IMG/VR virus record: IMGVR_UViG_3300033402_000312
Source: a virus
DNA length: 64,000 bases
Reading direction: 5' to 3' (one strand)
Below, in pieces: positions 1 through 64,000 of the stretch. Made by a program: the position numbers and the translations under genes. Within the stretch, counting starts at the first letter, position 1, and each line of letters begins with the position of its first letter. The notes beneath the pieces were generated by a model. That model searched no databases. It was given only the letters and a program-made list of their open reading frames with translations, and was not told the origin of the DNA.

Positions 1-11
1 GACGAGGTCGA

Positions 12-227
12 ATGGCTATGAACTACGGCGAGGAGATAACGGAAACGTTCCAGCGGGAAAAGCTGGCGGAACTGCTCGCTCAATGTACCGAGGCCAACCG
101 CAGCCTGTTCGCAAAGATGTACCCCGGCGGGCCGCGCAGGGAGCAACTGCCGTGGGCAATCACACAGTGCAAGAACACGCTTGACAAAATGGAGCGTGAA
201 AAACAGGAGATCAGCCATGGCAAGTGA
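12..227 (+). CDS. hypothetical protein (possibly N-terminally truncated by window edge)
   Basis: 71-aa ORF at window start; acidic/helical; no motif recognised. Confidence 0.3.
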   Translation: MAMNYGEEITETFQREKLAELLAQCTEANRSLFAKMYPGGPRREQLPWAITQCKNTLDKMEREKQEISHGK

Positions 228-645
228 GGCATGGAAGGAAAGCATGAGGCGTTTCGGCTTTCTCTTCGTGCTCTTGCTCGCGGTCTTGGCATCTGGCTGC
301 GACACGCGGCACAAGGCGACGGTCTACAAGCTGAAGAACCACCACATCGTCATGAAAGATGACAACGGCAAGTGGTGGGAGTACATTCTCAAGAACGGTA
401 CAGACATCGACTTCGACGTCCCGTACAATGATCGCGGCGAGATGGTGCTCCCCTCGGGGGGCGATTGGCGTCCGGCGACCCAGCAGGAAGAGGAAGAGGT
501 GACCGTCGAGGGCGAAGCCACAAACGCAGAAGAAACCTCGGTTGACGAGAACGATGCCGGTGCGCCTGACGGGGCCGGGGATGTCGGCGGGGACTCTGGC
601 GGCGACTCTGGGGGCGGAGACGGCGGCGGAGGGGGAGATGAGTAA
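217..645 (+). CDS. putative lipoprotein with acidic Gly/Asp-rich C-terminus
   Basis: AGGAGA RBS 8 nt upstream of ATG 217; signal peptide FLFVLLLAVLASGC with lipobox; C-term GDSGGDSGGGDGGGGGDE. Confidence 0.5.
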   Translation: MASEAWKESMRRFGFLFVLLLAVLASGCDTRHKATVYKLKNHHIVMKDDNGKWWEYILKNGTDIDFDVPYNDRGEMVLPSGGDWRPATQQEEEEVTVEGEATNAEETSVDENDAGAPDGAGDVGGDSGGDSGGGDGGGGGDE

Positions 646-1006
646 GGCTGTAGCAGTGATGAAAGCGGTAACCGAATGTGAGCGCCAAGTGCTCCGCGCT
701 GTGCTTTCACGCGGGGGGCAGGAATGGAACGAGTGCCCCTGCGGCTGGTTCTATTCCGGACCCCGTTGCCCCGACAAGGACTGCAAGGAATGGAAAAAAG
801 CCTGGGGCACTAAACGGTTCAGGCTCTACGCCAGCGCTGACAAGGAGACTGCCTATTACATCGGGCGCGACAAGGTGGGGCTGGAGGGGGACGCCCTGAG
901 TCGGTTCTCCCGCTGGGGCGACGAGATCGAGTTCGAAGTTGACATCGACACAGAAACAGGCGACGTTAAGCTGGTCTCCGTGAACGGCCACAAGATTTCC
1001 CCGTAA
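638..1006 (+). CDS. hypothetical protein, Cys-containing (CPCG...CPDKDC)
   Basis: ATG 638 overlaps upstream stop (ATGAGTAA), GGAGGGGGAG RBS; zinc-ribbon-like Cys pairs. Confidence 0.45.
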   Translation: MSKAVAVMKAVTECERQVLRAVLSRGGQEWNECPCGWFYSGPRCPDKDCKEWKKAWGTKRFRLYASADKETAYYIGRDKVGLEGDALSRFSRWGDEIEFEVDIDTETGDVKLVSVNGHKISP

Positions 1007-1043
1007 AAGAACCGACCGGCACGATCCTCGGTATTAAGGATCA

Positions 1044-1292
1044 TTGAGGTGTGCCATTGTGCCGAAAAAGCGACCACGCAGGCTAGCAACACTTACCCCC
1101 GAGCAGGACAAAATCTGGCAGTCCCTCTTCGCCATCGCCGCCAACGACGGCGCGACGGACGAGCAGGCCGACCGCTCCGCATGGGAGGGATTGGTTGAGC
1201 AGTTCCCGGAGCTAGCTCAGTACGACGGAATCGACAACGCCGCGACGGAGGCGTCCACGAATAGCTTCGGAAAGACCAAGCCTGCGTATTAA
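1044..1292 (+). CDS. hypothetical protein
   Basis: 82-aa ORF, non-ATG start in track (TTG 1044 or GTG 1059). Confidence 0.3.
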   Translation: MRCAIVPKKRPRRLATLTPEQDKIWQSLFAIAANDGATDEQADRSAWEGLVEQFPELAQYDGIDNAATEASTNSFGKTKPAY

Positions 1293-1298
1293 ACCGTC

Positions 1299-1814
1299 AT
1301 GGCGCAGGACGTAGGGTTCAAGAAGACCGCCGAAACGGAACACCAGTACAGCACAGGAATGCACCGGGATAACCGTGAGGGCAAGGGGGCCCTCGGTTGG
1401 CTTCCTTGGGATGCTGTCTGGCTCGTCTCCACCATCTACGAGCACGGCAACAAGGGGCGCAGCAGCCGCCCCAACAAGGACGGCAAGGACCGCAACTGGG
1501 AAAACGGCGGCGACATCGACGACTTCTACCAGTCGGCGCTGAACCACATCACAGCCTATCTTGCAGGCGACCGCAGCGAGCCGCATATCCCCCAAGCCAT
1601 CTGGAACCTGCTCAACGGTCTTCAAATGTCCATCTGGGTATTCTTGGGTTTCCGCTCCAAGGAGCACAACAACCTTGTGGATCACCGCCGTGGCTGGAAA
1701 CCGGGCGATAATCCGCCTTGCCCGCTTGCGCCCATTGAGATCGAGCGCCTGAAGTTCCGTGGCGTCATCCCGAAGGATTGCCCGCCAACCGGCACAACGG
1801 CACCAATCAAGTAA
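1299..1814 (+). CDS. DUF5664-like protein (phage dATP/dGTP diphosphohydrolase N-terminal-domain-like)
   Basis: motif GKGALGWLPWDAVWLVSTIYEHGNKGRS...NW recalled from phage DUF5664 family; 171 aa. Confidence 0.45.
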   Translation: MAQDVGFKKTAETEHQYSTGMHRDNREGKGALGWLPWDAVWLVSTIYEHGNKGRSSRPNKDGKDRNWENGGDIDDFYQSALNHITAYLAGDRSEPHIPQAIWNLLNGLQMSIWVFLGFRSKEHNNLVDHRRGWKPGDNPPCPLAPIEIERLKFRGVIPKDCPPTGTTAPIK

Positions 1815-1853
1815 AGTTTTCTCTGATTTTAAGACCTTTTGTAGGACTTAGAA

Positions 1854-2759
1854 ATGCCATCCCTTCTTGAAAAGCTTTCCTATTTCGACCTTGAAACCGG
1901 GGGTACCTTCGTTATTGCCGGAGACAGTTTTCTCTGGAAAGAAGGCAAAAAGGTACCGGAAGATTCCAAAGCGACGAAGTTGGTGCAACGGTATGGTTGG
2001 ACGTTGAAATCGGGCGATGACCTGTGGTTGGTCTTCAGGCAAAAGGGCAACCGGGGCGAGCTTACTGTGATACGCGGAAGCAGGGGCTGGATTTATAGTC
2101 TGCCGGGCCGAGATATAGCCATGAAGGGCGAGGGGCTGGACAGCCTATACGACGCCCTTGAGAAAGGCATGCTCACCGAGGCTTTTGCCAAGGCAGCTTG
2201 CATCAAGGCGGAGTTTTGCCCGCAGTGCGGCTGGGACGCGGAGCGCTGCCGCTGCCCCAACAAAGCGGATTTGCTGGACGGAAAAACCCGCGCCGACCAC
2301 CTTGCCTCAAAGTTATTCCAGGCGCGGGAAGCCATGCACGACGACTCCGGCGCTCTGACGGGCCTGCGCCGCCGACCGGATTACGGCGAGTCCGACTCCT
2401 ATTCCGTCGAGATGAACGAGGCGAATTCCAAGGGGGCATGCCTGATCCTCGACGGGGGCGTCAAGACGGCATCCGGTGCTAAGAAAGCGGAACTGTACGT
2501 CACCTCGGTCGAGTACGAGCGCGGATGCGCCCTCAAGCTCGCCAGCTTCCGGTACAGCCCAAACCCGGTGCAAGCCAAGGTCTTCGGGCGTCGCATCGCA
2601 GAGAACCTTGCAAGGCAGGTTCGCGGCCTGTGCGGGGCGGTTGCCCACGTTATTGAAGCGTCTGACATCGTCTTTCGCGCCGCACAAGTGCGTCCAACAT
2701 CTTATCAAAGTCGGCGTCAGGTAACGCCCCCCGCGCTCGATTGTATACCCAGCAAGTGA
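1854..2759 (+). CDS. hypothetical protein
   Basis: 301-aa ORF; CPQCGWDAERCRCP zinc-ribbon-like segment. Confidence 0.45.
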   Translation: MPSLLEKLSYFDLETGGTFVIAGDSFLWKEGKKVPEDSKATKLVQRYGWTLKSGDDLWLVFRQKGNRGELTVIRGSRGWIYSLPGRDIAMKGEGLDSLYDALEKGMLTEAFAKAACIKAEFCPQCGWDAERCRCPNKADLLDGKTRADHLASKLFQAREAMHDDSGALTGLRRRPDYGESDSYSVEMNEANSKGACLILDGGVKTASGAKKAELYVTSVEYERGCALKLASFRYSPNPVQAKVFGRRIAENLARQVRGLCGAVAHVIEASDIVFRAAQVRPTSYQSRRQVTPPALDCIPSK

Positions 2760-2840
2760 CGCGGACGTTCTCGGGCTATAGGCCCCGATTGATCTCTACG
2801 GTCGAGAGGGTCCTTTGGTTAGCCAAATCCCCCATCGCGG

Positions 2841-2849
2841 CTGTATACT
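2841..2849 (+). promoter_or_regulatory. extended -10 element CTGTATACT upstream of ORF 2856 (no clear -35)
   Basis: same 9-mer as the four other copies. Confidence 0.3.
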
Positions 2850-2855
2850 TGGGGC

Positions 2856-3353
2856 ATGAGCGGGTTGACATTCGAGAAGTGGTGGGAAGAAAATTACTGG
2901 CGGTTTTGCGGCGAGGTCACGAGCCAGCATGTGAAGATCGCCTGGGATGCTGCGCTTGGCATGCTTCTGGTGGTGGAGGGCGACTACAACGACGCGGACT
3001 ACATTGTCAGCGTTGCGCCTGTCACCGAGGAAAAACTTGAGAAGTTCCTGCCGTTGATCGAAGCCATCAAAAATTTCAAACCCTACACGATAACCTCACG
3101 CGGGTATGCAGGCGAGGGCGAGAAGCCTTTGTCGTGGACTCACAAACACAACTGGCCCTGCGGCGAATACGGCTGCCGCCAAGACTTGGGGGAAAAGCCC
3201 ATCACGGAACTGTACCCCGAAATCGACGCGGGGATTGTCGAGGAGTTCGACCAAGAGTACGTGCCGCACAATGAGGACGGAAACGTCCATACAATCGAGA
3301 AGATTTTCACCGTGAGATTTGATAGACTCATATTTGAGCACGCAGGCAAATGA
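2856..3353 (+). CDS. hypothetical protein
   Basis: 165-aa ORF preceded by CTGTATACT extended -10 element. Confidence 0.5.
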   Translation: MSGLTFEKWWEENYWRFCGEVTSQHVKIAWDAALGMLLVVEGDYNDADYIVSVAPVTEEKLEKFLPLIEAIKNFKPYTITSRGYAGEGEKPLSWTHKHNWPCGEYGCRQDLGEKPITELYPEIDAGIVEEFDQEYVPHNEDGNVHTIEKIFTVRFDRLIFEHAGK

Positions 3354-4003
3354 GTCTCCTTGACCAAGCCATAGAGCTTGCCGTCACCGCCCATGCTGGG
3401 CAAACAGATGAAGATGGCATGCCGCGTGTCATCCACGCTTTGGAAGTGATGTTCGGGGCGAAAAAAGCTATCGAGACTAGCAGAACGTACGAAGGGCATT
3501 CCGCCCAAGAAACCCCGAATTATACCGGCACCGTGGAAGACCTGATGATCGCTGCTGTGCTCCACGATACCGTCGAGGACTCGTTCGTCACGCTACCTCT
3601 CATCGAAGTGCAATTCGGCAAGCATGTCCGCGACATGGTGGACGGTGTCACCCGGCGCGGCTTGGGCAAAGGCGAAACCAAGGAGTTTTACCGCGACTTC
3701 ATTTACCGGGCGAAAACAAACCCCGGCTCTCGCATCATCAAGATCGCTGACCTGATGCACAATTATGGGCGCTCCCATAAGATCAAAAAGGCAAGCTGGC
3801 GGAACAAGCTGATGTTCAAGTACAACGTCGCGCTGTCCGTCTTGAAAGATGCCGACCAGCCGACATGGGAGCAGGCTTCCTCTTCCGTGCAGCTTGACGG
3901 GTCGCATGCCCGCTATTTCATTGCCGACCCAGACGGCAAGAGGATCGAAGTCGCCGAAGAAGAATTCAGACGCTTATATGCAAAGCGGCCGAAGAACCCA
4001 TAG
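3350..4003 (+). CDS. HD-domain (p)ppGpp hydrolase-like protein (RelA/SpoT hydrolase-domain family)
   Basis: motifs HALEV, AAVLHDTVED, FG..V...VDGVTR typical of RelA/SpoT HD hydrolase domain; ATGA overlap with upstream gene. Confidence 0.7.
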   Translation: MSLLDQAIELAVTAHAGQTDEDGMPRVIHALEVMFGAKKAIETSRTYEGHSAQETPNYTGTVEDLMIAAVLHDTVEDSFVTLPLIEVQFGKHVRDMVDGVTRRGLGKGETKEFYRDFIYRAKTNPGSRIIKIADLMHNYGRSHKIKKASWRNKLMFKYNVALSVLKDADQPTWEQASSSVQLDGSHARYFIADPDGKRIEVAEEEFRRLYAKRPKNP

Positions 4004-4071
4004 GGTCGGCTTAATTTCTTTACCAGTCCCCGTTTCGTGCTAGTATTGCACCTAAGTTGCCGGGAGAAGCG

Positions 4072-5649
4072 ATGACTTCACAGGAAGAAAGGCTTCTCAA
4101 CAAAGCCCGCGAGAAGCTTGAGGAGCAGCAGGAACTCCTCAAGCGCCTGACCGCCTCGGCGTACCATCTGGGCGTCGTTGTCGCCGTGTTCAAAGACCGC
4201 GTGGTCGTGGACACGGGGAACCAGCTTTTCGAACTCAACAAAGTCGAATCCTCGCTCGACGTCAAGGTCGGTCAGCCGGTTGACATACACCCCACGACGG
4301 GGCAGATCGTCAAGACCTCTGAATACGTCGCCTTCGGAGCTACCGGGAAAGTCACGGCAATCGACGGCGACCTCATCCAAATCAATACCCCCTACGGTCT
4401 TATCACCACGCGTGATTCAATGGTCGGTGGGGTGAATGTAGGCGACAAGGTCGTGCTGAACAGCACGAACCATGTCATCATGCACAAGCTGCCGGAGACG
4501 TCGCAGTACATCTTCAAAACCCAATCCGTTTTGAACTGGGACGACATTGGGGCGCAGGATGACGCAAAGAAAGAGCTTATCTCCGCGCTGGAAACCCCGT
4601 TCGAACATGAGGCCCTGTACAAGTTCTTCAACAAGCAGCGCATCAAGGGCTGCCTGCTTTGGGGACGCCCCGGCAACGGCAAGACGCTCCTCGGCCGCGC
4701 AGCGGCGGGATCGCTCGCCCGAATACACGGCAAGGATGCAACGGAGTCGGGTTTCATCTACATCAAGGGGCCGGAAATCCTCGACAAGTATGTCGGAGAG
4801 ACCGAGCAGCGGATCAGCGAAGCTTTCGACTTTGGCATAGCGCACTTCAAGAAGCACGGTTACCCGGCAGTGCTGTTCCTCGACGAAGCGGACGCCATCC
4901 TTGTCCGGCGCGGCATGCGTACGACATCCGGCATGGAGCAGACCATTGTGCCGATGTTCAATGCACGCATGGACGGCATCGAGGACAGTGGGGTGTTCGT
5001 GATCCTTGCGACCAACCGCGCCGACATCCTTGACCCGGCTATCGTCCGTCCGGGCCGCATCGACCGCAAGATTCACGTTGCGCCTCCTACCAAGGAAAAC
5101 GCGCCGAGCATCTTCGAGATACACATGCGTAATGTCCCTGTAGCCAAGGGCATGAGCAAGGAACAGCTAATCGCGGCGACTGTGGATTCCCTCTACAGTG
5201 ACAAGTTTCCCCTGTACTACATCGAAACCAAAAAGAATGAGCGCTTGGTATTTGGTCTCGGCAACCTTGCGTCCGGCGCTCTCATCGCTGGGGTTGTGGA
5301 ACGGGCGTCCGCCATCGCCATCGCCCGCGTGATCACCCAGCATGTTGCTGACGGTGCGGATTACAAGGCCGTTAAAAAGCTCGCCGATGACGTCGATGCT
5401 TTAGGGAAAGTTCTCGGGCTGACGCAATCGGATTTCGACAGTGCCCTAGTCGTCATGCACAAAGAGCAGTATGGCATAAACCATTTTGACGAGCTTAGCG
5501 AGTTTGTCGAGATGGGCAAGCTGGACGTGACGTCCATTGAGCAATGCCACACCGGGCAGCGCGTGGAAACAAAGCGCGAGGAGCGCCGTCAGGTGCAGGA
5601 GACAGCGATAGTGATCCCGGTCCCGACTTCCAAGTCGAAGTTGAATTGA
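4072..5649 (+). CDS. proteasomal-type AAA ATPase (PAN/Mpa/ARC-like: coiled coil + OB fold(s) + AAA)
   Basis: N-term coiled coil; OB segment ending VGDKVVLN...HKLPE (PAN/Rpt-like); Walker A GRPGNGKT, Walker B VLFLDEAD, second region of homology (SRH) ATNRADILDPAIVRPGRIDRKI. Confidence 0.75.
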   Translation: MTSQEERLLNKAREKLEEQQELLKRLTASAYHLGVVVAVFKDRVVVDTGNQLFELNKVESSLDVKVGQPVDIHPTTGQIVKTSEYVAFGATGKVTAIDGDLIQINTPYGLITTRDSMVGGVNVGDKVVLNSTNHVIMHKLPETSQYIFKTQSVLNWDDIGAQDDAKKELISALETPFEHEALYKFFNKQRIKGCLLWGRPGNGKTLLGRAAAGSLARIHGKDATESGFIYIKGPEILDKYVGETEQRISEAFDFGIAHFKKHGYPAVLFLDEADAILVRRGMRTTSGMEQTIVPMFNARMDGIEDSGVFVILATNRADILDPAIVRPGRIDRKIHVAPPTKENAPSIFEIHMRNVPVAKGMSKEQLIAATVDSLYSDKFPLYYIETKKNERLVFGLGNLASGALIAGVVERASAIAIARVITQHVADGADYKAVKKLADDVDALGKVLGLTQSDFDSALVVMHKEQYGINHFDELSEFVEMGKLDVTSIEQCHTGQRVETKREERRQVQETAIVIPVPTSKSKLN

Positions 5650-5697
5650 GATGCATGATTTTGCTACCCACATCCGGTACCATGCGGAGCTTGGCTG

Positions 5698-5904
5698 ATG
5701 CCTCAGAGAAGAATTGAAAGACCGCAGGAGAAGAAGCCCAGACCGCAGGACAACACTGGACCTAAGACCGACCTCGAAATCGACATCGGCGAAGTGGATG
5801 ACATCTTGAAGGAGATGGACATCATCGAACACCCCGAGAAGTACACGAAGGAACAGCGCGAGTGTGGCTGCTTCACCCCGTCGAAAGGGGGCGGTTTCCG
5901 TTAA
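5698..5904 (+). CDS. Pup/UBact-like small protein (candidate prokaryotic ubiquitin-like tag)
   Basis: 68 aa, disordered basic N-term, C-terminal EVDDILKEMDIIEH...KGGG resembles Pup ETDDLLDEIDDVLEEN...KGGQ; directly downstream of Mpa-like ATPase. Confidence 0.4.
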   Translation: MPQRRIERPQEKKPRPQDNTGPKTDLEIDIGEVDDILKEMDIIEHPEKYTKEQRECGCFTPSKGGGFR

Positions 5905-6248
5905 TGAGGAAAATTCGTGAAGAACGGTTTGACGGGATCGTCGGCCTTAAGATGCCAAAGATGGGCAGCATCACGCCTAAGAATATCGAAGTGCCGGAAA
6001 TAGGCGATTTGCTCGGCAAGATAAGAGCGGCGGTGTTAGCTCCAAGCCTTACTAGCCTTGACCTTACCGACTTCAAAAACTCATGGAATTATAGGACTTC
6101 CTTTGATTTTGAAACCAAGCCTGAGCAAGGTGGTCGCTGTCGCTACGGATGCGGCTGCCTGCCCTGTCGTTGTGGGGATTGCGGTAACTGTACCGTGGAT
6201 GCACAACGCGAAACTGCCTGGGATGCAGCACAAAGGGGTAAGTTATGA
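5904..6248 (+). CDS. hypothetical Cys-rich protein
   Basis: TAATG stop-start overlap with Pup-like ORF; C-term GGRCRYGCGCLPCRCGDCGNC. Confidence 0.4.
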   Translation: MRKIREERFDGIVGLKMPKMGSITPKNIEVPEIGDLLGKIRAAVLAPSLTSLDLTDFKNSWNYRTSFDFETKPEQGGRCRYGCGCLPCRCGDCGNCTVDAQRETAWDAAQRGKL

Positions 6249-6613
6249 GCGACTGCGTGAGTATCACGCTGTTCCGCGTGATAATGATCGGCGTTGCGAC
6301 CGGGGCGATCAGCCTGTTCATCACCAAGTCCGCCCTGCTCAACCCGTTCCATGCCTGGCTGGAAAAGCAGTCGCCGTTCCTTGAAGAGATGCTTTCCTGC
6401 CCGTGGTGTACTAGCCACTGGGTCGGCGCGTTCTTCCTGCTGGTGTATCAGCCGTGGCTTCTCGACGGCTGGCGTCCGGCGTGGACGTACGCTAGCTGGC
6501 TCAACCTCCTCCTGACCCCCGTGGATTGGCTCGTGACCCTGATGGTGGTAGTCACCGTCGCGGCAATAACGGCACGGGTCATCTATAGCGCCCACAAGCC
6601 GCTTATGGGGTAA
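6245..6613 (+). CDS. DUF1360-like membrane protein
   Basis: hydrophobic helices, SCPWCTSHW motif typical of DUF1360. Confidence 0.5.
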   Translation: MSDCVSITLFRVIMIGVATGAISLFITKSALLNPFHAWLEKQSPFLEEMLSCPWCTSHWVGAFFLLVYQPWLLDGWRPAWTYASWLNLLLTPVDWLVTLMVVVTVAAITARVIYSAHKPLMG

Positions 6614-6620
6614 TAGACTC

Positions 6621-7733
6621 ATGACGCATCCCATCCTTTACAAGAAAACCAGCACCGGGGCGATCCAGTATTGGCTGATCAGCGCCGAAGGCAATCAAAT
6701 CATGACCACCTACGGTCAGGTCGGCACCGATTCGCCCCAAACCACGTTTGACACCATCAAGGAGGGCAAGAACGCCGGGCGGGCCAACGCGACCACCCCC
6801 GAGCAGCAGGCGCAAGCCGAGGCGAAGGCGAAGTGGACAAAGCAGCTTAAGAAAGGCTACGTCAAGACGCAGGCGGAGGCGGAGGCAGGGACGGTTGACG
6901 CGATCATCGAAGGAGGCATCCTGCCGATGCTCGCGCACAAGCATTCCGAGCACGCCAAGAAGATCAAATTCCCGTGCTTTGGGCAGCCGAAGTTCGATGG
7001 CATCCGCTGCACCGCGATCAAGAAGGACGGCGTTGTCTCCCTCTGGTCGCGCACCCGCAAGCCGATCAAGTCCGTGCCGCACATCGCCAGAGCCGTCGAG
7101 ACAATCCCCGGCGACTTCATCCTTGACGGCGAGCTTTACAACCACGACTACCGGCAGGACTTTGACACCATCGTCGAGCTTGTCCGCCCGGACGAGCCGG
7201 TCGAGGGGCACGAGGCAGTGCAGTACCACGTGTATGACACCGCGAATGACCAGCCGTTCAAGGAGCGCAACGACTGGCTGATCGACAAACTCGACAGGTC
7301 ATATCTCTTTGGCATCATCGTCCGCGCCGAGACCCATATCGTGAATTCTGCCGACGAAGTCGAGGCTTTCCATGAGCTTATGCTGACGCACGGCTACGAA
7401 GGCGCGATGCTCCGCAACGCTGACGCCCCGTACGTCAACAGGCGCAGCTACGACCTCCAGAAGGTCAAGAAGTTCGTGGACGCCGAGTTCGAGATCGTGG
7501 GCTTCGAGGAGGGGCGCGGCCGCCTGCAAGGGCACATCGGGAGCTTCGTGTGCAAGACGAAGGACGGCAAGCTGTTCAAGGCGAAGCAGAAGGGCAAGCT
7601 CTCCAAGCTCAAGGAGTACTTTGATGACCACTCACTTTGGCAGGGCAAAAAGCTGACTGTGCAGTACCAAAACCTTACCCCGGATGGCATCCCGCGTTTC
7701 CCAGTCGGCAAGGCGATCCGCGATTACGAATAA
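6621..7733 (+). CDS. lig: ATP-dependent DNA ligase
   Basis: adenylation motif I KFDGIRC (KxDG); size/organisation of phage ATP ligases. Confidence 0.75.
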   Translation: MTHPILYKKTSTGAIQYWLISAEGNQIMTTYGQVGTDSPQTTFDTIKEGKNAGRANATTPEQQAQAEAKAKWTKQLKKGYVKTQAEAEAGTVDAIIEGGILPMLAHKHSEHAKKIKFPCFGQPKFDGIRCTAIKKDGVVSLWSRTRKPIKSVPHIARAVETIPGDFILDGELYNHDYRQDFDTIVELVRPDEPVEGHEAVQYHVYDTANDQPFKERNDWLIDKLDRSYLFGIIVRAETHIVNSADEVEAFHELMLTHGYEGAMLRNADAPYVNRRSYDLQKVKKFVDAEFEIVGFEEGRGRLQGHIGSFVCKTKDGKLFKAKQKGKLSKLKEYFDDHSLWQGKKLTVQYQNLTPDGIPRFPVGKAIRDYE

Positions 7734-7776
7734 ATAAAAACAGAGCCGAAAAGCCAAAATCCGGCATCAAAGGGTT

Positions 7777-8517
7777 ATGGGCGATCCCGCGAAAACCAAG
7801 GTACAGGTGTTTGTTTGGGACGAGCACGAAGAGCCGCAGGAGCTTCACGGCTCCTCCCTTGAAACGGTCTTTGAGGTTGTGCTGGCCGGTTGGCTCAAAG
7901 TCAAAGAATACGGGAAAGTCCGAAGGGTTTACCCGACCGGGGAGCTTGCCATATACTACCGCGCTTTCACCGACGAGCATCGGGGCCGCCAGATCGTCAG
8001 CGGTGTCAGCCTAGCCGAACTGGACGCCGCCTACCAAGAACGGAAAAAGCAGTGCACCCTGAAGGTTTTCACCCCCGCTGAGCTTTACGCCCTAAAGCCT
8101 GTTCGAATAGACTACGATCCCTGGCTCACGGTTAGCGTGCATCTCTCCGAGGATGTCAGCCACTTTGACCTTGACTTCGACGCTGTCGAGAAAACGCAGC
8201 GCGTGGAAATCCGCACTTTAGCTGACCACGACTACGACGGCAGGCGCGTCTGGACTCTCCAGACAGTCTGGTTTGACAACAAGCCCGTGATGGTGGTAAA
8301 CAGTTCTGGAAGGGACGGCGACGAGTACCATGAGCGCTGGATCACGGATGCCCAGCTTTTCGGGGAGCTTGTGACGTTTCTGAGGACATTCACGCCTCAG
8401 CGGGACGTGGACGGGTTCGTGAAGGCCGATGCGAAAATCCCCGGCATGACCGAGTTCTATAACCATACGATTCATGATTACTACGACGTCGAGGCTCAGA
8501 GGCCTAAAAAACCGTAG
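7777..8517 (+). CDS. hypothetical protein
   Basis: 246-aa ORF. Confidence 0.45.
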   Translation: MGDPAKTKVQVFVWDEHEEPQELHGSSLETVFEVVLAGWLKVKEYGKVRRVYPTGELAIYYRAFTDEHRGRQIVSGVSLAELDAAYQERKKQCTLKVFTPAELYALKPVRIDYDPWLTVSVHLSEDVSHFDLDFDAVEKTQRVEIRTLADHDYDGRRVWTLQTVWFDNKPVMVVNSSGRDGDEYHERWITDAQLFGELVTFLRTFTPQRDVDGFVKADAKIPGMTEFYNHTIHDYYDVEAQRPKKP

Positions 8518-8573
8518 AATCTTGCACCGTTTTGCTGTATGATCGAATCTTGCATGATATAGGAGCATACGAC

Positions 8574-9236
8574 ATGTCCATCAAACAACTGATTCACCAA
8601 GCGAAGAGCCTCGTGGTCGAGGACGATGCGCCGGCCCCGCATGCCGCCGCTCCGACGACCTCGTCGCACCCAGCATTCAACTTGTCTCCGGCGTTTTCAA
8701 CCGGGACGGGCGCGGCGGCGGCCCCGGCCCCTGTCGATTCTCCGTTCTCGGTTCCGAGCACGCCCGTTCTCGACGAAAAGGTCTACAAGTCCGTTCTTGC
8801 CAAGACAAACTTCAACACCACTCCGGTTGGCACGACGATCATCAAATACTACGATGCCCTCGAAGGCATGATCGCCGACCAGAGCGCCCGCTTCAAGGCA
8901 GCCATCAAGCAGGCGCAGAAACTCGACAACATCACTCCCGACCAAGTTCTCGGCGTGTTCGATCAGCTTTCAGCGGCGCTGGACAAAGACGCGGCAAGCT
9001 TTCAGAAAGTCGCAGACAGCGTGCAAGCGACCCAAATCACAGCCCGTCAGACCAAGATCGCCAGCCTCCAGCAGCAAGTTGAGGCTTTCAACAACCAGAT
9101 CAATCAGCTTCAGATGGAGTTGGCATCGGAAACAGCTAACCATGCCAACGCGGTGACGCAGTACGGCTTGGCGCAACAGCGCCGGGCGCAAGAGATCGCG
9201 GCACAGAAAGCGCAAGTCGCCACCCTGCTTCGATGA
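8574..9236 (+). CDS. hypothetical coiled-coil protein
   Basis: AGGAG RBS before ATG 8574; Ala/Pro-rich linker then Q-rich coiled coil. Confidence 0.45.
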   Translation: MSIKQLIHQAKSLVVEDDAPAPHAAAPTTSSHPAFNLSPAFSTGTGAAAAPAPVDSPFSVPSTPVLDEKVYKSVLAKTNFNTTPVGTTIIKYYDALEGMIADQSARFKAAIKQAQKLDNITPDQVLGVFDQLSAALDKDAASFQKVADSVQATQITARQTKIASLQQQVEAFNNQINQLQMELASETANHANAVTQYGLAQQRRAQEIAAQKAQVATLLR

Positions 9237-9288
9237 GGGTTCGAAGGATCAATAAAGATTCAAGTACAAAACTGAAAGGAAAACAGAC

Positions 9289-10410
9289 ATGGCAACAAGC
9301 CCGACTCCGCTGAGTCTCAGCAACTTCTCGCCGAAATCCTTCTGGAAGAAACCGGAAGGCAAGCCCGGAATGATCTTGATGGCGGTCCTCGCGGCTGCCG
9401 GTGCATACGGGCTGTACCTGGCCCTCCCTTTCCTCATCACGCTGGTCGCGAACACGCTTTACCTTGCCCTCCTCGTTGGCGTGCTCGTCGGCATGGTTGC
9501 CCTCGTGATGAACGGCACTGTGCAAACGCTTGCGAAGAACATTTTCCAGTCGCTTTGCCGGGGCGTCGCCACGATATATACCACCATCGACCCTATCGGC
9601 ATCCTGAAGAATCAGCTTGACGACATGCGCAAGGCGAAGGCGGAGCTTGACGGAACCATCCAGCGCTTCGCCGGGTCGGACAACAACCTGAGAACCAACA
9701 TCGCCAAGAAAACCCAAGAGATCATGACGCTTAAGGCGGAAGCGGACGCTGCGCAGAACATGCTCCCCCGTAAGACCGACGATCTGGAAATCGAGCGTAT
9801 CAAGTTGCAGCAGGAGACCTACCTCCAGAAGGCGGGCCTGCTGATGCAGGCTGTCCAGCAGCTTCAGGCGCTCGAAGACCAGACCAAGGACATGCTCGTC
9901 AAGTTCCGCCACTGGTCGCAGGTCTCGGACGCCAAGATCGACCGCACTGCGATGAAGGTGGAAATCTTCGCCGAGCAGCGCAAGATGATCCTTGACGCGA
10001 AGGCAACCCTTGGCATAGGCATGCGCTTGCTGAGGGGCGATTCCGAGCAGCTAAAGCTCGTTGACGGCGCAATCGAGTTCTTGCAGGACGATGCCGCCCA
10101 GACCCTCGGCGAAATCCAAGAATTCAACCGCTTCTCCGACAAGATGCTCACCGACATCGACATTGAAAACAGCGCGAACGCCGAACTGGCCCGCAAGAGG
10201 TTCGCCGACATGGGCACGAAGCTCGAAGCCTCCGCCAACCGCCCAAGCGCCGTTGACCAGCTTCAGGCTGCCCTTGCCGGGGCGAACAGCAGCCCGATCA
10301 GCATCCCAACGACCCCGGTCGTGGGACACGGCGCGGCACGCGGCACTGCGGCTGGCATGAATCCCGGAAGCACGGGCACCAACGATTACAGCGATTTGTT
10401 CAAGGGCTAA
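9289..10410 (+). CDS. membrane-anchored coiled-coil protein
   Basis: two N-terminal TM helices then ~250 aa coiled coil; AAAGGAAAA RBS. Confidence 0.5.
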   Translation: MATSPTPLSLSNFSPKSFWKKPEGKPGMILMAVLAAAGAYGLYLALPFLITLVANTLYLALLVGVLVGMVALVMNGTVQTLAKNIFQSLCRGVATIYTTIDPIGILKNQLDDMRKAKAELDGTIQRFAGSDNNLRTNIAKKTQEIMTLKAEADAAQNMLPRKTDDLEIERIKLQQETYLQKAGLLMQAVQQLQALEDQTKDMLVKFRHWSQVSDAKIDRTAMKVEIFAEQRKMILDAKATLGIGMRLLRGDSEQLKLVDGAIEFLQDDAAQTLGEIQEFNRFSDKMLTDIDIENSANAELARKRFADMGTKLEASANRPSAVDQLQAALAGANSSPISIPTTPVVGHGAARGTAAGMNPGSTGTNDYSDLFKG

Positions 10411-10477
10411 GCTTTAACCGTCAGCCCGCAACCGGGCTGACGGAGCATCAAAAATATCAGGAGGAGAGAAAAAGAAC

Positions 10478-12298
10478 ATGGCACACATCAAACCCCAAGC
10501 CAAGATTGCATTGGTGGTGATCCTCGTGGTGGGCGTGGTCTTCGGACTCCGCATCGCTGGCGAGCACGGGTATATTCCAGTTCCCGGCTATCTGCATTCT
10601 CTGGTTCCTCAGAAAGCTAACATTCCCGACGTGCGCGACGCCGAAGTCTCCAACGTCACCCCGGTCGCGCTTCCGACCAGTTCGCCAGCTACTGTGCAAA
10701 GCACTTTGATTCGCGGCGAAATCTGGGAGTGGAACGCCCAGATGGGCTTGCTCTTTGCAAATGGCGGCCCAACCACAACCCAAGGCTCGCTGATGGCGAA
10801 GCGCAACGTCAACTTGATGCTTATCCGTCAGGACGACACCAACAAGATGCAGGAAGACCTGATCGCCTGCGCGAATGAACTCCATGGCGGCGCTACCCAG
10901 TGCTCAAACGGGGCGAACTTCGTTGTGATCATGGGCGACGGCTCGGGCCAGTTCGCGGCTGCGGTCAACCCCCAGCTTGCGAAGCTTGGACCGCAGTACC
11001 TCGTGAAGGTCATTGCCGCGACCGGCTATTCCCGTGGCGAGGACGCCTTCATGGCACCGCCAGAGGTCAAGAGGTCCGCTTCCAACGCCAAGGGCATCCT
11101 CGTGGAGGGCGTGCTCCGCGATGGCGACTGGAACATTGCCATGAAGTGGGCTGCCGACAACAACATCCCGAACAACCCCGACGAGCACACATACGACTCG
11201 GACGCCATCAACTGGGTCAACGCCCCCGACTACAACACTGCCGCATCCGACTACGTCGCTGGCAAGTGCGAAGACCGCAAGGTTGTCAAGGACGGACACC
11301 CAACCGGGGACACCAAGCACGTCTGCGTTAACGCGGTCGTGACGTGGACACCAGGCGACGTCACTGCCGTCACGCAAAAGGGCGGATTGGTGAAGGTCGT
11401 GTCATCCAAGCAGTATCGCTCGCAAATGCCAGCCGTCATCCTCGGCCCGGAGAAGTTTTTCGCCGACAACCGCGACGAGATCACCAACATGGTCGCAGCA
11501 ATGTTCGAAGGTGGCGATCAAGTGAAGGCGTTCGACCAGTCATTGCACGCTGCTGCGACCATCTCAACGAAGGTCTACAACGACGAGGGCGACAGTGTCA
11601 GCCACGGCGGGGAGTTCTGGTACAAATATTTCAAAGGCGTGGACTACCGCGACTCTGAGGGGAACACCGTACTTCTTGGCGGCTCGGCGGTCAACAACCT
11701 CGACGACAACTTGATCCTGTTCGGTCTCAAGCCGGGCACGAACGACAACTTCCGTTCGACCTACACTGTCTTCGCGAACATCGACGTGCAGCAGTATCCC
11801 ACGCTGTTCAAGGAGACCCCGATCCCGGACGTCAAGACAGTCGAAGACAAGTCGTACATCACCGGAGCGCAAGCTATACTCTCCGGCGAAGGCGACGTCG
11901 GCTCCGAGGCGCAGACTGTGGACTACACGTCGCAGGCTTCCGGCGAGACTGTCTCGAACCGTTCTTACAACATCCAGTTCCAAACCGGCAGCAGCGTCCT
12001 GACTCCCGCTGGCGAAGACCAACTCCGCCAGTTGAAGGATGGTTTGGCGATCACCGGGCTGTTCATCAGGGTGGACGGATATACCGACAACACCGGCTCC
12101 GACACGGTCAACATCCCGCTGTCGCAAGCCCGCGCCGAGTCGGTGAGGAACTTCCTCCAGCGCAACTATCCGGGAACGTTCCCGAACAGGCGCTTCCAGA
12201 CAGCGGGGCACGGCTCGCAGAACCCCATCGCCAGCAACGCGACGGCTGAAGGCAAAGCCCAGAACCGCAGGGTCGAGATAACCCTTGTGGGTCAGTGA
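10478..12298 (+). CDS. ABC transporter substrate-binding protein (NitT/TauT-like) fused to C-terminal OmpA-like peptidoglycan-binding domain
   Basis: N-term TM anchor; middle resembles SsuA/TauA-type substrate-binding protein; C-term OmpA motif GYTDNTGSDTVNIPLSQARAESV...NRRVEI; AGGAGGAGAGAAA RBS. Confidence 0.65.
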   Translation: MAHIKPQAKIALVVILVVGVVFGLRIAGEHGYIPVPGYLHSLVPQKANIPDVRDAEVSNVTPVALPTSSPATVQSTLIRGEIWEWNAQMGLLFANGGPTTTQGSLMAKRNVNLMLIRQDDTNKMQEDLIACANELHGGATQCSNGANFVVIMGDGSGQFAAAVNPQLAKLGPQYLVKVIAATGYSRGEDAFMAPPEVKRSASNAKGILVEGVLRDGDWNIAMKWAADNNIPNNPDEHTYDSDAINWVNAPDYNTAASDYVAGKCEDRKVVKDGHPTGDTKHVCVNAVVTWTPGDVTAVTQKGGLVKVVSSKQYRSQMPAVILGPEKFFADNRDEITNMVAAMFEGGDQVKAFDQSLHAAATISTKVYNDEGDSVSHGGEFWYKYFKGVDYRDSEGNTVLLGGSAVNNLDDNLILFGLKPGTNDNFRSTYTVFANIDVQQYPTLFKETPIPDVKTVEDKSYITGAQAILSGEGDVGSEAQTVDYTSQASGETVSNRSYNIQFQTGSSVLTPAGEDQLRQLKDGLAITGLFIRVDGYTDNTGSDTVNIPLSQARAESVRNFLQRNYPGTFPNRRFQTAGHGSQNPIASNATAEGKAQNRRVEITLVGQ

Positions 12299-12317
12299 TT
12301 AACCCGGCTAAGGGGAA

Positions 12318-12349
12318 GGGGTCGGGATGAAAATCCCGACCCTTTTTGT
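12318..12349 (+). terminator. rho-independent terminator after the substrate-binding/OmpA fusion gene
   Basis: gggtcggga-tgaaaa-tcccgaccc then ttttt. Confidence 0.7.
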
Positions 12350-12587
12350 TTGTGGCTGCATCAAACTGGTAGGAGCGTACGGTGACCAAAAGGGAAGCAA
12401 GGCGTTGCGGTTCGCTCTGCACCGGATGCTACAAGCGCGGAAAGCGGGCAGGGCAGCTATGCTTGAAGGTCAGCAAGTTTTTGGTGCAGATCATGCGCTA
12501 CGACAGATTCGCAAGGCGGGTCAGGAGCGGTGAGGGGCGCTGCGGGGTTCACACACCACGTCACCTTAGGACTGAAAGCCGGGCTAT

Positions 12588-12899
12588 ATGAGCCAGACTT
12601 ACGACAAGAAAACAGTGCTCGCGGCTGCGGACAAGACGGTGCAGGCTGTGCTTGCCGAGCGGAAGATACTGCTTGCGAAGTGGGATTCCAAGAACATCGC
12701 CGTTAGGTTTCTCCTCGGTATGATCGGTATAGTGCGCCCCGACTACCACGGCATATCACGGCAAAAGATCGCCGAGCGCGTTTCGTTCAAGGCGGCGTTC
12801 TGTATAGAGGATGCTACCCATCTCACCGACGACGAGATTGACGCCATCAAACATTGGTGGCTTGTCGAGGAGACTCCGAAGGCGTGCTGGCATGAATGA
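12588..12899 (+). CDS. hypothetical protein
   Basis: 103-aa ORF. Confidence 0.4.
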   Translation: MSQTYDKKTVLAAADKTVQAVLAERKILLAKWDSKNIAVRFLLGMIGIVRPDYHGISRQKIAERVSFKAAFCIEDATHLTDDEIDAIKHWWLVEETPKACWHE

Positions 12900-13677
12900 A
12901 ATCCTAGCGGCGTTCACGCCCAATAGGGCGGTGTCCAAGTCCACGATCAAGCTCATAGTCGGCGTGCAGGTCGTCGTCTTCTTTTTGCTGTGGATGTTCT
13001 CGCCGTTCGTGCTCCTGCCAACCGTCAAGGAAGTCTGGACGGCATTCGTGGAGCAGTGGTACCAAGGGCTGCCGGGCGAGCTTCTCATCAGTTTCTATGC
13101 GAACCTTCAAGCTATCGCCATCTCGTGCGTCATCTCGCTCGGGCTGGCTTACTTGACCGTGCTGGAAGGCTTCCGCCCCGTCGTCGTCTTCCTGTCCAAG
13201 CTGCGCTTTCTGTCGATGATGGGCTTGAGCTTCTTCTTCACTGTGGCGACATCGACCGCCCACCAGCTTAAGATTTCCCTCCTTGTGTTCTCGATCTCCG
13301 TGTTCTTTGTGACCGGGATGGCTGACGTCATCGAGTCTATCCCGAAGGAACAGTACGACCTCGCCCGGACGCTTCGCATGGGGCCGTGGCGCACGGTCTG
13401 GGAAGTCGTGGTGCTGGGGCAGATCGACAAGAGCTTCGACGTGCTGCGCCAGAACGCGGCAATCGGCTGGATGATGCTTAGCATGATCGAGGCAATGGTG
13501 CGAAGCGAGGGCGGCATCGGGGCGATGCTGAGCACCGCCAACAAGCACTTCTATCTCTCCGCCGTATTTGCTATTCAGATAGTAATCTTGTTGACAGGTT
13601 TATTCCAAGACTACATGATCGGCGCATCCAAACGCTTATTCTGCCCCTACGCAGCATTGACATCGGAGCGCAAATGA
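12892..13677 (+). CDS. ABC transporter permease (NitT/TauT family-like)
   Basis: multi-TM, follows substrate-binding gene; ATGAATGA overlap with upstream ORF. Confidence 0.65.
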   Translation: MNEILAAFTPNRAVSKSTIKLIVGVQVVVFFLLWMFSPFVLLPTVKEVWTAFVEQWYQGLPGELLISFYANLQAIAISCVISLGLAYLTVLEGFRPVVVFLSKLRFLSMMGLSFFFTVATSTAHQLKISLLVFSISVFFVTGMADVIESIPKEQYDLARTLRMGPWRTVWEVVVLGQIDKSFDVLRQNAAIGWMMLSMIEAMVRSEGGIGAMLSTANKHFYLSAVFAIQIVILLTGLFQDYMIGASKRLFCPYAALTSERK

Positions 13678-14030
13678 TGAACATCAAAGTCGGGGACACG
13701 GTAACGCGCCTGCTTGCCGGAACCATCCCGATGGAGCTTAAGGTCACCGAGGTCACGGATGACCGCATCGTCTGCGGCGGCTGGGAATTCGACAAAGCGA
13801 CCGGAGTCGAGATCGACGAAGAACTCGGCTGGGGGCCGCCGCCGAAGATGACCGGGAGCTTCATCAAGTCTGGTGTCATGACACCGGCAGAGAAGTTGCT
13901 ATACCAAACGTGTGCTACGTGCTCTGCCTTAAGGCTTTACTATGAAGAGACACGGAGATGCACCTGCGCAGAAGGGTTGAACCCCAACTGCCCGGCTCAC
14001 GGAGACACCAGAAAAAATAACTTGCCTTGA
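13674..14030 (+). CDS. hypothetical protein
   Basis: ATGA overlap; 118 aa. Confidence 0.4.
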   Translation: MMNIKVGDTVTRLLAGTIPMELKVTEVTDDRIVCGGWEFDKATGVEIDEELGWGPPPKMTGSFIKSGVMTPAEKLLYQTCATCSALRLYYEETRRCTCAEGLNPNCPAHGDTRKNNLP

Positions 14031-14064
14031 CTGACACTACGACTGACTGGAAGGAAAAGAAATA

Positions 14065-15003
14065 ATGCCCGCTCTTTACCCATACACCTACGGCGACACA
14101 CTTCTCAAAATAGACAACGTTTGCCTTTCCGCTTCCGCTGACGGCCTGCGCCTGCTGGAAAAGGAGGGGCCGGGCAGCCGTTCCATCCTGAAAAACGTCA
14201 CCGCCGAAGTGAAAAAAATCAACCGCGACGATTACGTGAACGGGCAGATTGTCGGGTTCATCGGTCCATCAGGCATCGGAAAGACCCAGCTATTCCGCAT
14301 TATCGCAGGGCTGAGCACCCCGACGTCCGGCGCTGTCTACGTCAACCGCGAGAGCACCCCGGTTCGGGCTGGCGAAGTGGGCGTCGTCGCCCAGAACTAT
14401 CCCCAGTTCGCGCACCGTACGGTGATGGGCAACCTCCAGCTTGCCGCAAGGCGCAGGGAAAAGGACCCCAAGGTCGCGCACGACAAGATCATGGACCTCC
14501 TGAACGAGTTCGGGCTGGCGGACAAGGCGCACCTCTACCCGGCGCAGCTTTCGGGCGGTCAACGCCAGCGCATCGCTATCATCCAGCAAATCCTCGGGGC
14601 GCAGCATTACTTGCTTATGGACGAGCCGTTCTCCGGTCTGGACATCATCGTCGAGGGCAAGGCTACCGACCTGATCATGAAGGTCGCCAACCGCGACGGG
14701 CTGAACACGGTCATCGTGGTCACGCACGACATCTCGGCGGCCGCCTCGATAGCCGACCACATCTGGGCGCTGGGGCGGCAGTTTGACGTGAACGGTACGC
14801 CGACGCCAGGCCTTCAGATTCCCAGCGAGCAGCTTGCGACCAACGGCGGGATATACCAGCCCTTGGATGGCGCGACTATCGTGAAAACGTACGACTTGAT
14901 CGAGCGGGGCTTGTGCTGGACGCAGATGGGCGACCACGCCATGGTGCAGCCGAATATGGTAGAATTCATCCGTGAGGTGAAGAGTGACTTTTACCATTTC
15001 TGA
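14065..15003 (+). CDS. ABC transporter ATP-binding protein (SsuB/TauB-like)
   Basis: Walker A GPSGIGKT, signature LSGGQRQR, Walker B LLMDEPFSGLD, H-loop VTHD. Confidence 0.8.
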   Translation: MPALYPYTYGDTLLKIDNVCLSASADGLRLLEKEGPGSRSILKNVTAEVKKINRDDYVNGQIVGFIGPSGIGKTQLFRIIAGLSTPTSGAVYVNRESTPVRAGEVGVVAQNYPQFAHRTVMGNLQLAARRREKDPKVAHDKIMDLLNEFGLADKAHLYPAQLSGGQRQRIAIIQQILGAQHYLLMDEPFSGLDIIVEGKATDLIMKVANRDGLNTVIVVTHDISAAASIADHIWALGRQFDVNGTPTPGLQIPSEQLATNGGIYQPLDGATIVKTYDLIERGLCWTQMGDHAMVQPNMVEFIREVKSDFYHF

Positions 15004-15430
15004 AAGATGGCGTTTTTTTCAGCGGGGGCTTGTGTCCTTGTTGGTCATCCCCTTTTTGTGCGCCGTAGCTTGCGACCAGCCAACGCAGCCATCACAGCCA
15101 TCCGTAAGGAACAGAGTCCCCACGGTTGCCCAAACAGATGCGCCTCCGGCTGCACCGCTCTCCACGGACGTCCTGAAGAAGGAAGAGCCTCCGTATTACG
15201 GCTCGACATACTGGGAAGAGCTTCTGACATCGGTCTACTACTATCCGGCTCAGGGTGGCGACAACGGCGACTTGACGGTGCCCTCCACGCACCTGAAGTT
15301 CAATCACCGGGACGACGCCCTCTGGCTGTGCGGCGACCAGCGCAAAATCTTCGAGCCGGGGCGCACGTACAGGCTGCTGGTGACTTTCGAGCCTAATCAG
15401 CCCTGCGTGACGAACTGGAAAATAGAATGA
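14984..15430 (+). CDS. hypothetical exported protein
   Basis: GTG start, N-terminal hydrophobic segment LVSLLVIPFLCAVAC. Confidence 0.4.
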   Translation: MTFTISERWRFFQRGLVSLLVIPFLCAVACDQPTQPSQPSVRNRVPTVAQTDAPPAAPLSTDVLKKEEPPYYGSTYWEELLTSVYYYPAQGGDNGDLTVPSTHLKFNHRDDALWLCGDQRKIFEPGRTYRLLVTFEPNQPCVTNWKIE

Positions 15431-15589
15431 GAAGCGGAAGCATGGATAAAGTCTTGGATTTTTTCGGCAAGCACCCGCTTTTCACAATGCTCGTTTTCGT
15501 GGTGCTATTCTTCGGCGGCTGCGAAGCCGCTGTCAAGCTTCACATAGTTTCGTCTTCGACGAAACTCATGCCATATTAGGAGAACTCCT

Positions 15590-15781
15590 ATGGGGTTTAT
15601 GACCGAGCCGCACGATATACAGCGTGTTAACGCGGTTGCGAAGATCGTGGAGAGCCTCAAGTCCGCGTACCCGGACGTCAAGAAGCTCCACGTTGACATC
15701 CAGTTCGAGTTCGTGCAGACGGAGTTCTGGGGCGACGAGTCGGGTCTTTGCCCTGTGGTGAAGATCGACGTCGAGAGGTAA
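15590..15781 (+). CDS. hypothetical protein
   Basis: TAGGAGAA RBS; 63 aa. Confidence 0.4.
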   Translation: MGFMTEPHDIQRVNAVAKIVESLKSAYPDVKKLHVDIQFEFVQTEFWGDESGLCPVVKIDVER

Positions 15782-15794
15782 ACTGTGAGGCGGC

Positions 15795-16511
15795 ATGGCA
15801 GAAACGGCGTCCGAAGACAAGGTGAAGATTCTCGCGATCAGCGCCTCCACGGTGGCAGACGGCCACGTGGAGCAGATGCTTTCCATCTTTTGCACGCAAG
15901 CTTTCTCCCTTGGCGCTGACGTCGAAATCGTCCGCCTCGTGGAGATGCTTCCCCCTCCCGTGTCCGGCAGGCTGGAAGGCTGGGAACCAGACCCATTCTG
16001 GGAGAAGAAGATCGGCGAGGCCGATGCCGTGGTCATCGCGACGCCCACCCACTGGTTTGCGCCTCCGGCAATCCTGAAGGCTTGGATTGACAACCTGACG
16101 CCGCTTGTCATGAAGAGCGGCAGCGACCTCGTGGGGAAGTTCGCGGGCATCATGATCTACGCCCCCGAGGGGGGCGGGGCTATGCTGGCTGGCTGGTTCG
16201 CGCTCGTGCTCAACAACATCGGTTTCACTATCCCGGCCGACGGCGTCATCTGGCAGGAGGGCCCGTATAAGAAAGCGCAGAACACATGGGTGTACAAGGC
16301 GATACCCGCGCTGGCGGGCAATATCATCGCGCTGGTCATCGCGCTGCGTAGCGTCCCCGCCGACGCATCGGTTTTCCTGACTGAGCGCGTCGCCCGGTAC
16401 CGGGCGCGGGGCGGCAAGAAGAAGAGCGGGCTGTCCGCCCTGATGGAGTTGACCGAGGAGCTTCCGCTAGTGGTGGAGGGCGAGGAGCCGCAGGCACCGC
16501 CTAAGGGGTGA
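15795..16511 (+). CDS. NAD(P)H-dependent FMN reductase-like flavoprotein (flavodoxin-like fold)
   Basis: KILAISAS...ADAVVIATPTHWFAPPAILKAWIDNL matches FMN_red pattern. Confidence 0.55.
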   Translation: MAETASEDKVKILAISASTVADGHVEQMLSIFCTQAFSLGADVEIVRLVEMLPPPVSGRLEGWEPDPFWEKKIGEADAVVIATPTHWFAPPAILKAWIDNLTPLVMKSGSDLVGKFAGIMIYAPEGGGAMLAGWFALVLNNIGFTIPADGVIWQEGPYKKAQNTWVYKAIPALAGNIIALVIALRSVPADASVFLTERVARYRARGGKKKSGLSALMELTEELPLVVEGEEPQAPPKG

Positions 16512-16703
16512 AGATGAAAGCGCCGTTTGAAAATTTCCACATAAAGGTCGATTCTATACTGATGCTTCTCCAAGTGACGCCGCAACCTAATTCCTCGGAG
16601 GAGTGCTGGGACATCGTGAGATGGGTCGAGGACGCCATCCGCGAGAAGCTGGAGCGCGAGCGAGGAGCAACGGAGTGCTGACCGGCATCACGAAGGGACG
16701 ACC

Positions 16704-17024
16704 ATGACCGAGCAGGAGACGGAGAAGTTTGCGGACGAGCTTCTGCTCGTCCTTCACAACGCCGCGAGAAAACACACGCAGGGGGAATACCCGACCTTGG
16801 AGTTCCCGACCTCCGTCAAGGATTTTCCCGAGCCGCTGCGGCTAGCACAGCTAGACCACGCCCGCTATGTCATCGGCTTACTGGATGCAGCGATCAAGGA
16901 AACATTGCTAATGGCAGCGGGGCACCAATCAATCGGCGTATTTGAGTCCCAAGTACACTGTAGTTGCGGCTGGTGTGGTCCAACATGGCGCGACCACATT
17001 CTTGGTCTTGCGCCCGACGCCTAA
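16704..17024 (+). CDS. hypothetical protein
   Basis: 106-aa ORF. Confidence 0.4.
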   Translation: MTEQETEKFADELLLVLHNAARKHTQGEYPTLEFPTSVKDFPEPLRLAQLDHARYVIGLLDAAIKETLLMAAGHQSIGVFESQVHCSCGWCGPTWRDHILGLAPDA

Positions 17025-17050
17025 TAAGGCGGGAGTGACTGGGGGGTAAG

Positions 17051-17536
17051 ATGGACAATCTACGGGAAGCCGTTGACTGGGTGCTAAACGACGCAGCCTT
17101 CAAAGCCCCCGAGCAACTTAACGGAGTCTCAATGTGCTGGATCAAAAAGCTGCAAGAAGCAATTGACGGCGAGCCGCAGCCGCCCGCCTCGGCGCACGAT
17201 GGCTTCGAGAAATACCGCAAGGTTTACGCCTTCGAGATTCCGAAGGACGTTTTGTTCGATTGGCTGGTCGAGCTTGGCTGGTCTACGGTGGATTACAGCT
17301 ACGGGCAGGTAGGCGGGGGAGCGGAAAACCTCGTCCAGTTCCACGCCATAAGCGACCCCGAGGACTCAGCTTTCTCCGTGCTGAACAACGACTGGGACAC
17401 AAAGGATTCCTTGGCGGAGGCGATCAAGAAGGCGTACTTCAAGCTGCAAGACGACCGGAAGAGGGAGCGCCGCGAGCAGTACGAGGAACTCAAAAAAGAG
17501 TTCGAGCCAGGAGATACTGGGGAAGCATCTAAATAA
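17051..17536 (+). CDS. hypothetical protein
   Basis: 161-aa ORF. Confidence 0.45.
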   Translation: MDNLREAVDWVLNDAAFKAPEQLNGVSMCWIKKLQEAIDGEPQPPASAHDGFEKYRKVYAFEIPKDVLFDWLVELGWSTVDYSYGQVGGGAENLVQFHAISDPEDSAFSVLNNDWDTKDSLAEAIKKAYFKLQDDRKRERREQYEELKKEFEPGDTGEASK

Positions 17537-17558
17537 ATGAGCGCAGGGGGAACTGTGC

Positions 17559-17921
17559 ATGGAATACTCTATCAACCAACCCGTGATCTACGAGCACCTC
17601 GACGACAAGTTCACCGGGAAGATCGTCGGGCAGGCTATTTGTCACTACGATGATTTTGGCAAGGTGTGGTGGCGTCTGCGTGTTCCGTTTGAGGGGAAGG
17701 GCTTTACAGCGCCCCGAATGGTGGGTTTTTGTGTCTTGCTGGATAAACCGCTACACGACGGTACCAAAGTTCAACTCGTCCCGTTCAGCCTTGTCCGTCC
17801 GCTCGTCTGCTATTGGTGCCTGGACACCAAGAAAGTCATTGCAAACCCCGTCACCAAGGGGCAGATCGAGTCCGGGGACATCCCGAAAGTTGACTGTCCG
17901 TACTGCAAAAGTGTAAGATGA
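17559..17921 (+). CDS. hypothetical protein with C-terminal CxxC...CxxC
   Basis: 120-aa ORF; CYWC...CPYC. Confidence 0.45.
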   Translation: MEYSINQPVIYEHLDDKFTGKIVGQAICHYDDFGKVWWRLRVPFEGKGFTAPRMVGFCVLLDKPLHDGTKVQLVPFSLVRPLVCYWCLDTKKVIANPVTKGQIESGDIPKVDCPYCKSVR

Positions 17922-17956
17922 CTTGGGGTTTGATCTAAAAAAGGAGAAACATCGCG

Positions 17957-18154
17957 ATGGAAAAGCTACTGACCTACGGTTCCTGCATCAATTGGCAAAT
18001 CGTTGAACTTGAAGACGGCTCGCACGCAATTCGCTGCTCCTCCACCAGCTTGACATTCCCGGCAGAAACCGACGCCGAAGGCGGTTTGAAAATCCCGACC
18101 GTTGACGGCTTGAGATTCGCAGAAACCGAAAAGACTGCGACTGCCACGGTTTAA
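17957..18154 (+). CDS. hypothetical protein
   Basis: AAAGGAGAAA RBS. Confidence 0.4.
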   Translation: MEKLLTYGSCINWQIVELEDGSHAIRCSSTSLTFPAETDAEGGLKIPTVDGLRFAETEKTATATV

Positions 18155-18236
18155 TTTCTGCCCAGAGCGATATGGCTCCATTTTTGGGCCGCATCGCTAT
18201 TCCTTTGTAAATTATTGATTTCAAAACACATAAAAA

Positions 18237-18266
18237 TGGACGATTTCCCGGCTCCGCCTGTATACT
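18237..18266 (+). promoter_or_regulatory. conserved promoter motif TGGACG-N18-TATACT with upstream cacataaaa box
   Basis: tggacg 18237-18242; ctgTATACT 18258-18266. Confidence 0.5.
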
Positions 18267-18434
18267 ACAGGCGAGGAAACGATCCATGGCTACCGACCAA
18301 CGTCAGGCACCACGTTACGGCTCCGGTGAGCGAGTCCGCAGCGCCCAGCGATTGCGCAGGGAAGTCATGGTGACGCAACCTCCGCTTGCCCCGGCGATAC
18401 GACTGTAAGGATCAACCGGGCTAAAGGAGAGCAA

Positions 18435-18668
18435 ATGAAGTTCAAAATCTTTGAGGGCAGCGCCATCCGTGACGTGTACGAGAAGGTCAAGACAGCGGAC
18501 GGGTTGGGCACGACCCTCCAAAAAGTTGGAATCGAGGAGTACACCTTCGTTGTCGAGATCGACGAGCATAGCCTTCGCGCCATGGGCGGACGCGCCGCCC
18601 GCAACAAGAACGGCAGGGCTGTTCGCGGCGGCTTGGTGGCGAGGGTCACGAACCGGAAGAAATCGTAA
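18435..18668 (+). CDS. hypothetical protein
   Basis: AAAGGAGAG RBS; 77 aa. Confidence 0.4.
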   Translation: MKFKIFEGSAIRDVYEKVKTADGLGTTLQKVGIEEYTFVVEIDEHSLRAMGGRAARNKNGRAVRGGLVARVTNRKKS

Positions 18669-18879
18669 GGCGTCGAAGAGGCAAAAAGCATCTAACGAAT
18701 ATGATTGATGTCAACCACCTGTTCACGCTGCACCGCACCTACACGGGTCTCGGCTGCGCCATCTGCGGCAAGGGGCCCGAGTCCCATCCGCCCGACCTGT
18801 GGCTGGTAAACGGTGAGAAGAAGGAACCGCCGAAGGAGAAAAATGTCGAACGAAAGGCGACCGCGCCGGGGGAAGAATA

Positions 18880-19401
18880 GTGATGCCGCGACGGCGCTAT
18901 TGCGACGACGAAAAGCCGGACGAGGAAGACTTCTCGAACACCGAACCGGACGAAGAGGACTTCTCGAACACTCGGCAGGAGCCGGAGGACGTCCGCGCTG
19001 CGCCGGGCATCCCGACGCTCTATGAAATCCGCAGGCACATCCACGAGCACGCATGGAACGGCGACGAGTGCCTGCCGTCCATGACGAACGAGCAAGTCTT
19101 CGCCGGGCAATGTGAGTACGCCTCGACCGCGATCTCGGAGATTCTTACCGGGACAGGCAAGAACGGCAAGCCTGTGGACTGGAACCTCCGTGTGCGGGGG
19201 TGGTATACCGGCGACCTCGGTGGGATCAGGAGCCGCTACGGCTGCGACGGGCATGTTGCCAATGGCAAGCACTGCCACTCATGGGTCGAGCACGGCGGTA
19301 AGATCATCGACGCGACGTGGTGGCAATTCGCTGGGGGCGAAGTCCGGGTCTACGTGTTCGAGTTGGGAGACCCCCGGTTTGTTAGGGACGAAAGCGCATG
19401 A
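18880..19401 (+). CDS. hypothetical protein with tandem PDEEDFSNT repeat
   Basis: 173-aa ORF; DNA-level 27-30 nt tandem duplication. Confidence 0.45.
   Translation: MMPRRRYCDDEKPDEEDFSNTEPDEEDFSNTRQEPEDVRAAPGIPTLYEIRRHIHEHAWNGDECLPSMTNEQVFAGQCEYASTAISEILTGTGKNGKPVDWNLRVRGWYTGDLGGIRSRYGCDGHVANGKHCHSWVEHGGKIIDATWWQFAGGEVRVYVFELGDPRFVRDESA
18916..18972 (+). repeat. ~30-nt tandem repeat encoding PDEEDFSNT x2
   Basis: seen directly. Confidence 0.7.
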
Positions 19402-19610
19402 CCTATCGAAAGTCTGATTTGCGCGAAGGGCAGCATTGGGACGAGGTAGGCTCGGCTGTTGTGAACGCCCGGAGTCGAAAGATCGTGGTGCTCGGGACGA
19501 AACAGTTGACTTACGAGGACGAGTCCGGCAGGGGACGAACGGTCTTGATCGCCTCGTTCTTGCGGTGGGCACGGACTTTTGCAGAGTGCCGTCCGAAAGA
19601 TAGTAATTGA
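19398..19610 (+). CDS. hypothetical protein
   Basis: ATGA overlap with upstream ORF. Confidence 0.35.
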   Translation: MTYRKSDLREGQHWDEVGSAVVNARSRKIVVLGTKQLTYEDESGRGRTVLIASFLRWARTFAECRPKDSN

Positions 19611-19844
19611 CAGTTTTCGGAATTTCGGGTATATACAGGTGTGGGGCGGTATCAGCGCCCCGCCCGTGAATCGGTGACGACCCTGCTAAGGGGTGCGCAC
19701 CCCAAGTTGCCGAGGATTGGAACAGTCCCCGTTTCAAATGCAGGGACAACCATGGGGTTTGAACCGGGGCATAACGGCAAAAAGAGGTATGGGGCTGGGT
19801 GCTGGTAGTCCCAAGGAGGGCGAAGGCACCCAGCCCGTTGTCTC

Positions 19845-19873
19845 TTGACAAGATTCGGACTTTGGGATACTAT
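19845..19873 (+). promoter_or_regulatory. sigma70-like promoter TTGACA-N17-TACTAT
   Basis: ttgaca 19845-19850, 17-nt spacer, tactat 19868-19873. Confidence 0.55.
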
Positions 19874-19874
19874 A

Positions 19875-20006
19875 GTGACATGAATCGCATACCCGCATTA
19901 TCGTCCTCCAGTAGCTCAGCAACGGGCTGGGGCGAGGGTGTGGGCGCGTAAGCAAGACGCAAACACAGAGTTCGCAGCCAGCCACCGGGAACGGTGGCTT
20001 TTTTGT
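19875..20006 (+). ncRNA. candidate small RNA / structured leader between promoter and intrinsic terminator
   Basis: promoter at 19845 and terminator at 19981 bracket ~130 nt with no credible ORF. Confidence 0.3.
19981..20006 (+). terminator. rho-independent terminator
   Basis: gccaccg-ggaa-cggtggc hairpin followed by tttttt. Confidence 0.7.
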
Positions 20007-20013
20007 TTTACAC

Positions 20014-20107
20014 GGAGAGATGCCAGAGAGGCTGATCGGGGCGGTTTGCTAAACCGTTGTGGGAGCTAAAACTTCCACCGGGGGTTCGAATCCCCCTCTC
20101 TCCGCCA
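20014..20107 (+). tRNA. tRNA-Ser(GCU), type II, CCA encoded
   Basis: acceptor ggagaga/tctctcc, T-arm ggggg-ttcgaat-ccccc, anticodon loop ttGCTaa, long variable arm. Confidence 0.75.
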
Positions 20108-20108
20108 C

Positions 20109-20200
20109 GGAAGGGTTGGTACATTGGCAGGTCCGGCTGTCTCGAAAACAGTTACGGGGCGCAAGCTCCGTTGCCCGTTCGACTCGGGTCCCTTCCTCCA
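20109..20200 (+). tRNA. tRNA-Ser(CGA), type II, CCA encoded
   Basis: acceptor ggaaggg/cccttcc, T-arm gcccg-ttcgact-cgggt, loop ctCGAaa. Confidence 0.65.
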
Positions 20201-20345
20201 AGTTTAGATCGCAGCGGTGTTGGATACAGTTACTTCGGATAAACACAACCGGCGCGAGCCGGGCGTGCAAGTCTGGGTTCGAATCCCAGCGACCGGGCGC
20301 AAGCCCGGTGTCAACTGTGCCGCTTGTTCCCTGCGATTCAGTTTT

Positions 20346-20435
20346 GGAGAGTTGGCCGAGTGGACGATGGCGCTCGCTTGGAAAGCGAGTATCCTCGAAA
20401 GGGGGTCGCGAGTTCGAATCCCGCACTCTCCGCCA
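20346..20435 (+). tRNA. tRNA-Ser(GGA), type II, CCA encoded
   Basis: acceptor ggagagt/actctcc, loop ttGGAaa, disc G. Confidence 0.7.
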
Positions 20436-20436
20436 G

Positions 20437-20528
20437 GGCGAGGTTGGTACATGGGCAGGTCCGGCGCTCCCGAAAAGCGTTACGGGGCTGACGCTCCGTT
20501 GCAGGTTCAACTCCTGTCCTCGCCGCCA
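20437..20528 (+). tRNA. type II tRNA, Ser(CGA)-like with C33
   Basis: acceptor ggcgagg/cctcgcc, T-arm gcagg-ttcaact-cctgt, loop ccCGAaa (C at position 33). Confidence 0.5.
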
Positions 20529-20533
20529 AATTT

Positions 20534-20619
20534 GGAAGGTACTGCCGAATGGTTGGCAACTAGCCTTGAAAGCTAGGGCGTCCGAAAGGACGGGCGTTCG
20601 ATTCGTCTATCTTCCGCCA
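20534..20619 (+). tRNA. tRNA-Ser(UGA), type II, CCA encoded
   Basis: acceptor ggaaggt/atcttcc, D-stem tgcc/ggca, anticodon stem ctagc/gctag loop ctTGAaa. Confidence 0.7.
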
Positions 20620-20646
20620 AATTTCAGGTATTAGCCGTAGTAATTC

Positions 20647-20735
20647 GCGGGAGCAGCCCGATTGGCCGGAGGCGGCGGACTTAAAATCCGTTGGGAGCAA
20701 TCCCTTTGTGAGTTCGACTCTCACCTCCCGCACCA
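20647..20735 (+). tRNA. tRNA-Leu(UAA), type II, CCA encoded
   Basis: acceptor gcgggag/ctcccgc, disc A, loop ctTAAaa, T-arm gtgag-ttcgact-ctcac. Confidence 0.7.
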
Positions 20736-20740
20736 AATTC

Positions 20741-20829
20741 GCTGGTGTCCGTTGGCACGGGGAACCGTTTTATAAACGGTTGCCCTAGATCGGGGCTTCC
20801 ATAGGGTTCGATTCCCTACACCAGCACCA
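20741..20829 (+). tRNA. type II tRNA with anticodon UAU (unusual; Ile(UAU)-like or noncanonical)
   Basis: acceptor gctggtg/caccagc, disc A, anticodon stem accgt/acggt loop ttTATaa, 21-nt variable region, T-arm taggg-ttcgatt-cccta. Confidence 0.5.
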
Positions 20830-20922
20830 GTTCTTCCTTCCTCAAATTTCCCCTCCGGTATTCTACTCACGTGGTAGCATGGGTGAGCAACGCTTATGCG
20901 GGCATCAACTAAGAAGGGGCAC

Positions 20923-21378
20923 ATGAACAAGCTAGAACTGGAAATGGAACGTCGGGAATCCGCCGAGAGGGCGTCCGTCGCGGCCAGCCGCAGGACTGAG
21001 GAAGCCCATGCGAAGAGGGAGCAGCGTCAAAAACGCCTCTTCGAGCGCAAGGAATTCAACCGCCTGTTCGGTCGCCTGAGGAAGATGGTGGACGGGCGCT
21101 GGGACCGCCACGGCTGGGGATGGACGTTCAAGTACAAAGGCAAGGAATACTGGATCAGCTACGATAGCTGGTCCAGCCCCAAAACGCCGGGCGATGCGGA
21201 TGACTACGACATGTCCGGCACGCATTGGGTTCTCAAGAACCACTTCAGCGCCTCGGAGGGAGACAACGGCGCATACAGCTTGGGCGACGGCGTGGGCAAG
21301 ACTGGGCTGACCGAGGAAGTGCTGAGAGGCTTGGGGGAACTGACCAAGCGCGGCGGTCGCCGGAACGAAAGGCGATAG
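20923..21378 (+). CDS. hypothetical basic protein
   Basis: AAGAAGGGG RBS before ATG 20923; Arg/Glu-rich N-term. Confidence 0.4.
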   Translation: MNKLELEMERRESAERASVAASRRTEEAHAKREQRQKRLFERKEFNRLFGRLRKMVDGRWDRHGWGWTFKYKGKEYWISYDSWSSPKTPGDADDYDMSGTHWVLKNHFSASEGDNGAYSLGDGVGKTGLTEEVLRGLGELTKRGGRRNERR

Positions 21379-21383
21379 GGCTA

Positions 21384-21581
21384 ATGCCTGAGCGCTATTG
21401 CCAGTACGACGTCAGCGTGTGGCCTTCGCACGGCTACCTTTCTGAGTACGACCCCGCCCGCTGCTGCGGAAAAGCCGCCGTGTTTACCCTGCCCACGGAG
21501 GAAGAGTACCCCAACCGCCCGGCACTGAAGGTGTGGGTCTGCGCCGAGCACTATGACGAGTGGTTTCAGGTTCCCTGTTGA
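21384..21581 (+). CDS. hypothetical Cys-containing protein
   Basis: 66-aa ORF. Confidence 0.3.
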   Translation: MPERYCQYDVSVWPSHGYLSEYDPARCCGKAAVFTLPTEEEYPNRPALKVWVCAEHYDEWFQVPC

Positions 21582-21670
21582 TGCTGGTGCATTGCGAGCG
21601 AATGACCCGGTCTTAGCGTCTTGTGGTAGCATCTAATTAGTGACCCACTGAGGCACAAGGAGACTCTCTT

Positions 21671-22354
21671 ATGTTCCGCAGAATCTTGGCAACAGCAGTT
21701 CTGGTACTGGCAACAGGCTGCGCAGCGCAGGCGCAGGAAGTCATCATGAATCAGCCGAGCGCAGACATCGTCAACAAGGGGCACGCCTTCGTTCGGTTTG
21801 ACGAGTTCTACACCCAGACTCCGGCTTTCTACCAAGAGAACCTGAACTTGGCTGTCGGTCTCGGCCATAACCTTGAAGTCTCCCTGAACAATACGAACGC
21901 TTTCAACCGCTCCCCCGTTTCCGATTCCTTGGTGCTGGGCTTCAAGTACGCCCCGGTAAAGACAAAGAACTTCGAAATCTATGTCGGTGACCAGTTCGTT
22001 CAGCCCCTGACCAACAAGACCTTCTCGCAAGGCGACATCGCCTACGAGGCGGTGGCGTACAGCACCCATGGGTTCCGATTCACGGCGGGGTCGTTTCAGT
22101 CGCACAACGGCGTGCAGCTTGGTAACCGGGCAGGGGCTATCGGCGGCATTGAATACACGAAGAACATCTCCAAGAACTGGGCAATCGGGCCGGGCGTGGA
22201 CTACGCCTCCGGCGCGGGCACCAACGGTTACATTTCGCCGGGGCTTAATTTCATGTACAAGAATTTCTTTTTCTGCCCCGGCTACATGATCGGCAACCCG
22301 CACAACCCGAACGGCGCTCACCAAAGCTTCATCATGGCGGGGTATACTTTTTGA
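21671..22354 (+). CDS. putative outer-membrane beta-barrel protein (OmpW/OmpA-like porin family)
   Basis: signal peptide ending LATGCAAQA; alternating beta-strand pattern; C-terminal ...MAGYTF (terminal Phe). Confidence 0.5.
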   Translation: MFRRILATAVLVLATGCAAQAQEVIMNQPSADIVNKGHAFVRFDEFYTQTPAFYQENLNLAVGLGHNLEVSLNNTNAFNRSPVSDSLVLGFKYAPVKTKNFEIYVGDQFVQPLTNKTFSQGDIAYEAVAYSTHGFRFTAGSFQSHNGVQLGNRAGAIGGIEYTKNISKNWAIGPGVDYASGAGTNGYISPGLNFMYKNFFFCPGYMIGNPHNPNGAHQSFIMAGYTF

Positions 22355-22617
22355 TGAGGTTCCTAGTGATGGGATTCCTAGACCAAATCGACAGGGACAG
22401 CTTGGTTTGCACGTTCTGCGGCAAGAAGCCTGTCGTAGCTTGCACCGCCTCCATTGACGCGGAGATCGACTCAACGGCCGAAAGACCGGCCCGCTACGAG
22501 TTAGTTGAAAACAGCATCATCGCAACATGCAAGGAGCACGTATCGATCCTTCAGGAGCAGTTCGAGAAGGACGTCGAGGGCGCAAAAGCAATTTGGTACG
22601 CGGTGGACGATGACTGA
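22351..22617 (+). CDS. hypothetical protein (paralog of next gene; CxFCG...CKEH motif)
   Basis: 88 aa; shared motif with 22610 ORF. Confidence 0.4.
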   Translation: MMRFLVMGFLDQIDRDSLVCTFCGKKPVVACTASIDAEIDSTAERPARYELVENSIIATCKEHVSILQEQFEKDVEGAKAIWYAVDDD

Positions 22618-22840
22618 CGCTATTCTGGAAGCAAATGAGAAGCCCCGAGTCAAGTTCGTAGTCCGAGACCACGGCAAGATCATGGAAACAGTCAACGATC
22701 TTGTAACCACCGAGGAAGCCTGTCATTTTTGCGGCGCTGCGCCCATAGTGGTCGTGTACCGCAACTGGGAAGACAAGATCGTGACCGCCTGCAAGGAGCA
22801 CGAAGAGATCGTGTTGGAGATGATCGAGAGGGACAAATGA
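22610..22840 (+). CDS. hypothetical protein (paralog of previous; CHFCG...ACKEH)
   Basis: ATG 22610 overlapping upstream stop. Confidence 0.4.
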   Translation: MTDAILEANEKPRVKFVVRDHGKIMETVNDLVTTEEACHFCGAAPIVVVYRNWEDKIVTACKEHEEIVLEMIERDK

Positions 22841-23349
22841 ACTTTTTGTATTTCTTTGCGGCTGCAATGCTGGGACATTTCGTGGGCGACTACCTCTTCC
22901 AGAACCAGTGGATGGCAACGGAAAAATCCTACCCCGGCAAGCGGGGCCACATTGCCTGCACGGTTCATGTCCTGCTCTACACCCTCGCCGTTGCGCTCTT
23001 CACGGGCTGGCACCCGCTCTTCTTGCTGGTTGTCGCCGTCCCGCACTGGGTCATCGACCGCTGGAGCCTTGCCACCTACATTTTGAAGTTCAAGAACGGA
23101 TACACCCTACAGGGCGTTTGGGAGAAGGCCCCGCTGTGCGCCGCCAATTCTCAACCGCCCCAACCCGAAACGAGTTTGCCCATGGGGTGGGTCTCCAAAG
23201 CAATCATCGAAGACGTTGCCAACAACTCCGAGAAACTCCAGCACAACGTCTGGAAAGTGGCGTTCGCCGCGCCGGTCTACATTTTCAACGACAACACCCT
23301 TCACTGGGTCTGCCTGTGGTTCACATGCAAGTGGTTTTTCAGGAGCTAG
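22837..23349 (+). CDS. DUF3307-like membrane protein
   Basis: ATGA overlap; HFVGDYLFQNQWMA motif and hydrophobic helices. Confidence 0.45.
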   Translation: MNFLYFFAAAMLGHFVGDYLFQNQWMATEKSYPGKRGHIACTVHVLLYTLAVALFTGWHPLFLLVVAVPHWVIDRWSLATYILKFKNGYTLQGVWEKAPLCAANSQPPQPETSLPMGWVSKAIIEDVANNSEKLQHNVWKVAFAAPVYIFNDNTLHWVCLWFTCKWFFRS

Positions 23350-23353
23350 ATGC

Positions 23354-23563
23354 ATGATGTGGTGCAATAACCCGGCTTGTGACTTCGGTTTTGACGAGTC
23401 AAAGGAAAAGACGCCGATGTCCTGCCCCAAGTGCAAGCGGTCGAGCTTTTCCAGACCCAAGGGCTGGGACCCGATCCGGCACAGGCTGCTGGGCTTTGTG
23501 CCGTTTCCGGGCCAACCGTTCGGCTGTGGCGTCTATGTCTATGAAAGATGGATGGAGCTATGA
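23354..23563 (+). CDS. hypothetical zinc-ribbon protein
   Basis: CNNPAC...CPKC. Confidence 0.35.
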   Translation: MMWCNNPACDFGFDESKEKTPMSCPKCKRSSFSRPKGWDPIRHRLLGFVPFPGQPFGCGVYVYERWMEL

Positions 23564-24078
23564 CCAAAGACGAATACCGCCAGCACATGCGCAAGTACAG
23601 CCGGGAGACGGCGGTTATGTCCTTCGTGGTCGCGGAGCACCCGGACTACAAGGCTCTCCAAGCGGCTGGCGCGGAGACCATCCCATGGCTGCTGGAGGAC
23701 TTGCTCGACCCGAACTGGCACTGCGGAGCCTGCCACGGCGAAGGCTACGAGTTCGTACCCACGTGGGAGGAAGAGTGGGATAAGGACAAGACCTATCCGC
23801 CCCGCAGCACGGGGAACGTCTGCCCGGAGTGCAAGGGCAAGGGCAACATCTCCTCGTGGGCGTGCATGCACCTGCTGTTCAAGAAGGCGGGCGACGATGC
23901 ACCGGAGGTCGAGGAATGGATGCGCGGCAGGCACGGCGTGCTGACGAAGCTGTGGCGCAAGTGGGGCGAGAAGAGGGGTTACCTACCCGCGACCTTCGAC
24001 GAAAAATCAAGCAACTTTTTTGGATGGCTATTCCAACTGTTTTTAAGAGGAAAAAATTTGCCGAAAGAGGAAAAATAA
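23548..24078 (+). CDS. hypothetical protein
   Basis: 176-aa ORF with CGACHG and CPECKGKG pairs. Confidence 0.45.
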   Translation: MDGAMTKDEYRQHMRKYSRETAVMSFVVAEHPDYKALQAAGAETIPWLLEDLLDPNWHCGACHGEGYEFVPTWEEEWDKDKTYPPRSTGNVCPECKGKGNISSWACMHLLFKKAGDDAPEVEEWMRGRHGVLTKLWRKWGEKRGYLPATFDEKSSNFFGWLFQLFLRGKNLPKEEK

Positions 24079-24079
24079 G

Positions 24080-24526
24080 ATGCAATTCAACAAAAAATGG
24101 CTGTATGTTTTAATTGGTTTGCCAGCCGTTATGATCTTCATGGCATTTTTTATAGGGCGCGGAACCGATCTTGACGTGAAGAACCGCGTGCCGACCATGC
24201 AAGCGCAGCTTGACCAAGTGCAGCAGGCGGCGCGGGACGCCAAGGCGTCAGAAAACCGGACAGCCCAGATCGAAAAGAACATCCAAGCCGCCATCGACAA
24301 GCTGGACAGCGAGGGGCGCAACTCCGACGGCTCCGTGAGGGTCGGCCACCCCGAGGTGACTGGAACTGGAACGGTGACGGAGGTTGGCGGTATCAAAGTA
24401 TCCAACGGGGATTCAGAGAACTACTTCCTTTGGTTCACGTTCGCCGAGAAGGCCGGATTCACCACAAGAAGTTCAACCTTGTCTGCATTGACCAAGTCAT
24501 CCCGGTCAACAAGACCGTCGTCCTGA
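24080..24526 (+). CDS. membrane-anchored hypothetical protein
   Basis: N-terminal TM helix then coiled coil; 3' end may be frameshifted (alternative frame continues to 24603). Confidence 0.4.
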   Translation: MQFNKKWLYVLIGLPAVMIFMAFFIGRGTDLDVKNRVPTMQAQLDQVQQAARDAKASENRTAQIEKNIQAAIDKLDSEGRNSDGSVRVGHPEVTGTGTVTEVGGIKVSNGDSENYFLWFTFAEKAGFTTRSSTLSALTKSSRSTRPSS

Positions 24527-24758
24527 ATTACCACTGGAAAGAGTACAGCAGCGGCACCAACCCCGGCTGCTACATGATCGACAGCTACACGGTGGTGCAA
24601 TGAAGATCGGCGACCGCGAATACGTCTTGGTGCCGAGGTGAAAGGCGCGGGAGGCGCGACATGCCTGAGATAACATGGAAGCAGTTTGATGACGCGGTGC
24701 TGGACGAAGCCTTGCGGTCGGAGAAGGAGGCCAGGGCCAAAGGCTTCCCCGAGGACGC

Positions 24759-25154
24759 ATGCAAATCGCTGACGGCTTTGCTTATTTGCCACTGCGAACT
24801 GATCGGCAGGAAACTCCTCGGGCAGCGCGGGCAGTAATACAAACGATGTGCCAAACCCGCGTGGTGCATGTCAGGCACGAAAAATTCGACATATACATCG
24901 GACGTGCGTTCGCAGAGTTTCACGAGAGTATCTGGGCAAACCCGTTCCGCATCGAGATCGGATGCGGTCGCGATTGCGTCTGCGACAAGTATGAGGCGTA
25001 CGTGCGGGGCAGGCCCGACTTGATGGCGCGGCTGGGCGAGCTTCGCGGCAAGGTGCTAGGCTGCTGGTGCAAAGGCAAAAACGGCAAAGGCAAGCGTTGC
25101 CACGGCGATACGCTAGTCAAGCTGGTGCGGGAGGTTTTTGGTGAGGATAGTTAG
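24759..25154 (+). CDS. DUF4326-like protein
   Basis: KFDIYIGR...SIWANPF...GKVLGCWC...CHGD pattern; true start may be ATG 24846. Confidence 0.45.
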   Translation: MQIADGFAYLPLRTDRQETPRAARAVIQTMCQTRVVHVRHEKFDIYIGRAFAEFHESIWANPFRIEIGCGRDCVCDKYEAYVRGRPDLMARLGELRGKVLGCWCKGKNGKGKRCHGDTLVKLVREVFGEDS

Positions 25155-25371
25155 CGCGACGCTCAGGGCGCGGGCTACGGCGGACGGCTTGGTAGAGTTC
25201 CATGACGACGTACCGTTAGGCAAGGTCTACCAGGTGGACATCGACACCATCGAAGAAACTCGCATGTTCAACGTCGTGAAAGGCATTGAACACACGAAGG
25301 TCATCGTTAGGGAACACCCGAGCGGGCGTTGGCTGCCGCTAGAGTTGATGGACCTCAGAGACGAACAATGA
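25138..25371 (+). CDS. hypothetical protein
   Basis: 77-aa ORF, TTG/GTG start. Confidence 0.35.
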   Translation: MVRIVSATLRARATADGLVEFHDDVPLGKVYQVDIDTIEETRMFNVVKGIEHTKVIVREHPSGRWLPLELMDLRDEQ

Positions 25372-25762
25372 GCAATGCGGGGGGCATTGGCGCAGGAGAC
25401 ATGGCTCAAGGACAAAACGACCATCTCGGGTTTAAGATGATTGTCGTAGCGGGAATTTTTTGGATTGGTATGTTCCTGCACGACATCGCGGAGTATCTCC
25501 GCCAGATTCTTGAACTCTTGAAAGCGCATATGTCATGAAGACGATCCGTAAAAATGCCCCAGACCACCCCCTGGCTAAGGAATGAGCACAAACCTCAAAG
25601 ACCAACTGCTCGCGCTTATGGTTTGCAGCGAATGCGGGGCACCCGTGGAGTTCGACGACGCAGACAAGTGCTACCGCCACAAAGAACCGCTTGACCGATT
25701 TTGCAGGAGAAAAGGCTATCCTGTCATCCCCAAGGTTAAGGCTTTCTGACCCATCCCCTCAA

Positions 25763-25792
25763 CCGGACAATCCCCCCTGCCTGCCTGTATAC
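25763..25792 (+). promoter_or_regulatory. conserved promoter motif CGGACA-N18-TATACT (extended -10 TG)
   Basis: cggaca 25763-25768, tgTATACT ending 25792; ATG 25809 follows. Confidence 0.5.
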
Positions 25793-25808
25793 TATGGCTG
25801 GAGGGATC

Positions 25809-26012
25809 ATGGCTTGCAGACTCAGCGGTTTCAACGTCAAGGCGTGGGAAACCATCCAGCACCGAGGGCATGTCGTAGAAATCGCCTCCGCCACAACTAA
25901 GGGGATGAAGCTGGGCGGCGTTGTCTTCAAGCTGGACGGTGTGTTCCAAGGCTTCACAGGCACCAAAGATGCTGCCATCTACTGGGTCAACGAAAAACTC
26001 AATGCCCATTGA
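25809..26012 (+). CDS. hypothetical protein
   Basis: first ATG after conserved promoter. Confidence 0.35.
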   Translation: MACRLSGFNVKAWETIQHRGHVVEIASATTKGMKLGGVVFKLDGVFQGFTGTKDAAIYWVNEKLNAH

Positions 26013-26271
26013 TTTGCCACCGGATTCGCTCGGACCAAGACCGACAAAGAAGCAGATGGAACTGCTCCGCAGGATGGCTGCGCCCGGCGCAACCGTCCAT
26101 ACGTGGACGGGCATCCGCAGCGCCGGGGGCGCGTACATCGACTACCACGCCAAAGGCGAGCACAAAACCGAGAAGGTCAACCAGGGGACGGTCAGCAAGT
26201 TCTGTGATTGGGGCTGGCTGGATGGAGCACATAGATGGCGACTGGCGGGGACAGAATTATCGCGCATCTAA
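26002..26271 (+). CDS. hypothetical protein
   Basis: 89-aa ORF overlapping upstream stop. Confidence 0.35.
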   Translation: MPIDLPPDSLGPRPTKKQMELLRRMAAPGATVHTWTGIRSAGGAYIDYHAKGEHKTEKVNQGTVSKFCDWGWLDGAHRWRLAGTELSRI

Positions 26272-26307
26272 CAGAGCACGCAAAGTCATCAAACTAGGGG
26301 TGACCCG

Positions 26308-26907
26308 GTGAGCAAGCGCAAGCCCATCGAGAATCTCGTGCGCCTTCCGTCCGAGGGCAGCGGCCCTGTCTGGACGGACACCGTGGGCAACGCCTACCCG
26401 GAAGTTCGGGACGCCTTCATGCACCTGCTCCGGCTAGTTTTTCTTACCGTTACGGTCAGAGAGCGCGAACTCCCCCCTGCGCAGCGGCATGTGAATGTCA
26501 AGAATATTCCAGATGTCAAGGCATTTTATCCCTGCGGCATAATGGCTTCCTACGTCCAAATTCCCCCGGAGCAACAGGAAGCCATAAACGACCTGTACAT
26601 GAAGATCGGCGAGGCTATCTGCAAAGCCAGCGACGAAGGGAACAAGAACGGGCGTGCCTTGCTCTTCGGGCTGGCGAGAGGCGAGATCACCGTCTCGGAC
26701 TTCGATGCTGGTGCGGTCGCGAAGCCGAAAGAGGATGAGGACAACATGAAAGATGAACAGCTTATCAAGGTGATTGACGCCATCCCGCAGCAGCCGCAGC
26801 GCCAGTACAGCGCCGACGAGCAGCTTCAATACCTGTGTGCGGCTGCCAACAAGCTTGGGTTGTACGACGCCGCCGACCGCTTGGACTTGGGGAGGGAAAA
26901 GCCGTGA
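26308..26907 (+). CDS. hypothetical protein
   Basis: 199 aa, GTG start. Confidence 0.45.
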   Translation: MSKRKPIENLVRLPSEGSGPVWTDTVGNAYPEVRDAFMHLLRLVFLTVTVRERELPPAQRHVNVKNIPDVKAFYPCGIMASYVQIPPEQQEAINDLYMKIGEAICKASDEGNKNGRALLFGLARGEITVSDFDAGAVAKPKEDEDNMKDEQLIKVIDAIPQQPQRQYSADEQLQYLCAAANKLGLYDAADRLDLGREKP

Positions 26908-26909
26908 GC

Positions 26910-27461
26910 ATGGTATGGAGAGTCTGCAAGTGGCGCAAATGCCGAAACAGGTTTTTGGCGAAGGCGGCCGACGTAAGGCGGGGATGGGGGCTTTTTTGCT
27001 CGAAGACGTGCAAGGCTAAGGAGCAGGAATCCCGCACAGGGCAGTATGCCGCGCTTTTGTCGGGTTCCGGCGACAGTCGCCATGAGACTGACCACGAGAT
27101 CGCCCAAGCTGCCATGGAAGACGGGTGGGACGGGTCACAAGGAAGCAGCGATATGATCAGCAAAGCCGAATACCCGGAATTTCACACTTTCGCCGAGGGC
27201 GTCCAGTACTTGGCGCAGGGCAACCCCATCGACTACGAGGTCAAGATCGGTCAGCATCAGGGCGCTCTGATGACCCGCGAGGAGTGGCTCACTGCGGTTG
27301 CCAACCATAGTTTCATCGACTATGACGGCATGGGCAATGAGATCGACGAGAACGGCAACGTCCTCGGTGCTGGGCCAATGTTTGACCCCGGCTGGATTCG
27401 CCCGTCCGAAGCTTCGCGGATTCGACCGGAGACGAAGTACATCCTCTGGTACAACAGGTAG
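26910..27461 (+). CDS. hypothetical protein (N-terminal Cys-rich KWRKCRNRF...CSKTCK)
   Basis: 183-aa ORF. Confidence 0.45.
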   Translation: MVWRVCKWRKCRNRFLAKAADVRRGWGLFCSKTCKAKEQESRTGQYAALLSGSGDSRHETDHEIAQAAMEDGWDGSQGSSDMISKAEYPEFHTFAEGVQYLAQGNPIDYEVKIGQHQGALMTREEWLTAVANHSFIDYDGMGNEIDENGNVLGAGPMFDPGWIRPSEASRIRPETKYILWYNR

Positions 27462-27469
27462 GAGGCGAC

Positions 27470-27934
27470 ATGCAGTACAACCTGTATTGGTTTGGAAGGC
27501 TCACGACGGAAAACGTAGAGCAGGTCGGCAAGCTGCTCAGCGAATTGCTGGAGGGCAAGTTCTACACGGTGATCACCGCTATCCCTCGGCGCTGTCCGGG
27601 GGATGCTCAGGCTTCCGACATCCGCATGGATGTGCGCACAAGCCAAAAGCTTGTGGCGGAGGGCGCTTGCGATAAGAAAGCCATCGTGGCCCATCGTGGC
27701 GACAAGAAAGCCATCGTGGCGGAAGTGAGCGACGACCGTGCCCACCTGACCATCCACGACACCTTCGGGCTGTACTGCATCGACTCTGACCTGCAAAGAG
27801 AGGTCGGACATGACCCCACCTACCAGAACCCGTACATCGTGTTCGAAGGCAACCGGGTCACCATTCGGCACCGCTCCCCGGCTGGCAACCTGCTGGTTTG
27901 GGTATTCGCCGTGGAAGACCACACGGAATACTGA
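27470..27934 (+). CDS. hypothetical protein with internal 20-nt tandem duplication
   Basis: 154-aa ORF; repeat DKKAIVAHRGDKKAIVA. Confidence 0.45.
   Translation: MQYNLYWFGRLTTENVEQVGKLLSELLEGKFYTVITAIPRRCPGDAQASDIRMDVRTSQKLVAEGACDKKAIVAHRGDKKAIVAEVSDDRAHLTIHDTFGLYCIDSDLQREVGHDPTYQNPYIVFEGNRVTIRHRSPAGNLLVWVFAVEDHTEY
27671..27720 (+). repeat. tandem duplication gacaagaaagccatcgtggc inside CDS
   Basis: seen directly. Confidence 0.7.
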
Positions 27935-27974
27935 ACCACCGGTCCGGTCTTCGGCATCAAACCGATAGGGGAAC

Positions 27975-37536: not shown

Positions 37537-37838
37537 GCAACAAAGTTCGGTTTCTAACTGAGTGTCCTGGGTGCGGAGAGATCATCCCCGTGAACGCGCC
37601 CGTATGCAAGTCTTGCGGAGCAGTTCTCGACCGTGAGGAGGCAATCAAACTGGGACTCGTGCAGTCTGAGCAGCCGCCAGCTTCGTGTCTTGACGATGTT
37701 TTGTTGACTCCTGCGACGCATGTGGCGTACGTAGCGTCGCGTGAGGAAGTGTTGGCGTCGCGTGAGGAAGTGTTGGCATTGCTGCGGAATATCGTAGACA
37801 GGCTAACCGCTATTGAGGATTTGATGAGGAGCAAATGA
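37533..37838 (+). CDS. zinc-ribbon protein with 21-nt internal tandem duplication
   Basis: CPGCG...CKSCG; repeat ASREEVLASREEVLA. Confidence 0.4.
   Translation: MSNKVRFLTECPGCGEIIPVNAPVCKSCGAVLDREEAIKLGLVQSEQPPASCLDDVLLTPATHVAYVASREEVLASREEVLALLRNIVDRLTAIEDLMRSK
37734..37775 (+). repeat. perfect 21-nt tandem duplication gcgtcgcgtgaggaagtgttg inside CDS
   Basis: seen directly. Confidence 0.8.
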
Positions 37839-38209
37839 AGATTTGCGACTCCCACTGGCAGCAGCTTCGGCAAGCGATAGACGAGCGGGGCCTCATGGGG
37901 TTCGTCGCCAAAGACGGCGACCATGCAGCCCAGAACATGGTCGCTCAGCTTCAAGGCACGGACACAAAGGAGAATTTTGATCCGCTGATGTCGGCGACCT
38001 TTGCGATCTGGGGCAATTCCATAGAGATGTGGGGGCTGGAGATCGTCCAGCCGGACGCGCCCTGTCCGCTGTGCCTCCTGGACGACCACGCAGCGACCTG
38101 CACGGAAGCAAGCTGCGCACGGAATACCGGAACCGACTGGATCAAATTTGCGGCTGACGGTCAGGTCGAGGCGGCAACGAGACTAGGCTTGCTGAGCAAG
38201 CCAAATTGA
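37835..38209 (+). CDS. hypothetical protein
   Basis: ATGA overlap. Confidence 0.4.
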   Translation: MKICDSHWQQLRQAIDERGLMGFVAKDGDHAAQNMVAQLQGTDTKENFDPLMSATFAIWGNSIEMWGLEIVQPDAPCPLCLLDDHAATCTEASCARNTGTDWIKFAADGQVEAATRLGLLSKPN

Positions 38210-38223
38210 ATGAAAGGAAAAAT

Positions 38224-38871
38224 ATGAGAATTTCATCGGTCGTGCTTTCAGTTGTCTTGGCTCTGTCGGGCTGTTCCGTCTATCAGCCAAAAGCGCCGGT
38301 CCCAGAGTCTGTCCTTACGAACAACTACCTGGCTGACCTGGAGTCGCCCACGCTCCAGAGTTCCTATGACGCCATGCCGGACGGTCCGCTCAAGGCGGCG
38401 AGGCGCAACGCCATCCTGTATGAGTACATCTGGCTGGTGGATGCATCCTACGACTCTTACGAGGCGAAGTTTTTCTCCGGGCAGGCATACGTCGCCACGG
38501 CAGTCGATTTTTCGACGATGGGGCTGAATGCTGCTTCGGCGGTCACGGGCACAGCCGCGCTGAAATCGGTCCTCTCCGTGATCGCTGGCGGCATAACCGG
38601 GTCGAACGCATCCTACCAGAAGAACTTTTTCGACCAGCAGACCCGCGAGGTCGTCGTGGGGGTGATGCGCTCGGCAAGGCTGACCCAGCTTGCCGTGATA
38701 GAGACGGGCATGGCCTCGAACAGCGACGCCTATACGCTTCAGCAGGGGCTGCTCGACGTCTCGGAATACTACCGGGCGGGCACTGTCATAGGGGCGCTTG
38801 AGACGATCAGCAACTCCTCCAGCGCGGCGTCGGCAACCGCGAGGCAGGCGATCAAGAACCTCAGGCACTAG
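38224..38871 (+). CDS. putative lipoprotein
   Basis: MRISSVVLSVVLALSGC signal peptide with lipobox. Confidence 0.5.
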   Translation: MRISSVVLSVVLALSGCSVYQPKAPVPESVLTNNYLADLESPTLQSSYDAMPDGPLKAARRNAILYEYIWLVDASYDSYEAKFFSGQAYVATAVDFSTMGLNAASAVTGTAALKSVLSVIAGGITGSNASYQKNFFDQQTREVVVGVMRSARLTQLAVIETGMASNSDAYTLQQGLLDVSEYYRAGTVIGALETISNSSSAASATARQAIKNLRH

Positions 38872-39477
38872 CCGGTGGGCCACGGAACCGACAACGCGGA
38901 AGCCAGGAGGCAAGTCCGCAACGAGACCATCGACGAACTTTGCGATTGGCTCGCCTCCTGCATTGAAAGCGTAGACCACGACACCGAGGTCTACAGGGCG
39001 TGCAGCGCCATGGTCGCCGCCATGCGGGGAAAGAAATCCTGAAGAACAGACTGAAGGGCAACCATGACCAACACACGATATTGGATGGCGTCCCTAAAGC
39101 TGGCGCAAAGCATTCGAGGACACGGCGGCTCCTGCTGGAATACCGGAGGACCGGCAGTCTGCGGTGAATGCTGGCGTAACGGGGATCGAGTCCAGCAGCT
39201 AGTCCTTCGTGCATATCGGGCGGGCTTGAAGGATGCCAAATCAAGCCATGAAAAAATTCCTGTGCATCATCGGGGTTCATAGCCCCAAAATCGTCCGCAA
39301 GGTCTTTTGGGGAAACGTGCATCGGGCTGAACTGCGGTGCACCTGCGGCAAGCGGTACGAAGGGTTCGTGGCAGGTCCCATTGGGCGCGTGTACCCGGCT
39401 GAAAACCCGTCAGATTTCTGGACTGCATATGACGCGGGGGCACTAAACCCACAAAGGATAATTTCCAAAAATAGCCC

Positions 39478-39512
39478 TTGACAAGGTTTGAATTTTGCGG
39501 TACTCTCCCGGA
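39478..39512 (+). promoter_or_regulatory. sigma70-like promoter TTGACA-N17-TACTCT
   Basis: ttgaca 39478, tactct 17 nt downstream. Confidence 0.4.
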
Positions 39513-39594
39513 GACCGCTATCTCTTGGTTAAACGCGGCTGGGCATCCCGCATAGTCCACCGAGGCGAGTCAAGGCGGGGTGCTAAAACAGTTC

Positions 39595-39623
39595 TTGACA
39601 GTTTTTCGAATTCTCAGTACTAT
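39595..39623 (+). promoter_or_regulatory. sigma70-like promoter TTGACA-N17-TACTAT
   Basis: ttgaca 39595-39600, tactat 39618-39623; same -10 as promoter at 19868. Confidence 0.55.
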
Positions 39624-39624
39624 T

Positions 39625-39809
39625 ACAGGCAGGCTAGGAACATGATTTCAAGGAAACCCAATACGATTGCCCGAAAGGGCGCGAGCCAGTGGCGGAATAA
39701 CCGCCATTTCGGCGTGGGTCTTTCCTCGGATGGGTGGGACGGCTAAAAAAACCCCAACCCAACCAAGCTGAACGGACCCGCCGACCGAAAGAGGTTGAGC
39801 GGGTTTTTT
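39625..39809 (+). ncRNA. candidate ~180-nt small RNA / leader ending at intrinsic terminator, upstream of tRNA-Trp
   Basis: promoter-to-terminator unit without convincing ORF. Confidence 0.3.
39777..39809 (+). terminator. putative rho-independent terminator
   Basis: cccgc...gcggg stem followed by tttttt. Confidence 0.45.
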
Positions 39810-39814
39810 GCTTT

Positions 39815-39890
39815 AGGGGATTGGTCTAGCGGCTACGATGCGCGTCTCCAAAACGCTGCGACGGGGGTTCGAGTCCCTCATCCCCTGCCA
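39815..39890 (+). tRNA. tRNA-Trp(CCA), CCA encoded
   Basis: acceptor aggggat/atcccct, loop ctCCAaa, T-arm gggggttcgagtccctc. Confidence 0.7.
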
Positions 39891-39912
39891 AGTTTTTGAA
39901 GGGAAGGAAGTT

Positions 39913-40543
39913 ATGGAACTGAGGTCAGGGGCTTCTCAAGCGCGAGGTACCCGCATCCTGCGGGGGGAGACGGCTGCCCGGAGGCGTCTTCATCTCGTCT
40001 AGCCTTGCGCAGAGGGCGACGGAAGCCGGGTACGAGGAGTTCGTCCTTCCGTCGCTTGAGCTTGCCGCCATGTACGCGGAGAAGGCGGGGGATGAGGTTC
40101 TGGGGCAGATGTACACGTTCCCGGACAAGAAGGGCAGGCTGCTGTGCCTGCGACCGGAGGGGACGGCGACGTGCCAGGTGCTCGCCGACACGGCGCTGAA
40201 GTCGGAGCGGGACGTGAGGCTCTGGTACCTGGCGACCTGCTGGCGCTACGAGCGGCCGCAAGCCGGGCGCTACCGGGAGTTCTTGCAGTTCGGCGTGGAG
40301 GTCCTGAACCCGCGCCGGGGCGTGCGGGACGAGCTTGTGGCGCTGGCCGAAGGCATGGTCGGAATGTTCACCGACCGCTATGAGGTGAGCAGGGCTGTGA
40401 AGCGCGGGCTGGCGTACTACGTCGAGGACGGCTTCGAGATAAGCTGCCCGCAGCTTGGCGCTCAGAAGCAGGTCTGCGGCGGCGGGTCGTACAAGCAGGG
40501 ATGCGGCTTCGCGCTCGGCGTGGATCGGCTGATGCTGGTTTGA
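39913..40543 (+). pseudogene. hisS-like (histidyl-tRNA synthetase class II core) remnant, frameshifted and internally shortened
   Basis: N-term fragment MELRS..RGTRILRGETAA stops at 40002; second frame carries motif 1 LRPEGTA, motif 2 CWRYERPQAGRYREFLQFGVE, motif 3 CGGGSYKQGCGFALGVDRL; insertion and anticodon-binding domains absent. Confidence 0.45.
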
Positions 40544-40570
40544 GTTTCATGCCGTAGTGCATGACACTAC

Positions 40571-40644
40571 GGTGGGCGTAGTTCAGTTGGGAGAACGCCC
40601 GGCTGTGAACCGGGAGGTCGCGGGTTCGAACCCCGCCGCTCACC
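40571..40644 (+). tRNA. tRNA-His(GUG) with genomically encoded G-1, no encoded CCA
   Basis: G-1 pairs with discriminator C73; acceptor gtgggcg/cgctcac; loop ctGTGaa; T-arm gcggg-ttcgaac-cccgc. Confidence 0.75.
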
Positions 40645-40689
40645 CTTTCGTGACTTCCTGAGTATTAAGTAGAGTGCTCAGGAAGGTTC

Positions 40690-41517
40690 ATGATGCTTTA
40701 CACCGTGTACAAGACGGTGAATTTGACGAACGGCAAGTACTACTTCGGCGTCCATAAAACGGACGACCCGGATGACGACTACCTCGGTTCTGGGGTATAC
40801 ATCAAGCGAGCCGTTGCAAAGTACGGGGAACAGAACTTCCGCAAGGAAGTGTTGTTCATTTATCTTGATGCGGAGTCGGCGTTTAAGAAAGAAGACGAGT
40901 TAATCCAGTGTTATCGAGGCAGGGACCCGTTGTGCATGAATCTAAAGAATGGAGGGAGAGGTGGCTATGACTGGATCAATAAAAACGGGTTAAATGGTGC
41001 GAAAGTTGCGCATCTCCCAAATGTAGAGCAACAGCGGCGACGGACATTCGGTAAAAGACTTAAGACCGACGAAAATTTTCGACGTCAAGTTGCCGAACGA
41101 GCAAAGCACGCGGCGCAATTTGTAAAAAATGAGAGCCGCTTGGAATCATTAAAGCAGGCGACAATCGCAGCAGCGAACGCAAATACGGGCAGAAAACGCT
41201 CCTCGGAATTCAAGCATAAGATTTCTGCCGCGCAGCGAGGGGGTAGGTGGGTACACCAAGGAAGAAATAAACGTCGAGTTGTCCAAGAAGATTTGCCAAG
41301 ATTTTTGAAAGAGGGCTGGCTGTTTGGACAAAAAGACAAGCCGTCGCTTAAGACCCGAAAATTAAGTAAAGCTCAAACAGCTTTCGCGGGGACACGTTGG
41401 TGCTGGGGGCATAAAGATTTTTTACCTCTTAACGCTTTTGATGGCGCAAATCGGTTGTGTAGGCTTTGCAGGAAAAAGCGGCGAGTTTTACGCCGCCAAG
41501 AGTTGGGACATTGGTAA
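40690..41517 (+). CDS. GIY-YIG homing endonuclease
   Basis: N-term YTVYKTVNLTNGKYYFGVHKT...YLGSG GIY-YIG motif; lower GC than flanks; sits between tRNA genes. Confidence 0.7.
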   Translation: MMLYTVYKTVNLTNGKYYFGVHKTDDPDDDYLGSGVYIKRAVAKYGEQNFRKEVLFIYLDAESAFKKEDELIQCYRGRDPLCMNLKNGGRGGYDWINKNGLNGAKVAHLPNVEQQRRRTFGKRLKTDENFRRQVAERAKHAAQFVKNESRLESLKQATIAAANANTGRKRSSEFKHKISAAQRGGRWVHQGRNKRRVVQEDLPRFLKEGWLFGQKDKPSLKTRKLSKAQTAFAGTRWCWGHKDFLPLNAFDGANRLCRLCRKKRRVLRRQELGHW

Positions 41518-41527
41518 TTTGATATAG

Positions 41528-41604
41528 GCGCGTGTAGCTCAGTTGGACAGAGCGCTACTCTGCGAAGGTAGAGGTCGCTGGTTCGAATCCAGTCACGCGC
41601 ACCA
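41528..41604 (+). tRNA. tRNA-Arg(GCG), CCA encoded
   Basis: acceptor gcgcgtg/cacgcgc, D-arm gctcagttggacagagc, loop ctGCGaa. Confidence 0.65.
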
Positions 41605-41611
41605 AGAGATT

Positions 41612-41689
41612 GCGCCTGTAGCTCAGTTGGACTAGAGCGTTCGCCTCCGAAGCGAAAGGCCGCGAGTTCGAGTCTCGCCAGGCGCACCA
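41612..41689 (+). tRNA. tRNA-Arg(CCG), CCA encoded
   Basis: acceptor gcgcctg/caggcgc, anticodon stem ttcgc/gcgaa loop ctCCGaa. Confidence 0.7.
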
Positions 41690-41859
41690 AGTTCGAGAGC
41701 AGTCCCGGCGCTGGCCGTGCGCAGCACGGATCAACGCCGCCGATGATTGGGGTCTGGTGCCCGAACCATCTGTGATACTCAACCGGACTAGGCGCGTTGC
41801 CGCTGGCCCAAAGTGGACGTCCACGGAAGGAGTCACGTGAGAGAGGGCTGCCTGAGTTT

Positions 41860-41937
41860 GCCGGGTTAGCTATTGGACATGGCAGCACGTCTTCGAAACG
41901 TGCAATTTAGCGGGTCCGAATCCCGCACCCGGTTCCA
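41860..41937 (+). tRNA. tRNA-Arg(UCG), CCA encoded (6-bp anticodon stem)
   Basis: acceptor gccgggt/acccggt, anticodon stem gcacgt/acgtgc loop ctTCGaa, T-arm gcgggtccgaatcccgc. Confidence 0.55.
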
Positions 41938-41943
41938 AGATTT

Positions 41944-42020
41944 GCCCCCGTAGCTCAGCGGAACAGAGCGGCACGCTACGAACGTGAAGGTCGGCGGTTC
42001 AAATCCGTCCGGGGGCACCA
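41944..42020 (+). tRNA. tRNA-Arg(ACG), CCA encoded
   Basis: acceptor gcccccg/cgggggc, loop ctACGaa. Confidence 0.7.
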
Positions 42021-42179
42021 AGGTTAGTACGAACATCAAGCCTGATTAAAGACGGTTGCTTTGAACGAGTAAAAAAGGAAGTAGTAAAGTGTGATGTGCG
42101 ATGTGCTAACTGTCACAGACGCCGCACTGCAAAGCAACAAAAACATTTTTGGCTAGAATTTTTAGCAACGAAAGTTTGA

Positions 42180-42255
42180 TGGGGTGTGGTCCAATCGGTA
42201 GGACGCTCGGCTGTTAACCGAGACGGTGTGGGTTCGAATCCCACTGCCCCAGCCA
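42180..42255 (+). tRNA. tRNA-Asn(GUU), CCA encoded
   Basis: acceptor tggggtg/tgcccca (U1), D-stem gtcc/ggac, anticodon stem ctcgg/ccgag loop ctGTTaa. Confidence 0.65.
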
Positions 42256-42362
42256 GCTTATGAAGTGGATTGCCCAAGCCCTGCTGAAGCGGATCGGCGC
42301 GTATCTGAATAACAAGCGCGGATTGACTTGGGCCGAGGCGAAGAGGTGGTATATCGTCATCA

Positions 42363-42381
42363 CCCCCCTTGCGGGGGTTTT
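42363..42381 (+). terminator. putative intrinsic terminator
   Basis: cccccc-ttgc-ggggg followed by tttt. Confidence 0.45.
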
Positions 42382-42422
42382 GAGGAAGGGAGCAAAGGCG
42401 TAAATTTGCAGAAGAGTTCTGA

Positions 42423-42497
42423 TCCTCGGTAGCTCAATGGCGGAGCAGGCGGCTGTTAACCGCAAGGTTGCAGGTTCAAGTCCTGCCCGAGGAGCCA
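42423..42497 (+). tRNA. tRNA-Asn(GUU), CCA encoded
   Basis: acceptor tcctcgg/ccgagga (E. coli-like U1), loop ctGTTaa. Confidence 0.7.
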
Positions 42498-42502
42498 AGT
42501 TT

Positions 42503-42577
42503 GGGTCTGTAATTCAGCGGCTAGAAGCCCTCGCTCTTAACGAGGTAACGAGAGTTCGAGTCTCTCCAGACCCACCA
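42503..42577 (+). tRNA. tRNA-Lys(CUU), CCA encoded
   Basis: acceptor gggtctg/cagaccc, anticodon stem cctcg/cgagg loop ctCTTaa. Confidence 0.7.
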
Positions 42578-42594
42578 AGTTTTTGTGATACCAT

Positions 42595-42671
42595 GGGCCG
42601 CTAGCTCAATTGGTTAGAGCAACTGCCTCTTAAGCAGAAGGTTCCCGGTTCGAGTCCGGGGCGGCTCACCA
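42595..42671 (+). tRNA. tRNA-Lys(CUU), CCA encoded
   Basis: acceptor gggccgc/gcggctc, D-arm gctcaattggttagagc, loop ctCTTaa. Confidence 0.7.
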
Positions 42672-42686
42672 AGATCGGAGAGGAAG

Positions 42687-42857
42687 ATGCTGAAGCCCAA
42701 CGGTGATTTTGATTTAGACGGAAAGCCGGTCATGCCCGATGTGGTTGTCGCCGGACTCATCCCCAACGAGGAGGGGCAAAACGATGTCGAGGTCGAACCT
42801 GCCGGGGTCGAACCCGACGATGACGACCTCTTCGTGGACTACGGCGGCGAGGGATGA
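42687..42857 (+). CDS. hypothetical small acidic protein (56 aa)
   Basis: GGAGAGGAAG RBS then ATG 42687; not in ORF track (below 60 aa). Confidence 0.35.
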   Translation: MLKPNGDFDLDGKPVMPDVVVAGLIPNEEGQNDVEVEPAGVEPDDDDLFVDYGGEG

Positions 42858-42901
42858 CAAGTTTTTGGGTATTAGGATTCTTAGGATAGGAGGTCGAAGA
42901 C

Positions 42902-43447
42902 GTGCCTGACGTACTGATTCTCGACATGAACTACCGCCCTGTCGGTTTCGCATCGTGGCAGGACGCGGTCAAGAACATCTGGAAGGACCGGGCTGTCGTC
43001 ATCAAGGAAGACGAGGACGGCAAGATGCTCCATTCCCCGTCCTTCGAGATGGGCATGCCGAGGGTGATCCGCGTCCGCAACGCGTGGGTGAAGCGGCGCA
43101 AGACCTCCGTCCCGTTCTCGCGGCGCAACCTTTACGTCCGCGACAGCGGCGAGTGCCAGTACTGCGGCAGGCACCTCAAGCTGGACGAGTACACGCTCGA
43201 CCACGTGGTGCCGCGCTCGCAGGGCGGTATCTCGTCCTGGGCGAACATGGTCCTGTCCTGCATGCGCTGCAACAAGCGCAAGGCGGGTCAGACGCCGGAG
43301 CAGGCAGGGATGCCTCTCTTGCAGAGGCCAATCGTCCCGAAGGTGGACGATCCGAAATATAATTTCAAATTGCACATTCGGAAGCTCCGCCCCGAGTGGA
43401 AGGAATGGGAGAACTTCCTGTACTGGAACATCGAGTTGGATAAATAG
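42902..43447 (+). CDS. HNH endonuclease
   Basis: CQYCGRHL...LDHVVPRSQGG...SCMRCNKRK. Confidence 0.75.
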   Translation: MPDVLILDMNYRPVGFASWQDAVKNIWKDRAVVIKEDEDGKMLHSPSFEMGMPRVIRVRNAWVKRRKTSVPFSRRNLYVRDSGECQYCGRHLKLDEYTLDHVVPRSQGGISSWANMVLSCMRCNKRKAGQTPEQAGMPLLQRPIVPKVDDPKYNFKLHIRKLRPEWKEWENFLYWNIELDK

Positions 43448-43494
43448 GTAGACAAGCCTCGGGGAGGACGATAACCTCCCCGAGCAAAGATTGC

Positions 43495-43572
43495 GGCCCC
43501 GTAGCTCAGCGGAACAAGAGTAGCGGTTTCCTAAACCGAAGGTCGTGCGTTCGAATCGCACCGGGGCTACCA
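43495..43572 (+). tRNA. tRNA-Arg(CCU), CCA encoded
   Basis: acceptor ggccccg/cggggct, loop ttCCTaa, T-arm gtgcg-ttcgaat-cgcac. Confidence 0.65.
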
Positions 43573-43577
43573 AAATT

Positions 43578-43775
43578 ATGATGTCAGCCGACATTTTCGT
43601 CTGGAAGTGCATCGTCTGCGGGCATAGGGTCATGACGCAGATGGACCTCCATGTCAACGACCGGCCGATCTGCGTGGAGTGCAATGCGGAGATGGAGCCA
43701 GTGAGGAAAGACCCCGAACTCGGGGAGCGCATCATGAGGATATGGGAGCGGCTGGTTCCCGGCGCACAGATTTGA
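43578..43775 (+). CDS. hypothetical zinc-ribbon protein
   Basis: CIVCGH...CVECN. Confidence 0.35.
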   Translation: MMSADIFVWKCIVCGHRVMTQMDLHVNDRPICVECNAEMEPVRKDPELGERIMRIWERLVPGAQI

Positions 43776-43779
43776 CTTT

Positions 43780-43854
43780 TGGGAGATCGTACAATCGGTA
43801 GTACACAGGTCTCTGGAACCTGTTATGGCGGTCCGAGTCCACCTCTCCCAGCCA
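43780..43854 (+). tRNA. tRNA-Gln(CUG), CCA encoded
   Basis: acceptor tgggaga/tctccca (U1-A72, disc G as in E. coli Gln), anticodon stem caggt/acctg loop ctCTGga. Confidence 0.65.
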
Positions 43855-43899
43855 AGCTTTCGGAACAGCCATGTGACTCTGGTGTTGAGCGGCGACAGC

Positions 43900-44079
43900 A
43901 TGAGCGGGTGCAAGAAGCACGGTCCCGGCGTTTGGCGCAGCGACTGCGAAGAGTGCCGCACGGCCCCGGTGCCGCAGCACGAAACCGATGTGATCCTGAC
44001 ACCGTCCTACTGCAACGGCTGCAAGTATGGCAGCCATTGCTTGGGCGCTGACCCGGACTGCGCATGCGGCTGCGAATAA
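43900..44079 (+). CDS. hypothetical Cys-rich protein
   Basis: MSGCKKHGPG...CEEC...CNGCKYGSHC...CACGC; start approximate. Confidence 0.3.
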   Translation: MSGCKKHGPGVWRSDCEECRTAPVPQHETDVILTPSYCNGCKYGSHCLGADPDCACGCE

Positions 44080-44109
44080 AGCTAGACAACGCCACGAAGT
44101 TGCGGTAGA

Positions 44110-44292
44110 ATGGGAGAGATGAACTCTCCGCTGAAGACGATCCTGAAGGTCACGGCTGCGGCGCTTGTACCGGGCATAGCGATCTACTTGCTGGCGAGCA
44201 TGATCCTGAGGGAGAACGAGAAGAAGGAATTCAAGAGGTATATCTACAACACCTACGGAGAGGGCAGCAAGTATGTTGACACCTACTATTGA
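44110..44292 (+). CDS. hypothetical small membrane protein
   Basis: single TM helix. Confidence 0.35.
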   Translation: MGEMNSPLKTILKVTAAALVPGIAIYLLASMILRENEKKEFKRYIYNTYGEGSKYVDTYY

Positions 44293-44389
44293 TTACAGCG
44301 CTCTTGCGACGATGGCGCTCGGCGTCTGCGCCCTCTGCCTCTGCCTTGCCTACCCTGCGCCACGAAGAAAACGCTGACCACATCCCTGC

Positions 44390-44465
44390 GGGCCGTTACG
44401 TCAACGGCTAGACTACTCGCCTTTTAAGCGATGGAATCTCGGTCCAAATCCGAGGCGGCCCACCA
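44390..44465 (+). tRNA. tRNA-Lys(UUU), CCA encoded
   Basis: acceptor gggccgt/gcggccc, loop ctTTTaa, T-arm ctcgg-tccaaat-ccgag. Confidence 0.65.
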
Positions 44466-44470
44466 AATTT

Positions 44471-44547
44471 GCCCCCGTCGTCCAACGGAATAAGGACACT
44501 GGCCTTCTAAGCCATGGATGCGGGTTCGATTCCTGCCGGGGGTACCA
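44471..44547 (+). tRNA. tRNA-Arg(UCU), CCA encoded
   Basis: acceptor gcccccg/cgggggt, D-stem gtcc/ggac, loop ctTCTaa. Confidence 0.65.
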
Positions 44548-44553
44548 ATTTTT

Positions 44554-44629
44554 GGGAGGTTAACTCAATCGGTAGAGTGCCCGGCCTTTAACCGGAACGT
44601 TGTGGGTTCGACTCCCATGCCTCCCACCA
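44554..44629 (+). tRNA. tRNA-Lys(UUU)-like with C33
   Basis: acceptor gggaggt/gcctccc, D-arm actcaatcggtagagt, anticodon loop ccTTTaa (C33), T-arm gtgggttcgactcccat. Confidence 0.5.
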
Positions 44630-44648
44630 AATTCCAATAGTTCGATAA

Positions 44649-44680
44649 CTAGAGTATTTAACACTTATCAGATACTCTAG
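44649..44680 (+). promoter_or_regulatory. 9-bp inverted repeat (ctagagtat...atactctag) immediately upstream of HNH endonuclease start
   Basis: perfect palindrome arms with 14-nt loop; operator-like. Confidence 0.35.
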
Positions 44681-44681
44681 T

Positions 44682-45293
44682 ATGATAAACAAAGAACAAT
44701 TAGAACAAGCGATTTCCGATGGCTTAAGTAGCTACGGCATCGCTCGAAAATTCAATGTTGGTCAAACTGCTGCTCGGTATTGGTTGAAGCGATGGTCTCT
44801 TAAGACCCAACACAAGGCTAAACGCACAGGAAAACCACGACAGTTTAATCCATGTGTTGTTTGTGGGACGCCCACAAAAAACAAGAGGGTATGTGGGTTG
44901 AAGTGCAATGGTATTTTGACAACCGCCACAACACAAAAAAGATGGCAGAAAAGAAATTGCCAAGAACTAGCTAGCTGGAAACAGGGAAAATTTCAGCCGT
45001 CTGAATTTCGTTGCAAAGCAATTTTAGTTTTTGAACGGGGCAAAAAGTGTGAGATTTGCGGCTGGGCGGAGGTAAATCCCTATACGGATCGAATCCCAAT
45101 CGAGCTTGAGCATAAGGATGGGGACTGCTACAACAACAAGTACGAAAACCTGTCGCTTTTATGCCCAAACCATCAAAGCCTGACCGCAACTTACCGGGGA
45201 GCAAATGCCCGTAGGGGACGAGGACGCAAGATGTACAAAGTTGTGAGCCAATGGGCAAAAGAAAAAGGCATCGGCATTACAACCGGGACCTAA
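44682..45293 (+). CDS. HNH homing endonuclease with N-terminal HTH
   Basis: low-GC gene; ELEHKDGDCYNNKYENLSLLCPNHQ HNH motif; CVVCG...CGLKC. Confidence 0.65.
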   Translation: MINKEQLEQAISDGLSSYGIARKFNVGQTAARYWLKRWSLKTQHKAKRTGKPRQFNPCVVCGTPTKNKRVCGLKCNGILTTATTQKRWQKRNCQELASWKQGKFQPSEFRCKAILVFERGKKCEICGWAEVNPYTDRIPIELEHKDGDCYNNKYENLSLLCPNHQSLTATYRGANARRGRGRKMYKVVSQWAKEKGIGITTGT

Positions 45294-45297
45294 ATTG

Positions 45298-45326
45298 TTG
45301 AATAATCTTGGCATGTGGTGTATTAT
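45298..45326 (+). promoter_or_regulatory. sigma70-like promoter TTGAAT-N17-TATTAT
   Basis: ttgaat 45298-45303, tattat 45321-45326. Confidence 0.5.
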
Positions 45327-45423
45327 ATCTATGTCGCTGGCGATTATGCCGGAGGCGTTGAGAAGCAAGCATACGTAGCGACCGTGTGGCTCATGTGAGA
45401 CCGCATACCGCAAAACAAAGGCA

Positions 45424-45684
45424 ATGCGAGGCATCGGAGATTGGATTGGGCAAAGCATGATCCTTACGATCAACAAGGAAGGCAAGTATTTCATGGTGGA
45501 CGATAAGACCCAGCCAGGCCCCCCGGTGGTGGGTCGCGGCCGCTCTTTCCGGGAGGCAATCGGCGACTGGTTTTTCAACCACCAGGCTGATCTTGCGGCC
45601 AGGTTCGGGATCAGGTTCGACGTAGACCCCTCCGCACAGTCAGCGGAGGGTCGGCGGCGTCGGCGGGAGTTGGCGAAGAGATAG
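45424..45684 (+). CDS. hypothetical protein
   Basis: 86-aa ORF. Confidence 0.4.
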   Translation: MRGIGDWIGQSMILTINKEGKYFMVDDKTQPGPPVVGRGRSFREAIGDWFFNHQADLAARFGIRFDVDPSAQSAEGRRRRRELAKR

Positions 45685-45754
45685 CTCTGGCTAAAACAAG
45701 GCTTTCTCTCAGGTGCCCATATTGTGCGAGCCGACCGGCTTGTAAAATAACCCG

Positions 45755-46582
45755 TCAAGGTTTCTGCCGGTTCGCCTTGTCCATGTCCGACTTCGAAAGC
45801 TGGTTGAACCCGCTGACGGACGCCAGGTCGGCTTTCAGTTGGGCGATGTTGAAGCCCTTGGGCTGCCAGGCCGCGCCGAGCAGAGTGTGGGACTCGTCGG
45901 TGTACTTGTCCCAGAACGCCACGGTCATCTTCTGGAGCATGCCCCACGTGATGCAGGTGACGGTCGTCGCGCCGTTTGCCGTGGGGTCTTTGACGTGGTA
46001 CGCCGGGCAGTAAACCGCGTGCCCGCCCGCGATCCCGCCGTCGTCCGGCACCACGTCCCAAACCTGGCCGTTCTGGTTCTGGGTGAGCGCCGAGTTGGGA
46101 AGCTGGAGACCGATGTAGACGCCGCCGAACTCCGCGATGGACTGCATGACGTGCCCGAAGTTCTGGGGCTGCGGGCTGACGTAGGCTTCGAGCACGTGCC
46201 CGCCGAACGTCTGCTGGTACCAGTCCGTGAGGACGGTGGTCTCGATGCCGCCTTGGTCGGTGCTCTCGTCGCCGAGGACGTAGCCGCACCACTTCTCGTA
46301 CTTAGCGAGGATGAGGCTGTCGGGAGGGGTGGTCGCGTCCTTCGTCCAGACCTGCACGGCGTGCCCGCAGGCGGCGATGGTGCAGTCGCCGAGGCCCTCG
46401 GAAGGGACTCCGGCAGGGGCATCCGAGTCGGGGCCGTTCAGCATCATGCCCCAGTCCGTGACGCCGTACGTGTACTGGGCGTAGGGCGGCGGGGTGTAGC
46501 CTTCCAACACGTAGTCCTTCATGTGCGGCGTCTGGGGGCTGAACAGAGCCTGCTTCTTGCCTAGCCTGTACTTGAATTGCAT
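45755..46582 (-). CDS. hypothetical protein (only minus-strand gene; possible Cys/His peptidase-like)
   Basis: GGAGGTAA RBS on minus strand before MQFKY start; GDCTIAACGHAV and GGHAVY motifs. Confidence 0.5.
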   Translation of the reverse strand: MQFKYRLGKKQALFSPQTPHMKDYVLEGYTPPPYAQYTYGVTDWGMMLNGPDSDAPAGVPSEGLGDCTIAACGHAVQVWTKDATTPPDSLILAKYEKWCGYVLGDESTDQGGIETTVLTDWYQQTFGGHVLEAYVSPQPQNFGHVMQSIAEFGGVYIGLQLPNSALTQNQNGQVWDVVPDDGGIAGGHAVYCPAYHVKDPTANGATTVTCITWGMLQKMTVAFWDKYTDESHTLLGAAWQPKGFNIAQLKADLASVSGFNQLSKSDMDKANRQKP

Positions 46583-46868
46583 GCGGGTTACCTCCACATA
46601 AGGTTCGGGTAGCGGGAAACAGGGGCAACCCCTTGAAAATCCTTGATAAACTGCGTCAAATCATGGTATTTCATGGTGAAATGGTACGCCCGCGAACCAC
46701 AAGCTCCCATATTTTCCCCGGATAGTTCGCGCTGTGATGCAAGTTTTTACGCACCTTGACTTTATGGAAGGAGCGGCTTGATTCGCAATAGCAAAACGAT
46801 GGCGAGGCTGGTGATTTCGCGAAAGGCGACCTCTGGACTATTTATTTGTAATGAGTTACGATATAGCT

Positions 46869-47554
46869 GTCGCGCCCCCGCACGGGCGCGTGGGTTGAAA
46901 CTATGATAATAATACCAAAAGACAGGAATGTTGTCGTCGCGCCCCGCACGGGCGCGTGGGTTGAAACAACGAGATGGTCATGCGTGCGCTGCGCAAGGCA
47001 GATCGCGCCCCGTACAGGTGGGTTGAAACAGGAAAATTGCGACATGGCTAACTTTATGTGTGTGGGTTGAAACATCAACGGCGGTCGAACCATCGTGGTT
47101 GTCACCCCTCATTAAGGTGTGGGTTGAAATAAAATAGGAAGAGGGCTGTTCGTTTCATGACCACGTCTTAACGCCCCTTAATTGGGGCGTGGGTTGAAAC
47201 GCCGCATCTCTAGCAGCTTTGTTTTGGCTATCATCCCACAAGGGACATGGGTTGAAACGACCGTGTGGCTCGGAGTACCAATCAATTGTTGGTTGGGTTG
47301 AAACATTCTTAATTCTTGTTTTAGCTTCTTGCTTCACCCAGTGTTGAACTGGGTGTGGGTTGAAACCTTGTTGAAGCAGCGGACCGCGACCTTCTTGCTG
47401 TGTCACCCAGCGTTGAGTGGGTTGAAACGCGCCCATCGAGGGCACACCGTCGATCTCATGAGTGCCGCCCAGCGTTGAACTGGGTGTGGGTTGAAACACA
47501 CCAGCTTCCGTGATGGAACGTCGTAAAGTAGTATCAGTTTGATTGGATTGAAAC
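46869..47554 (+). CRISPR. degenerate 12-unit CRISPR-like array, type I-C-like repeats, no adjacent cas genes
   Basis: repeat 1 gtcgcgcccccgcacgggcgcgtgggttgaaac (46869-46901), then 46936-46967, 47001-47029; later units keep the 3' tgggttgaaac but carry different hairpins (acgcccc..ggggcgt; cacccagcgttgaactgggtg); ends at 46901, 46967, 47029, 47073, 47130, 47200, 47258, 47304, 47366, 47428, 47497, 47554; AT-rich leader upstream. Confidence 0.6.
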
Positions 47555-47590
47555 GCTATCGAGTACTTCCTTTAGAGGGAGGTATTCCAT

Positions 47591-48052
47591 ATGAGAAAAA
47601 TCCTATTTTCCTTGGTTTTCAGCCTTCTCCTTTTCGCTGTCCCGATCCCGGCATCTGCCCAGCATGGGCACGGCGGCGGGCGCAGCAGCGGCCATAGCTT
47701 CGCCGGGCACGCCCCGAGCGGGTATGCCGCCCCGTACGCGGCCCCGAACCGAGGCTACAACAGAGGCGAGGCGTACGCCCATTTCTCCAACGGCCGCTTC
47801 GACCGCAGCTACTTCGCCGCCCATTGGGGCTACGGGCACCCCTTCTACTTGGGCAACTGCTACTGGTGGGGGCCGCGCTTCTACGTCGGCTCCTACTTCT
47901 GGTACGGCGGCGCGTACTTCCTGATCATCGACCCGATCCCGTACGACTGGTGGTACGACGACGTCTACGTGGAGTGGGTTGACGGCTACGGCTACGTGCT
48001 TGCCGACCCGGTCTATCCTGGCGTTTATTTCCATATCGGCGTCCGCTTCTGA
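47591..48052 (+). CDS. secreted Gly/Tyr/Trp-rich protein
   Basis: signal peptide MRKILFSLVFSLLLFAVPIPASA; aromatic/Gly-rich low-complexity body. Confidence 0.5.
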   Translation: MRKILFSLVFSLLLFAVPIPASAQHGHGGGRSSGHSFAGHAPSGYAAPYAAPNRGYNRGEAYAHFSNGRFDRSYFAAHWGYGHPFYLGNCYWWGPRFYVGSYFWYGGAYFLIIDPIPYDWWYDDVYVEWVDGYGYVLADPVYPGVYFHIGVRF

Positions 48053-48158
48053 TCTGATACACCGACAACGCAGACCGCCTCAAAGCCGGGGTTTGGGCTT
48101 CAACCTGATCCCCGGCTTTCTGTTTTGCAGCTTCTTTTTGTATTTATAGGGATAGCCC

Positions 48159-48521
48159 ATGGACGAATCGAATGCCTTGAAAATCTCGGTCTACAACTCC
48201 GACGCTGGGCGGGAGTACGACCTGTACGTCCGCAAAGACCGCCTCAAGGCGTTTGAGGCGTTTCTGATGCGCCGCCGCTGGCGCGGCGAGTACCAGCCGG
48301 AGGCGGGCGGGATGCCGGGGATTAGCTGGGCCGCCTTCAACGGGCTGGATGCGATTTTTGAGCGCCGCCCCAGGAGCTTCCCCGCACGCGACATCCTTCA
48401 AGCCCTCGCCGACGACATAGTTCCGGGCGGCGAAGCGCCCGCTGTCACCCCGCACGAGGTCGAGAAGGCGCTGGAGCAGTTTTCCGCTGTGTACCCGCCC
48501 GATGTTTCGGAGGGCGCATGA
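48159..48521 (+). CDS. hypothetical protein
   Basis: 120-aa ORF. Confidence 0.4.
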   Translation: MDESNALKISVYNSDAGREYDLYVRKDRLKAFEAFLMRRRWRGEYQPEAGGMPGISWAAFNGLDAIFERRPRSFPARDILQALADDIVPGGEAPAVTPHEVEKALEQFSAVYPPDVSEGA

Positions 48522-49108
48522 GTTATCAAAGTCGCATTCGCGAAATACAATCGAGCTTCGTGATGGGCTTCCAAGACCGCGAGACCTGCCTTTCCCTGTT
48601 CGAGGATTTGCTGCACGAGTACGGCTTGCTTCCCCATGAGGAGCAGCTTGACCGCACCATAACGAACGAGAACTTCCTCACGCTACTCAAGATGGCCAAG
48701 GACGTGCGCGAAGTTCCGCCCCCGGTGTCCGAGATCGAGAAGCACTTGGACTTGGAAAGCATGCGCAAGACGGCAGAGAACCTCAAAAAGCTTGCCGAAC
48801 GAATGGGTAAAAGCGGCCAGCGCTTCAGGATCGCCGACTCCGTGAGCCGCAACTGCCCGGTGTGCCAGAAGCCGGTACGCGCCCTGTTCAACCGGGTGCA
48901 GAGCCTAGACCACCAAGTGCTCCCTGTAGACCCCCCGCGCTGCCAAGGCTGCATGATGAAATGGGTCGAGGAAAAATTCGGTCCGCTGCAAGACCTGAAG
49001 CCCGACGAGCCGGCCCCCGCGACCCCCCAAGACGACAGCCCGGTCAGCCCCATGAGCGACGAAGAAATAGCATGGTTTGCTTCATTAGAAAAGCAAATGC
49101 AAGGATGA
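48518..49108 (+). CDS. hypothetical protein
   Basis: ATGA overlap; CPVCQ...CQGC. Confidence 0.45.
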   Translation: MSYQSRIREIQSSFVMGFQDRETCLSLFEDLLHEYGLLPHEEQLDRTITNENFLTLLKMAKDVREVPPPVSEIEKHLDLESMRKTAENLKKLAERMGKSGQRFRIADSVSRNCPVCQKPVRALFNRVQSLDHQVLPVDPPRCQGCMMKWVEEKFGPLQDLKPDEPAPATPQDDSPVSPMSDEEIAWFASLEKQMQG

Positions 49109-49130
49109 ATGAGGACAGTATTATCGAGGT

Positions 49131-49631
49131 ATGGGCTTCAGCAGAAACGCTTATCGGGAAAATAGACGGAATAAAGGACTTTGTAGAGATTGTGGGGAGA
49201 AAGCACGTAAAGGTCTATCTCTATGTGAGGCGTGCGCAAAGTCCGCTTATAAACGAAATGTAAAGCGTTCTGCTAACTTTAAGAAAAGGGGGGTCTGCAT
49301 AACGTGCGGGCGAAAAGTCGTAAAAGGCAAGGCACGTTGCGCACAACACCTACTTTATACCCGTATTTGCAATTTGCACCTGCCGCGCAAAGAAAGACCA
49401 CGTGTTGCTGCGGCACTCCGTGAGTTTGCTGGATACTGTGAATGTTGCGGCAGAAGCAAACCTGGTGGAAACAACCAGTGGAATATCGACCACAAAGGGT
49501 CAAAATTTCGTGGTATATTATGTTGGTACTGTAATATTGTACTTGGGCTTGTTTACGACAATACAGCAACACTGAAGGCGATGATCAAATACCTCCGAAA
49601 AACACGGCAGGGGAGGAAGGACAAGCCATAA
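49131..49631 (+). CDS. endonuclease VII-like HNH nuclease
   Basis: low-GC gene; CRDCGEK...CEAC...NIDHKGSKFRGILCWYCNIVLG pattern. Confidence 0.6.
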   Translation: MGFSRNAYRENRRNKGLCRDCGEKARKGLSLCEACAKSAYKRNVKRSANFKKRGVCITCGRKVVKGKARCAQHLLYTRICNLHLPRKERPRVAAALREFAGYCECCGRSKPGGNNQWNIDHKGSKFRGILCWYCNIVLGLVYDNTATLKAMIKYLRKTRQGRKDKP

Positions 49632-49644
49632 GCAGGGGTTCCTG

Positions 49645-49839
49645 ATGAGCTTCCGGGTCAACGGGGTTGCGGTGGTCTGCGCGGAAGAAGACGACATTTG
49701 CGAACTCTGCGGCAAAGTCGCCGAGCTTCGGCCGTACGGGCCGAAGGGCGAGCGCATCTGCTACGAGTGCGGCGAGAAGGACCCCGCCACGACCAAGCGC
49801 ATGCTGTATAAGGTCTTGTTCGGGGAGACGATCCAGTGA
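49645..49839 (+). CDS. hypothetical zinc-ribbon protein
   Basis: CELCGK...CYECGEKD. Confidence 0.4.
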   Translation: MSFRVNGVAVVCAEEDDICELCGKVAELRPYGPKGERICYECGEKDPATTKRMLYKVLFGETIQ

Positions 49840-50594
49840 AAGAAGACATGCCGCTGAGGGGACAAGAAACGCTCTTGAACGGCATCCTGCAAGCGCTGAG
49901 CGCCATGGTGGTGCCAGGCGTCACGACCAAGCAACTCGACGAGCAGGCGGAGCGCCTGTGCAGCCTGCACGGCGTCAAGCCCGCGTTCAAGGGCTACAAG
50001 CCCCCCAACTTCGGCACCACGGAAGGCTACCCGAACTCCCTCTGCGTCTCGATCAACGAGGAAGTCATCCACGGCATCCCGTCCGACCGGAAAATCCAAG
50101 ATGGGGACGTCGTGAAATTGGACATGGGGATCGAGCAAGACGGGCAGTTCGACGACGGCGCGACGACCGTGCTGGTGGGCGAACTCGACCCGAAGACCGG
50201 GCACATCCTCGGCACCTCGGCCGCTTCCCGCAAGCTCGTCAAGGCCACAAAGGAGGCGCTGGACGCCGGGGTCGCGCAGGCGAAGGCGGGGAAGACCACG
50301 CACGACATCGCGGCGGCCGTGGAGGCTGTCGCAAAGAAGTACGACCTTCACGTCGTCCACGGCTACGGCGGGCACGGCATAGGAAGCTCGCTGCATCTGG
50401 AACCCCACATCCCGAACGAGGTCGCCGGGGCGGGGCCGCCAGTGGAACTCAAGCCCGGCATGAAGATCGCGATTGAGCCTATGTTTTCCACCGCAAGCGG
50501 CGGCTTCACCTATGTGGCGAAGGACGGCTGGACTGTGAAGCTCCGCAACGGCGGGCTTGCCGCGCACTTTGAGCAGACGGTGACCATCGAATAG
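49836..50594 (+). CDS. map: methionine aminopeptidase (type I)
   Basis: GYPNSLCVSINEEVIHGIP...GDVVKLDMGIE...HGYGGHGIGSSLHLEP...GMKIAIEPMFS...DGWTV...HFEQTV. Confidence 0.8.
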   Translation: MKEDMPLRGQETLLNGILQALSAMVVPGVTTKQLDEQAERLCSLHGVKPAFKGYKPPNFGTTEGYPNSLCVSINEEVIHGIPSDRKIQDGDVVKLDMGIEQDGQFDDGATTVLVGELDPKTGHILGTSAASRKLVKATKEALDAGVAQAKAGKTTHDIAAAVEAVAKKYDLHVVHGYGGHGIGSSLHLEPHIPNEVAGAGPPVELKPGMKIAIEPMFSTASGGFTYVAKDGWTVKLRNGGLAAHFEQTVTIE

Positions 50595-50595
50595 C

Positions 50596-50988
50596 ATGGT
50601 CGCAAGGGGCACAAAAGCTTTCCGCGTAGACGGGAAAGGCAGGCTGCGTTTCCTGTTCCATGCGCACCAAGGGTCTAGCGTGGTTCCGCTGGATCGTTGG
50701 ATCGAGACCAAGCGCCCGTGGGTGACGGACGGCTCGCGGCAAAAGATGTATCGTGCCGCATTCCATTTCCTGCGGGATCGGGATCGCGTCGAGAAATTTG
50801 ACCGCTTGACGCAGGGAAAATATGTCATGATTCCCATCAAGGCGCAGGGAGCCGAGCGGAAACCGAGAACGAACGTCGGCTCGTGGCTGGCAAGGAAAAT
50901 TTTCGTTTCCAGCGTGGATGTCGAAAAAATTTTGGCGGAGGCTACGCATGAGCAGCAAAAGGCATCAGCGCCGCAAGGCATGCGGTAA
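50596..50988 (+). CDS. hypothetical protein
   Basis: 130-aa ORF. Confidence 0.4.
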   Translation: MVARGTKAFRVDGKGRLRFLFHAHQGSSVVPLDRWIETKRPWVTDGSRQKMYRAAFHFLRDRDRVEKFDRLTQGKYVMIPIKAQGAERKPRTNVGSWLARKIFVSSVDVEKILAEATHEQQKASAPQGMR

Positions 50989-51157
50989 TAAGGAACCCCA
51001 CCCCGACCGAGCCGGGGCGGTGCGCCATCTCGTCTCTCTCAAGCACAAAGGCAACCTCGGTCTGATAACCTACAAGTGCCCGTTCGGCAACCATTGGCAT
51101 GTGGGCCATCCTCCCCGCAGGGTCAGGAAAGCCCTCACTTCAAGGGGGATTTGGTGA
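50948..51157 (+). CDS. hypothetical protein
   Basis: 69-aa ORF overlapping upstream gene. Confidence 0.3.
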   Translation: MSSKRHQRRKACGNKEPHPDRAGAVRHLVSLKHKGNLGLITYKCPFGNHWHVGHPPRRVRKALTSRGIW

Positions 51158-51180
51158 TTTTCCCAGTATTATCTTTGGAT

Positions 51181-51594
51181 ATGGGCGAGCCAAAACCTTC
51201 TGTACCTGCAACCACCAAGGCGCTCCAGGCATGGCAGTCCGAGCTTCGCCACCTCGAAAAACGGCTGGAGGAGTGGTCTAACGACCTTGCGGTGCGCGAG
51301 GAAGACTTGGAACAGCATGAAGCCGCCTTCGCAAGCGTGCTTGACAAGGCCGACGACGAGACGATCCAGCGCTACGCCGATTACCTTGAAGACTGCGGCT
51401 GCACAGCCGAGGACGCCGCAAACGGGTGCGATTGCCCGAAGTGCGAGCAGTTCAGGTCGAAAGCCTCGTCCCCAACGATTGCAGTCCCCGGCGACAAAGG
51501 CGACGAGGTCGAGTGGCTCGAAAATCTTTGGAAGCTGAAAGATGGGCGGCGCAAACTGCCGAGCGCCAAAGCCAGAAAGGAAGCGCTGGGATGA
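51181..51594 (+). CDS. hypothetical protein
   Basis: 137 aa; coiled coil then CGC...CDCPKCEQF. Confidence 0.4.
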   Translation: MGEPKPSVPATTKALQAWQSELRHLEKRLEEWSNDLAVREEDLEQHEAAFASVLDKADDETIQRYADYLEDCGCTAEDAANGCDCPKCEQFRSKASSPTIAVPGDKGDEVEWLENLWKLKDGRRKLPSAKARKEALG

Positions 51595-52001
51595 TCAAAG
51601 TTGCCCTCATCGACCAGCACGGCACCCATTTCGCGACCTTCGACTTGCCGGAGCTTCCTCGCGAGGGCGACGTCATCGAGATCGGGTTCCCGGACAAGCA
51701 GCCCGGCAAGTCCTTCACCGTCGAGCGCGTCGTCTACCAGATGGTCTACGACGCCGGTCCCGTCCGGCACGAGATCGATCCGCCGTGGCACTGGGAAATC
51801 AGGCTATTCGGCGACATTCGGCGTGAAGCTGATGATTGGGCTTCGCGTGTTTGCGTATGCGCCCAAGGCGTGACGAAATGCCCCAAGCACGGCGATCAGC
51901 CTGCCGAGCGCGAAACCTGTCCCCTGTGCAAAAAAGCAGTTCTGGCGTATTGTGCGCAGGGCGAATACTGCACCAGCGACGATTGCAAATACGTCGCGTA
52001 G
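51591..52001 (+). CDS. hypothetical protein
   Basis: TGATG overlap; C-term CVCAQGVTKCPKHG...CPLCKK. Confidence 0.4.
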   Translation: MIKVALIDQHGTHFATFDLPELPREGDVIEIGFPDKQPGKSFTVERVVYQMVYDAGPVRHEIDPPWHWEIRLFGDIRREADDWASRVCVCAQGVTKCPKHGDQPAERETCPLCKKAVLAYCAQGEYCTSDDCKYVA

Positions 52002-52059
52002 AGACACGAAGACCCCCGCGCATACACAAATCCACGAGGGTCTAGGTGCAGATCGGTCG

Positions 52060-53400
52060 GATCACCTCCCCCCTAATCTAATGTGTTTGTGAAGCGGTTG
52101 CTCCCGTGAATCGAGGTCGCTGCTGACTGCTGAAGGTTCATGCAAAGTTCCTCCTTCGGGATTAAGGATGGACTGAGTATTTAGTTTGTGGCGGCGAACT
52201 CTGCCGCATCTATCTAAGAGGAGCATAGCGGAGAAATCGGCGCTGCCTTGCAAAGCTCTAGGGGGCTATGCAAGGCAGCCCACGATAAGACTCACCAAAC
52301 TAGATATGAGCAAGCTTACAGATTTAGCTGGACAAAGATTCGGGCGTTTGACCGTTCTCCACCGGGCGGGGAAAGAGTACCCCGTTCGTTGGGCCGTGGG
52401 ATGTGACTGTGGTACAGAAAAGACTGTTTCGCGCCGTAGGTTACTGGATGGGTCAGTCAAAAGCTGCGGATGTTTGCGCCGAGAGCTTACTGTAGCGCGA
52501 AACAAAAAAAGGACTAAACCATTTGAACTCGTAGCTAGAAAAAACGTTCTTTGCCACTACATCCAAAACGCCAGCGCAAGAGGGCTTGAGTGGGGGCTTT
52601 CGGAAAAGCATTTTTATACCTTAATACAAAAACCGTGTTTCTGGTGCGGCGCTCTGCCTGCAAATCAATGCAAAATTTCCTACCGGAAGGGGGTTTTTAT
52701 ATATCAAGGTGTTGATCGTCTAGATAATCGTTTTGGGTATTCTGAGACTAATGCAGTTCCCTGTTGTTACCTTTGCAATGATATGAAAAGTTCCACGTCG
52801 GCGCACGACTTCAAGCATCAAGTAGAAAAAATATCGCATAATCTGAAAGGACATCAATGGCCGACGACCTCTTGAAACGTGTATTTGGCATGTTAGATGA
52901 CAAAATCAGAATTTACCAAGTCATGGAAGACCGTGAGGTTTTTCGTGATGAATTTGTCTATTGTCAAATCATGTTCCAAATCCTCTTTGGTGATAAAGGG
53001 TTTGCCAAGACGTTGGGGCCAACTTGGAATCTTATACATGATCCTCGCTTTCGAGTGCTAGAAAATATGATGGTCACTGATCGCCATGCAATCTTCGGCG
53101 GGGATGCGCGTATTGGAAAACAATATATTAACGATGACGGTTCATTTTCAAGCTCTGTTGGAGACCTTGAAAAATACGCTGAGTTGTTGGGTGAGGGAAG
53201 AAACTTTCACAATGTCTTAACGCATCCAAATCAAGCATGTCCAGTACGCAAGTGGTTGGAACGCATCTATACCGGGCATACTCAGATAGTCCCAAACAAT
53301 GAACTCAATTGCGTTTGTTTGAGCAAGGAAAAAATTGACCCAACTACTTTCAAAGATCAATCTGATGAAGTAGTGTGGCGTTATATTCTTCAGGAGTGCC
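52060..53400 (+). other. low-GC (~42-45%) compositional island spanning a homing-endonuclease-like gene and the N-terminal third of the downstream 525-aa ORF
   Basis: abrupt AT-rich composition versus ~60% GC flanks. Confidence 0.6.
52306..52875 (+). CDS. putative homing-endonuclease-associated DNA-binding protein (LTGQRFGRLTV-type)
   Basis: low GC; N-term LAGQRFGRLTVL, CDCG...SCGC Cys pairs, C-term CCYLCN; family assignment tentative. Confidence 0.4.
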   Translation: MSKLTDLAGQRFGRLTVLHRAGKEYPVRWAVGCDCGTEKTVSRRRLLDGSVKSCGCLRRELTVARNKKRTKPFELVARKNVLCHYIQNASARGLEWGLSEKHFYTLIQKPCFWCGALPANQCKISYRKGVFIYQGVDRLDNRFGYSETNAVPCCYLCNDMKSSTSAHDFKHQVEKISHNLKGHQWPTTS

Positions 53401-54434
53401 CCAACCGCGCTTTCACGGAAGGCGGAGGTACGACCGCCTACGGCAAGCTGATGTACGACCTGATCCGCGCCGACCTGATCGGCCTGATCCACGACTACGC
53501 CGAGACCCCGCTGATCGACAGCTACGTCTACCTGCGCGACCACGGCGTCGTGACCGCGACCGAGACCGTCGCCTACATCGACCCGCACGGGCAGGAAGCG
53601 CCACGGGTGCTGCAAGAGGTTGACATTCTTGAGCAAGCCCTCACCCACCGCGCCACCCTGCGCGTCACCGCGTACAAGATTCTGAAGAGGATCGGCTTCG
53701 AGGGGAAGCTCCGGCAGCTTGCCGGGACGGACTTCTTCGAGCTTACCGACACGGAGCGCGACGAGATGCTGCGCTTGGTGTACGAGTCCGACTATCCCGA
53801 ACCTGACCCCAGCTTAAGCGCTTCGACTGTCCCGCTGGGGTGGCGTCCCTTCCACATCCGCCTGCGCGAATGGGAGCAGTCGCTTGAGCAAAGGCTCTTG
53901 GACTACGTGCGCAAGAACTGCATGAGCCTCGACTACCCGCTGCGCGAGAGCGCCCAGCTTGCCATCGAGCAGCGAGAGGCGCGGAAGACCGTCGCCGGGC
54001 TGCTGGACGGCAGCATCCAGCCGATCAACTCCTACACCGAGCCTACGGCCGAAATCCCCGCCGACCAGAACGAGACTGAGGTCATGAAATACGCCGCCAT
54101 GATGGAGGCGATCATGTCCAACGAGTTCAAGCAGGAGCTATACCTGCTGCTGGCGGAAGCGGAGAAGGCGGGCGAGACCGCCGTCCTCGACATCCTCGCC
54201 CCGGTGTTCCTGACACCCGGCTACCCGCTGGATGAGCAGGGCTTCTACCAAATCCTGGAACGCATCCGCATCGGCTCCAAGTCGCTCCGCGCCGAGCGCA
54301 TGGACGCCATTCGCGGAGTCAAGCAGGTCACGGACAAGGCCGGGAGCAAGCCGGAACTGGTGGAAACCGAAGGCGAATTCCACAGCAAGGACAATCCGGG
54401 CGGCATTTACCCTTCGCGCAACGCTGACAAATGA
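52857..54434 (+). CDS. hypothetical protein (525 aa; composition changes mid-gene)
   Basis: long ORF; first ~180 codons AT-rich, remainder GC-rich. Confidence 0.5.
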   Translation: MADDLLKRVFGMLDDKIRIYQVMEDREVFRDEFVYCQIMFQILFGDKGFAKTLGPTWNLIHDPRFRVLENMMVTDRHAIFGGDARIGKQYINDDGSFSSSVGDLEKYAELLGEGRNFHNVLTHPNQACPVRKWLERIYTGHTQIVPNNELNCVCLSKEKIDPTTFKDQSDEVVWRYILQECPNRAFTEGGGTTAYGKLMYDLIRADLIGLIHDYAETPLIDSYVYLRDHGVVTATETVAYIDPHGQEAPRVLQEVDILEQALTHRATLRVTAYKILKRIGFEGKLRQLAGTDFFELTDTERDEMLRLVYESDYPEPDPSLSASTVPLGWRPFHIRLREWEQSLEQRLLDYVRKNCMSLDYPLRESAQLAIEQREARKTVAGLLDGSIQPINSYTEPTAEIPADQNETEVMKYAAMMEAIMSNEFKQELYLLLAEAEKAGETAVLDILAPVFLTPGYPLDEQGFYQILERIRIGSKSLRAERMDAIRGVKQVTDKAGSKPELVETEGEFHSKDNPGGIYPSRNADK

Positions 54435-54435
54435 T

Positions 54436-54693
54436 ATGAGCAAAATGCGCAGGGCATTGGGAAAGCGCAGACCCGCATGCTTCCCGACAGCGCCGGAATA
54501 CTGGGTGGAGTTCGGCAGTCTTGGTACAAATTGGCCGATGCTGCACCATGTCGGCAAAACCGGGCTGTTCTTGGACGAGTTCCTCGACGTCCTCGAAAAC
54601 TGGGCCGCCAGCCGCAACTTCGGAGATCACGTGTACATCGAGGACATCAAGTCGGACGACAGCATCCACTACCGCATAAGCCTTGGAAGCTGA
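54436..54693 (+). CDS. hypothetical protein
   Basis: 85 aa. Confidence 0.35.
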   Translation: MSKMRRALGKRRPACFPTAPEYWVEFGSLGTNWPMLHHVGKTGLFLDEFLDVLENWAASRNFGDHVYIEDIKSDDSIHYRISLGS

Positions 54694-54728
54694 ACAACGC
54701 GACTACAAGCCTCTCTCGTAGGTGCCCT

Positions 54729-55097
54729 ATGGACGAATGCCGCTGCCTCATACCTGACGAGAACGACAATTGCATCGAGTGCGGCAGGCATATCGACCTC
54801 CCCGAGATCGGCGGTCCGATGCCGGACCTCGGGGACATACCCGGCATCTGCAAGCTGATCGACGCGGCAGCCGCCGACTTCGTCAAGGCGGTCCAAGAGA
54901 ACACCGACCCCCAAGACCCGTCGATCACGTGCCTGCGCCTTGCGGGCAGCAGGGTCGTGCGCGTCCCGCACCAGACCATCCTTCGGGCAATGCTCCGATC
55001 CCCCTACAAAGAGGCGAAGGCCTTGGGATACCGTGGCACCATCGACCGCTTCTACGCGCTCGTATGCGAGCGCATGCCCGCTGTTTTTTCGCATTGA
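54729..55097 (+). CDS. hypothetical protein
   Basis: CRCLIPDENDNCIECGRH. Confidence 0.4.
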   Translation: MDECRCLIPDENDNCIECGRHIDLPEIGGPMPDLGDIPGICKLIDAAAADFVKAVQENTDPQDPSITCLRLAGSRVVRVPHQTILRAMLRSPYKEAKALGYRGTIDRFYALVCERMPAVFSH

Positions 55098-55116
55098 ACT
55101 CTGCTATCATGGGTCA

Positions 55117-55419
55117 ATGCGAAAACCATTCTTGATTTCCAGCGTGCTTGTCGCTGTGCTCCTTGTCCTCTTCGGATGCGAAGACCTGACCGTCGTCCGG
55201 CGCACGCCTGCGGGCGTCCGGCAGGAAACCCGCTCGATGTCGTGCAGCTACCCCGGTTACTGCTACGGCATCGACGGCAAGTTCGGCTTCCACTACGACT
55301 GCGACGGCAGCCGCGACGCGGTCGTGAGCGTCCAAAGCTTTGTCGTCCGCTACAAGAGCGGGCGCATCGACACGGAGGAGCAGGTCACGGTGGTACGCTA
55401 CCTGACGGACTGCAAATGA
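55117..55419 (+). CDS. putative lipoprotein
   Basis: MRKPFLISSVLVAVLLVLFGC. Confidence 0.45.
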   Translation: MRKPFLISSVLVAVLLVLFGCEDLTVVRRTPAGVRQETRSMSCSYPGYCYGIDGKFGFHYDCDGSRDAVVSVQSFVVRYKSGRIDTEEQVTVVRYLTDCK

Positions 55420-55439
55420 GACGATAAACGTGAAACAAG

Positions 55440-55763
55440 TTGCGCTGCGGAGGGGTGATGGTTGCTTTGCCGTTACAGCTAGGTCGCAGGCGTATTTTGA
55501 TCCTCGTCTTGGAAAAGGAGAATCTAGTTCGCCTACAGCTTGCCGATCCGATTGACCTGAAAACAGATGACTACTTTGTTCCTCAGGAGAATGCGGCAGG
55601 CATTGAACTCTTGATTGCCTATGAAGAAGACCTCGAACGGCTATTCGCGCTCTCCAAATCTGGGGGCATCGCGGAGGTCATAAAGCACCTTGAGCGCGGA
55701 CGAACGATCTATGACGGCGAGGCGGTAGGACCGCCCAGAAGATTGAATGAAAGAAAAAACTAA
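55440..55763 (+). CDS. hypothetical protein
   Basis: 107 aa; start uncertain. Confidence 0.3.
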   Translation: MRCGGVMVALPLQLGRRRILILVLEKENLVRLQLADPIDLKTDDYFVPQENAAGIELLIAYEEDLERLFALSKSGGIAEVIKHLERGRTIYDGEAVGPPRRLNERKN

Positions 55764-56074
55764 TGCTAAAACGGATTGAGGACAGTTCCTTCACGTCAGG
55801 CACGCACATCTACTTCCGCAACCTTGGGCATATGAACGGCAGCCGGGGCTACCAGCGGAAGACGAACATCTACGATGTCCTGACCAAGGACAATATCAAG
55901 CTGGGGGAAATTCGCTGGTTTGCCCGCTGGCGGAAGTACTGCTTCTTCCCATGGCGGGATACCGTGTACGAAGAGACGTGCATGCGCGACATATCTCAGT
56001 TCATCGAAGAGGAGACCTCAACCCAACGCAAGGCGGTCGCGAAAAGAAAGGTGGCGAAAGGAGCCAGTGCCTGA
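55763..56074 (+). CDS. hypothetical protein
   Basis: 103 aa. Confidence 0.4.
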   Translation: MLKRIEDSSFTSGTHIYFRNLGHMNGSRGYQRKTNIYDVLTKDNIKLGEIRWFARWRKYCFFPWRDTVYEETCMRDISQFIEEETSTQRKAVAKRKVAKGASA

Positions 56075-56240
56075 GGTGTCGAACGCGTACCGCTGCGACT
56101 ACTGCCATGCGCTCATGGAGCCTATAGAGGAAATCACCGAGCGCTGGCACACGAAGTGGTGCTCCGCCTGCGGGGCCAAGCTTTGGGATGTATTCGTGGG
56201 GGGAGAACATGAAACTGAAGACTCTCAAGAAACTGCTTAG
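56067..56240 (+). CDS. hypothetical zinc-ribbon protein
   Basis: AAAGGAG RBS then GTG 56067; CDYCH...CSACG. Confidence 0.3.
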   Translation: MPEVSNAYRCDYCHALMEPIEEITERWHTKWCSACGAKLWDVFVGGEHETEDSQETA

Positions 56241-56436
56241 CGAGCTTCCCGCCGAGTTCGACGAGAAAAACGTCGTCCTGTCCGCCGACGCCGAAGGAAA
56301 CGGTTTCAGCGCCTTGGCGGACGTGGGCACGTGCTGCATGAAAAAAGAGAAAAACAGTTGCTTTTTCGACATGGTGTGGAACGAAGACGGCGAGACCCAG
56401 CCGAAAGCGAACACCGTTGTCCTGTGGCCCGTATAG
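56209..56436 (+). CDS. hypothetical protein
   Basis: GGGGAG RBS; 75 aa. Confidence 0.35.
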   Translation: MKLKTLKKLLSELPAEFDEKNVVLSADAEGNGFSALADVGTCCMKKEKNSCFFDMVWNEDGETQPKANTVVLWPV

Positions 56437-56442
56437 CCGAGC

Positions 56443-56472
56443 CGGACATTTTCCCTTCCTTTGCTGTATACT
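56443..56472 (+). promoter_or_regulatory. conserved promoter motif CGGACA-N18-TATACT
   Basis: cggaca 56443-56448; tgTATACT ending 56472; ATG 56497 follows. Confidence 0.5.
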
Positions 56473-56496
56473 GGGGATGCGAAGAAGGGAAGGCTA

Positions 56497-58808
56497 ATGA
56501 AATTCGAATCCGAGAAGTCACCCACCGCGACATCCGGCATGCAGCCGAGCCGGGCTTTCCATTTCGAATTCAACGCAACGATGTTCAAGATGCTGTCCAG
56601 CACCACGTACTCGGACCCCATCCGCGCCATCATCCGCGAGCTTGCCTGCAACTCCTCCGACGCGCACGAGATGGCTGGAACCAACGGCAAGCCCTTCGAA
56701 ATTCACCTGCCCACAATCCATGAGCCTGAGTTCATCATCCGCGACTACGGCACGGGGATGAACGACGGGGAGATCAACGACCTCTTCACCATGTACGGCG
56801 GGTCGAACAAGCGCGGCGACAACCGCACCATCGGCGCTCTCGGCATCGGCTCCAAGTCCCCCTACGCGTACACCCAGATGTACAACGTGACGGCTACCAA
56901 GGACGGCGTCACGCGCACCTACGTCGCGCACGTCGAGAACGGGATGCCGCGCCTTACACCGGACAAGGTCTACGAGACGCCGGACGCGCCCAACAGCGTG
57001 ACCGTGCAGTTCCCGGTCAAGGAAGGCGACATTTGGGAGTTCGAGAACAAGGCGAAGATCGCGCTCGAATTCTTCGAACCCCTGCCGAGGGTCAACGTCC
57101 CCGGCTTCGTCCCGCACAAGCAAAGCTACATCCTCCGGGGCAAATTGTGGGGACTCCGCAGGGAAGCGCGGACGGCAGCGCACGGCTACACCTGCCGCGC
57201 CATCATGGGCAAGGTGCAATACCAAGTCGGCGGCATCGACGAGTCCCGCACCAATTCTTTGCAACGCAAGATTCTGGACATGCCCATCGACATGTTCTTC
57301 GCCCTCGGCGAACTGGAATTCGCGACGAGCCGCGAGACGCTCCAGCTTTCCGAAAAGACGGTCGCCGCCATCCTAGCGATGTGCGACAAGATCGTCGAGG
57401 AATCCATCCAGAGCGTTAAGGACAAGATCGACGCCTGCCAGCACGTATGGGAGGCGCAGGTTCTCCTGTTTTCGCTGATAAACCAAACGTCCAACTCCGT
57501 CAGCGGGAACGGCATGAGCGCCCTCATCCGCGAGGCGCTTGACAAAGGCAAGCTGTACGGCAAGTACAAGAACTTCGACTTGTCCGAGTCGAAGGCAGTC
57601 ATCAACATGCTGGCGTACAGCCACATCAGCGTGACCAAGTTCGAGCGCAACGCCAGCAGCCGGAGGCGTTCCACGAAGGTACCTTTTATTTCGACGGACG
57701 CCAAGACCCTGCGCGACGACAAGGCAGCAGCCAAGGCTACCGGAGACCCGCTGGTGATCGCCCGCAACCGCTACGAAATCACCGTCAAGCCGGACGTGCT
57801 ATTCGTGATCAACGATACGAAATACCCCGGCGACAAGTACGTTCACATGCACGTCCAGGAGTCGCCCGCCAACCATACTTTTCGCGAAGTCTACCTGATT
57901 CACAAGCCGAAAAGCGAGCCGGGCACCGACCTTGCCCTGACGGTCAACAACGCCAAGAAGCTGATCGCCCATATCGGCAACCCCCCGGTCAAGCTGATGT
58001 CCGAACTGGTCGCCGCCTATGCTCCCATCTTCGCGCAGCGCCGCTCGGCAGGCTCCTCGTCCAAGGCGCGGCAGATTGCCGTGCTGGTGGACGAGATCGG
58101 TCACCGCCGCCGCTACAACCAGAAAGGCTGGGGAAAGGCGTGGCGCTCCCCGAGCGAAGAAGAGATCGCCGCTCCCGGCAAGAAGTATTACGTCGCCATC
58201 GAAAAGCTGGTCGCGGTTAGCGCTAGGTTTGACGATGCTTGGGATTTGCGCGAGTTCGTGGACATGGTCGCCGCGTCCGGCAAGTTCGGCATCGACCGCA
58301 ACACGCCAATCTACGGCGTGAAGCACAACCACAAGGTGCTCAAGGAAAACAACGGCGAATGGGTCGAGCTTGTCCACCATGTGTACAGGCGCGTGGGCGA
58401 GATCATGACGCCGGAAAAGACCATGGCTGCCAGCCTGTACCTGACGCCGTTCAACGACGACCTGCTCGACCTGCTGAACCACCTTGCATCGAAGCAGCCG
58501 CTTGCCAACTCGCCGTTGCAGATGTTCGCGGTGGCGCTGTCCGAGGCGAAGAGCTACAAGATCGACAACTGTGGAGCAGCCTCAAGTGGGTGCTCGATTT
58601 TTGCGCCCGGCGCGGCAAGTACACCGAGGGCAAGACCGTGGACTTCAACGAGAAGTTCATGCAGGTCAAAGCGATGTACCCCATGCTCCAGTTCGTGGGA
58701 AGCTACAGCCTCCGCAGCAACCTCAAGACCTTGGTAGACTACATCCGGCAAGTGGACGAGCAAAATTTCAGGGAAGCCGTTTGCTTTGCGGCGGCATCCA
58801 ACCAATAG
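56497..58808 (+). CDS. GHKL/HATPase_c-domain ATPase (rIIA-like); 3' end requires a -1 frame change near 58565
   Basis: N-box IRELACNSSDAH, G-boxes IIRDYGTGMNDGE...GALGIGSKSPYAY; frame A runs to 58737 but becomes low-complexity after ...KSYKIDN, while frame -1 continues as LWSSLKWVLDF...AASNQ to 58808. Confidence 0.55.
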
Positions 58809-58819
58809 GAGAAAGAGCC

Positions 58820-60181
58820 ATGTCACTAAGCTACGCTTTGAAGGGAAACAACCTGTCGGTCGCTGTGACCGACAAAGAGACCGGGCTGCCCGTGTGGAGG
58901 ACGATGCACTCCTCGCACGTATCGTTCAAGAGCATTGTCCGCGCCCTCAAGAGGGGCGACGACGCCAAGGCGCTCCGGCTGTTCGACACGGCGCAGCTTA
59001 TCGCCGACAAGTCGCAGGGGCGCGTGCAGGTGCGGAAGGACGGCGTCTACTACAACGGCACCAAGATCGACAACTCCCTGACCGTCCGCATCCTCCGGCT
59101 TATCCGCGAGGGCAAGCCCGTGAGCCACATGCTCAAGTTCATGGACAGGCTCTACCAGAACCCCTCGCAGGCGGCCATCGACGAACTGTACGACTGGCTG
59201 AACGGCTGCAAGCTGCCGATCACCGACGACGGGCGCTTCGTCGCGTACCGCCGCGTCAAGAGCAACTACAAGGACTGCCACACGGGCACCATCGACAACA
59301 GCCCCGGTCAGATCGTCTTCATGAAGCGCTCCGACGTGTGCCCCGACCGCCGCAACACGTGCGCACAAGGCTTGCACTTCTGCTCCGTCGCGTACCTGCC
59401 GAGTTACCCCGGCGACCGCGTCATGCAAGTGGTCGTTGACCCCGCCGACGTCGTGAGCATCCCGAGCGACTGCGAGTACACCAAGGGCCGCACGTGGCAG
59501 TACGAAGTCGTGAAGGAAATCCCCCGCGAGCAGATCACCGACTTGCTCGACCGGGGCATGGACATCGACGATTACCGCGTCTCCGTCTACAGCATCGCCA
59601 GCGACCGCAAGAAGCTGGTCGCGGACATTCTTGCGCTGCCCATGGTCAAGTCCATGTTGCGCAAGGCGAAGAAAGTCCGCCGCATGAAGCGCGGTCGCAA
59701 GGCAAAGAGCGTCGCATTCCTCGTCTCCGAGCGCAGCATCCGCAAGATGACCTACGGGCGGCTCGTGAGCCTGTACAAGGTGTACGCGCCGCCTGAGCCG
59801 ACTACGCTCTCGCAAGGCATGTTCTTCGACCCGGTCACTGAGCAGAACCGCCTGTTCACAATGCGGAAGTCCTACGGCTTCTCTCGCGGTCAGGTCGCTG
59901 ACCAAATGAAGGTGAGCTACGGCACTGTCGCCAGATACGAGTCGGCGGTTTCGCTGCCGCAGGCAACCATCGACGAATACCTTGACGCCATCATGTGCCT
60001 GTCGCGCCTCGGCGCAACCGACCAGACCGGGCTGTCGCTCCCGAAGCCCACGCAGAAAACGAGTGCGGCTGCGGCTGACGGCGGCTCACTCAATGACGTA
60101 CCGGAAAGCGACGCGCCGGAAAGCTGGACGGTGGACAACGACGAAGAAGAGATCGACGAGTTCGGCTACGAGGATGCCTGA
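58820..60181 (+). CDS. hypothetical protein with C-terminal XRE-type HTH (possible rIIB-like partner)
   Basis: AGGAGAAAGAG RBS; conserved-looking core NPSQAAIDELYDWL...DNSPGQIVFM...CAQGLHFCS...DRVMQVVVDPADVVSIP; C-term GQVADQMKVSYGTVARYE. Confidence 0.45.
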   Translation: MSLSYALKGNNLSVAVTDKETGLPVWRTMHSSHVSFKSIVRALKRGDDAKALRLFDTAQLIADKSQGRVQVRKDGVYYNGTKIDNSLTVRILRLIREGKPVSHMLKFMDRLYQNPSQAAIDELYDWLNGCKLPITDDGRFVAYRRVKSNYKDCHTGTIDNSPGQIVFMKRSDVCPDRRNTCAQGLHFCSVAYLPSYPGDRVMQVVVDPADVVSIPSDCEYTKGRTWQYEVVKEIPREQITDLLDRGMDIDDYRVSVYSIASDRKKLVADILALPMVKSMLRKAKKVRRMKRGRKAKSVAFLVSERSIRKMTYGRLVSLYKVYAPPEPTTLSQGMFFDPVTEQNRLFTMRKSYGFSRGQVADQMKVSYGTVARYESAVSLPQATIDEYLDAIMCLSRLGATDQTGLSLPKPTQKTSAAAADGGSLNDVPESDAPESWTVDNDEEEIDEFGYEDA

Positions 60182-60340
60182 ACGGAATAGGGGCACCTTC
60201 CCTTCTTCGCAGAGAGGAAATGCCCTTGTAGCCGGGAAGCTTGAGGCGGGCTGTTTCGGGAAGACCACATTCTCTAAATGCCTGACAAGGGTTTCCCGGC
60301 TTTGTTTCCTACAAGTCGTTGATTATTGGGCACATAAAAC

Positions 60341-60370
60341 TGGACATTTGGCGCATCCAATCTGTATACT
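60341..60370 (+). promoter_or_regulatory. conserved promoter motif TGGACA-N18-TATACT
   Basis: tggaca 60341-60346; tgTATACT ending 60370; upstream cacataaaa box shared with the 18237 copy. Confidence 0.55.
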
Positions 60371-60390
60371 ACGGATGGAGGAAAAGAGGC

Positions 60391-61428
60391 ATGGCAAAAG
60401 CAAAGAAAAGCACCCACACCAGCGGTATCCCGAAGGGCTTCGATTCGCACGGCTCCGGCTCCGTGGGCGAACCCGCGAAGCAGAATCCCACCGACGTCGC
60501 CGCGAAGCTGGCGGACATGCTGAAACAGTCGGCTGCGCAAGAACACGGCGACGTGAACGTTGACACCAATGTCCCGGTGAAGAAGATCGCTGGCGGCAAG
60601 GCGACGTGGGCAGGTGTCATGGAACTGCCAAACGGCAGCGGCGGCGTCCTCGCGAAGTTTGCGGTCAAGACCTGCAAAGCCGTTGACACCGAAAAGTTTG
60701 AGCGGCACATGTACCACAGCGCTGAATGCAAGCACCGCGCCGAGCGCGGCGACATGGTCTGCTCCGGCTGCGGAGCGAAGGGGCTAAACGAGTACAACGT
60801 CGTGAAGGGCGTCGAGTTGGACGGCGAAGTCATCCTGATCTCCGACGAAGAACTGGCTGCGCTCGTCCCGCAAAACGAAAAGACGATGCGCATCACCGAG
60901 TTTGTGGACGGCACCGAGATCGACCCGATCTACCTCGAAGAAACCGAATTCCTGTACCCCCAAGAAGAGAAGAAGAGCAAGGCTGCGCAGTTGACGTTCG
61001 CCGTCCTCGGCGACACGCTCCGTGGCACCGGGAAAGTCGCGAAGGGCGTGCGCGTGAAGCGCGGCAAAGAGCAATACTTCGTCGTCCGCCCCTACGGGGC
61101 GAACGGTCTGACCATCAACATGCTTCACGCCGAGTACGAAGTACGCGACGCTTCCAGCCTGTGGCTCGCGGTTGAAGCTCCGCGCGAAATGGTCGAAATG
61201 ATGATGGCTCTCATCGAGACGCCGGAACTGACCAAGCCGTTCACCCCGGCGAAGCGCGACCAGTACCTAGCGAACGCGAACAAGCTGGTCGCCGACAAGC
61301 GGGCCGGCATCAAGACCGAGTGCCCGACCCCCGAGCCGGAGCAGAAGGGCACGGACAATTTGCTGGAGAAGCTCATGGCGGCGGTTGCGACAAACGCAGC
61401 GGCGAAAGCTGCCAAGGCTGGCAAGTAA
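60391..61428 (+). CDS. ku: Ku-like DNA end-binding protein
   Basis: KATWAGVMELPNGSGGVLAKFAVKT and ISDEELAALVPQNEKTMRITEFVDGTEIDPIYLEETEFLYP resemble bacterial Ku core. Confidence 0.55.
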   Translation: MAKAKKSTHTSGIPKGFDSHGSGSVGEPAKQNPTDVAAKLADMLKQSAAQEHGDVNVDTNVPVKKIAGGKATWAGVMELPNGSGGVLAKFAVKTCKAVDTEKFERHMYHSAECKHRAERGDMVCSGCGAKGLNEYNVVKGVELDGEVILISDEELAALVPQNEKTMRITEFVDGTEIDPIYLEETEFLYPQEEKKSKAAQLTFAVLGDTLRGTGKVAKGVRVKRGKEQYFVVRPYGANGLTINMLHAEYEVRDASSLWLAVEAPREMVEMMMALIETPELTKPFTPAKRDQYLANANKLVADKRAGIKTECPTPEPEQKGTDNLLEKLMAAVATNAAAKAAKAGK

Positions 61429-61597
61429 CAGCAGTTAAGGCTGGCTGAAAAGGCGCACAGGAGGCGTATGTTTCATCTAACTTTCGCCATCTTCACGCTG
61501 GCGGGAATCGTCCTGTGGACGAAGAACCATAAGGGCTGGGCGGTGCTGTGCTTTGTCATTGCTGTCTTGATTTTGCTCTAGCCCTTGGGATAGCTCT

Positions 61598-61837
61598 GTG
61601 GGAATCGTGATTGAGACAGAGGTCACTGACCGTGAGTTGGAGATCATCCGCCTGCTTCTGCAATACAAATCCTACGAGGATATTGCGGAAAGGCTGGGGG
61701 TTACCAAACGAACGATCAAGTGGAATATGGCGAATATCTACCGCAAACTGAACTTCAAGTCTCTAAACTTTTCGCCCTATGAGTACCGGGTGGCGTTGCT
61801 GCGTTGGGCGATACAAAACAACGTCGTGAAGGAATGA
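61598..61837 (+). CDS. LuxR/GerE-family HTH transcriptional regulator
   Basis: ELEIIRLLLQYKSYEDIAERLGVTKRTIKWNMANIYRKL. Confidence 0.6.
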   Translation: MGIVIETEVTDRELEIIRLLLQYKSYEDIAERLGVTKRTIKWNMANIYRKLNFKSLNFSPYEYRVALLRWAIQNNVVKE

Positions 61838-61863
61838 ACTTACTCTCAAAGGAGAAAACTGAT

Positions 61864-63063
61864 ATGAAAAAGCTTTTCCTCTCTCTGTTGCCTATTGCTT
61901 TGCTTCTCTCAGGATGCCACGTTGCGCCGACTCCCCCGGCACCAGTGGGGACTCTGAAGATCGACACGACCACAGTTCCCCCCGCGACACAGGGGCAGTC
62001 CTACTCGACGCCTCTGGTCTCGGAGGGCGGCACCCCGCCGATTACGTGGTCAGGCGGGTCGGGCCTGCCACCGGGGGTGGGGGTGGTCCCGGCTGGGTAT
62101 GTCACGACCAGCGGGCTGCCTCTCTCGGCAGCGGTCGGGGCTTACCCGTTCTCAATAGCGGCTACTGACTCCGCGACTGCCCCAAACAATCAGCAGACAG
62201 CCACGCAGAGCCTCACGCTCCAAGTAAACCCGGCTACGCTGGTAATCACGTCTTCTGGAACCCTGACAGCCGGGCAGCAGGGAGTCGCATACTCGACGAC
62301 GTTTGTTGCGACCGGGGGGACGGGGGCCGATACGTGGTCTGTTGCCACAGGCTCAACCCTGCCGACAGGCATGTCACTGACTGCTGCTGGGGCTTTGACA
62401 GGAAGCCCTGCCGCTTACGGGCAGTACACGTTTACGATCCAAGCCAAGGATTCGGGGTCGCCTGCCCAGACAGCGACGCTGGCTTGCAGTTGGACGGTGA
62501 ACCCTGCGACTCTTGCGATCACCACGACTTCGCTTCCCCCGGCAACTGCCGGTGTGGCATACAGCGTTCAACTGACTGCCACTGGCGGGGTGACACCGTA
62601 CACTTGGTCGATCACCAGCGGGACTCTGCCGACCGGAATCGCGCTGTCTTCCAGTGGCTTGCTCTCTGGAACGCCGACTGCGACAGGGACATTCAGTCTG
62701 GTTATCCAGGTGCAGGACTCTGGAACCACATTCTCCGGGAAGCAAAACGCCCAAGTCCACACGGTTGACATATCTTGGGTTGCCCCGGTTTCTTCGCCGA
62801 CCCCTGTGACCAACTTCAATGTCTACGCCGAGGTTGCCCCGGCGACCTCAGGGAAGAAAGTCGGTCAAGTCCCTGTGACTCAGACGGTCTACACAGACCT
62901 TGAGGAAGAGTCTTTGAAGGTGACTTACTGGGTCACGTCCTACAACTCAACTTTGAATCTGGAATCGGTTCCGTCAAACACCGTGACAACGACAATCCCG
63001 GTCTCGGTTGCGTCGCCTGACGGACTTTCCCCGACAATCACAAGCGTGCAGACGACTACATAA
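61864..63063 (+). CDS. lipoprotein with four putative-Ig (He_PIG-like) repeats
   Basis: MKKLFLSLLPIALLLSGC lipobox; repeats ...GxxYSxxLxAxGGxxPxTWSxxxGxLPxGxxLxxxGxLxGTP. Confidence 0.55.
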   Translation: MKKLFLSLLPIALLLSGCHVAPTPPAPVGTLKIDTTTVPPATQGQSYSTPLVSEGGTPPITWSGGSGLPPGVGVVPAGYVTTSGLPLSAAVGAYPFSIAATDSATAPNNQQTATQSLTLQVNPATLVITSSGTLTAGQQGVAYSTTFVATGGTGADTWSVATGSTLPTGMSLTAAGALTGSPAAYGQYTFTIQAKDSGSPAQTATLACSWTVNPATLAITTTSLPPATAGVAYSVQLTATGGVTPYTWSITSGTLPTGIALSSSGLLSGTPTATGTFSLVIQVQDSGTTFSGKQNAQVHTVDISWVAPVSSPTPVTNFNVYAEVAPATSGKKVGQVPVTQTVYTDLEEESLKVTYWVTSYNSTLNLESVPSNTVTTTIPVSVASPDGLSPTITSVQTTT

Positions 63064-63092
63064 CGAGAACGATTTCAAGGGGCGATCTTTGG

Positions 63093-63308
63093 TTGACCAA
63101 GGGTCGCCCCGGAGGCACAATGACGGAAGCCAAGCAAAACCTGCCGACCCTGCACCCCGACGAACTGGCGGAACTCCAGCGCATCGCCGGGCGCAGCCTC
63201 ACTAACGACGAGGCGCAACTGCTGCTGCGGAAAATCACAATCGAAGCGGCCTTCAACGCATGGCTTCTCGAAGAGAAGTGCGGAAAAATCAATAGGGAGA
63301 GCCTCTGA
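63093..63308 (+). CDS. hypothetical protein
   Basis: 71 aa. Confidence 0.3.
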   Translation: MTKGRPGGTMTEAKQNLPTLHPDELAELQRIAGRSLTNDEAQLLLRKITIEAAFNAWLLEEKCGKINRESL

Positions 63309-63808
63309 TGCCTTGGTATCGCATATTCGCCAACCATGGACCGGGGCATCAGTCCAGCACCGAGTTTTACTGCTGGTACGAGAAGCCTCTTGACACGAAA
63401 GAAAAGCGGAAAGAAGCGTGGGAAACCGCATTCGACGACGTACGCTATGACTGGCCCATCGGCGACGTGGAACTGGTGGACAAGCTGCCGCAGCATATCC
63501 ATGACGAAAAGATCGCGTCTTTTCAATTGGACATCGCGCACGCGTACAAGATGCTGGGCGTACTCAAAGACACGCTGACCAAGCCCGTGATCTGCGTGCG
63601 CTTTGAGGTCGTGCCGGGCGGCGAGAACGGATACCAAGCGCGGCTGATGGACAAGCCGGACGTCGTCGGCCCGATCAAGCCGAAGAGAGACGAAGCCGTG
63701 GACGCGCTGCTGGCGGTGTTTCGCCGGGAGAATCGCAAGGTTTTCAAGGCGAAGAAAGGCGCAACCCGCTATTCACGTAGAAGCGACTACGCGGTGATAG
63801 CCCGGTGA
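63308..63808 (+). CDS. hypothetical protein
   Basis: ATGA overlap; 166 aa. Confidence 0.4.
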   Translation: MPWYRIFANHGPGHQSSTEFYCWYEKPLDTKEKRKEAWETAFDDVRYDWPIGDVELVDKLPQHIHDEKIASFQLDIAHAYKMLGVLKDTLTKPVICVRFEVVPGGENGYQARLMDKPDVVGPIKPKRDEAVDALLAVFRRENRKVFKAKKGATRYSRRSDYAVIAR

Positions 63809-63830
63809 TGCAGGAAGGAGAGGAGAAATT

Positions 63831-64000
63831 ATGTTGATCGAGTTCGAGAAAGGAAAGTTTCAGTCCGGGCCAGCGGATATTCTCTGCATTCTCAAATTTC
63901 CGGCAGGCACGTTTCACGTTGCCTTTTTCGAGGAGAATCCGTTTCCCGGCCCGATCAAAAAACTCGAAGAGTGCGACGTGCTCCGACTGAAGAGCAAGAT
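63831..64000 (+). CDS. hypothetical protein (3' truncated by window end)
   Basis: GGAAGGAGAGGAG RBS then ATG 63831. Confidence 0.35.
   Translation, partial: MLIEFEKGKFQSGPADILCILKFPAGTFHVAFFEENPFPGPIKKLEECDVLRLKSK

Follow-up and report, generated by a model that had tools for sequence, protein, structure and literature searches.

A recurrent phage cassette of an Mpa-type ATPase, two small cysteine-bearing partners and a DUF1360-like membrane protein, with possible kinship to the Pup/UBact recognition pair

Mpa-type unfoldases and their disordered protein tags have been described in bacterial proteasome systems, with Pup in Actinobacteria and UBact in a few Gram-negative phyla. Both tags are joined to substrates by a ligase through a C-terminal Gln or Glu. 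Here we analyze a locus of a giant phage that shares part of this organization, contained in a stretch of 64,000 nucleotides from IMG/VR record IMGVR_UViG_3300033402_000312 (hereafter the window). The original prediction for this locus had proposed a PAN/Mpa-like ATPase, followed by a Pup/UBact-like tag and a translationally coupled Cys-rich ORF. All three ORFs are present in the sequence, and a gene for a DUF1360-like membrane protein follows them (table 1). The resulting cassette of ATPase, two small partners and membrane protein recurs in many phages.

Table 1. Features of the cassette, with window coordinates and supporting evidence
Feature	Position	Strand	Evidence
Mpa/ARC-type AAA+ unfoldase, 525 aa	4072..5649	+	Pfam AAA, TIGR03689, AF2, Foldseek
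ATPase N-terminal helix (residues 3-27), presumed coiled-coil arm and partner docking site	4078..4152	+	DSSP
ATPase two tandem beta (OB-like) domains (residues 32-82 and 88-140)	4165..4491	+	AF2 strands
ATPase AAA core: Walker A, pore loop, Walker B, second region of homology	4663..5070	+	sequence
ATPase C-terminal tail ending ...VIPVPTSKSKLN, low-confidence/disordered in model	5560..5646	+	AF2
Intrinsically disordered partner protein, 68 aa	5698..5904	+	homologues, A1 alignment, family HMM
Cys-rich protein, 114 aa, paralogue of the 68-aa partner	5904..6248	+	TAATG overlap, homologues, hhalign
DUF1360-like small membrane protein, 122 aa	6245..6613	+	Pfam PF07098, locus-derived HMM

The ATPase carries the motifs previously read in it, namely Walker A GRPGNGKT (residues 198-205), Walker B LFLDEAD (268-274) and the second region of homology ATNRADILDPAIVRPGRIDRK (313-333). 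These core motifs fall on invariant columns of the ATPase homologue alignment (A2), and Pfam AAA matches the protein with an E value of 1.9e-28. The best family match is TIGR03689 (pup_AAA), which aligns residues 8-424 with profile positions 23-462 of 512 at 241.3 bits, below the curated equivalog cut-off of 504.75. The AF2 model (pLDDT 83) consists of one N-terminal helix, two beta domains and the AAA module, and its 30 best Foldseek matches in the PDB are all M. tuberculosis Mpa, with E values down to 5e-33 and alignments of about 500 columns. Together, fold and family support an Mpa/ARC-type ATPase that is neither Cdc48- nor PAN-like, and only the Mpa half of the earlier label stands. High PDB scores for Cdc48 and FtsH arose solely from two AAA domains adding up; when compared per domain, Mpa is the best match and covers more of the protein.

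The N-terminal coiled coil and beta-rich OB region that had been proposed correspond to the predicted helix and the two beta domains of the model, the second being closed by VGDKVVLN...HKLPE (residues 123-142). Foldseek and TIGR03689 both align the beta region with the double OB of Mpa; the Pfam OB models PF17758 and PF16450 find no match in the ATPase, though a bacterial Mpa matches both. Heptad positions of the helix are conserved, and A12, Q19, L23 and L26 are nearly invariant among 41 homologues. By analogy with Mpa, we presume that this helix is the docking arm for the partners (PMC8755798). The pore loop K239-Y-V-G242 corresponds to K340-F-V-G343 of Mpa (PMC8755798). Architecture, K-Ar-Hb-G pore loop and fold are all like those of actinobacterial Mpa/ARC. 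Unlike Mpa, the phage ATPase has a helix of about 25 residues, half as long, and no GQYL tail: the GQYL/HbYX 20S-docking motif with its penultimate Tyr is absent from the C-terminus, which ends ...SKSKLN. Model confidence drops below a pLDDT of 50 at residues 497-511, and in the close clade the tails are conserved as ..P[VMI]P..K[LV]N or ..[YFW]DA.

The 68-aa ORF downstream of the ATPase is a real gene rather than a chance ORF, since it has 55 homologues (50-72 aa, 60-100% identity) and keeps its place after the ATPase in related loci. Wherever a related locus extends as far as the ATPase, the small gene follows it, and this adjacency is retained among relatives whose ATPases are only 33-80% identical. 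The family HMM picks this ORF alone among the 687 of the window. The predicted disorder agrees with the AF2 model (pLDDT 62), in which a single short helix appears at residues 33-39. A basic leader (residues 1-29) precedes the putative docking motif IGEVDDILKEMDII (30-43), followed by HPEKY, a CGC motif (56-58) and a lineage-specific tail, TPSKGGGFR. The EVDDILKEMDII helix, taken to be C-terminal in the original prediction, is in fact central (32-43), and the likeness of the KGGG tail to the KGGQ of Pup is not meaningful: in the alignment of close homologues (A1) the GG varies and the terminal Arg is the sole invariant residue of the tail. Distant relatives end at or just past the CxC motif, two of them as ...CGCWGE and ...CGCWGN. 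Among the 55 downstream neighbours, 28 carry a CxC/CC motif at the C-terminus, versus 3.1% of background ORFs. The partner docking consensus reads P-x-[VI]-D-[DE]-[VIL]-L-x-x-[LMIV].

Judged on profiles, the resemblance to Pup was half right: leader and central helix appear to resemble the Mpa-binding part of Pup/UBact beyond composition. Using hhalign, A1 aligned to Pup with a probability of 34% and a score of 23.0, reached by none of 300 column shuffles, and an unsupervised broad family alignment reached 68% across 43 columns that include both the leader and the helix. Column shuffles of this broad, gappy alignment equalled or exceeded the observed score in 10 of 200 cases with an unstable null (sd 27), and this noisy control was replaced by composition-matched sequence shuffles scored with the HMM. 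With the latter, the family HMM scores 19-23 bits against Pup (E ~3e-5 at Z=5,767), with no score above 12.9 bits in 4,600 shuffles, and the match falls in the N-terminal 50 residues of Pup. Against UBact it scores up to 17 bits, with none of 4,800 composition-matched shuffles reaching 13. When the HMM is run on bacterial loci (5,767 ORFs), five matches follow the ATPase-adjacent family members and four of these are UBact (E 0.0025-0.007), and a reciprocal UBact HMM picks one of 5,045 ORFs, the Cys-rich protein of locus L012. The hhalign probability of the phage family with UBact is 24%; that of UBact with Pup, for scale, is 1.9%. In Pup the motif starts at residue 34, and within the phage family its start lies at residues 26-40. 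Overall, the similarity spans about 14-43 columns, with modest hhalign probabilities of 24-68%.

Blind searches gave a different picture. Neither the window protein (E up to 0.1) nor 26 family members (E up to 10) match PF05639 or PF20513, the latter being matched by genuine UBact at an E value of 2.5e-22. A PDB profile search with A1 (E up to 10) returned no Pup chain and only chance peroxiredoxin matches. Against 1.84 billion representatives, A1 found two clear family members, a more distant one (P0179, E 9.5e-4) and a pair of weak matches in long proteins, with no link to Pup/UBact. Because the similarity is invisible in these PDB, Pfam and representative searches, the two acidic amphipathic helices may have arisen by convergence.

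The Cys-rich gene begins within the stop codon of the 68-aa gene, through the TAATG overlap already pointed out (TAA 5902-5904, ATG 5904-5906), and encodes 114 rather than the announced 115 residues. Gene callers missed it in identical contigs, yet called it in L011 and L012. Homologues occur in L012 (43% identity), L011, L008, L014, L017, L019 and L020, and hhalign aligns its family with that of the 68-aa protein at 88% (E 3e-6), with the motif at the centre; homologues and profile similarity rule out a chance ORF. From this comparison, the Cys-rich protein is a paralogue of the 68-aa protein with the same docking motif, carrying a leader, VPEIGDLLGKI at residues 30-40 and a Cys cluster at C79-C96 (CRYGCGCLPCRCGDCGNC). 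Its stop overlaps the start of the DUF1360-like gene by 4 nt. The product of the latter displays C52-P-W-C55 followed by SHW, and PF07098 matches a 24-residue stretch around CPWC at 20.8 bits (E 4e-4; cut-off 21). Relatives are likewise weak PF07098 matches; an HMM derived from the loci recovers the window gene at 4e-37, and C52, P53 and C55 are kept in 96-100% of 28 members. The original prediction had mentioned neither the paralogy of the Cys-rich ORF nor the DUF1360-like gene as a constant partner of the ATPase.

We examined the distribution of the cassette across 56 loci that encode an Mpa-like ATPase. Partner-family HMM matches occur in 32 of these, one ORF each except for two in L018, always just downstream of the ATPase; the six-frame ORFs of the loci, 5,045 in all, contain no other. 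The model had been built with most of these sequences, but eight had no part in it. The order ATPase then partner is kept over ATPases of 33-100% identity. The DUF1360-like gene lies downstream of the ATPase in 33 of the 56 loci, on the same strand every time, and is the only other gene common to all 31 loci with the module, making it the most constant partner of the ATPase in the cassette. In 18 of 51 phage ATPases sharing the N-domain profile, neither partner nor DUF1360 is found within 4 kb; the profile does not predict the partner and was dropped as a predictor of its presence. Contigs bearing the cassette range from ~13 kb to >500 kb, with genomes apparently from ~55 kb, and include the published complete 462-kb phage genome LR756500.1. 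Some module contigs were binned with Saccharibacteria and Bacteroidales, binning being weak evidence for the host; to our knowledge, no Pup/UBact proteasomes occur in these groups. The relatives in IMG/VR came from an alignment-based scan and not from the single ATPase sequence, with which a scan found none, and blastn of positions 3000-9000 against 50,697 phage records gave no match. A promoter and terminator scan of 3300-7800 gave no signal clearly above background, which fits one operon. Literature searches on phage Mpa/Pup/UBact and on DUF1360 returned nothing relevant and no paper describing the cassette, so the four-gene arrangement appears not to have been described before.

The conjugation half of the Pup/UBact systems is absent from the phage proteins. 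In agreement with the original prediction, no PafA/Dop and no 20S subunit was found in the window, either by a Pfam scan of ORFs of at least 100 aa or by tblastn, which gave only noise when queried with PrcB/PrcA and a bacterial Pup ligase. Beyond the window, phage loci totalling 730 kb showed neither Pup ligase nor 20S, tblastn for a Pup ligase and a 20S beta subunit found neither in LR756500.1, and the Pup-ligase family PF03136 (cognate ligase/deamidase) is missing from window and phage loci. Among the 50,697 phage records, one has a Pup-ligase homologue and none a 20S beta homologue. The family also lacks a C-terminal GGQ/E or RTGQ/E, the window protein ending in GGGFR. Of the proposed Pup/UBact-like tag the N-terminal profile similarity stands, without the C-terminal ends, a PF05639/PF20513 match or a ligase. 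Hijacking or mimicry of host pupylation is unlikely as it was put forward, given that no 20S beta is found in phage records and that the ATPase lacks GQYL.

How might such a cassette work? The reading we prefer, with a confidence just short of an even chance, is that it derives from the bacterial Mpa-Pup/UBact recognition pair and is carried by phages without a ligase. Its ATPase would act as a hexameric Mpa/ARC-type unfoldase and the two small proteins as its dedicated partners, each docking a short acidic amphipathic helix onto the N-terminal coiled-coil arm and presenting its basic, disordered N-terminal leader of ~30 residues to the pore, as Pup does to Mpa. In place of a ligatable Gln/Glu, the C-terminal CxC/CC tail or the C-x3-C-x-C-x2-C... 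cluster would hold a cargo or anchor through metal coordination or a disulfide. The likeliest counterpart of these cysteines might be the CPxC that the neighbouring DUF1360 protein would expose on the inner side of the membrane, as their co-occurrence suggests. The biological purpose would then be to recruit the motor to the membrane protein or another Cys-bound target, or to let it pull on it, without a proteasome. A bolder version, which we regard as decidedly unlikely, posits a third, ligase-independent form of Pup/UBact-like targeting, in which a disordered tag-like protein retains the half of Pup/UBact that docks on the unfoldase and binds its targets through a C-terminal Cys motif, by a metal bridge, a disulfide or other thiol chemistry in place of an isopeptide bond, and then hands them, the CPxC membrane protein first, to a proteasome-free Mpa-type motor.

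In an alternative scenario the partners might be regulators or decoys that deliver no cargo. As pseudo-substrates or gatekeepers they would sit on the phage ATPase, at its coiled coil and in its pore, and time its activity, or they would bind an Mpa-type ATPase of the host and so block proteasomal degradation there. Their leader-plus-helix anatomy appears to be that of Pup/UBact, they lack a folded domain that could act as cargo, and their genes are tightly coupled to that of the ATPase, so that expression would be matched. We nevertheless consider this rather unlikely: a pure decoy would have no use for an invariant Cys motif at its C-terminus or for a constant neighbour such as DUF1360, the partner never comes without an ATPase of its own, and the weakly binned contigs point to groups without known Pup/UBact proteasomes. 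Another proposal retains only the cysteines: the small ORFs would act with DUF1360 as peptides that bind metal or take part in redox reactions, or would be precursors of modified peptides, the helix being convergent and the ATPase merely an operon-mate. CxC/CC tails and a Cys cluster are indeed typical of metal sites, the CPxC of the membrane protein is invariant, and the blind database searches give no Pup/UBact link. This seems very unlikely to us, however, in view of an ATPase-then-partner order that survives such divergence of the ATPase, of a leader and helix that match Pup in order and spacing above all composition-matched shuffles, and of the finding that no modifying enzyme is conserved near the module loci.

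The reading closest to canonical pupylation holds that the 68-aa protein is a true tag, conjugated to lysines by a host ligase or an unrecognised phage one, perhaps after C-terminal processing, with its targets degraded by a proteasome. The Pup/UBact-like N-terminal half, and the distant members ending in ...CGCWGE and ...CGCWGN, speak in its favour. Against these stand the missing GGQ/E or RTGQ/E end, the lack of any PF05639/PF20513 match when real UBact is recognised so readily, the absence of ligase and 20S from the window, the other phage loci and LR756500.1, their near absence from phage records at large, and an ATPase without GQYL, so that we hold this possibility to be highly improbable. 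A ligase-free recognition pair is the reading we retain. If correct, an Mpa-tag pair stripped of ligase and proteasome would be widespread in phages, with Cys motifs in place of the conjugation end and a membrane protein added to the pair. Such a cassette would be a natural experiment that separates the recognition half of Pup/UBact from the ligation half. It would also provide a function-linked context for DUF1360 and a compact docking pair (an arm of ~25 residues and a helix of ~14) that is directly testable and possibly reusable for targeted unfolding. The automatic label "proteasome-associated ATPase" on these phage genes needs correction, because no proteasome was found.

The cassette was also compared with systems already described. 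The Brevundimonas phages Polewnik and Strzyga also encode a "proteasome-associated ATPase", whose AAA module is ~31% identical to that of the phage ATPase studied here; they match only residues 141-478, their N-terminus is unlike the one here, and downstream there is neither a Cys-tail partner nor a DUF1360 gene, so they were rejected as carriers of the cassette. Unlike actinobacterial pupylation, the phage cassette has no Dop/PafA and no 20S. Pup is a small disordered protein like the phage partner, with the helix ETDDLLDEID versus xVDDILKEMD in the phage, and in both the helix motif begins ~30 residues from the disordered N-terminus; unlike Pup, the partner is devoid of the GGQ/E end and of the C-terminal ligase-binding helices. 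Among the UBact systems compared, from Verrucomicrobiota, Latescibacterota, Gemmatimonadota and others (PF20513), bacterial Mpa shares 32-36% identity with the phage ATPase over a stretch that begins at about residues 1-10 and runs to about 420-465. Both the UBact motif P-[ND]-[VT]-[DKR]-[DE]-L-[LM]-[KRE]-[RK]-M and the Pro-rich leader of UBact can be aligned to the phage family and to the Cys-rich paralogue. In bacterial UBact loci the gene order is mpa, Pup-ligase, UBact, prcB, prcA, and the phage cassette does without the last four functions. Where UBact ends in RYRQR[TS]G[EQ], the phage partners end in Cys motifs instead, and the DUF1360 membrane protein is an addition of the phage cassette to what the UBact loci contain.

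The three ORFs of the original prediction are all present as described, the ATPase with the motifs quoted for it, and modeling of its N-domain bears out the proposed proteasomal type. An AlphaFold model based on 41 homologues (pLDDT 83) comprises a helix (residues 3-27), two beta domains (32-82 and 88-140) and then the AAA module; in a Foldseek search against the PDB all 30 best matches of this model are chains of M. tuberculosis Mpa, over approximately 500 columns, followed by eukaryotic Rpt subunits. AAA is the sole Pfam domain seen in the protein. Among NCBIfam models TIGR03689, that of the Mpa/ARC proteasome ATPase, fits best (241 bits, under the curated cut-off of 504.75), with residues 8-424 aligned to profile positions 23-462 of 512. 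Among PDB sequences, Mpa (5kwa) gives the top single-stretch score and the widest coverage (residues 110-421); a Cdc48-type identity was rejected, since its scores are higher only through the summing of two AAA domains. The C-terminus reads ...SKSKLN, and the tail of the close clade follows the pattern ..V[IA][VI]P[VMI]P..K[LV]N or ..[YFW]DA, with no HbYX/GQYL motif; this conserved stretch may serve to dock some other partner. The ATPase is like Mpa/ARC in fold and working, and departs from it in three defining orthologue tests, namely docking tail, cut-off and gene neighbourhood.

The 68-aa ORF proves to be a genuine gene, with 55 homologues of 50-72 aa at 60-100% identity, among which G31, D34, E39, D41, I42, H45, P46, E47, Y49, Q53, C56, C58, P61 and R68 are invariant. 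Wherever a related contig extends to the ATPase gene, this ORF comes after it, in some with overlapping stop and start. Loci were drawn from relatives of the small protein, from distant relatives of the ATPase and from an alignment-based IMG/VR scan, the last yielding 57 viral loci. Here the typical gene after the ATPase is an ORF of ~59-107 aa with CxC or CC at or just before its C-terminus (CTCW, CGCF, CCCC, CGC, CGCWGN, CGCFGG and others), itself typically followed by a membrane protein with CP[WY]C-x-SHW. The C-terminal Cys motif is found in 28 of 55 downstream neighbourhoods, versus 3.1% of background ORFs. A family HMM, trained on 27 diverse members aligned without supervision, identifies one ORF (two in locus L018) in 32 of 56 loci, always directly after the ATPase, most of these being its own training sequences and 8 lying outside the training set; there is no other match among the 5,045 six-frame ORFs of the loci. 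Neither partner occurs within 4 kb in about a third of phage Mpa-like loci, and so the motor is evidently also able to work in other contexts.

Common to the small family are a basic leader, then a docking motif, P-x-[VI]-D-[DE]-[VIL]-L-x-x-[LMIV], that begins between residues 26 and 40, and, after a charged linker, a Cys motif. Modelled by itself, the window protein is predicted as disordered, with a short helix that coincides with the motif (residues 33-39). Its KGGG, likened in the original prediction to the KGGQ tail of Pup, falls within a nine-residue extension (TPSKGGGFR) after CGCF and is therefore a local feature; other members end in or near the Cys motif. Partner genes vary among the related phage loci: L015/L018 carry two tandem Cys-tail partners at 5415-5821 (66 and 71 aa, ending CTCW and CGCF), L008 (7783-8004) is another variant locus, with a second AAA gene of 297 aa downstream, and some relatives have an extra unrelated 73-aa ORF between ATPase and partner.

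The TAATG overlap noted originally is present at the end of the 68-aa ORF, and the Cys-rich ORF that starts at 5904 encodes 114 aa rather than 115; its stop overlaps the start of the fourth gene by four bases. Skipped by gene callers in identical contigs, it is annotated in relatives (L012, 43% identity; L011, 32%), has weaker relatives in L008, L014, L017, L019 and L020, and is conserved despite the missed calls. The protein has a leader and docking motif (ITPKNIEVPEIGDLLGKI) as in the small protein, and a cluster C-x3-C-x-C-x2-C-x-C-x2-C-x2-C. It aligns to the small family in hhalign (88%, E 3e-6) with the motif at the centre, and in the window the motif is found in these two proteins only. 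Some relatives lack this ORF, and there the small gene abuts the membrane-protein gene. With a locus-derived HMM that fourth gene was recovered in 33 of 56 loci, each time downstream of the ATPase and in the same orientation. It is the sole gene besides the ATPase common to all 31 loci of the module, near which no conserved peptidase was found. Conservation is complete at C52 and C55, 96% at P53 and 86% at S57-H58-W59; hydrophobic segments span 3-28 and 87-116, and the charge distribution would place the CPWC at the cytoplasmic face. In LR756500.1, a published 462-kb phage, ATPase, Cys peptide and DUF1360 lie in the same order, unannotated.

The window comes from a phage with a very large genome. 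Its proteins are also encoded on metagenome contigs of 447-491 kb, and one contig with exactly this locus has 894,233 bp, ~2x 447 kb, and is therefore probably a concatemer assembly; no DNA-level similarity to the window was found among 50,697 phage records. All 22 tRNA genes and all assigned protein-coding genes of the window are on the + strand (see table), and for many ORFs no family was matched. Genes for HNH and endonuclease VII proteins occur as well, and relatives carry a Thg1-like gene upstream of the window. Ku and the ATP-dependent DNA ligase possibly form an end-joining pair; in some relatives an NAD-dependent ligase takes the same position. Close relatives of the ATPase are also found on several "MAG" contigs that bear the labels Saccharibacteria, Gammaproteobacteria or Bacteroidales (the last 224-612 kb, with four at 558-612 kb). 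Those labelled Saccharibacteria and Gammaproteobacteria have the full cassette, and these contigs look like binned phage genomes.

Features of the window, with position, strand and supporting remarks
Feature	Position	Strand	Remarks
Mpa-like ATPase, 525 aa	4072-5649	+	
ATPase C-terminal tail	5560-5646	+	low confidence; conserved in close clade
Small protein, 68 aa	5698-5904	+	
Cys-rich ORF	5904-6248	+	
DUF1360-like gene	6245-6613	+	borderline match, 20.8 bits against cut-off of 21
ATP-dependent DNA ligase	6621-7733	+	
606-aa OmpA-domain protein, ABC-transporter permease and ATPase genes, FMN reductase, in a row	10478-16511	+	block kept in relatives
22 tRNA genes, two arrays	20014-20829 and 39815-44629	+	five tRNA-Ser and a tRNA-Ile(tat) included
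DUF4326 protein	24759-25154	+	E 2e-17
Major-vault-protein domains, 810 aa	30843-33275	+	MVP_shoulder E 4e-25, Vault_3 E 7e-10; unusual in phage
RlaP-type nucleotidyltransferase	33350-34183	+	E 1e-16
Histidyl-tRNA-synthetase-like fragment	40070-40543	+	directly precedes tRNA-His (40572-40645)
Ku homologue	60319-61428	+	E 1.3e-27

Targeted profile tests, not blind searches, say that the N-terminal two-thirds of the small protein is Pup/UBact-like. The close-homologue profile found neither Pup in the PDB nor any family in Pfam, and its yield among 1.84 billion representatives was two clear family members, a more distant one and two weak matches. In hhalign with a Pup alignment taken from the protein database, IGEVDDILKEMDII of the close homologues aligned with TEETDDLLDEIDDV (score 23.0, probability 34%), and 0 of 300 column-shuffled controls reached this score (highest 19.2). 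With the broad family alignment the match to Pup grew to 43 columns that take in the N-terminus and the helix (probability 68%, with a noisy shuffle control); the HMM of this family gave real Pup sequences 19-23 bits over residues 2-50, with none of 4,600 composition-matched shuffles above 12.9. Real UBact sequences were supplied by a species-genome scan (80 loci, 5,767 ORFs), in which Mpa homologues of Verrucomicrobiota, Latescibacterota, Gemmatimonadota and Poribacteria show 32-36% identity to the phage ATPase, from about residues 1-10 to about 420-465, in the gene order mpa, Pup-ligase, UBact (PF20513, E 2.5e-22), prcB, prcA. In these ORFs the phage family HMM ranked members on phage-like MAG contigs at the top, then one ORF of the scanned locus L075 (E 0.0017), and next four UBacts (E 0.0025-0.007); real UBacts reached up to 17 bits and none of 4,800 shuffles 13. 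Reciprocally, a UBact HMM matched just one of the 5,045 ORFs of the phage loci, namely L012's copy of the Cys-rich paralogue (E 0.011). For scale, UBact against Pup scores 15.1 in hhalign (probability 1.9%), and the phage family 22-23 against both alike. The matched segment of Pup serves Mpa coiled-coil binding and pore threading (PMC8755798); Pup's ligase-binding and ligated part has no counterpart in the phage protein.

As first reported, the window holds no PafA/Dop ligase or 20S proteasome: Pfam detected neither family among the scanned ORFs of at least 100 aa, and tblastn with bacterial Pup ligase and PrcB/PrcA drew no match from the window or from 730 kb of phage loci. A Pup-ligase homologue occurs in only one of 50,697 phage records and a 20S beta homologue in none; LR756500.1 has neither. 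A truly conjugated tag is a very improbable identity for the small protein. Unrelated Cys peptides with a convergent helix seem improbable as well, and a regulator or decoy is unlikely though somewhat less so. The most economical reading of the whole, put forward tentatively and at a little under an even chance, would make the cassette a derivative of the Mpa-Pup/UBact recognition pair that has neither ligase nor proteasome. The literature searched mentions neither a phage Mpa-like ATPase accompanied by Pup/UBact-like proteins nor a function for DUF1360.

Under this derivative-pair reading the cassette would have retained the motor together with that half of the tag which the motor recognises. 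Attachment would run through cysteines, with the CPxC that is invariant in the co-encoded membrane protein as the obvious candidate partner; physical docking, threading, the Cys link and a purpose in infection are what we infer. Compared with Mpa, the phage ATPase and its relatives have no counterpart of the GQYL end, the feature that fits Mpa to the proteasome; the pore loop (K239-Y-V-G242) is of the same type as K340-F-V-G343 of Mpa. Compared with Pup, the partner layout of leader, helix, linker and C-terminal attachment point would seat an attached cargo where Pup's substrate would be.

Follow-up and report, generated by a model that had tools for sequence, protein, structure and literature searches.

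A five-gene module on a huge phage

The window analysed here—64,000 nucleotides of the IMG/VR record IMGVR_UViG_3300033402_000312—contains five neighbouring genes, A to E, that encode a coiled-coil protein, a PspA/ESCRT-III-like protein, a binding protein with an OmpA domain, a permease and an ABC ATPase, respectively (Table 1). A first-pass annotation had described C, D and E as a three-gene transporter on a phage-like element. All three open reading frames (ORFs) were found where it placed them, on the plus strand, and the transporter is real; however, the unit comprises five genes, with A and B. The element is a phage, as indicated by genes for rIIA/rIIB, DNA ligase, a Ku-like protein and 22 tRNAs within the window. 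We conclude that it is a huge phage that carries a bacterial-type envelope module, A–B–C–D–E. Relatives of this phage are around 440–460 kb in size, and the host is probably a Terriglobales acidobacterium.

Table 1 Coding features of the module, with positions in the window
Feature	Length (aa)	Position	Strand	Description
A	220	8574–9236	+	Coiled-coil protein, first of the five
B	373	9289–10410	+	Transmembrane hairpin and PspA/Vipp1-like helical hairpin
C	606	10478–12298	+	Hydrophobic helix, binding domain and OmpA domain
i103	103	12588–12899	+	Small ORF between C and D; 8-nt overlap with the start of D
D	261	12892–13677	+	Type I ABC importer permease, TauC/NtrB/SsuC-like
i118	118	13674–14030	+	Small ORF between D and E; start overlaps the stop codon of D
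E	312	14065–15003	+	ABC ATPase, all motifs intact

The start of A is the ATG at 8574 (MSIKQLI), on which gene calls and the N termini of homologues agree, although the mechanically defined ORF starts at a TTG at 8532. Similarly, gene callers and all homologues use the start of D at 12892, within a longer ORF that begins at 12811. A–B–C–D–E probably form one operon, as judged from their shared direction and overlapping start and stop codons; scans for promoters and terminators gave results at chance level.

Small ORFs are inserted freely inside the phage cassettes, yet all five genes are retained. Neither of the two present here has a family match. The first, i103, is specific to the phage of the window: it is absent from bacterial cassettes and has no homologue in the other bacterial and viral loci examined, and the gap between C and D in other phage lineages contains different small ORFs or none. 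The second, i118, is phage-lineage-specific; the 463-kb viral contig L091 has a homologue (63% over 72 amino acids) in the equivalent place.

Predicted properties of the encoded proteins

The C protein begins with a hydrophobic helix (residues 10–28) that is either a signal or an anchor, followed by a linker of around 45 amino acids, a binding domain (residues ~75–470) and an OmpA-like domain (residues 497–604). On sequence grounds, the last of these is certain to be an OmpA peptidoglycan-binding domain: PF00691 is matched at residues 501–597 (E = 1.3e-18), the motif GYTDNTGS..NIPLSQARAESV..NRRVEITL is near-identical to that of YiaD and ArfA, and D537 and R552 are invariant in alignments of the family that include the domain. 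The middle domain has no match in Pfam or NCBIfam, and the family profile finds nothing in the PDB. An AlphaFold2 model of C (mean pLDDT 74.5) was matched by Foldseek to the binding proteins CmpA (2i49), NrtA (2g29), TauA (6ssy) and SsuA (3uif) and to ThiY-like proteins (4nmy and 3ix1), with a probability of 1.0, E values of 5e-7 to 2e-4 and TM-scores of ~0.5 on the target. As modelled, C is a periplasmic binding protein of the NrtA/TauA fold fused to a peptidoglycan-binding OmpA domain. It differs from NitT/TauT-type binding proteins in that it has no sequence-level similarity to them, is around 100 amino acids larger, carries the OmpA fusion and is always accompanied by an ESCRT-III-like protein. 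The fusion is near-universal in the family, in which almost all full-length members are 590–630 amino acids in length (best 150 of 481 clusters). Invariant residues of C are W85, N86, R117, D119, M152, G153, S185, E188, D189, D217, N233, D235, T289-W-T-P-G-D294, W381, G401 and G402; the most conserved loops (185–190, 290–315 and 392–403) are the least confident regions of the model. Bacterial proteins annotated as 'Phosphate ABC transporter substrate-binding/OmpA family protein' also combine a periplasmic binding domain with a C-terminal OmpA-like domain, but their binding domain is PstS-like, is recognized by Pfam and belongs to a family other than that of C; to our knowledge, these fusions have no link to ESCRT-III-like proteins.

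D spans the membrane several times and carries, at residue 153, an EAA-like coupling motif (EQYDLARTLRMGPWRT). It scores 25.9 bits against BPD_transp_1, just below the gathering score of 26.4 bits. In E, the Walker A motif (residue 67), Q-loop, LSGGQ (162), Walker B (183) and H-loop (220) are present, and ABC_tran is matched with an E value of 8.6e-24. NCBIfam matches, all of which score far under the equivalog cut-offs, are NtrB and SaoP for D and the importer-type ATPases PhnT2, CysA, PotA, NtrCD and SsuB/TauB for E. The Flavobacterium orthologue of D matches TauC (4e-18), as well as SaoP and NtrB. D is predicted to be a TauC-like permease and E an ABC ATPase competent for catalysis, both of the type found in NitT/TauT importers (NrtABCD/CmpABCD, TauABC, SsuABC and ThiXYZ). 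Much of the first-pass view of these proteins stands, namely the architecture of C (hydrophobic N terminus, SsuA/TauA-like domain of substrate-binding-protein fold and OmpA domain) and the NitT/TauT type of both permease and ATPase. The terminal extensions of ~60 and ~70 amino acids that it attributed to E were replaced by a different picture: a C-terminal tail (YDLIERGLCW...FIREVK) that extends ~45 amino acids past the ABC core and is common to all family members, and two internal, phage-specific insertions of ~13 amino acids (residues 21–33) and ~20 amino acids (residues 258–277).

The transmembrane hairpin of B spans residues 28–46 and 56–74, and a motif, DYSDLFKG, is conserved at its C terminus. 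Its AlphaFold2 model (pLDDT 69 overall, but >90 for residues 110–230) contains helices at residues 102–161, 165–248, 252–291 and 296–316. The top Foldseek matches are structures of Vipp1 (7o3w, E = 2.9e-4; 8qbw; 7o3x; and 6zvr) and of PspA (4whe, TM-score of 0.76 on the target), in a comparison in which long helical hairpins draw generic coiled-coil matches and the model is only moderately confident. PF04012 (PspA_IM30) is weakly matched by 10 of the 34 family members (best E = 2.4e-5) and the B of the window lies below every Pfam threshold for PspA; 'phage shock protein A' is the JGI name for some homologues. The model indicates that B is an inner-membrane protein with a cytoplasmic part of the PspA/Vipp1 (ESCRT-III) fold. 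Compared with the Psp/Vipp1 systems (PspA, Vipp1/IM30 and LiaH), B has the same ESCRT-III-type helical hairpin, but is anchored by a transmembrane hairpin instead of the amphipathic helix α0 and is linked to a transporter, and the PspB, PspC and PspF partners are absent.

A is a cytoplasmic coiled-coil protein. It has no transmembrane segment; a short motif conserved at the N terminus is followed by a linker rich in Pro and Ala and by a helical or coiled-coil domain at the C terminus. Searches of Pfam, NCBIfam and the PDB returned generic coiled-coil similarity and no known family; profile comparison revealed no similarity to B, so a PspA-like nature of A could not be demonstrated. Its homologue in bacterial cassettes is the first gene, and A always lies directly upstream of B in the loci compared.

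Distribution, phylogeny and known counterparts

A Terriglobales cluster with the same gene order shares 34, 28, 67, 63 and 57% identity with A, B, C, D and E of the window, respectively; A is 37% identical to that of the phage L144, a 454-kb relative in which cassette synteny is conserved. The five-gene order is kept in around 75 bacterial loci, including Terriglobales and Flavobacterium chromosomes, in which the modules are syntenic beside housekeeping genes. The presumed host group does have homologous operons, a point that the first-pass annotation had left to be checked. The transporter is not peculiar to this element: the module is present in the published huge phage LR756500.1 and on at least 53 contigs of IMG/VR, and is conserved in dozens of other huge phages. 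Viral contigs with the A–B–C–D–E order (~50) range from 25% to 56% in GC content and many are 100–500 kb in length. At least 9 contigs carry the identical protein; 4 of them are from separate samples and are flanked on both sides by phage genes. Practically every complete locus, bacterial or viral, has A and B linked to the transporter, and the module is co-linear across at least two bacterial phyla (Acidobacteriota and Bacteroidota) and diverse phages.

In trees of C and of D plus E, the window groups with the viral copies L144, L091, L092 and L090. The acidobacterial clade falls among viral lineages, and a further viral clade, of low GC content, stands apart as sister to Bacteroidota. The phage copies form old and diverse lineages, which points to a module long kept by phages and not to a recent moron.

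In Flavobacterium, a dedicated AAA+ ATPase follows E; none occurs within the flanks of the phage and Terriglobales cassettes. One acidobacterial copy, at a single locus, lies directly downstream of a sigma/anti-sigma gene pair (ECF and zf-HC2, respectively).

The operon type is already known in bacteria from comparative genomics: Ravi et al. (2024, mSystems, PMC11237479) described PspA/Snf7–ABC transporter–PBPb+OmpA operons, for example that of OGG56892.1 from Ca. Handelsmanbacteria, and inferred that membrane remodelling is linked to solute transport, with OmpA binding peptidoglycan. On the basis of described components rather than sequence comparison, the module resembles these operons in its transmembrane-anchored ESCRT-III-like protein with a helical PspA-like or coiled-coil partner, its signal-bearing binding protein with OmpA, its permease and its ABC ATPase. 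The gene order of the OGG56892.1 operon (PspA, PBPb+OmpA, permease, ATPase, TM+Snf7 and AAA+) differs from the A–B–C–D–E order of the phage and Terriglobales versions, and the operon includes a two-domain AAA+ ATPase that these versions lack. As such OmpA-fused operons have been published, a cell-wall-tethered binding protein is not new in itself; the words bacteriophage, virus and phage genome are absent from the main text of that paper, and no report of such a transporter operon on a phage was found in the literature. The initial observation is confirmed and its interpretation partly supported. A pspA-like gene adjoins terD in huge gut 'Jug' phages (PMC12880540). This gene and cyanophage pstS are likewise host-type envelope or uptake genes that phages carry and express, but are single genes, whereas here a whole five-gene module, with permease and ATPase, is conserved across distant phage lineages.

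Proposed role and alternatives

The most likely role of the module is envelope maintenance coupled to solute import. We give a probability of roughly 0.55 to a device for envelope stress or membrane maintenance that includes its own importer and keeps the host envelope functional, as opposed to a set of genes that simply scavenges nutrients. During a presumably long infection, the phage would install the module in the host inner membrane, where the binding domain of C would dock on a D2E2 transporter and the OmpA domain would tie the complex to the cell wall. Solute would be taken up through C–D–E; the Trp, Asp, Glu and Asn residues that are invariant in C would be appropriate for a cationic or polyhydroxylated ligand, for example an osmoprotectant. 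At the same site, B, with A, may polymerize on the cytoplasmic face and stabilize or repair the membrane so that the cell stays energized, and their conserved tails, together with that of E, could couple transport to membrane maintenance. The envelope-stress reading draws on the ECF sigma/zf-HC2 neighbour, the AAA+ ATPase of Flavobacterium and the independent proposal of Ravi et al. (2024). Against it counts the absence from the phage versions of the AAA+ ATPase that would be expected to remodel an ESCRT-III-like polymer.

A possible, if unlikely, alternative is that C–D–E are auxiliary metabolic genes for a stand-alone nutrient importer that feeds replication of the very large genome, with nitrate, bicarbonate, sulfonate, taurine or a thiamine precursor as candidate ligands and A and B as unrelated neighbours. 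Phage-encoded binding proteins have a precedent in cyanophage PstS, the fold of C and the families of D and E are of the NitT/TauT type, and E matches phrog_293 ('ABC transporter'), which is placed in the category 'moron, auxiliary metabolic gene and host takeover'. However, the conserved linkage and order of A and B across Acidobacteriota, Bacteroidota and phages, whose cassettes tolerate ORF insertions, make unrelated neighbours unlikely, and the obligatory ESCRT-III-like link means that a plain nutrient importer is insufficient as an explanation. Moreover, neither a riboswitch nor a metabolic gene that hints at a nutrient lies near the transporter locus, and the invariant residues of C, mostly acidic or aromatic, are a poor fit for nitrate, bicarbonate or sulfonate.

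It is doubtful that the ABC unit is instead a mechanotransmitter or sensor, analogous to FtsEX, in which ATP hydrolysis by E would drive or regulate assembly and disassembly of the B polymer, and C would sense either deformation of the envelope or a signal from the periplasm or peptidoglycan. E would then replace the Vps4-like AAA+ ATPase, consistent with the presence of AAA+ in Flavobacterium cassettes and its absence from phage and Terriglobales flanks; the family-specific tail of E and the conserved terminal motifs of B and A are possible docking sites, and C may be tethered at each end, an uncommon arrangement for a binding protein of the shuttle type. Yet D, with its EAA-like coupling motif, belongs to the canonical type I importer permeases, whose fold differs from that of the permeases in the mechanotransmitting ABC systems FtsEX, MacB and LolCDE, and many importers work normally with membrane-tethered binding proteins.

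Superinfection exclusion or anti-defence, by which the envelope would be altered against DNA entry by competing phages or against membrane-depolarizing abortive infection, is improbable. The same phage carries rIIA/rIIB, which in T4 are membrane-associated and linked to exclusion phenotypes, PspA-type proteins counteract membrane leakage and the defence protein ZorB has an OmpA-like domain; however, PADLOC yields generic domain matches and no system membership, and the position of the module on Terriglobales and Flavobacterium chromosomes, syntenic beside housekeeping genes, points to a housekeeping function in the envelope.

Finally, it is hardly credible that chimeric assembly or mis-binning joined a bacterial cassette to the phage: C–D–E are 57–67% identical to Terriglobales chromosomal genes at equal GC content and some 'bacterial' matches in metagenome-assembled genomes (for example, contigs labelled Saccharimonadales and Dormiibacterota) may be mis-binned phage, but independent ENA, JGI and Logan contigs share an identical arrangement in which the cassette lies between phage genes, small ORFs specific to phages sit within it and overlap its genes at starts and stops, related phages at 63–75% identity keep the cassette synteny, and the trees separate the phage copies from those of bacteria.

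A five-gene envelope module

The first-pass annotation described a NitT/TauT-type ABC importer made up of three genes, and all three open reading frames (ORFs) lie on the plus strand where it had placed them (C, D and E, encoding 606, 261 and 312 amino acids). This unit is real but incomplete, because two further genes, A and B, belong to it as well.

Features of the 64,000-nucleotide window, including the genes of the module (A-E, all on the plus strand)
Feature	Position	Evidence or remark
PF18909 protein (N-terminal domain, dATP/dGTP diphosphohydrolase) and HD-domain protein (PF13328)	1299-1814 and 3350-4003	PF18909 E 4.5e-7; close together
Classical AAA ATPase, 530 amino acids	4057-5649	Closest to Cdc48/VCP/p97 (D2 domain; E 3e-77); 2.9 kb separate it from the module downstream
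ATP-dependent DNA ligase	6621-7733	
Gene A	8574-9236	
Gene B	9289-10410	
Gene C	10478-12298	
68-amino-acid ORF	12327-12533	In the 289-nucleotide gap between C and i103; annotated by one gene caller (L003)
Gene D	12892-13677	
Gene E	14065-15003	
NADPH-dependent FMN reductase/flavodoxin-like protein	15795-16511	PF03358, E 1e-16; about 0.8 kb downstream of the module
tRNA cluster 1	20014-20829	Five Ser, Leu and Ile
tRNA cluster 2	39815-44629	Trp, His, six Arg, two Asn, four Lys and one Gln
rIIA- and rIIB-like genes	56461-60181	phrog_612 at 8e-99, phrog_609 at 3e-69
Ku-like DNA-end-binding protein	60319-61428	After rIIA/rIIB

Protein C had been read as an N-terminal membrane anchor, an SsuA/TauA-like binding domain and a C-terminal OmpA-like domain, of which the last is unambiguous at the sequence level (PF00691, residues 501-597, 67.6 bits against a cut-off of 27.2, E 1.3e-18). 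Its sequence matches in the PDB are YiaD, ArfA, OmpA and TagL, and its fold matches are 5m38, 3td5 and 7rjj. The peptidoglycan-binding motif GYTDNTGSDTVNIPLSQARAESV is present (of the conserved TD..G / LS..RA..V type), and the stretch GYTDNTGS..NIPLSQARAESV..NRRVEITL is nearly identical to those of Escherichia coli YiaD and Mycobacterium tuberculosis ArfA. D537, N538, R552 and A553 are invariant across the family; the Asp and Arg of the motif presumably contact the peptide stem, as in the Acinetobacter OmpA-peptide structures 3TD3-5. C is predicted to bind peptidoglycan. At its N terminus, a hydrophobic helix (residues 10-28) is indeed present, and may serve as signal peptide or as anchor.

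The SsuA/TauA-like identity of the middle domain stands by fold, in a model of moderate confidence, but not by sequence. The central 400 residues gave zero matches in Pfam, NCBIfam and PHROGs, and a 38-member family profile of the binding domain recovered no solved binding protein from the PDB. Searched with Foldseek, the AlphaFold2 model of C (pLDDT 74.5) matches CmpA, NrtA, TauA, SsuA, ThiY-type proteins and DszB with a probability of 1.0 and E values down to 5e-7, at a TM score of about 0.5 on the target. The family of this domain is small (481 clusters at 50% identity, from 1.84 billion representatives searched) and, among the best 150 of the 481 clusters, the domain is almost always fused to OmpA.

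Protein D has multiple transmembrane segments and an EAA-like coupling motif at residue 153. It scores 25.9 bits against BPD_transp_1, marginally below the gathering score of 26.4, and its weak NtrB and SaoP matches in NCBIfam are below the equivalog cut-offs; the Flavobacterium orthologue matches TauC at 4e-18, as well as SaoP and NtrB. D is likely to be a NitT/TauT-family permease, a placement made at the level of the family. The assignment of E as an ABC ATPase is secure (ABC_tran E 8.6e-24), with Walker A, Q-loop, signature, Walker B and H-loop all found. What had been taken for N- and C-terminal extensions of E is instead a C-terminal tail found family-wide, together with two internal insertions that are specific to the phage. 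Small ORFs of 103 and 118 amino acids (i103, between C and D, and i118, between D and E) have start and stop codons that overlap those of D. No RNA family matched the gap between C and i103 (12299-12587), and promoter and terminator scans gave results at chance level only.

Protein B begins with a transmembrane hairpin (residues 28-46 and 56-74) that is followed by long helices, modelled at residues 102-161, 165-248, 252-291 and 296-316, with a pLDDT of more than 90 for the helical hairpin of residues 110-230. In the model, this layout fits the ESCRT-III type, in which a long alpha1-alpha2/3 hairpin precedes the shorter alpha4 and alpha5. The best matches of the model are Vipp1 (7o3w, E 2.9e-4) and PspA (4whe, TM 0.76 on the target), and Vipp1 or PspA account for seven of its top ten fold matches in the PDB. 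The B protein of the window matched neither the PF04012 nor the Snf7 profiles; PF04012 is weakly matched by 10 of 34 members of the B family (best E 2.4e-5), one B homologue carries a precomputed PF04012 match and some homologues are named ‘phage shock protein A’ by JGI. The modelled fold identifies B as a putative membrane-anchored protein that either belongs to the ESCRT-III/PspA superfamily or resembles it.

Protein A is helical, with coiled coils. Its interpretation as a PspA paralogue is unsupported: hhalign against the B family gave a probability of 1.3%, profile searches of the PDB returned generic coiled coils, and the Pfam and NCBIfam matches were coiled-coil noise. When we compared the terminal motifs of B and A across the window and loci L001 and L061-L142, B was found to end in DYSDLFKG in the window, in DYGDMFK in Terriglobales and, in a group formed by Bacteroidota and low-GC phages, in GGFGD[IM]F; in this last group, A opens with a similar motif, [FW]K[DS]LF, after which acidic residues come. 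These motifs recall the MIM motifs at the C termini of ESCRT-III proteins and may be shared docking peptides.

Distribution and ancestry of the module

At the DNA level, searching the region against 50,697 deposited phage records gave two trivial short matches and nothing else; relatives emerged solely at the protein level. The one record that encodes a relative is a published 462-kb huge phage (LR756500.1, 25% GC), which has the same layout as the window (A-B-C-[small ORF]-D-E). Homologues of C occur on 53 IMG/VR contigs with GC contents of 25% to 56%, many of which are 100-500 kb in length. In nearly all complete IMG/VR loci the five genes are retained, and C, D and E are often separated by gaps or small ORFs. 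Among huge phages the module is widespread, and its conservation is of long standing.

Neighbour-joining trees were calculated for C (123 sequences) and for concatenated D and E (54 sequences). In both, the window clusters with viral loci L144 (a 454-kb relative), L090, L091 and L092, a shallow Terriglobales clade is placed inside deep viral lineages, and a second large, low-GC viral clade is the sister of the Bacteroidota clade. The two trees agree in these respects and indicate that the cassette is an old, vertically retained phage module and not a recent moron; the nesting is provisional, as both trees are distance-based and midpoint-rooted. We considered a recent acquisition from the host, given an equal GC content and identities of 57-67%, and rejected it, since both trees put the copy of the window inside the old viral clade.

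Homologous operons exist in bacteria, including a Terriglobales cluster with all five genes in phage order. A C homologue (67-71% identity) is located on a 1.34-Mb acidobacterial contig, adjoining cysS, gatCA and dciA; the five-gene cluster there has an order identical to that of the phage, and its products, of 226, 353, 597, 261 and 273 amino acids, share 34, 28, 67, 63 and 57% identity with phage A, B, C, D and E, respectively. Scanning one genome per species, we found 80 bacterial loci, and the order A-B-C-D-E is present in every complete one; these belong to Terriglobales/Ca. Sulfotelmatobacter, Flavobacterium and other Bacteroidota. In 26 chromosomal loci of Bacteroidota, mostly Flavobacterium, a gene for an AAA+ protein (AAA + AAA_lid_6) directly follows E, and this partner is missing from the flanks examined of every phage and Terriglobales locus. 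The AAA ATPase upstream of the module in the window (4057-5649) was rejected as the missing Vps4-like partner, being Cdc48/VCP-like, unrelated to the Flavobacterium AAA+ protein beyond the P-loop, and near the cassette in close relatives only.

A second variant of the module is found on a 1.9-Mb acidobacterial contig (L143). Its B protein is closer to phage B than is that of the main Terriglobales variant (49% versus 28% identity), whereas its C protein is less similar to phage C (50% versus 67%), which indicates a mosaic history. Directly upstream are genes for an ECF sigma factor and a zf-HC2 anti-sigma factor (7286-8178), preceded by an OsmC gene; this placement, a single case, fits a role in envelope stress. 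Because the pair is upstream in this one acidobacterial locus only, we rejected it as a general regulator of the module.

Several contigs from ‘bacterial’ metagenome-assembled genomes that carry the module have unlikely taxon labels (L026, L038, L042, L046 and L076, labelled Dormiibacterota (407 kb), Binatus, Anaeromyxobacteraceae, Saccharimonadales and Limnohabitans). Some of these may be mis-binned acidobacterial, Bacteroidota or phage contigs, and the one labelled Saccharimonadales (L046) is placed among viral lineages in the trees of both C and D+E.

A predicted bacterial system in phage form

A link between membrane remodelling and solute transport was proposed by Ravi et al. 2024 (PMC11237479) for bacterial PspA/Snf7-ABC-PBPb+OmpA operons. 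Phage B, C, D and E, which lie next to one another and run in the same direction, correspond to the TM+Snf7/PspA-like protein, PBPb+OmpA, permease and ATPase that share one gene neighbourhood in those operons. The bacterial operon has a second, soluble PspA homologue; for phage A, a helical coiled-coil protein, profile comparison did not establish such a likeness. The phage module differs in being without the two-domain classical AAA+ ATPase; according to Ravi et al. 2024 (PMC11237479), however, the AAA+ component “may occur” and hence is not strictly defining. Systems of this kind are therefore already on record for bacteria, but purely as predictions. Phages or viruses are not mentioned as carriers in the main text of that study, and our literature searches returned no description of such a module on a phage; the nearest phage report is of a pspA-like gene adjoining terD in huge gut phages (PMC12880540). 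The most fitting description of the module is an AAA-less form, carried by phages, of the bacterial module that combines a PspA/ESCRT-III-like protein, an ABC transporter and an OmpA-tethered binding protein.

The observed domain identities, topology elements, intact catalytic motifs, conserved linkage and distribution suggest how such a module could work. C would be exported, kept near the inner membrane and bound to peptidoglycan through its OmpA domain, from where it would pass ligand to a D2E2 importer. B and A would assemble on the cytoplasmic face and stabilize or repair the membrane, with transport coupled to this membrane maintenance through candidate contacts of the C-terminal tail of E, the DYSDLFKG motif of B and the N-terminal motif of A. 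The phage would thereby gain an intact, energized envelope through a long infection. We speculate that the ligand is cationic or polyhydroxylated, rather than nitrate or sulfonate, because the invariant residues of C are enriched in Trp, Asp, Glu and Asn; the loops that carry these residues are the lowest-confidence parts of the model. No riboswitch or regulatory RNA that hints at a ligand was found in the window or five related loci, nor was an informative metabolic neighbour gene found around the module.

The absence of the AAA+ protein from the phage versions makes it attractive to regard the transporter as a sensor or mechanotransmitter, driven by the ABC unit, that governs the ESCRT-III-like polymer, a reading that we nevertheless disfavour, as D looks like a canonical importer-type permease. 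A plain nutrient importer is disfavoured by the obligatory link of C, D and E with A and B. A role in superinfection exclusion or anti-defence has no direct support: PADLOC returned generic matches only, and a known anti-phage defence system was rejected because the matches were at the level of domains (OmpA to ZorB, and generic ABC and AAA domains).

A bolder version of the phage-borne variant appears improbable to us. It holds that the module is a machine that arose in phages, or has long been maintained by them, with a wall-anchored ABC transporter coupled, mechanically or through regulation, to an ESCRT-III-like polymer; that huge phages rely on it, over long infections, to reshape the inner membrane of the host or repair it continuously; and that the Terriglobales copies are domesticated phage genes. 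If true, it would set two precedents: an ESCRT-III-type membrane-remodelling system shown to serve a phage as weapon or tool, and an ABC ATPase that takes the place of Vps4.

Huge phages are known mostly from metagenomes, and the roles of their large accessory gene sets are an open question. Here, dozens of huge phages with hosts in at least two bacterial phyla share a complete five-gene envelope module that joins ABC transport, peptidoglycan anchoring and a predicted ESCRT-III-like membrane protein, which suggests strong selection in these phages for an intact or energized host envelope. As bacterial copies are nested among viral ones in the phylogeny, genes of a cellular envelope system have possibly flowed from phage to host. 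The finding also provides a handle on the bacterial PspA/Snf7-ABC-OmpA operons, which have so far only been predicted, and an orthologous operon is present, downstream of atpA-atpG, in cultured, genetically tractable Flavobacterium species.

Genomic setting in a huge phage

The window is from a huge phage and is not the product of misassembly, as independent contigs and conserved synteny show. The sequence of protein C is identical on nine contigs read, four of which come from separate ENA, JGI and Logan samples and have the same phage neighbours. Peat and soil are among the sources of these contigs (for example, JGI 3300034091 and ENA ERZ27256985). Contigs of close relatives are 438-463 kb in length, and the order HD protein, AAA, DUF1360, ligase and module is kept in the 454-kb relative L144. 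Nearly all long ORFs of the window run in the same direction. Its two clusters hold 22 tRNA genes, 16 of which were confirmed by Rfam; such tRNA sets are typical of huge phages that reprogram translation.

As a pair, the PF18909 and HD-domain proteins resemble the MazZ/DatZ nucleotide-pool enzymes of phages in which 2-aminoadenine replaces adenine. In the other loci compared, no homologue of the FMN reductase-like gene (15795-16511) was found near the module. The DNA ligase (6621-7733) and Ku-like protein may provide the phage with end-joining repair of its own. At the syntenic position of this ATP-dependent ligase, L144 encodes an NAD-dependent ligase with a BRCT domain (6509-8578), a non-orthologous replacement inside one phage lineage. 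The longest contig with the exact proteins of the window is 894,233 bp, about twice the length of related phage contigs, and may be an assembly of a two-copy concatemer, from a genome of about 447 kb, rather than an 894-kb genome.

Follow-up and report, generated by a model that had tools for sequence, protein, structure and literature searches.

A repeated two-box motif in the 64-kb window

The stretch of DNA analysed here (64 kb, hereafter the window) belongs to an uncultivated huge phage encoding rIIA/rIIB, Ku and 22 tRNAs, the relatives of which are metagenomic contigs of 325-463 kb. The window contains TGTATACT five times in exact form where 0.27 copies are expected, always between genes and always on the + strand; 0 of 100 shuffles reached this number. 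Exactly 16 nt upstream of four of these copies lies a hexamer of the form (T/C)GGAC(A/G), and the fifth (TGTATACT at 2842-2849) has a TAGCCA hexamer at the same distance. A search with the composite pattern allowing up to two mismatches returned six matches in the window (0.77 expected), with zero mismatches at the four full sites and no site at one mismatch. The repetition of the motif is real, and its putative promoter copies are listed below with the genes behind them and two less complete sites.

2820..2849, + strand, putative promoter copy at 2.8 kb: TAGCCA (2820-2825), C-rich 16-nt spacer, TGTATACT (2842-2849)
2856-3353, + strand, gene behind the 2.8-kb copy: 165 aa, ATG at 2856, 6 nt past TATACT
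16526..16560, + strand, relic candidate: TTGAAA-N5-CACATAAA-GGTCGATT-C-TATACT
18208..18266, + strand, putative promoter copy at 18.2 kb: upstream box, TGGACG (18237-18242), N16, TGTATACT (18259-18266)
22341..22348, + strand, possible weak member: GGTATACT without recognisable -35, ATG (22354) of an 87-codon ORF 5 nt downstream
25764..25793, + strand, putative promoter copy at 25.8 kb: CGGACA-N16-TGTATACT, then SD GGAGGG and ATG 25809
25809-26012, + strand, gene behind the 25.8-kb copy: 67 aa
56443..56472, + strand, putative promoter copy at 56.4 kb: CGGACA-N16-TGTATACT in the 60-nt gap 5' of rIIA
56497-58737, + strand, rIIA, behind the 56.4-kb copy: ATG at 56497
58820-60181, + strand, rIIB, after rIIA
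60313..60370, + strand, putative promoter copy at 60.3 kb: upstream element, TGGACA (60341-60346), N16, TGTATACT (60363-60370)
60391-61428, + strand, Ku, behind the 60.3-kb copy
61598-61837, + strand, GerE/LuxR-type HTH protein, after Ku: 79 aa

The initial annotation had described a four-site motif of equal spacing, the sequences of which were confirmed at 18237-18266, 56443-56472 and 60341-60370; at the 25.8-kb site the motif is present as described, but its coordinates, given as 25763-25792, were off by one. The same sequence occurs at this site in the variant strain L073. The 2.8-kb copy had been taken for a -10 box only and, while CTGTATACT is indeed located at 2841-2849, the presence of TAGCCA at the identical 16-nt distance shows this description to be incorrect. 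TAGCCA also serves as the -35 variant in relatives, namely in the Ku promoter of L076, in L066 and at the sigma operon of L169. A sixth copy of the motif lies 3.8 kb past the end of the window (L069, 17381).

Upstream of the boxes, the 18.2-kb copy carries AAA-N4-TGATT followed by CACATAAA (18208-18234), and the 60.3-kb copy carries AAG (60313-60315), TTGATT (60319-60324) and CACATAAA (60331-60338). The shared upstream box reported earlier for these two copies was thus recovered as TTGATT...CACATAAA at 18215-18234 and 60319-60338 (4 matches versus 0.65 expected). Downstream, the 60.3-kb copy is followed by the SD GGAGGA and the ATG of Ku at 60391, and the 18.2-kb copy, which sits inside a ~55-nt imperfect palindrome (folding z = -3.6), by the SD GAGGAAA and an ATG at 18286 opening an ORF of merely 40 codons, with the next called gene starting at 18435 and a tRNA array at 20014.

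The GGTATACT site at 22341-22348 is possibly a weak member of the class; this form is the usual one in the distant relatives L101 and L093. The segment at 16526-16560 combines the upstream box with box-like pieces of the 18.2-kb copy, has lost most of the spacer and lacks a G before TATACT. It is likely a relic; its MAFFT alignment to the motif copies was unconvincing.

Anatomy of the motif in related DNA

A set of 208 kb of family DNA was gathered through a methionine-aminopeptidase (MAP) homologue, the motif playing no part in the selection. It contains 24 copies of GTATACT on the gene strand and one on the other, against 2.9 expected per strand. A YRGHCR hexamer lies exactly 16 nt upstream of 15 of the 24 copies and at none of the other offsets from 8 to 24, the background being 0.006 per position. 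Searching from the -35 side, YGGMCRWW was found to precede either nGTATACT or nothing promoter-like.

Among 41 non-redundant instances, the -35 box takes the form T(G/A)G(A/C)C(A/G), mainly TGGACA (14) or TGGACG (9), followed by CGGACA (5), TAGCCA (4) and others, with TTGACA seen once (L065); relative to TTGACA the hexamers follow TnGnCA, the second position being G or A and almost never T. The box is usually followed by a 3-5-nt tract of T (19/41) or A (11/41), and a C-rich spacer fills the remaining distance such that nGTA starts exactly 16 nt past the -35 hexamer in every instance, the hexamer-to-hexamer spacing being always 18 bp and never 17. The -10 region reads nGTATACT, in which the G is invariant and the preceding base is T, C or G in more distant relatives. 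TATACT is present in 40 of the 41 instances and TATATT in the remaining one; T-12, A-11 and T-7 are invariant, and the only variants seen, TGTATATT (L168) and TGTATAAT (L170), differ at -8; a TATAAT variant of the same geometry occurs in L170. Positions -8 (C) and -13 (G) hardly vary, G occupying -13 in all functional-looking copies. Some copies have an additional AAG-N4-TGAWW element near -60. A different sequence, TTAGTTGT-N11-AGTATTA, is also recurrent, but only upstream of RNR genes.

Megablast against deposited phages found no close relative of the window, and the MAP protein had only matches below 40% identity in the phage collection. The Ku protein used as a probe had no match in viral contigs, and the only protein-level relatives of the vault-like protein, LR756500-503, are 24% GC and lack the motif. 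A literature search on TGTATACT and the sample accessions retrieved nothing relevant.

Conservation at orthologous genes

The boxes are kept upstream of rIIA in six of six phages, upstream of Ku in seven of seven and upstream of an operon encoding an ECF-type sigma factor in seven of seven, while the spacers have diverged to the point of being unalignable; the phages of the rIIA and Ku comparison share 55-88% MAP identity and span 44-65% GC. An alignment of the Ku promoters of six phages displays three invariant blocks, AAG and TGA (together the AAG-N4-TGA core) and GTATACT, and the rIIA promoters of L074, L075, L093, L101 and L170 all retain GTATACT. In distant relatives, the -35 decays and the -10 persists. 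Lineage-specific drift of the -35 had been considered as a sign of co-evolution with a phage sigma factor; this argument is weakened by the finding that a single genome (L169/L170) uses TAGCCA, CGGACA, TGGACG and TGGACA together.

The genes found behind the motif, rIIA/rIIB, Ku, a helicase, DUF932, the sigma operon and small ORFs, are all non-structural, which is compatible with, albeit no proof of, an early or middle class. The proposal of a phage-specific promoter class made in the initial annotation is upheld at the level of the phage family by the bipartite structure, rigid spacing, strand specificity and intergenic location of the motif, its retention at orthologous genes and the position of leaderless ATGs at the expected +1. 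Judging from these sequence features, the motif is best explained as a sigma-factor-dependent promoter class, made of two boxes, of an uncultivated family of ~450-kb phages.

Predicted transcription start and leaderless genes

The copies had been thought to lie 20-30 nt upstream of a ribosome-binding site and ATG. The distances measured from TATACT to ATG are 19, 15, 24 and 20 nt at the four full sites and 6 nt, without a ribosome-binding site, at 2856. Because this ATG is so close to TATACT and no ribosome-binding site is found, we predict a leaderless mRNA for the 165-aa gene. The 2.8-kb copy has counterparts in the family: an ATG is found 5-6 nt past TATACT in ~12 of the 41 non-redundant instances, opening ORFs of up to 326 aa, and ~21 of the 41 have an SD and an ATG at 13-24 nt. 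Since an ATG at 5-6 nt implies a leaderless mRNA, we infer that transcription starts ~7 nt downstream of TATACT. Orthologues of Ku and of the "NRF" small protein alternate between SD-led and leaderless forms with no change in the -10. We propose that the promoter class drives either mRNAs with short, SD-containing leaders or leaderless mRNAs whose ATG would be at +1.

From the contig names, we presume the samples to be of the peat or bog type, and a peat or bog origin of the phage is a matter of speculation. Equally speculative is the hint of an Acidobacteriota-like host provided by leaderless use, the source of which is the published frequencies of leaderless genes across bacterial groups (PMC3160421).

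Comparison with known promoter systems

The two boxes match the TTGACA and TATAAT of sigma-70 promoters at 9-10 of 12 positions, including the invariant T-12, A-11 and T-7. Like sigma-70 promoters and the early promoters of T4 and other large lytic phages, the motif has A/T-rich DNA 5' of the -35 and is found in short intergenic gaps, co-oriented with the genes. The early promoters of T4 are highly conserved in comparison with those of the host; the motif is similarly more uniform than usual host promoters, and similarly placed before rIIA and other non-structural genes. It departs from sigma-70 promoters in the 18-bp (rather than 17-bp) spacing, the TGGACA-type -35 with G or A at position 2, the near-fixed C at -8 and G at -13, and the predicted leaderless mRNAs produced from about one-third of the copies.

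In the canonical extended -10 promoter (TGnTATAAT), a single base separates TG from the hexamer. The motif likewise has a TG 5' of a good -10 hexamer, and its -10 outlasts its -35 in distant relatives. However, the TG abuts TATACT in all window copies, making the "extended -10" label given in the initial annotation the wrong one; moreover, it is the G that is invariant and the T that varies (T/C/G) in more distant relatives, most copies have a -35 at fixed distance, and the hexamers are 18 bp apart versus a sigma-70 optimum of 17.

T4 late promoters carry TATAAATA at -10 without a -35, and T4 middle promoters a MotA box (TGCTT) near -30; neither sequence occurs at the window sites, and a T4-type late (gp55) or middle promoter was accordingly rejected. 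So was a sigma-S type -10 (CTATACT), the criterion for which is a C at -13 before TATACT (PMC5758882), a position occupied by G in all functional-looking copies.

The arrangement of a 6-mer, 16 nt and nGTA, the T-tract after the -35 and the near-consensus character of the copies are shared with ECF (group 4) promoters such as those of Bacillus subtilis sigma-W (PMC5758882; PMC7826278), as is the location of the motif before the operon of a co-occurring ECF-type sigma. In contrast to ECF promoters, the -35 has no AAC and is the weaker of the two boxes, the -10 extends over 7-8 nt and is TAnnnT-like, and the setting is that of a lytic phage, in which expression cannot be started by autoregulation alone. 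No second, ECF-like (AAC...CGT) promoter class was seen by eye in the intergenic regions of the window.

The promoters of the phiEco32 sigma factor gp36, as originally described, consist of a single element with no -35. They share with the motif a short, highly conserved -10-region element containing TGTA, read there by a phage-encoded sigma, and differ from it in the position of TGTA, ~2 nt closer to the start (AATGTA centred at -11.5 in the gp36-dependent middle and late promoters; PMC12276001). The sigma factor of the family was rejected as a gp36 homologue, there being no detectable similarity (BLASTP E = 0.12). Finally, promoters of leaderless genes, described in Actinobacteria, Deinococcus-Thermus, Acidobacteria and others, have TANNNT ~12 nt upstream of the start codon (PMC3160421). 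The 5-6 nt separating TATACT from ATG in the ~12 instances above is the signature used to call such genes; unlike leaderless-gene promoters, those of the present class serve SD-led genes as well, with orthologues changing from one mode to the other.

Candidate readers of the motif

We tentatively favour recognition of the motif, as an early promoter class, by the host primary sigma factor, a reading to which we attach just short of an even chance. Host RNA polymerase carrying this sigma would turn on rIIA-rIIB, Ku, DNA-metabolism genes and small takeover-type ORFs, together with the operon coding for the ECF-type sigma of the family, and the latter could then redirect the polymerase toward later genes. 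Besides the sigma-70-like features given above, an argument for a host factor is that a phage sigma needs prior transcription by something already in the cell; in phiEco32, sigma-70 reads the early genes and the phage sigma gp36 the middle and late ones (PMC12276001). Counting against a host sigma is the 18-bp spacing of every copy, which for sigma-70, with its strong preference for 17 bp, falls within the allowed range at its unfavoured edge (PMC5758882). So do the G or A that almost always replaces, at position 2 of the -35, the T favoured by sigma-70, the invariant G abutting TATACT outside the canonical TGn register, and the near invariance of a 7-8-mer (the window has no copy with a single mismatch), a trait seen more typically with specialised sigmas. 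A search for the strict motif in 185,579 bacterial and archaeal genomes, which also counts against this reading, gave nine scattered single matches and no enriched taxon. An Acidobacteriota MAG match (L079) was rejected as a host or family link, the contig having no proteins in common with the family and no RNA gene nearby. We know of no host taxon that uses the motif.

The alternative that the motif is read by the family's own ECF-type sigma, and thus defines its regulon, a middle class with positive autoregulation of the sigma operon, is less probable than an even chance but remains a serious contender. To begin with, the phage would obtain its sigma either from host-dependent transcripts reading through from upstream or because the host sigma weakly recognises the promoter. 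The ECF sigma might then, with the same tentative standing, be a core gene of the ~450-kb phage family and the motif the promoter of its own regulon, comprising its own operon, rIIA/rIIB, Ku, the helicase and tRNA-proximal units. This protein of ~215 aa (JGI name, "ECF subfamily") has two domains, Sigma70_r2 (E = 1.9e-12) and r4_2, and no r3. Conserved homologues with 45-100% identity are encoded on family contigs of 458,496, 449,239, 447,784 and 332,300 bp, clearly set apart from the nearest other sigmas (≤35% identity). In the window itself and its 7-kb extension, however, the sigma gene seen in the relatives was not found, and P0125, a candidate for the window phage's own sigma gene, was rejected as coming from another sample.

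The motif stands directly upstream of the sigma operon in seven of seven genomes (L048, L024/L027, L168, L169, L171, L172 and L173), and a motif so placed is a standard clue to the target promoter of ECF sigmas, which usually autoregulate (PMC7826278). If the ECF sigma is the reader, the first gene of the operon, leaderless by prediction, would be translated only from transcripts starting at the motif promoter. Against this, we are not aware of any phage sigma that acts on the promoter of its own gene, and rIIA/rIIB-type genes are immediate-early in T4. The gene following the sigma gene (~113 aa) overlaps its stop codon in the manner of anti-sigma genes, but the product has no recognisable anti-sigma domain.

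The promoter sequence points both ways. Sigma-W promoters have N16 spacing. The TGGACA-N16-TGTA geometry compares with the TGAAAC and CGTA elements of sigma-W and the ECF spacer range of 14-17 bp, the invariant G-T with which the -10 begins corresponds to the ECF "CGT" core, and the T-tract (19/41) or A-tract (11/41) behind the -35 and the close adherence to consensus recall the tGAAACnTTTt feature and the uniformity of ECF promoters (PMC5758882). On the other hand, none of the 41 -35 hexamers contains the AAC typical of ECF promoters (PMC5758882), of the two boxes it is the -35, on which ECF sigmas normally depend heavily, that is less conserved and fades as relatives become more distant, and T-12, A-11 and T-7 follow the pattern of primary-sigma promoters. 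That the unusual features persist in relatives of 44-65% GC would be more readily understood if the phage carries its own reader.

It is improbable that the GTATAC box serves mainly as an operator for a phage DNA-binding regulator, for instance the 79-aa GerE/LuxR-type HTH protein, overlapping an ordinary promoter and owing its invariance to the regulator and not to sigma. GTATAC is a 6-bp palindrome, but the consensus palindrome stops there (TGTATACT-A), and the larger imperfect palindrome around the 18.2-kb site is not a common feature of the others (three of the five have z ~0). The small HTH protein is predicted to be co-transcribed with Ku, and the conserved AAG-N4-TGAWW near -60 needs a binding partner; nevertheless, a -35-like box at a fixed 16 nt and leaderless ATGs at a fixed 6 nt make up the geometry of a promoter, not of an operator. 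The reading that the motif acts as RNA (a hairpin, a processing site or an anti-Shine-Dalgarno pairing of the C-rich spacer with the SD that silences read-through) was rejected as highly improbable: spacer-leader duplexes down to -17.7 kcal/mol are possible at some copies (56.4 kb, TTCCCTTC/GAAGGGAA; 25.8 kb), but the pairing is not instance-specific (own pairs, mean -9.9 versus -9.2 kcal/mol for mismatched ones; permutation p = 0.105), C-rich spacers are present also at leaderless copies without SD, folding is more stable than in shuffles at the sites numbered 1 and 3 (z = -3.6 and -2.2) but not at the other three of five (0.13, -3.61, -0.42, -2.24 and 0.31 over the five window sites), Rfam gave no match, and it is the sequence of the boxes that is conserved, compensatory changes being absent.

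Implications for the phage family

To our knowledge, huge phages are known almost exclusively from metagenomes, and nothing is known of the timing of their gene expression. A family-wide promoter of high information content offers a means of marking a gene class, and the units of transcription, across genomes with ~90% of their genes unannotated, and the predicted leaderless gene set informs on the translation apparatus of the host. The motif and the ECF sigma operon behind it provide a concrete, testable candidate for a sigma-promoter pair. If the phage sigma reads the motif, the pair would represent a compact orthogonal sigma-promoter system and a case of ECF-style autoregulation in a lytic virus; it would amount to a self-amplifying, host-independent promoter code of hybrid sigma-70/ECF architecture kept across 44-65% GC. 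If it is instead the host primary sigma that reads the motif, as we tentatively favour, the motif would report the promoter preference of an uncultured host group.

A discrete motif class in the window

The two-box motif of the initial annotation, a -35-like hexamer and an 8-mer ending in GTATACT separated by N16, is present with the sequences described at all five sites; the coordinates also held for four of them, that at 25.8 kb, placed at 25763-25792, being one base off.

Motif copies in the window
2841-2849, + strand, 2.8 kb copy: CTGTATACT, with TAGCCA at the standard 16-nt distance
18237-18266, + strand, 18.2 kb copy: TGGACG-N16-TGTATACT
25764-25793, + strand, 25.8 kb copy: CGGACA-N16-TGTATACT
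56443-56472, + strand, 56.4 kb copy: CGGACA-N16-TGTATACT
60341-60370, + strand, 60.3 kb copy: TGGACA-N16-TGTATACT

The 2.8 kb copy is thus not the -10-only element it was taken for. A window-wide search bore out the enrichment: TGTATACT has five exact occurrences, none of them on the - strand, against 0.27 expected in dinucleotide-preserving shuffles, none of 100 of which reached five. Allowing at most two mismatches, the composite pattern gave 6 matches (0.77 expected). Since none of the four full sites has a mismatch and single-mismatch sites do not occur, the motif is a discrete class and not the upper end of a gradient. The copies are all intergenic, and the window genes lie nearly all on the + strand. 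The claim that each copy precedes a ribosome-binding site and ATG stands for the four full sites (GGAGG-type Shine-Dalgarno [SD] sequences) and fails at 2.8 kb, where there is no SD; the 20-30 nt spacing proposed gives way to TATACT-to-ATG distances of 19, 15, 24 and 20 nt, and of 6 nt at 2856.

The 18.2 and 60.3 kb copies have in common, as first noticed, an upstream TTGATT...CACATAAA box, and can be aligned over ~100 nt, SD and ATGGC included. At 16526-16560, TTGAAA-N5-CACATAAA-GGTCGATT-C-TATACT resembles this promoter with most of the spacer lost. The 18.2 kb copy lies within a ~55-nt imperfect palindrome (18237-18291; TGGACGATTTCC...CGCCTGTA-TAC-TACAGGCG...GGAAACGATCCA), absent from the other copies, which as RNA folds far above shuffles (z = -3.6). 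The ATG at 18286 opens an ORF of only 40 codons (18286-18408), Arg-rich (MATDQRQAPRYGSGE...), a stretch of which has a counterpart, DQRQATKFGQGE, in the same position behind the promoter of an otherwise unrelated locus (L044, 10925-11000), with no in-frame start codon and a tRNA next; the pair is a candidate small protein or a candidate conserved leader. Elsewhere, the 10-mer GTGGTAGCAT upstream of both the 20923 and 21671 genes (approximately 20880-20905 and 21625-21650) may be another promoter-like element.

Conservation across a huge-phage family

The window (58% GC) encodes rIIA, rIIB, a Ku-like protein, DNA ligase, an AAA ATPase, an OmpA-domain protein, methionine aminopeptidase (MAP), a major-vault-protein-like product of 810 aa (30843-33275) and 22 tRNAs in two arrays (20014-20829, 39815-44629), near which HNH and tRNA-synthetase fragments are found. 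No deposited phage is close to it. MAP homologues of 55-88% identity lie on metagenomic contigs of 325-463 kb, which makes the window part of a fairly large family of huge, uncultivated phages; many JGI contigs of the family presumably derive from peat or bog samples, to judge from their names. One relative of 65% GC (L075, 5417-7853) carries NrfD-like, 4Fe-4S and GcvH-like genes that may serve auxiliary sulfur or redox metabolism.

Scanning viral contigs with GGACA-N15-CTGTATACT returned 68 loci. Those at ~55-59% GC have several copies each, intergenic and gene-proximal like those of the window, and some loci have proteins in common with the MAP-defined family. The window, the 7 kb that extend it and the MAP-syntenic loci make up a 208-kb set assembled independently of the motif. 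On the gene strand of this set GTATACT has 24 occurrences and on the opposite strand one, where 2.9 are expected for each. A YRGHCR hexamer lies exactly 16 nt 5' of the 8-mer in 15 of these 24 copies and at no other offset from 8 to 24 in any (background 0.006 per position). Searched from the -35 side, the position 16 nt past YGGMCRWW yields nGTATACT and otherwise nothing -10-like.

The promoter also stays with its genes. It precedes rIIA orthologues in 6/6 phages for which the region is available, Ku in 7/7 and the small 'NRF' protein in 3/3, in phages spanning 44-65% GC. In alignments of these orthologous promoters GTATACT is invariant, together with AAG-N4-TGA in those of Ku; spacers and flanks are essentially unalignable. 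Distant relatives keep GTATACT with an altered first base of the 8-mer (CGTATACT, GGTATACT) and a fading -35 (TATCCA, TAGCTG).

Composition of the 41 non-redundant motif instances from all loci
-35 hexamer: TGGACA 14, TGGACG 9, CGGACA 5, TAGCCA 4, TGGCCA 2, TATCCA 2, CAGACA 2, TAGTCA 1, TAGACA 1, TTGACA 1
8-mer: TGTATACT 35, CGTATACT 3, GGTATACT 2, TGTATATT 1
Base after the 8-mer: A in 28
Spacer bases 1-4: T-rich 19, A-rich 11
Spacer remainder: 44% C

Upstream of a tRNA-synthetase-like gene (L170, 2314-2353), TTGATC-N16-TGTATAAT-7 nt-ATG has the geometry of the class with a canonical TATAAT, and the boundary with ordinary sigma-70 promoters is blurred there. A distinct two-part element, TTAGTTGT-N11-AGTATTA, having the GTAT core in common with the motif, is conserved before the ribonucleotide-reductase genes of three relatives (L168 5356-5385, L169 5999-6028, L024 1622-1651).

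Leaderless and SD-led genes

About 21 of the 41 instances are followed by an SD and an ATG at 13-24 nt; in about 12, the ATG lies 5-6 nt past TATACT with no SD, opening ORFs of up to 326 aa. A start codon exactly at the expected +1, with the T of TATACT at -7, is accepted as the mark of a leaderless gene (PMC3160421). The two arrangements alternate among orthologues: Ku is SD-led in the window and three relatives (L075, L076, L087) and leaderless in two others (L089, L101), and 'NRF' is SD-led in L069 and L076 and leaderless in L089. As this switching is otherwise hard to explain, the -10 box probably sets the mRNA 5' end. The motif is very probably a sigma-dependent promoter class, with transcription predicted to start ~7 nt after TATACT. 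In the window, start codons preceded at 5-7 nt by -10-like hexamers (TACAAT, TATCAT, TAGAAT, AGTATTAT and GGTATACT; 37143-37161, 55105-55119, 44106-44121, 49117-49133, 22341-22356) suggest further leaderless genes, about the same number being expected by chance.

An element acting in the RNA was rejected: several spacers could pair with the SD leader, but they do so no better than with the leaders of other copies (p = 0.105), C-rich spacers are present at leaderless copies too, folding at three of the five sites in the window does not exceed that of shuffled sequences, and an Rfam search found tRNAs only.

Its putative strength and timing aside, the promoter interpretation of the initial annotation was right in substance, and the motif, to judge from its sequence, would work like a bacterial two-box promoter; the 'extended -10' label was wrong, the TG being in the wrong register. 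The motif has G at -13, where sigma-S -10 elements have C; T4 middle and late promoters do not match it either, and it is offset by ~2 nt in register from the promoters of phiEco32 gp36, which, unlike those of the family, have no -35.

An ECF sigma factor operon in the relatives

E. coli RpoE, used as query in a local tblastn, matched ORFs of full length in two of the family's loci (E ~1e-18). The family sigma (214 aa), named 'ECF subfamily' by JGI, has Sigma70_r2 (1.9e-12) and r4_2 domains and no region 3, and has no detectable similarity to gp36. Homologues of 45-100% identity are found on family contigs, including the source contigs of L074 and L170; the nearest sigmas outside the family reach at most 35%. 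Gene order is the same in 7/7 genomes: a leaderless gene for a Cys/His-rich protein of ~310 aa, in some cases a small ORF, then the sigma (~215 aa) and a ~113-aa protein that begins directly at the sigma stop or overlaps it, making it a possible anti-sigma. A TGTATACT-class promoter heads the operon in all seven.

Sigma operon coordinates in related loci
L048: 349-2501
L027: ~3135-4736
L168: 9809-10672
L169: 8918-11010
L171: 8981-10977
L172: 4866-7032

The sigma gene is found neither in the 64-kb window nor in its 7-kb extension; being present in a relative of 79% identity, it is likely encoded elsewhere in the same phage genome.

Which sigma factor reads the motif

Reading by the host primary sigma, the promoters forming an early class, is a serious possibility just short of probable. 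The boxes share 9-10 of 12 positions with the sigma-70 consensus, and T-12, A-11 and T-7 are invariable, only -8 differing (TGTATATT, TGTATAAT). Of the two boxes the -10 is the dominant one, and the -35 erodes among distant relatives. The promoters serve non-structural genes, and the first transcription of a phage sigma gene needs something that the cell already has, for which phiEco32 offers a precedent (PMC12276001).

The spacing, however, is never the 17 bp preferred by sigma-70, and the layout of 6-mer, 16 nt and nGTA is that of ECF promoters, such as the sigma-W elements TGAAAC and CGTA, with spacers of 14-17 bp (PMC5758882). An autoregulated regulon of the family's own ECF sigma is a possibility too, somewhat less likely than not. 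The invariant G-T agrees with the ECF 'CGT' core, the T-tract behind the -35 and close adherence to consensus are described ECF features (PMC5758882), and the motif heads the sigma operon, the usual basis of ECF target prediction (PMC7826278). Against this, the -35, besides being the weaker box, lacks AAC, and an outside trigger would be needed for expression to begin, which read-through might supply, the sigma gene having its own SD, co-oriented upstream genes and gaps of 40-60 nt. Of the features that define sigma-70 promoters, and likewise of those that define ECF promoters, the motif has some and lacks one. A regulator-operator arrangement, or reading by other sigmas, appears unlikely. The Ku transcription unit of the window encodes a 79-aa GerE/LuxR-type HTH protein (61598-61837), weakly similar to sigma-70 region 4 (E ~2e-4), that may bind the upstream AAG-N4-TGAWW element.

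Among 185,579 bacterial and archaeal genomes the strict motif gave 9 scattered matches, a pattern that would rarely fit ordinary host promoters anyway; because this form is almost absent, its use is not known from any host group. One perfect match lies on a 967-kb Acidobacteriota MAG contig of 59% GC (CAVRYY010000002.1; L079, 124-154), with the typical T-tract behind the -35 and AC behind the 8-mer; the contig has no proteins in common with the family loci, and the match may be accidental, a promoter of the host or the remnant of a phage.

The observation is real and belongs to an already known category, phage promoter classes. Its value is raised by conservation throughout a family of huge phages and by the switching between leaderless and SD-led genes, and the linked ECF sigma operon reduces the question of which factor reads the motif to a simple bench experiment.

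Follow-up and report, generated by a model that had tools for sequence, protein, structure and literature searches.

In a 64,000-nucleotide stretch of phage DNA (the window), 15 tandem tRNA genes form what is, as judged by comparison with relatives, an old module that a clade of phages with very large genomes has passed on by vertical inheritance. We consider it probable that this array is a translation module of soil phages, combining a tRNA supply independent of the host with a predicted histidine-responsive, frameshifted mini-HisRS and with both resident and mobile nucleases. An earlier note on this DNA had recognised the tRNA genes and the nucleases, but overlooked the inherited character of the array and the frameshifted HisRS-like gene within it.

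Composition of the tRNA array

From 39815 to 44629, ARAGORN called 15 tRNA genes in all, every one on the plus strand (Table 1), in the order Trp, His, Arg (GCG, CCG, UCG, ACG), Asn (two), Lys CUU (two), Arg CCU, Gln CUG, Lys UUU, Arg UCU and Lys UUU. The six distinct Arg anticodons folded in the earlier note were all called, as were its two Asn(GUU), two Lys(CUU), Gln(CUG), Trp(CCA) and His(GUG), and its "one or two" Lys(UUU) are settled at two. The Rfam tRNA model (gathering score 29 bits) backs 14 of the 15 with 46-72 bits and E-values of 1e-7 to 1e-14. Arg(UCG) is a weak call, reaching 29 bits at best, and this from the tRNA-Sec model; it was accepted despite that score because of strong covariation in relatives, the cloverleaf being kept in the orthologs of seven of them. 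CCA is encoded in 14 of the genes, as had been said of most, the sole exception being tRNA-His, whose 3' end reads CACCC followed by TTT. Each of the six Arg tRNAs has A20 and C35. Unusual features that possibly impair function are C55 in three tRNAs, C33 in one, and the missing CCA of tRNA-His.

A block of tRNAs with long variable arms lies apart from the array, near 20 kb. Its Ser GCU, CGA, GGA, UGA and Leu genes had been noticed before, while a second Ser CGA copy and a "UAU" tRNA-like gene were missing from that list. The latter is odd, with a long arm. Taking together the 22 tRNAs of the window, a set read from 64 kb while the full genome probably exceeds 400 kb, neighbours share an amino acid nine times against 2.9 expected (P=2e-4). 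Within the 15-gene array the count is five against 2.9, which is not significant (P=0.12); the proposed ordering by amino acid is thus significant for the window, but not within the array alone.

Table 1. Features of the array and of the separate tRNA block. L numbers denote relatives; "compensatory" gives base pairs with compensatory double changes.
Feature	Position	Strand	Evidence and remarks
Long-variable-arm tRNA block: Ser GCU, CGA, GGA, CGA, UGA, Leu UAA, "UAU" tRNA-like gene	20014..20829	+	ARAGORN
tRNA-Trp(CCA)	39815..39890	+	ARAGORN; Rfam 46.4 bits; CCA encoded; L059 ortholog 84% identical
Mini HisRS-like gene, frame A	39913..40002	+	ATG with upstream SD; 26 sense codons to CTT, then CAT CTC GTC TAG
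Putative +1 frameshift cassette GGAGG-CGT-CTT-CAT-C(ATC)	39980..39994	+	Conserved heptamer and SD-like element
Mini HisRS-like gene, frame B (+1)	39992..40543	+	Pfam PF13393 7.7e-16; class II motifs 1, 2, 3
tRNA-His(GUG)	40572..40645	+	ARAGORN; Rfam 68.2 bits; G-1 encoded at 40571; no encoded CCA, unlike all relatives
Seg-like GIY-YIG homing endonuclease gene	40690..41517	+	PHROG 314 2e-40; Pfam SegE_GIY-YIG E=0.1
tRNA-Arg(GCG)	41528..41604	+	ARAGORN; Rfam 71.3 bits; 10/21 pairs compensatory, 7 orthologs
tRNA-Arg(CCG)	41612..41689	+	ARAGORN; Rfam 71.7 bits; 18/21 pairs compensatory, 12 sequences
tRNA-Arg(UCG), atypical: G1.U72, U73, unusual D arm, C55	41860..41937	+	ARAGORN; Rfam weak; 17/23 pairs compensatory, 95% cells paired, 8 sequences
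tRNA-Arg(ACG), anticodon loop CUACGAA	41944..42020	+	ARAGORN; Rfam 61.9 bits; 14/21 pairs compensatory
tRNA-Asn(GUU), body type 1 (UGGGG...)	42180..42255	+	ARAGORN; Rfam 66.2 bits; L059 ortholog 87% identical
tRNA-Asn(GUU), body type 2 (UCCUCGG...)	42423..42497	+	ARAGORN; Rfam 63.1 bits; L041 ortholog 87% identical
tRNA-Lys(CUU), body type 1	42503..42577	+	ARAGORN; Rfam 61.3 bits; L041 copy identical
tRNA-Lys(CUU), body type 2	42595..42671	+	ARAGORN; Rfam 66.2 bits; L044 ortholog 87% identical
181-aa HNH endonuclease gene	42902..43447	+	Pfam HNH PF01844 1.9e-14; GC3 0.87
tRNA-Arg(CCU)	43495..43572	+	ARAGORN; Rfam 58 bits; 16/21 pairs compensatory, 13 sequences
tRNA-Gln(CUG), C55	43780..43854	+	ARAGORN; Rfam 51 bits; L044 ortholog 81% identical
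tRNA-Lys(UUU), body type 1, C55	44390..44465	+	ARAGORN; Rfam 47.1 bits; L046 ortholog 92% identical
tRNA-Arg(UCU)	44471..44547	+	ARAGORN; Rfam 56.4 bits; such array position otherwise only in L051/L052
tRNA-Lys(UUU), body type 2, anticodon loop CCUUUAA (C33)	44554..44629	+	ARAGORN; Rfam 55.4 bits; C33 loop also in Lys(UUU) of L057, L059
Second HNH-like endonuclease gene	44682..45293	+	HNH PHROGs 1.4e-13; Pfam HNH_3 E=0.05 only; GC3 0.45

Conservation among related phages

The same ordered array was found in ~20 related metagenomic contigs (HNH identity 58-86%), including contigs of 447,784, 455,708, 463,041 and 465,019 bp, and the same phage occurs at 100% identity in several assemblies. Genes for rIIA, rIIB and DNA ligase provide the phage context of the window. 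All 15 tRNAs have orthologs with the same anticodon in relatives (best similarity 0.75-1.00), whereas their similarity to any paralog in the window is lower (0.63-0.77); recent duplicates are absent from the window, the nearest paralogs being 77% identical. The Arg isoacceptors show double compensatory changes in 10 to 18 pairs each, with 95-99% of cells paired.

Twin tRNAs, decoding capacity and codon usage

tRNA twins with the same anticodon but bodies only 64-67% identical are kept distinct across the clade, and C33 variants, which adjoin the wobble base, occur in Lys(UUU) here and in Lys(CUU) and Arg(CCG) of relatives. Both features would suit a counter-defence in which the phage tRNAs stand in for host tRNAs that anticodon nucleases or other immune systems aimed at tRNAs have cut or depleted, with divergent bodies and loops making poor substrates. 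Colicin E5 targets tRNAs for Asn and His. Lys and Arg tRNAs are named as targets of PrrC and colicin D, and such a role for phage tRNAs has been proposed or shown (PMC10264068; PMC11464382, PMC11555353, PMC13096335). The GCG tRNA would also fit, as it makes host TadA unnecessary. However, most anticodon loops of the array are canonical (CU-NNN-AA), the targeted amino acids were matched post hoc, and C33 and C55 could be tolerated drift; we regard counter-defence as possible, but doubtful.

As read from its anticodons, the array serves the CGN box by two strategies, ACG (converted to ICG by host TadA) with CCG, and the inosine-independent pair GCG with UCG. Typical bacteria have only ACG and CCG, while Mollicutes devoid of TadA read the whole CGN box with GCG and UCG and need no inosine for it (PMC3711424). 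In Mollicutes, however, this pair replaces ACG, whereas here ACG and CCG are also kept, so that both strategies stand in one array.

The array would decode all Arg, Lys, Asn, His and Trp codons plus CAG of Gln, CAA not being covered by its tRNAs. The earlier note saw in this set a codon-usage compensation, in which tRNAs for codons commoner in the phage than in its host make translation efficient, and called the served codons abundant. This is true of CGC (45% of Arg), CGG, AAG, AAC and CAG in window genes, but codons that are rare there are served as well, namely CGA (5%), AGA (7%) and CGT (9%) of Arg, AAA (27% of Lys), TTA (2% of Leu) and ATA (9% of Ile). As one hint of compensation, 21% of the Arg codons in window genes are AGA or AGG, while the share is 5-6% in loci of loosely related soil MAGs; this comparison is illustrative, the MAGs being those with the best bacterial matches to one phage gene, at 42-44% identity. 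CTT and ATA are likewise commoner in the phage than in these loci, and tRNAs for AGR, AUA and UUA are encoded in the window. Yet four CGN tRNAs are kept though CGN usage is alike in phage and those bacteria, and compensation explains neither why ACG and GCG read the same codons nor the divergent twins. We therefore find it unlikely as the driver of the array.

Fixed and variable nuclease genes

The 181-aa HNH gene lies between Lys(CUU) and Arg(CCU) in 15/15 full arrays. Two of these were retrieved independently of HNH, but most via the HNH gene itself, so its constancy is partly a selection effect. The GIY-YIG gene is compositionally foreign (GC3 0.51 versus about 0.75 for phage genes) and sporadic among relatives, where its slot holds a second tRNA-His or nothing. 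It is found there at other positions; its N-terminal domain is 65% identical to L040 10489-11148, a copy located directly after the HNH gene. For the HNH-like gene at 44682 no homolog was found in the related arrays compared, making it unique to this phage. All three had been described as homing endonucleases interleaved with the tRNAs. This description suits the GIY-YIG and 44682 genes, with their foreign composition, but not the 181-aa HNH gene, which is native in composition and fixed in all relatives. Domain assignment is firm for the latter, while the other two rest on PHROG matches (PHROG 314 being annotated "homing endonuclease") and stay below the Pfam threshold. The 181-aa HNH would be an old resident that may favour inheritance of the array, like SegB in T4, and the other two may be recent mobile invaders that reshuffle it.

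A reading of the array as chiefly cargo or debris of selfish nucleases, its tRNA genes duplicated, dragged along and of little function, is highly improbable: SegB does spread and amplify tRNA segments (PMC2330249, PMC13096335), homing endonuclease genes vary at the His/Arg junction, and Arg(CCG) is found at three different array positions among relatives, but this reading is largely refuted by the covariation, next to orthologs of 15/15 tRNAs over deep divergence, the lack of recent duplicates and intact identity elements.

A HisRS-like gene encoded in two frames

Between tRNA-Trp and tRNA-His lies a 209-aa HisRS-like gene that is split over two frames, frame B being without insertion domain and anticodon-binding domain. 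The joined product, which would read ...AARRRL-ISSSLAQR... across the junction, matches PDB HisRS at 5e-25, in an alignment that spans the frame junction and is free of gaps there. Over the 57 nt that precede the shift site, pairwise codon differences are 37 synonymous/21 non-synonymous in frame A versus 6/55 and 0/61 in the other frames; downstream they are 133/119 in frame B versus 24/228 and 34/209. Frame-specific purifying selection hence changes frame at CTT-CAT. The split, an invariant CTTCATC and an SD-like element 3 nt upstream are kept in 8/8 clade genomes, and in the cultured Sinorhizobium phage Phosso this heptamer and the split recur nine codons further along. Unsplit HisRS-like homologs have identical spacing, and uncultured phage records of 635-642 kb contain this mini-HisRS in unsplit form.

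Production of the HisRS-like protein appears to need a +1 ribosomal frameshift at a His codon, and the cassette looks like a prfB-style site with this codon in the A site. This HisRS paralog, reduced to the catalytic core, would be made only through a +1 shift at GGAGG-CGU-CUU-CAU-C; the +1 codon at the site is AUC, which accounts for 75% of Ile codons in the window. We find it quite improbable that the gene is instead a pseudogene, or that an internal start yields a protein without its N-terminal part, with the upstream frame as relic or leader peptide. Gene callers do annotate the +1-frame part only, and in some genomes that frame has its own ATG, GTG or TTG upstream of the site. Phosso, too, has a +1-frame start codon there, and in such genomes a truncated protein could arise with no shift at all. 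However, the upstream frame retains an ATG with SD, and its mainly synonymous changes affect a peptide homologous to the N-termini of unsplit homologs. The window has no +1-frame start before 40070, and a product starting there would lose motif 1. The conserved split with its invariant heptamer, its recurrence at another codon position in Phosso and the gap-free junction likewise argue for the frameshifted product.

Likeness to known systems

T4 has eight tRNAs, whereas the array here holds 15 for only six amino acids. Also unlike T4, it keeps its order over a deep clade whose genomes measure roughly 450 kb, has an HNH gene at one fixed place and includes an aaRS-like gene. Shared with the T4 region around SegB are tandem tRNA genes on one strand in an rIIA/rIIB phage, with a free-standing seg-like GIY-YIG gene inside (PMC2330249; PMC13096335). 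segB is generally associated with tRNA genes (PMC2330249; PMC13096335), and nuclease genes are sporadic among relatives in T4 and its kin as they are here. In contrast to SegB, the GIY-YIG gene encodes a predicted nuclease, and its Pfam match lies below threshold. Huge phages likewise have very large genomes from environmental metagenomes, with tRNAs numbering in the tens and tRNA synthetases of their own; an ordered array, a double CGN set or a frameshifted HisRS-like gene is not described in the available portion of that account (Al-Shayeb et al. 2020, PMC7162821).

The prfB (RF2) site consists of an SD-like element, a 3-nt spacer and CUU UGA C (PMC13245932). Correspondingly, the phage cassette has an SD-like CGG AGG, a 3-nt spacer codon, a slippery P-site CUU that would re-pair on UUC, and a following C; the 0-frame product is short and soon ends, and the gene product would act on the substrate decoding the A-site codon. 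Where prfB has a stop codon in the A site, the phage has the sense codon CAU (His) with the 0-frame stop three codons later, the gene is aaRS-like and from a phage, and frameshifting is predicted from its sequence. Shifting by +1 is usually far weaker with a sense codon than with a stop codon in the A site. The yeast Ty1 frameshift site is CUU-AGG-C. There the +1 shift is driven by a "hungry" sense codon, as cited in PMC2377451, and hungry A-site codons affect +1 frameshifting (PMC2377451). The phage site differs from Ty1 in its bacterial setting and its SD-like stimulator, and its hungry codon would act as a sensor of how well one particular tRNA is charged.

With a His codon in the A site, shifting is expected to rise when charged tRNA-His is scarce. 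More shifting would in turn yield more of the HisRS-like enzyme. We infer that the array is expressed, that its tRNAs are charged and that selection maintains them for supply. Most likely, the array would let late phage translation proceed without reliance on a host tRNA pool, which may be inadequate through codon mismatch, decay of host tRNAs or tRNA-cleaving defences.

The tRNA array and its maintenance

ARAGORN identified 22 tRNA genes in the window, seven in a first block and 15 in the array (see the table). These are tandem cloverleaf genes on one strand of phage DNA (∼58% G+C, nearly all genes on the + strand, with rIIA, rIIB and an ATP-dependent DNA ligase identified by PHROG matches), as expected of a phage tRNA cluster. 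The earlier note had reported a set of six Arg anticodons and named rejection by covariance-model scanners as the outcome that would refute it. Cloverleaves were obtained for all 15 array genes and the Rfam tRNA model accepted 14 of them (46-72 bits; gathering score 29), so the Arg set is real and the observation confirmed. The exception, Arg(UCG), matched only the tRNA-Sec model (29 bits), because it is atypical, although conserved, with G1.U72, U73 and an unusual D arm. CCA is encoded in 14 of the 15 genes; the 3' end of tRNA-His reads CACCC followed by TTT, without encoded CCA, and its G-1 is encoded. A20 and C35 are identity elements for ArgRS. All six predicted Arg tRNAs carry them, with GGA at D-loop positions 18-20 and a 7-nt anticodon loop of the form C/U-U-NCN-A-A.

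Features of the window considered here, with positions in nt
Feature	Position	Strand	Description
tRNA genes, first block	20014-20829	+	7 genes
Ser(CGA), one copy	20437-20528	+	C33
tRNA-like gene	20741-20829		89 nt, after tRNA-Leu(UAA)
Vault-domain gene	30843-33275		810 aa; Pfam Vault_3, MVP_shoulder
tRNA array	39815-44629	+	15 genes, 5' to 3': Trp(CCA), His(GUG), Arg(GCG), Arg(CCG), Arg(UCG), Arg(ACG), Asn(GUU) x2, Lys(CUU) x2, Arg(CCU), Gln(CUG), Lys(UUU), Arg(UCU), Lys(UUU)
HisRS-like gene, N-terminal part	39913 to stop at 40002	+	frame A; ATG with SD; MELRSGASQARGTRILRGETAARRRL...
Putative +1 shift site	39980-39994	+
HisRS-like gene, rest	to 40543	+	frame B (+1); no start codon before 40070; ISSSLAQRATEAGYEEFVLP...
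GIY-YIG-like gene	40690-41517		GC3 0.51
Arg(UCG)	41860-41937	+	C55
181-aa HNH gene	42902-43447		GC3 0.87
Gln(CUG)	43780-43854	+	C55
Lys(UUU), one copy	44390-44465	+	C55
Lys(UUU), one copy	44554-44629	+	C33
HNH-like gene	44682-45293		GC3 0.45
PHROG 19005 gene	45755-46597	-
A-run length change	52826
Ku-like gene	60319-61428		Pfam Ku; directly after rIIB

The closest match of each tRNA of the window is a same-anticodon tRNA of a related phage (75-100% identity), and its paralogs within the window all score lower (63-77%); the duplications therefore predate the clade. In the alignments of the Arg tRNAs, compensatory double changes occur in 10 of 21 stem pairs for Arg(GCG), 17 of 23 for Arg(UCG), 18 of 21 for Arg(CCG), 14 of 21 for Arg(ACG) and 16 of 21 for Arg(CCU), while 98.6, 95.0, 98.4, 98.1 and 97.1% of the cells, respectively, remain paired. 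Together with the same-anticodon orthologs, these changes argue that the predicted array tRNAs are maintained by selection. Asn, Lys(CUU) and Lys(UUU) are each served by twins that differ in about one third of their bodies, and each body type has its own orthologs. Conservation of the array across the clade shows that selection keeps such twins and that they are not recent duplicates.

The earlier note also described the array as ordered by amino acid. Over all 22 tRNAs this holds, with nine same-amino-acid adjacencies observed versus 2.9 expected (P=2e-4), but not within the 15-gene array alone (P=0.12). Recent tandem duplication followed by anticodon switching was rejected as a source of this order, because no two paralogs of the window exceed 77% identity and each has closer orthologs elsewhere.

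Several further features of the tRNA genes were observed. The amino acids served by the array are exactly the six whose side chains contain nitrogen (Trp, His, Arg, Asn, Lys, Gln), and single-base steps link its 12 anticodons into one network, as they do in 3.7% of random sets; this pattern was spotted after the fact and may be a coincidence. The tRNA-like gene at the end of the first block has a long variable arm, A73 and the loop UUUAUAA (anticodon UAU, reading AUA); it had no Rfam tRNA match, and the same loop and variable-arm sequence occur at the same place in the related contig L057 (1473-1568). C33 replaces the near-universal U33 in one Ser(CGA) and one Lys(UUU) copy, each of which has a U33 twin, and is also found in Lys(UUU), Lys(CUU) and Arg(CCG) of relatives (L054, L057, L059). 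Three array tRNAs have C55 for U55 (T loops UCCGA/UCCAA); their orthologs mostly have U55, and L041 has C55 in three other tRNAs. The spacers between tRNA groups (145-207 nt) contained no mutual homology and no further Rfam tRNA matches, direct repeats in the array did not go beyond tRNA-to-tRNA similarity, and promoter-like and terminator-like sites were no commoner than in shuffled sequence.

A conserved translation module of huge phages

No close cultured phage was found for the window. Against 50,697 phage records, megablast gave no match to the array, and sensitive blastn gave only tRNA-sized matches and one HisRS match. The same phage is present in several metagenome assemblies with an array that is 100% identical, so there is no polymorphism to analyse; a one-base change in the length of an A-run is the sole difference from two other assemblies over 13-20 kb. 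With the 181-aa HNH protein as query we retrieved a 455,708-bp IMG/VR contig with a syntenic array and ∼20 more metagenomic arrays (protein identity 58-86%); homologs of the HisRS-like gene led to two further large contigs (447,784 and 465,019 bp) and to three that are shorter. The contigs of 448-465 kb carry phage-type genes, and no bacterial flanks were seen. IMG/VR relatives of the two genes flanking the array were not syntenic and mostly without tRNAs.

The conserved order is Trp, the HisRS-like gene in some, His, four CGN Arg tRNAs, Asn, Gln in some, Asn, two Lys(CUU), the HNH gene, Arg(CCU), Gln(CUG) and two Lys(UUU). Eleven distinct arrays combine GCG, UCG, ACG and CCG (window, L041, L042, L046, L051/52, L056, L060, L121, L122, L124, L126), and Arg(CCG) occupies three different places in close relatives. 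Arg(UCU) has been seen in this position only in the window and in L051/52, so this phage is so far alone in having all six Arg anticodons in one array. The most fitting description of the array is a translation module conserved within a clade of huge phages, and its neighbourhood in the relatives is a translation island. Relatives have an ORF for an IF3 C-terminal domain within the array and, just 3' of it, an amino-acid permease gene and a gene for a 249-aa class I (Trp/Tyr-type) synthetase-like protein (L122 11783-11974, 17763-19076 and 19474-20223; L121 15876-17165).

The tRNAs for Gln, Arg, Asn, Lys and Trp normally have short variable arms. Relatives (L040 at 7501, 8297 and 8595; L051, L056, L057, L059, L060, L064) encode versions of 85-91 nt for Gln, Arg(ACG), Asn, Lys, Trp and Arg(CCU) in which the variable region bears an additional hairpin, often GAAA-capped; none is present in the array of the window. 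Elsewhere in the window, the gene with matches to major vault protein domains is conserved beside an RlaP-like gene in L121 and L122, and a Ku-like gene follows rIIB.

Nuclease genes between the tRNAs

The earlier note saw the tRNA blocks as interleaved with homing endonuclease genes, and this does not apply to the three nuclease genes alike. The 181-aa HNH protein has a clear HNH motif (Pfam PF01844 1.9e-14, 53.9 bits versus a cut-off of 21.4; HNH_5 and HNH_4 also match). Its gene has a native composition and the same slot in 15 of 15 full arrays (58-86% identity), a distribution that is not sporadic and speaks against a homing endonuclease; most of these arrays were retrieved with the protein itself, L121 and L122 without it. 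An HNH relative (39% identical) also fills the only large gap in an unrelated 3.4-kb contig with 28 tRNA genes (L067, Ga0247666_1003819, 1-3389).

The earlier description fits the GIY-YIG-like gene, a sporadic candidate homing endonuclease gene. It matches PHROG 314 ('homing endonuclease', 2e-40), with weak Pfam matches to SegE_GIY-YIG (E=0.1) and NUMOD3 (0.67); the motifs VYK...YFG...YLGSG were recognised by eye only. Comparison with PDB sequences gave no GIY-YIG structure, only spurious protein A matches, and IMG/VR gave no match. Its GC3 of 0.51 compares with about 0.75 for phage genes. Most arrays are without the gene, and its position varies: it lies at the His/Arg junction in the window, whereas in L040, L055 and L059 genes that share 65% identity with its N-terminal domain lie directly 3' of the HNH gene. 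At 40572-41527 in the window it takes the place of a second tRNA-His present in L040, L059, L060 and L122, and the encoded CCA of tRNA-His, found in all relatives, is lost from the remaining copy. This suggests that insertion of the gene replaced the second tRNA-His. A different, unrelated HNH gene is located at the same junction in L046.

The HNH-like gene matches PHROG HNH families (1.4e-13, 5.9e-12) and, below the cut-off, Pfam HNH_3 (E=0.052), with the motif C-x2-C...ELEHKDGD...N...LLCPNH seen by eye only; a homolog was found in none of the related arrays. The PHROG 19005 gene beyond it is on the opposite strand from its counterparts in L046 and L121, where it directly follows the Lys(UUU) pair, which implies a local inversion next to the unique HNH-like gene. 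In the closest IMG/VR homolog of the PHROG 19005 gene (L024 10001-11899), the coding sequence is broken by ∼1.1 kb (matches at 10001-10579 and 11678-11899), perhaps an intron or some other insertion.

The pattern of nuclease genes matches that of the tRNA cluster of phage T4, in which the GIY-YIG enzyme SegB recognises the T-loop motif. SegB drives the region's inheritance and is able to amplify segments of tRNA genes (PMC2330249, PMC13096335).

A split HisRS-like gene with a prfB-like site

Between tRNA-Trp and tRNA-His lies a small gene in two frames (Pfam PF13393 7.7e-16, PF00587 2.1e-9) with class II motifs 1-3 of the HisRS type. Joined at CTT|C|ATC, the frames give 209 aa with the exact spacing of unsplit homologs, which are known from further huge phages, among them records of 635-642 kb, and from Hahella, Massilia and Burkholderiaceae chromosomes; the context of the Hahella homolog was uninformative. 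The joined product aligns with E. coli HisRS (5e-25) at residues 14-136, across the junction, and 250-289, and is closer to HisRS than to HisZ (3e-6). Residues 137-249 and all after ∼330 of the ∼420-residue enzyme have no counterpart. With the insertion domain and the C-terminal anticodon-binding domain thus absent, it is a HisRS-like paralog and not a canonical HisRS.

The gene is probably expressed by +1 ribosomal frameshifting, as indicated by comparison of the homologous genes. It is split in all eight clade genomes (window, L121, L124, L125, L126, L060, L056, L122) at the site C CGG AGR CGN CTT CAT, and the 0-frame stop always follows four codons after CTT. Pairwise synonymous/non-synonymous codon differences upstream of the site are 37/21 in the first frame versus 6/55 and 0/61 in the others; downstream they are 133/119 in the +1 frame versus 24/228 and 34/209, so selection switches frame at the site. 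The cultured Sinorhizobium phage Phosso (469 kb; L208 4044-4686) has a tRNA-His followed by the same split gene, with the site CGAGGT-TGT-CTT-CAT-C nine codons further along the protein. That homologous genes carry this heptamer at two different codon positions speaks for the signal itself being under selection. The predicted junction peptide is ...AARRRLISSSLAQR in this phage and ...LRGCLIEADYEEVILPSIWEQQTFIDK in Phosso. No weight is given here to predicted RNA structure around the shift site. Frame-specific selection, the retention of the split throughout the clade and the Phosso counterpart make a pseudogene unlikely.

In the prfB site, CUU UGA C follows an SD-like element after a 3-nt spacer (PMC13245932). 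The HisRS-like cassette shares this architecture, with an SD-like sequence ∼3 nt upstream of the slippery CUU (GGAGG, or GGAGA in L124, followed by CGN-CTT in all eight genomes; GAGG-T-TGT-CTT in Phosso). It differs in that the A-site codon is CAU (His) in nine of nine cases instead of a stop, the 0-frame stop lying three codons further. Slowly decoded A-site codons raise +1 shifting (PMC2377451). Taken together, these analogies lead us to propose, more tentatively than the frameshift as such, that the shift might report the supply of His-tRNA-His and that its efficiency could sense histidine or charged tRNA-His in a feedback loop, with CAU in place of the prfB stop. When charged tRNA-His is scarce, the ribosome would pause at CUU-CAU-C and slip to UUC-AUC, and the HisRS-like enzyme would be made.

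Codon usage and significance

Compensation for codon usage, proposed in the earlier note, finds partial support. For Arg, 62 likely window genes use CGC (45%), CGG (19%), AGG (14%), CGT (9%), AGA (7%) and CGA (5%), while TTA makes up 2% of Leu and ATA 9% of Ile codons; the set therefore covers rare and common codons alike. The methionine-aminopeptidase gene of the phage has its best matches in Binataceae and Acidiferrales MAGs. Compared with loci of these MAGs the phage uses AGR codons ∼4x more and CGN codons similarly, a comparison that is illustrative only, as the matches are just 42-44% identical and do not identify the host.

Ordinary bacteria read CGN with ACG (as ICG) and CCG, and Mollicutes without TadA with GCG and UCG (PMC3711424); both solutions coexist in this array. 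Codon compensation does not readily account for this redundancy, which suggests independence from the editing of host tRNAs or from their integrity. As selective drivers, codon mismatch, host tRNA loss and tRNA-targeting defence all remain candidates.

Clusters of phage tRNA genes that include homing endonucleases are familiar, and the array is of this known kind. What sets it apart is its conserved gene order, the presence of both CGN decoding pairs, an HNH gene fixed in one slot and, most of all, the HisRS-like gene with its probable frameshift. Deep conservation of an ordered module in a clade of ∼450 kb soil phages offers ∼20 natural replicates for the question why phages keep tRNAs. The same signal in cultured Phosso makes the frameshift directly testable. 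If the proposed feedback is true, it would be a sense-codon, amino-acid-specific autoregulatory frameshift within a phage translation module and, if confirmed, a new kind of recoding switch, one that signals how well a single tRNA is charged.
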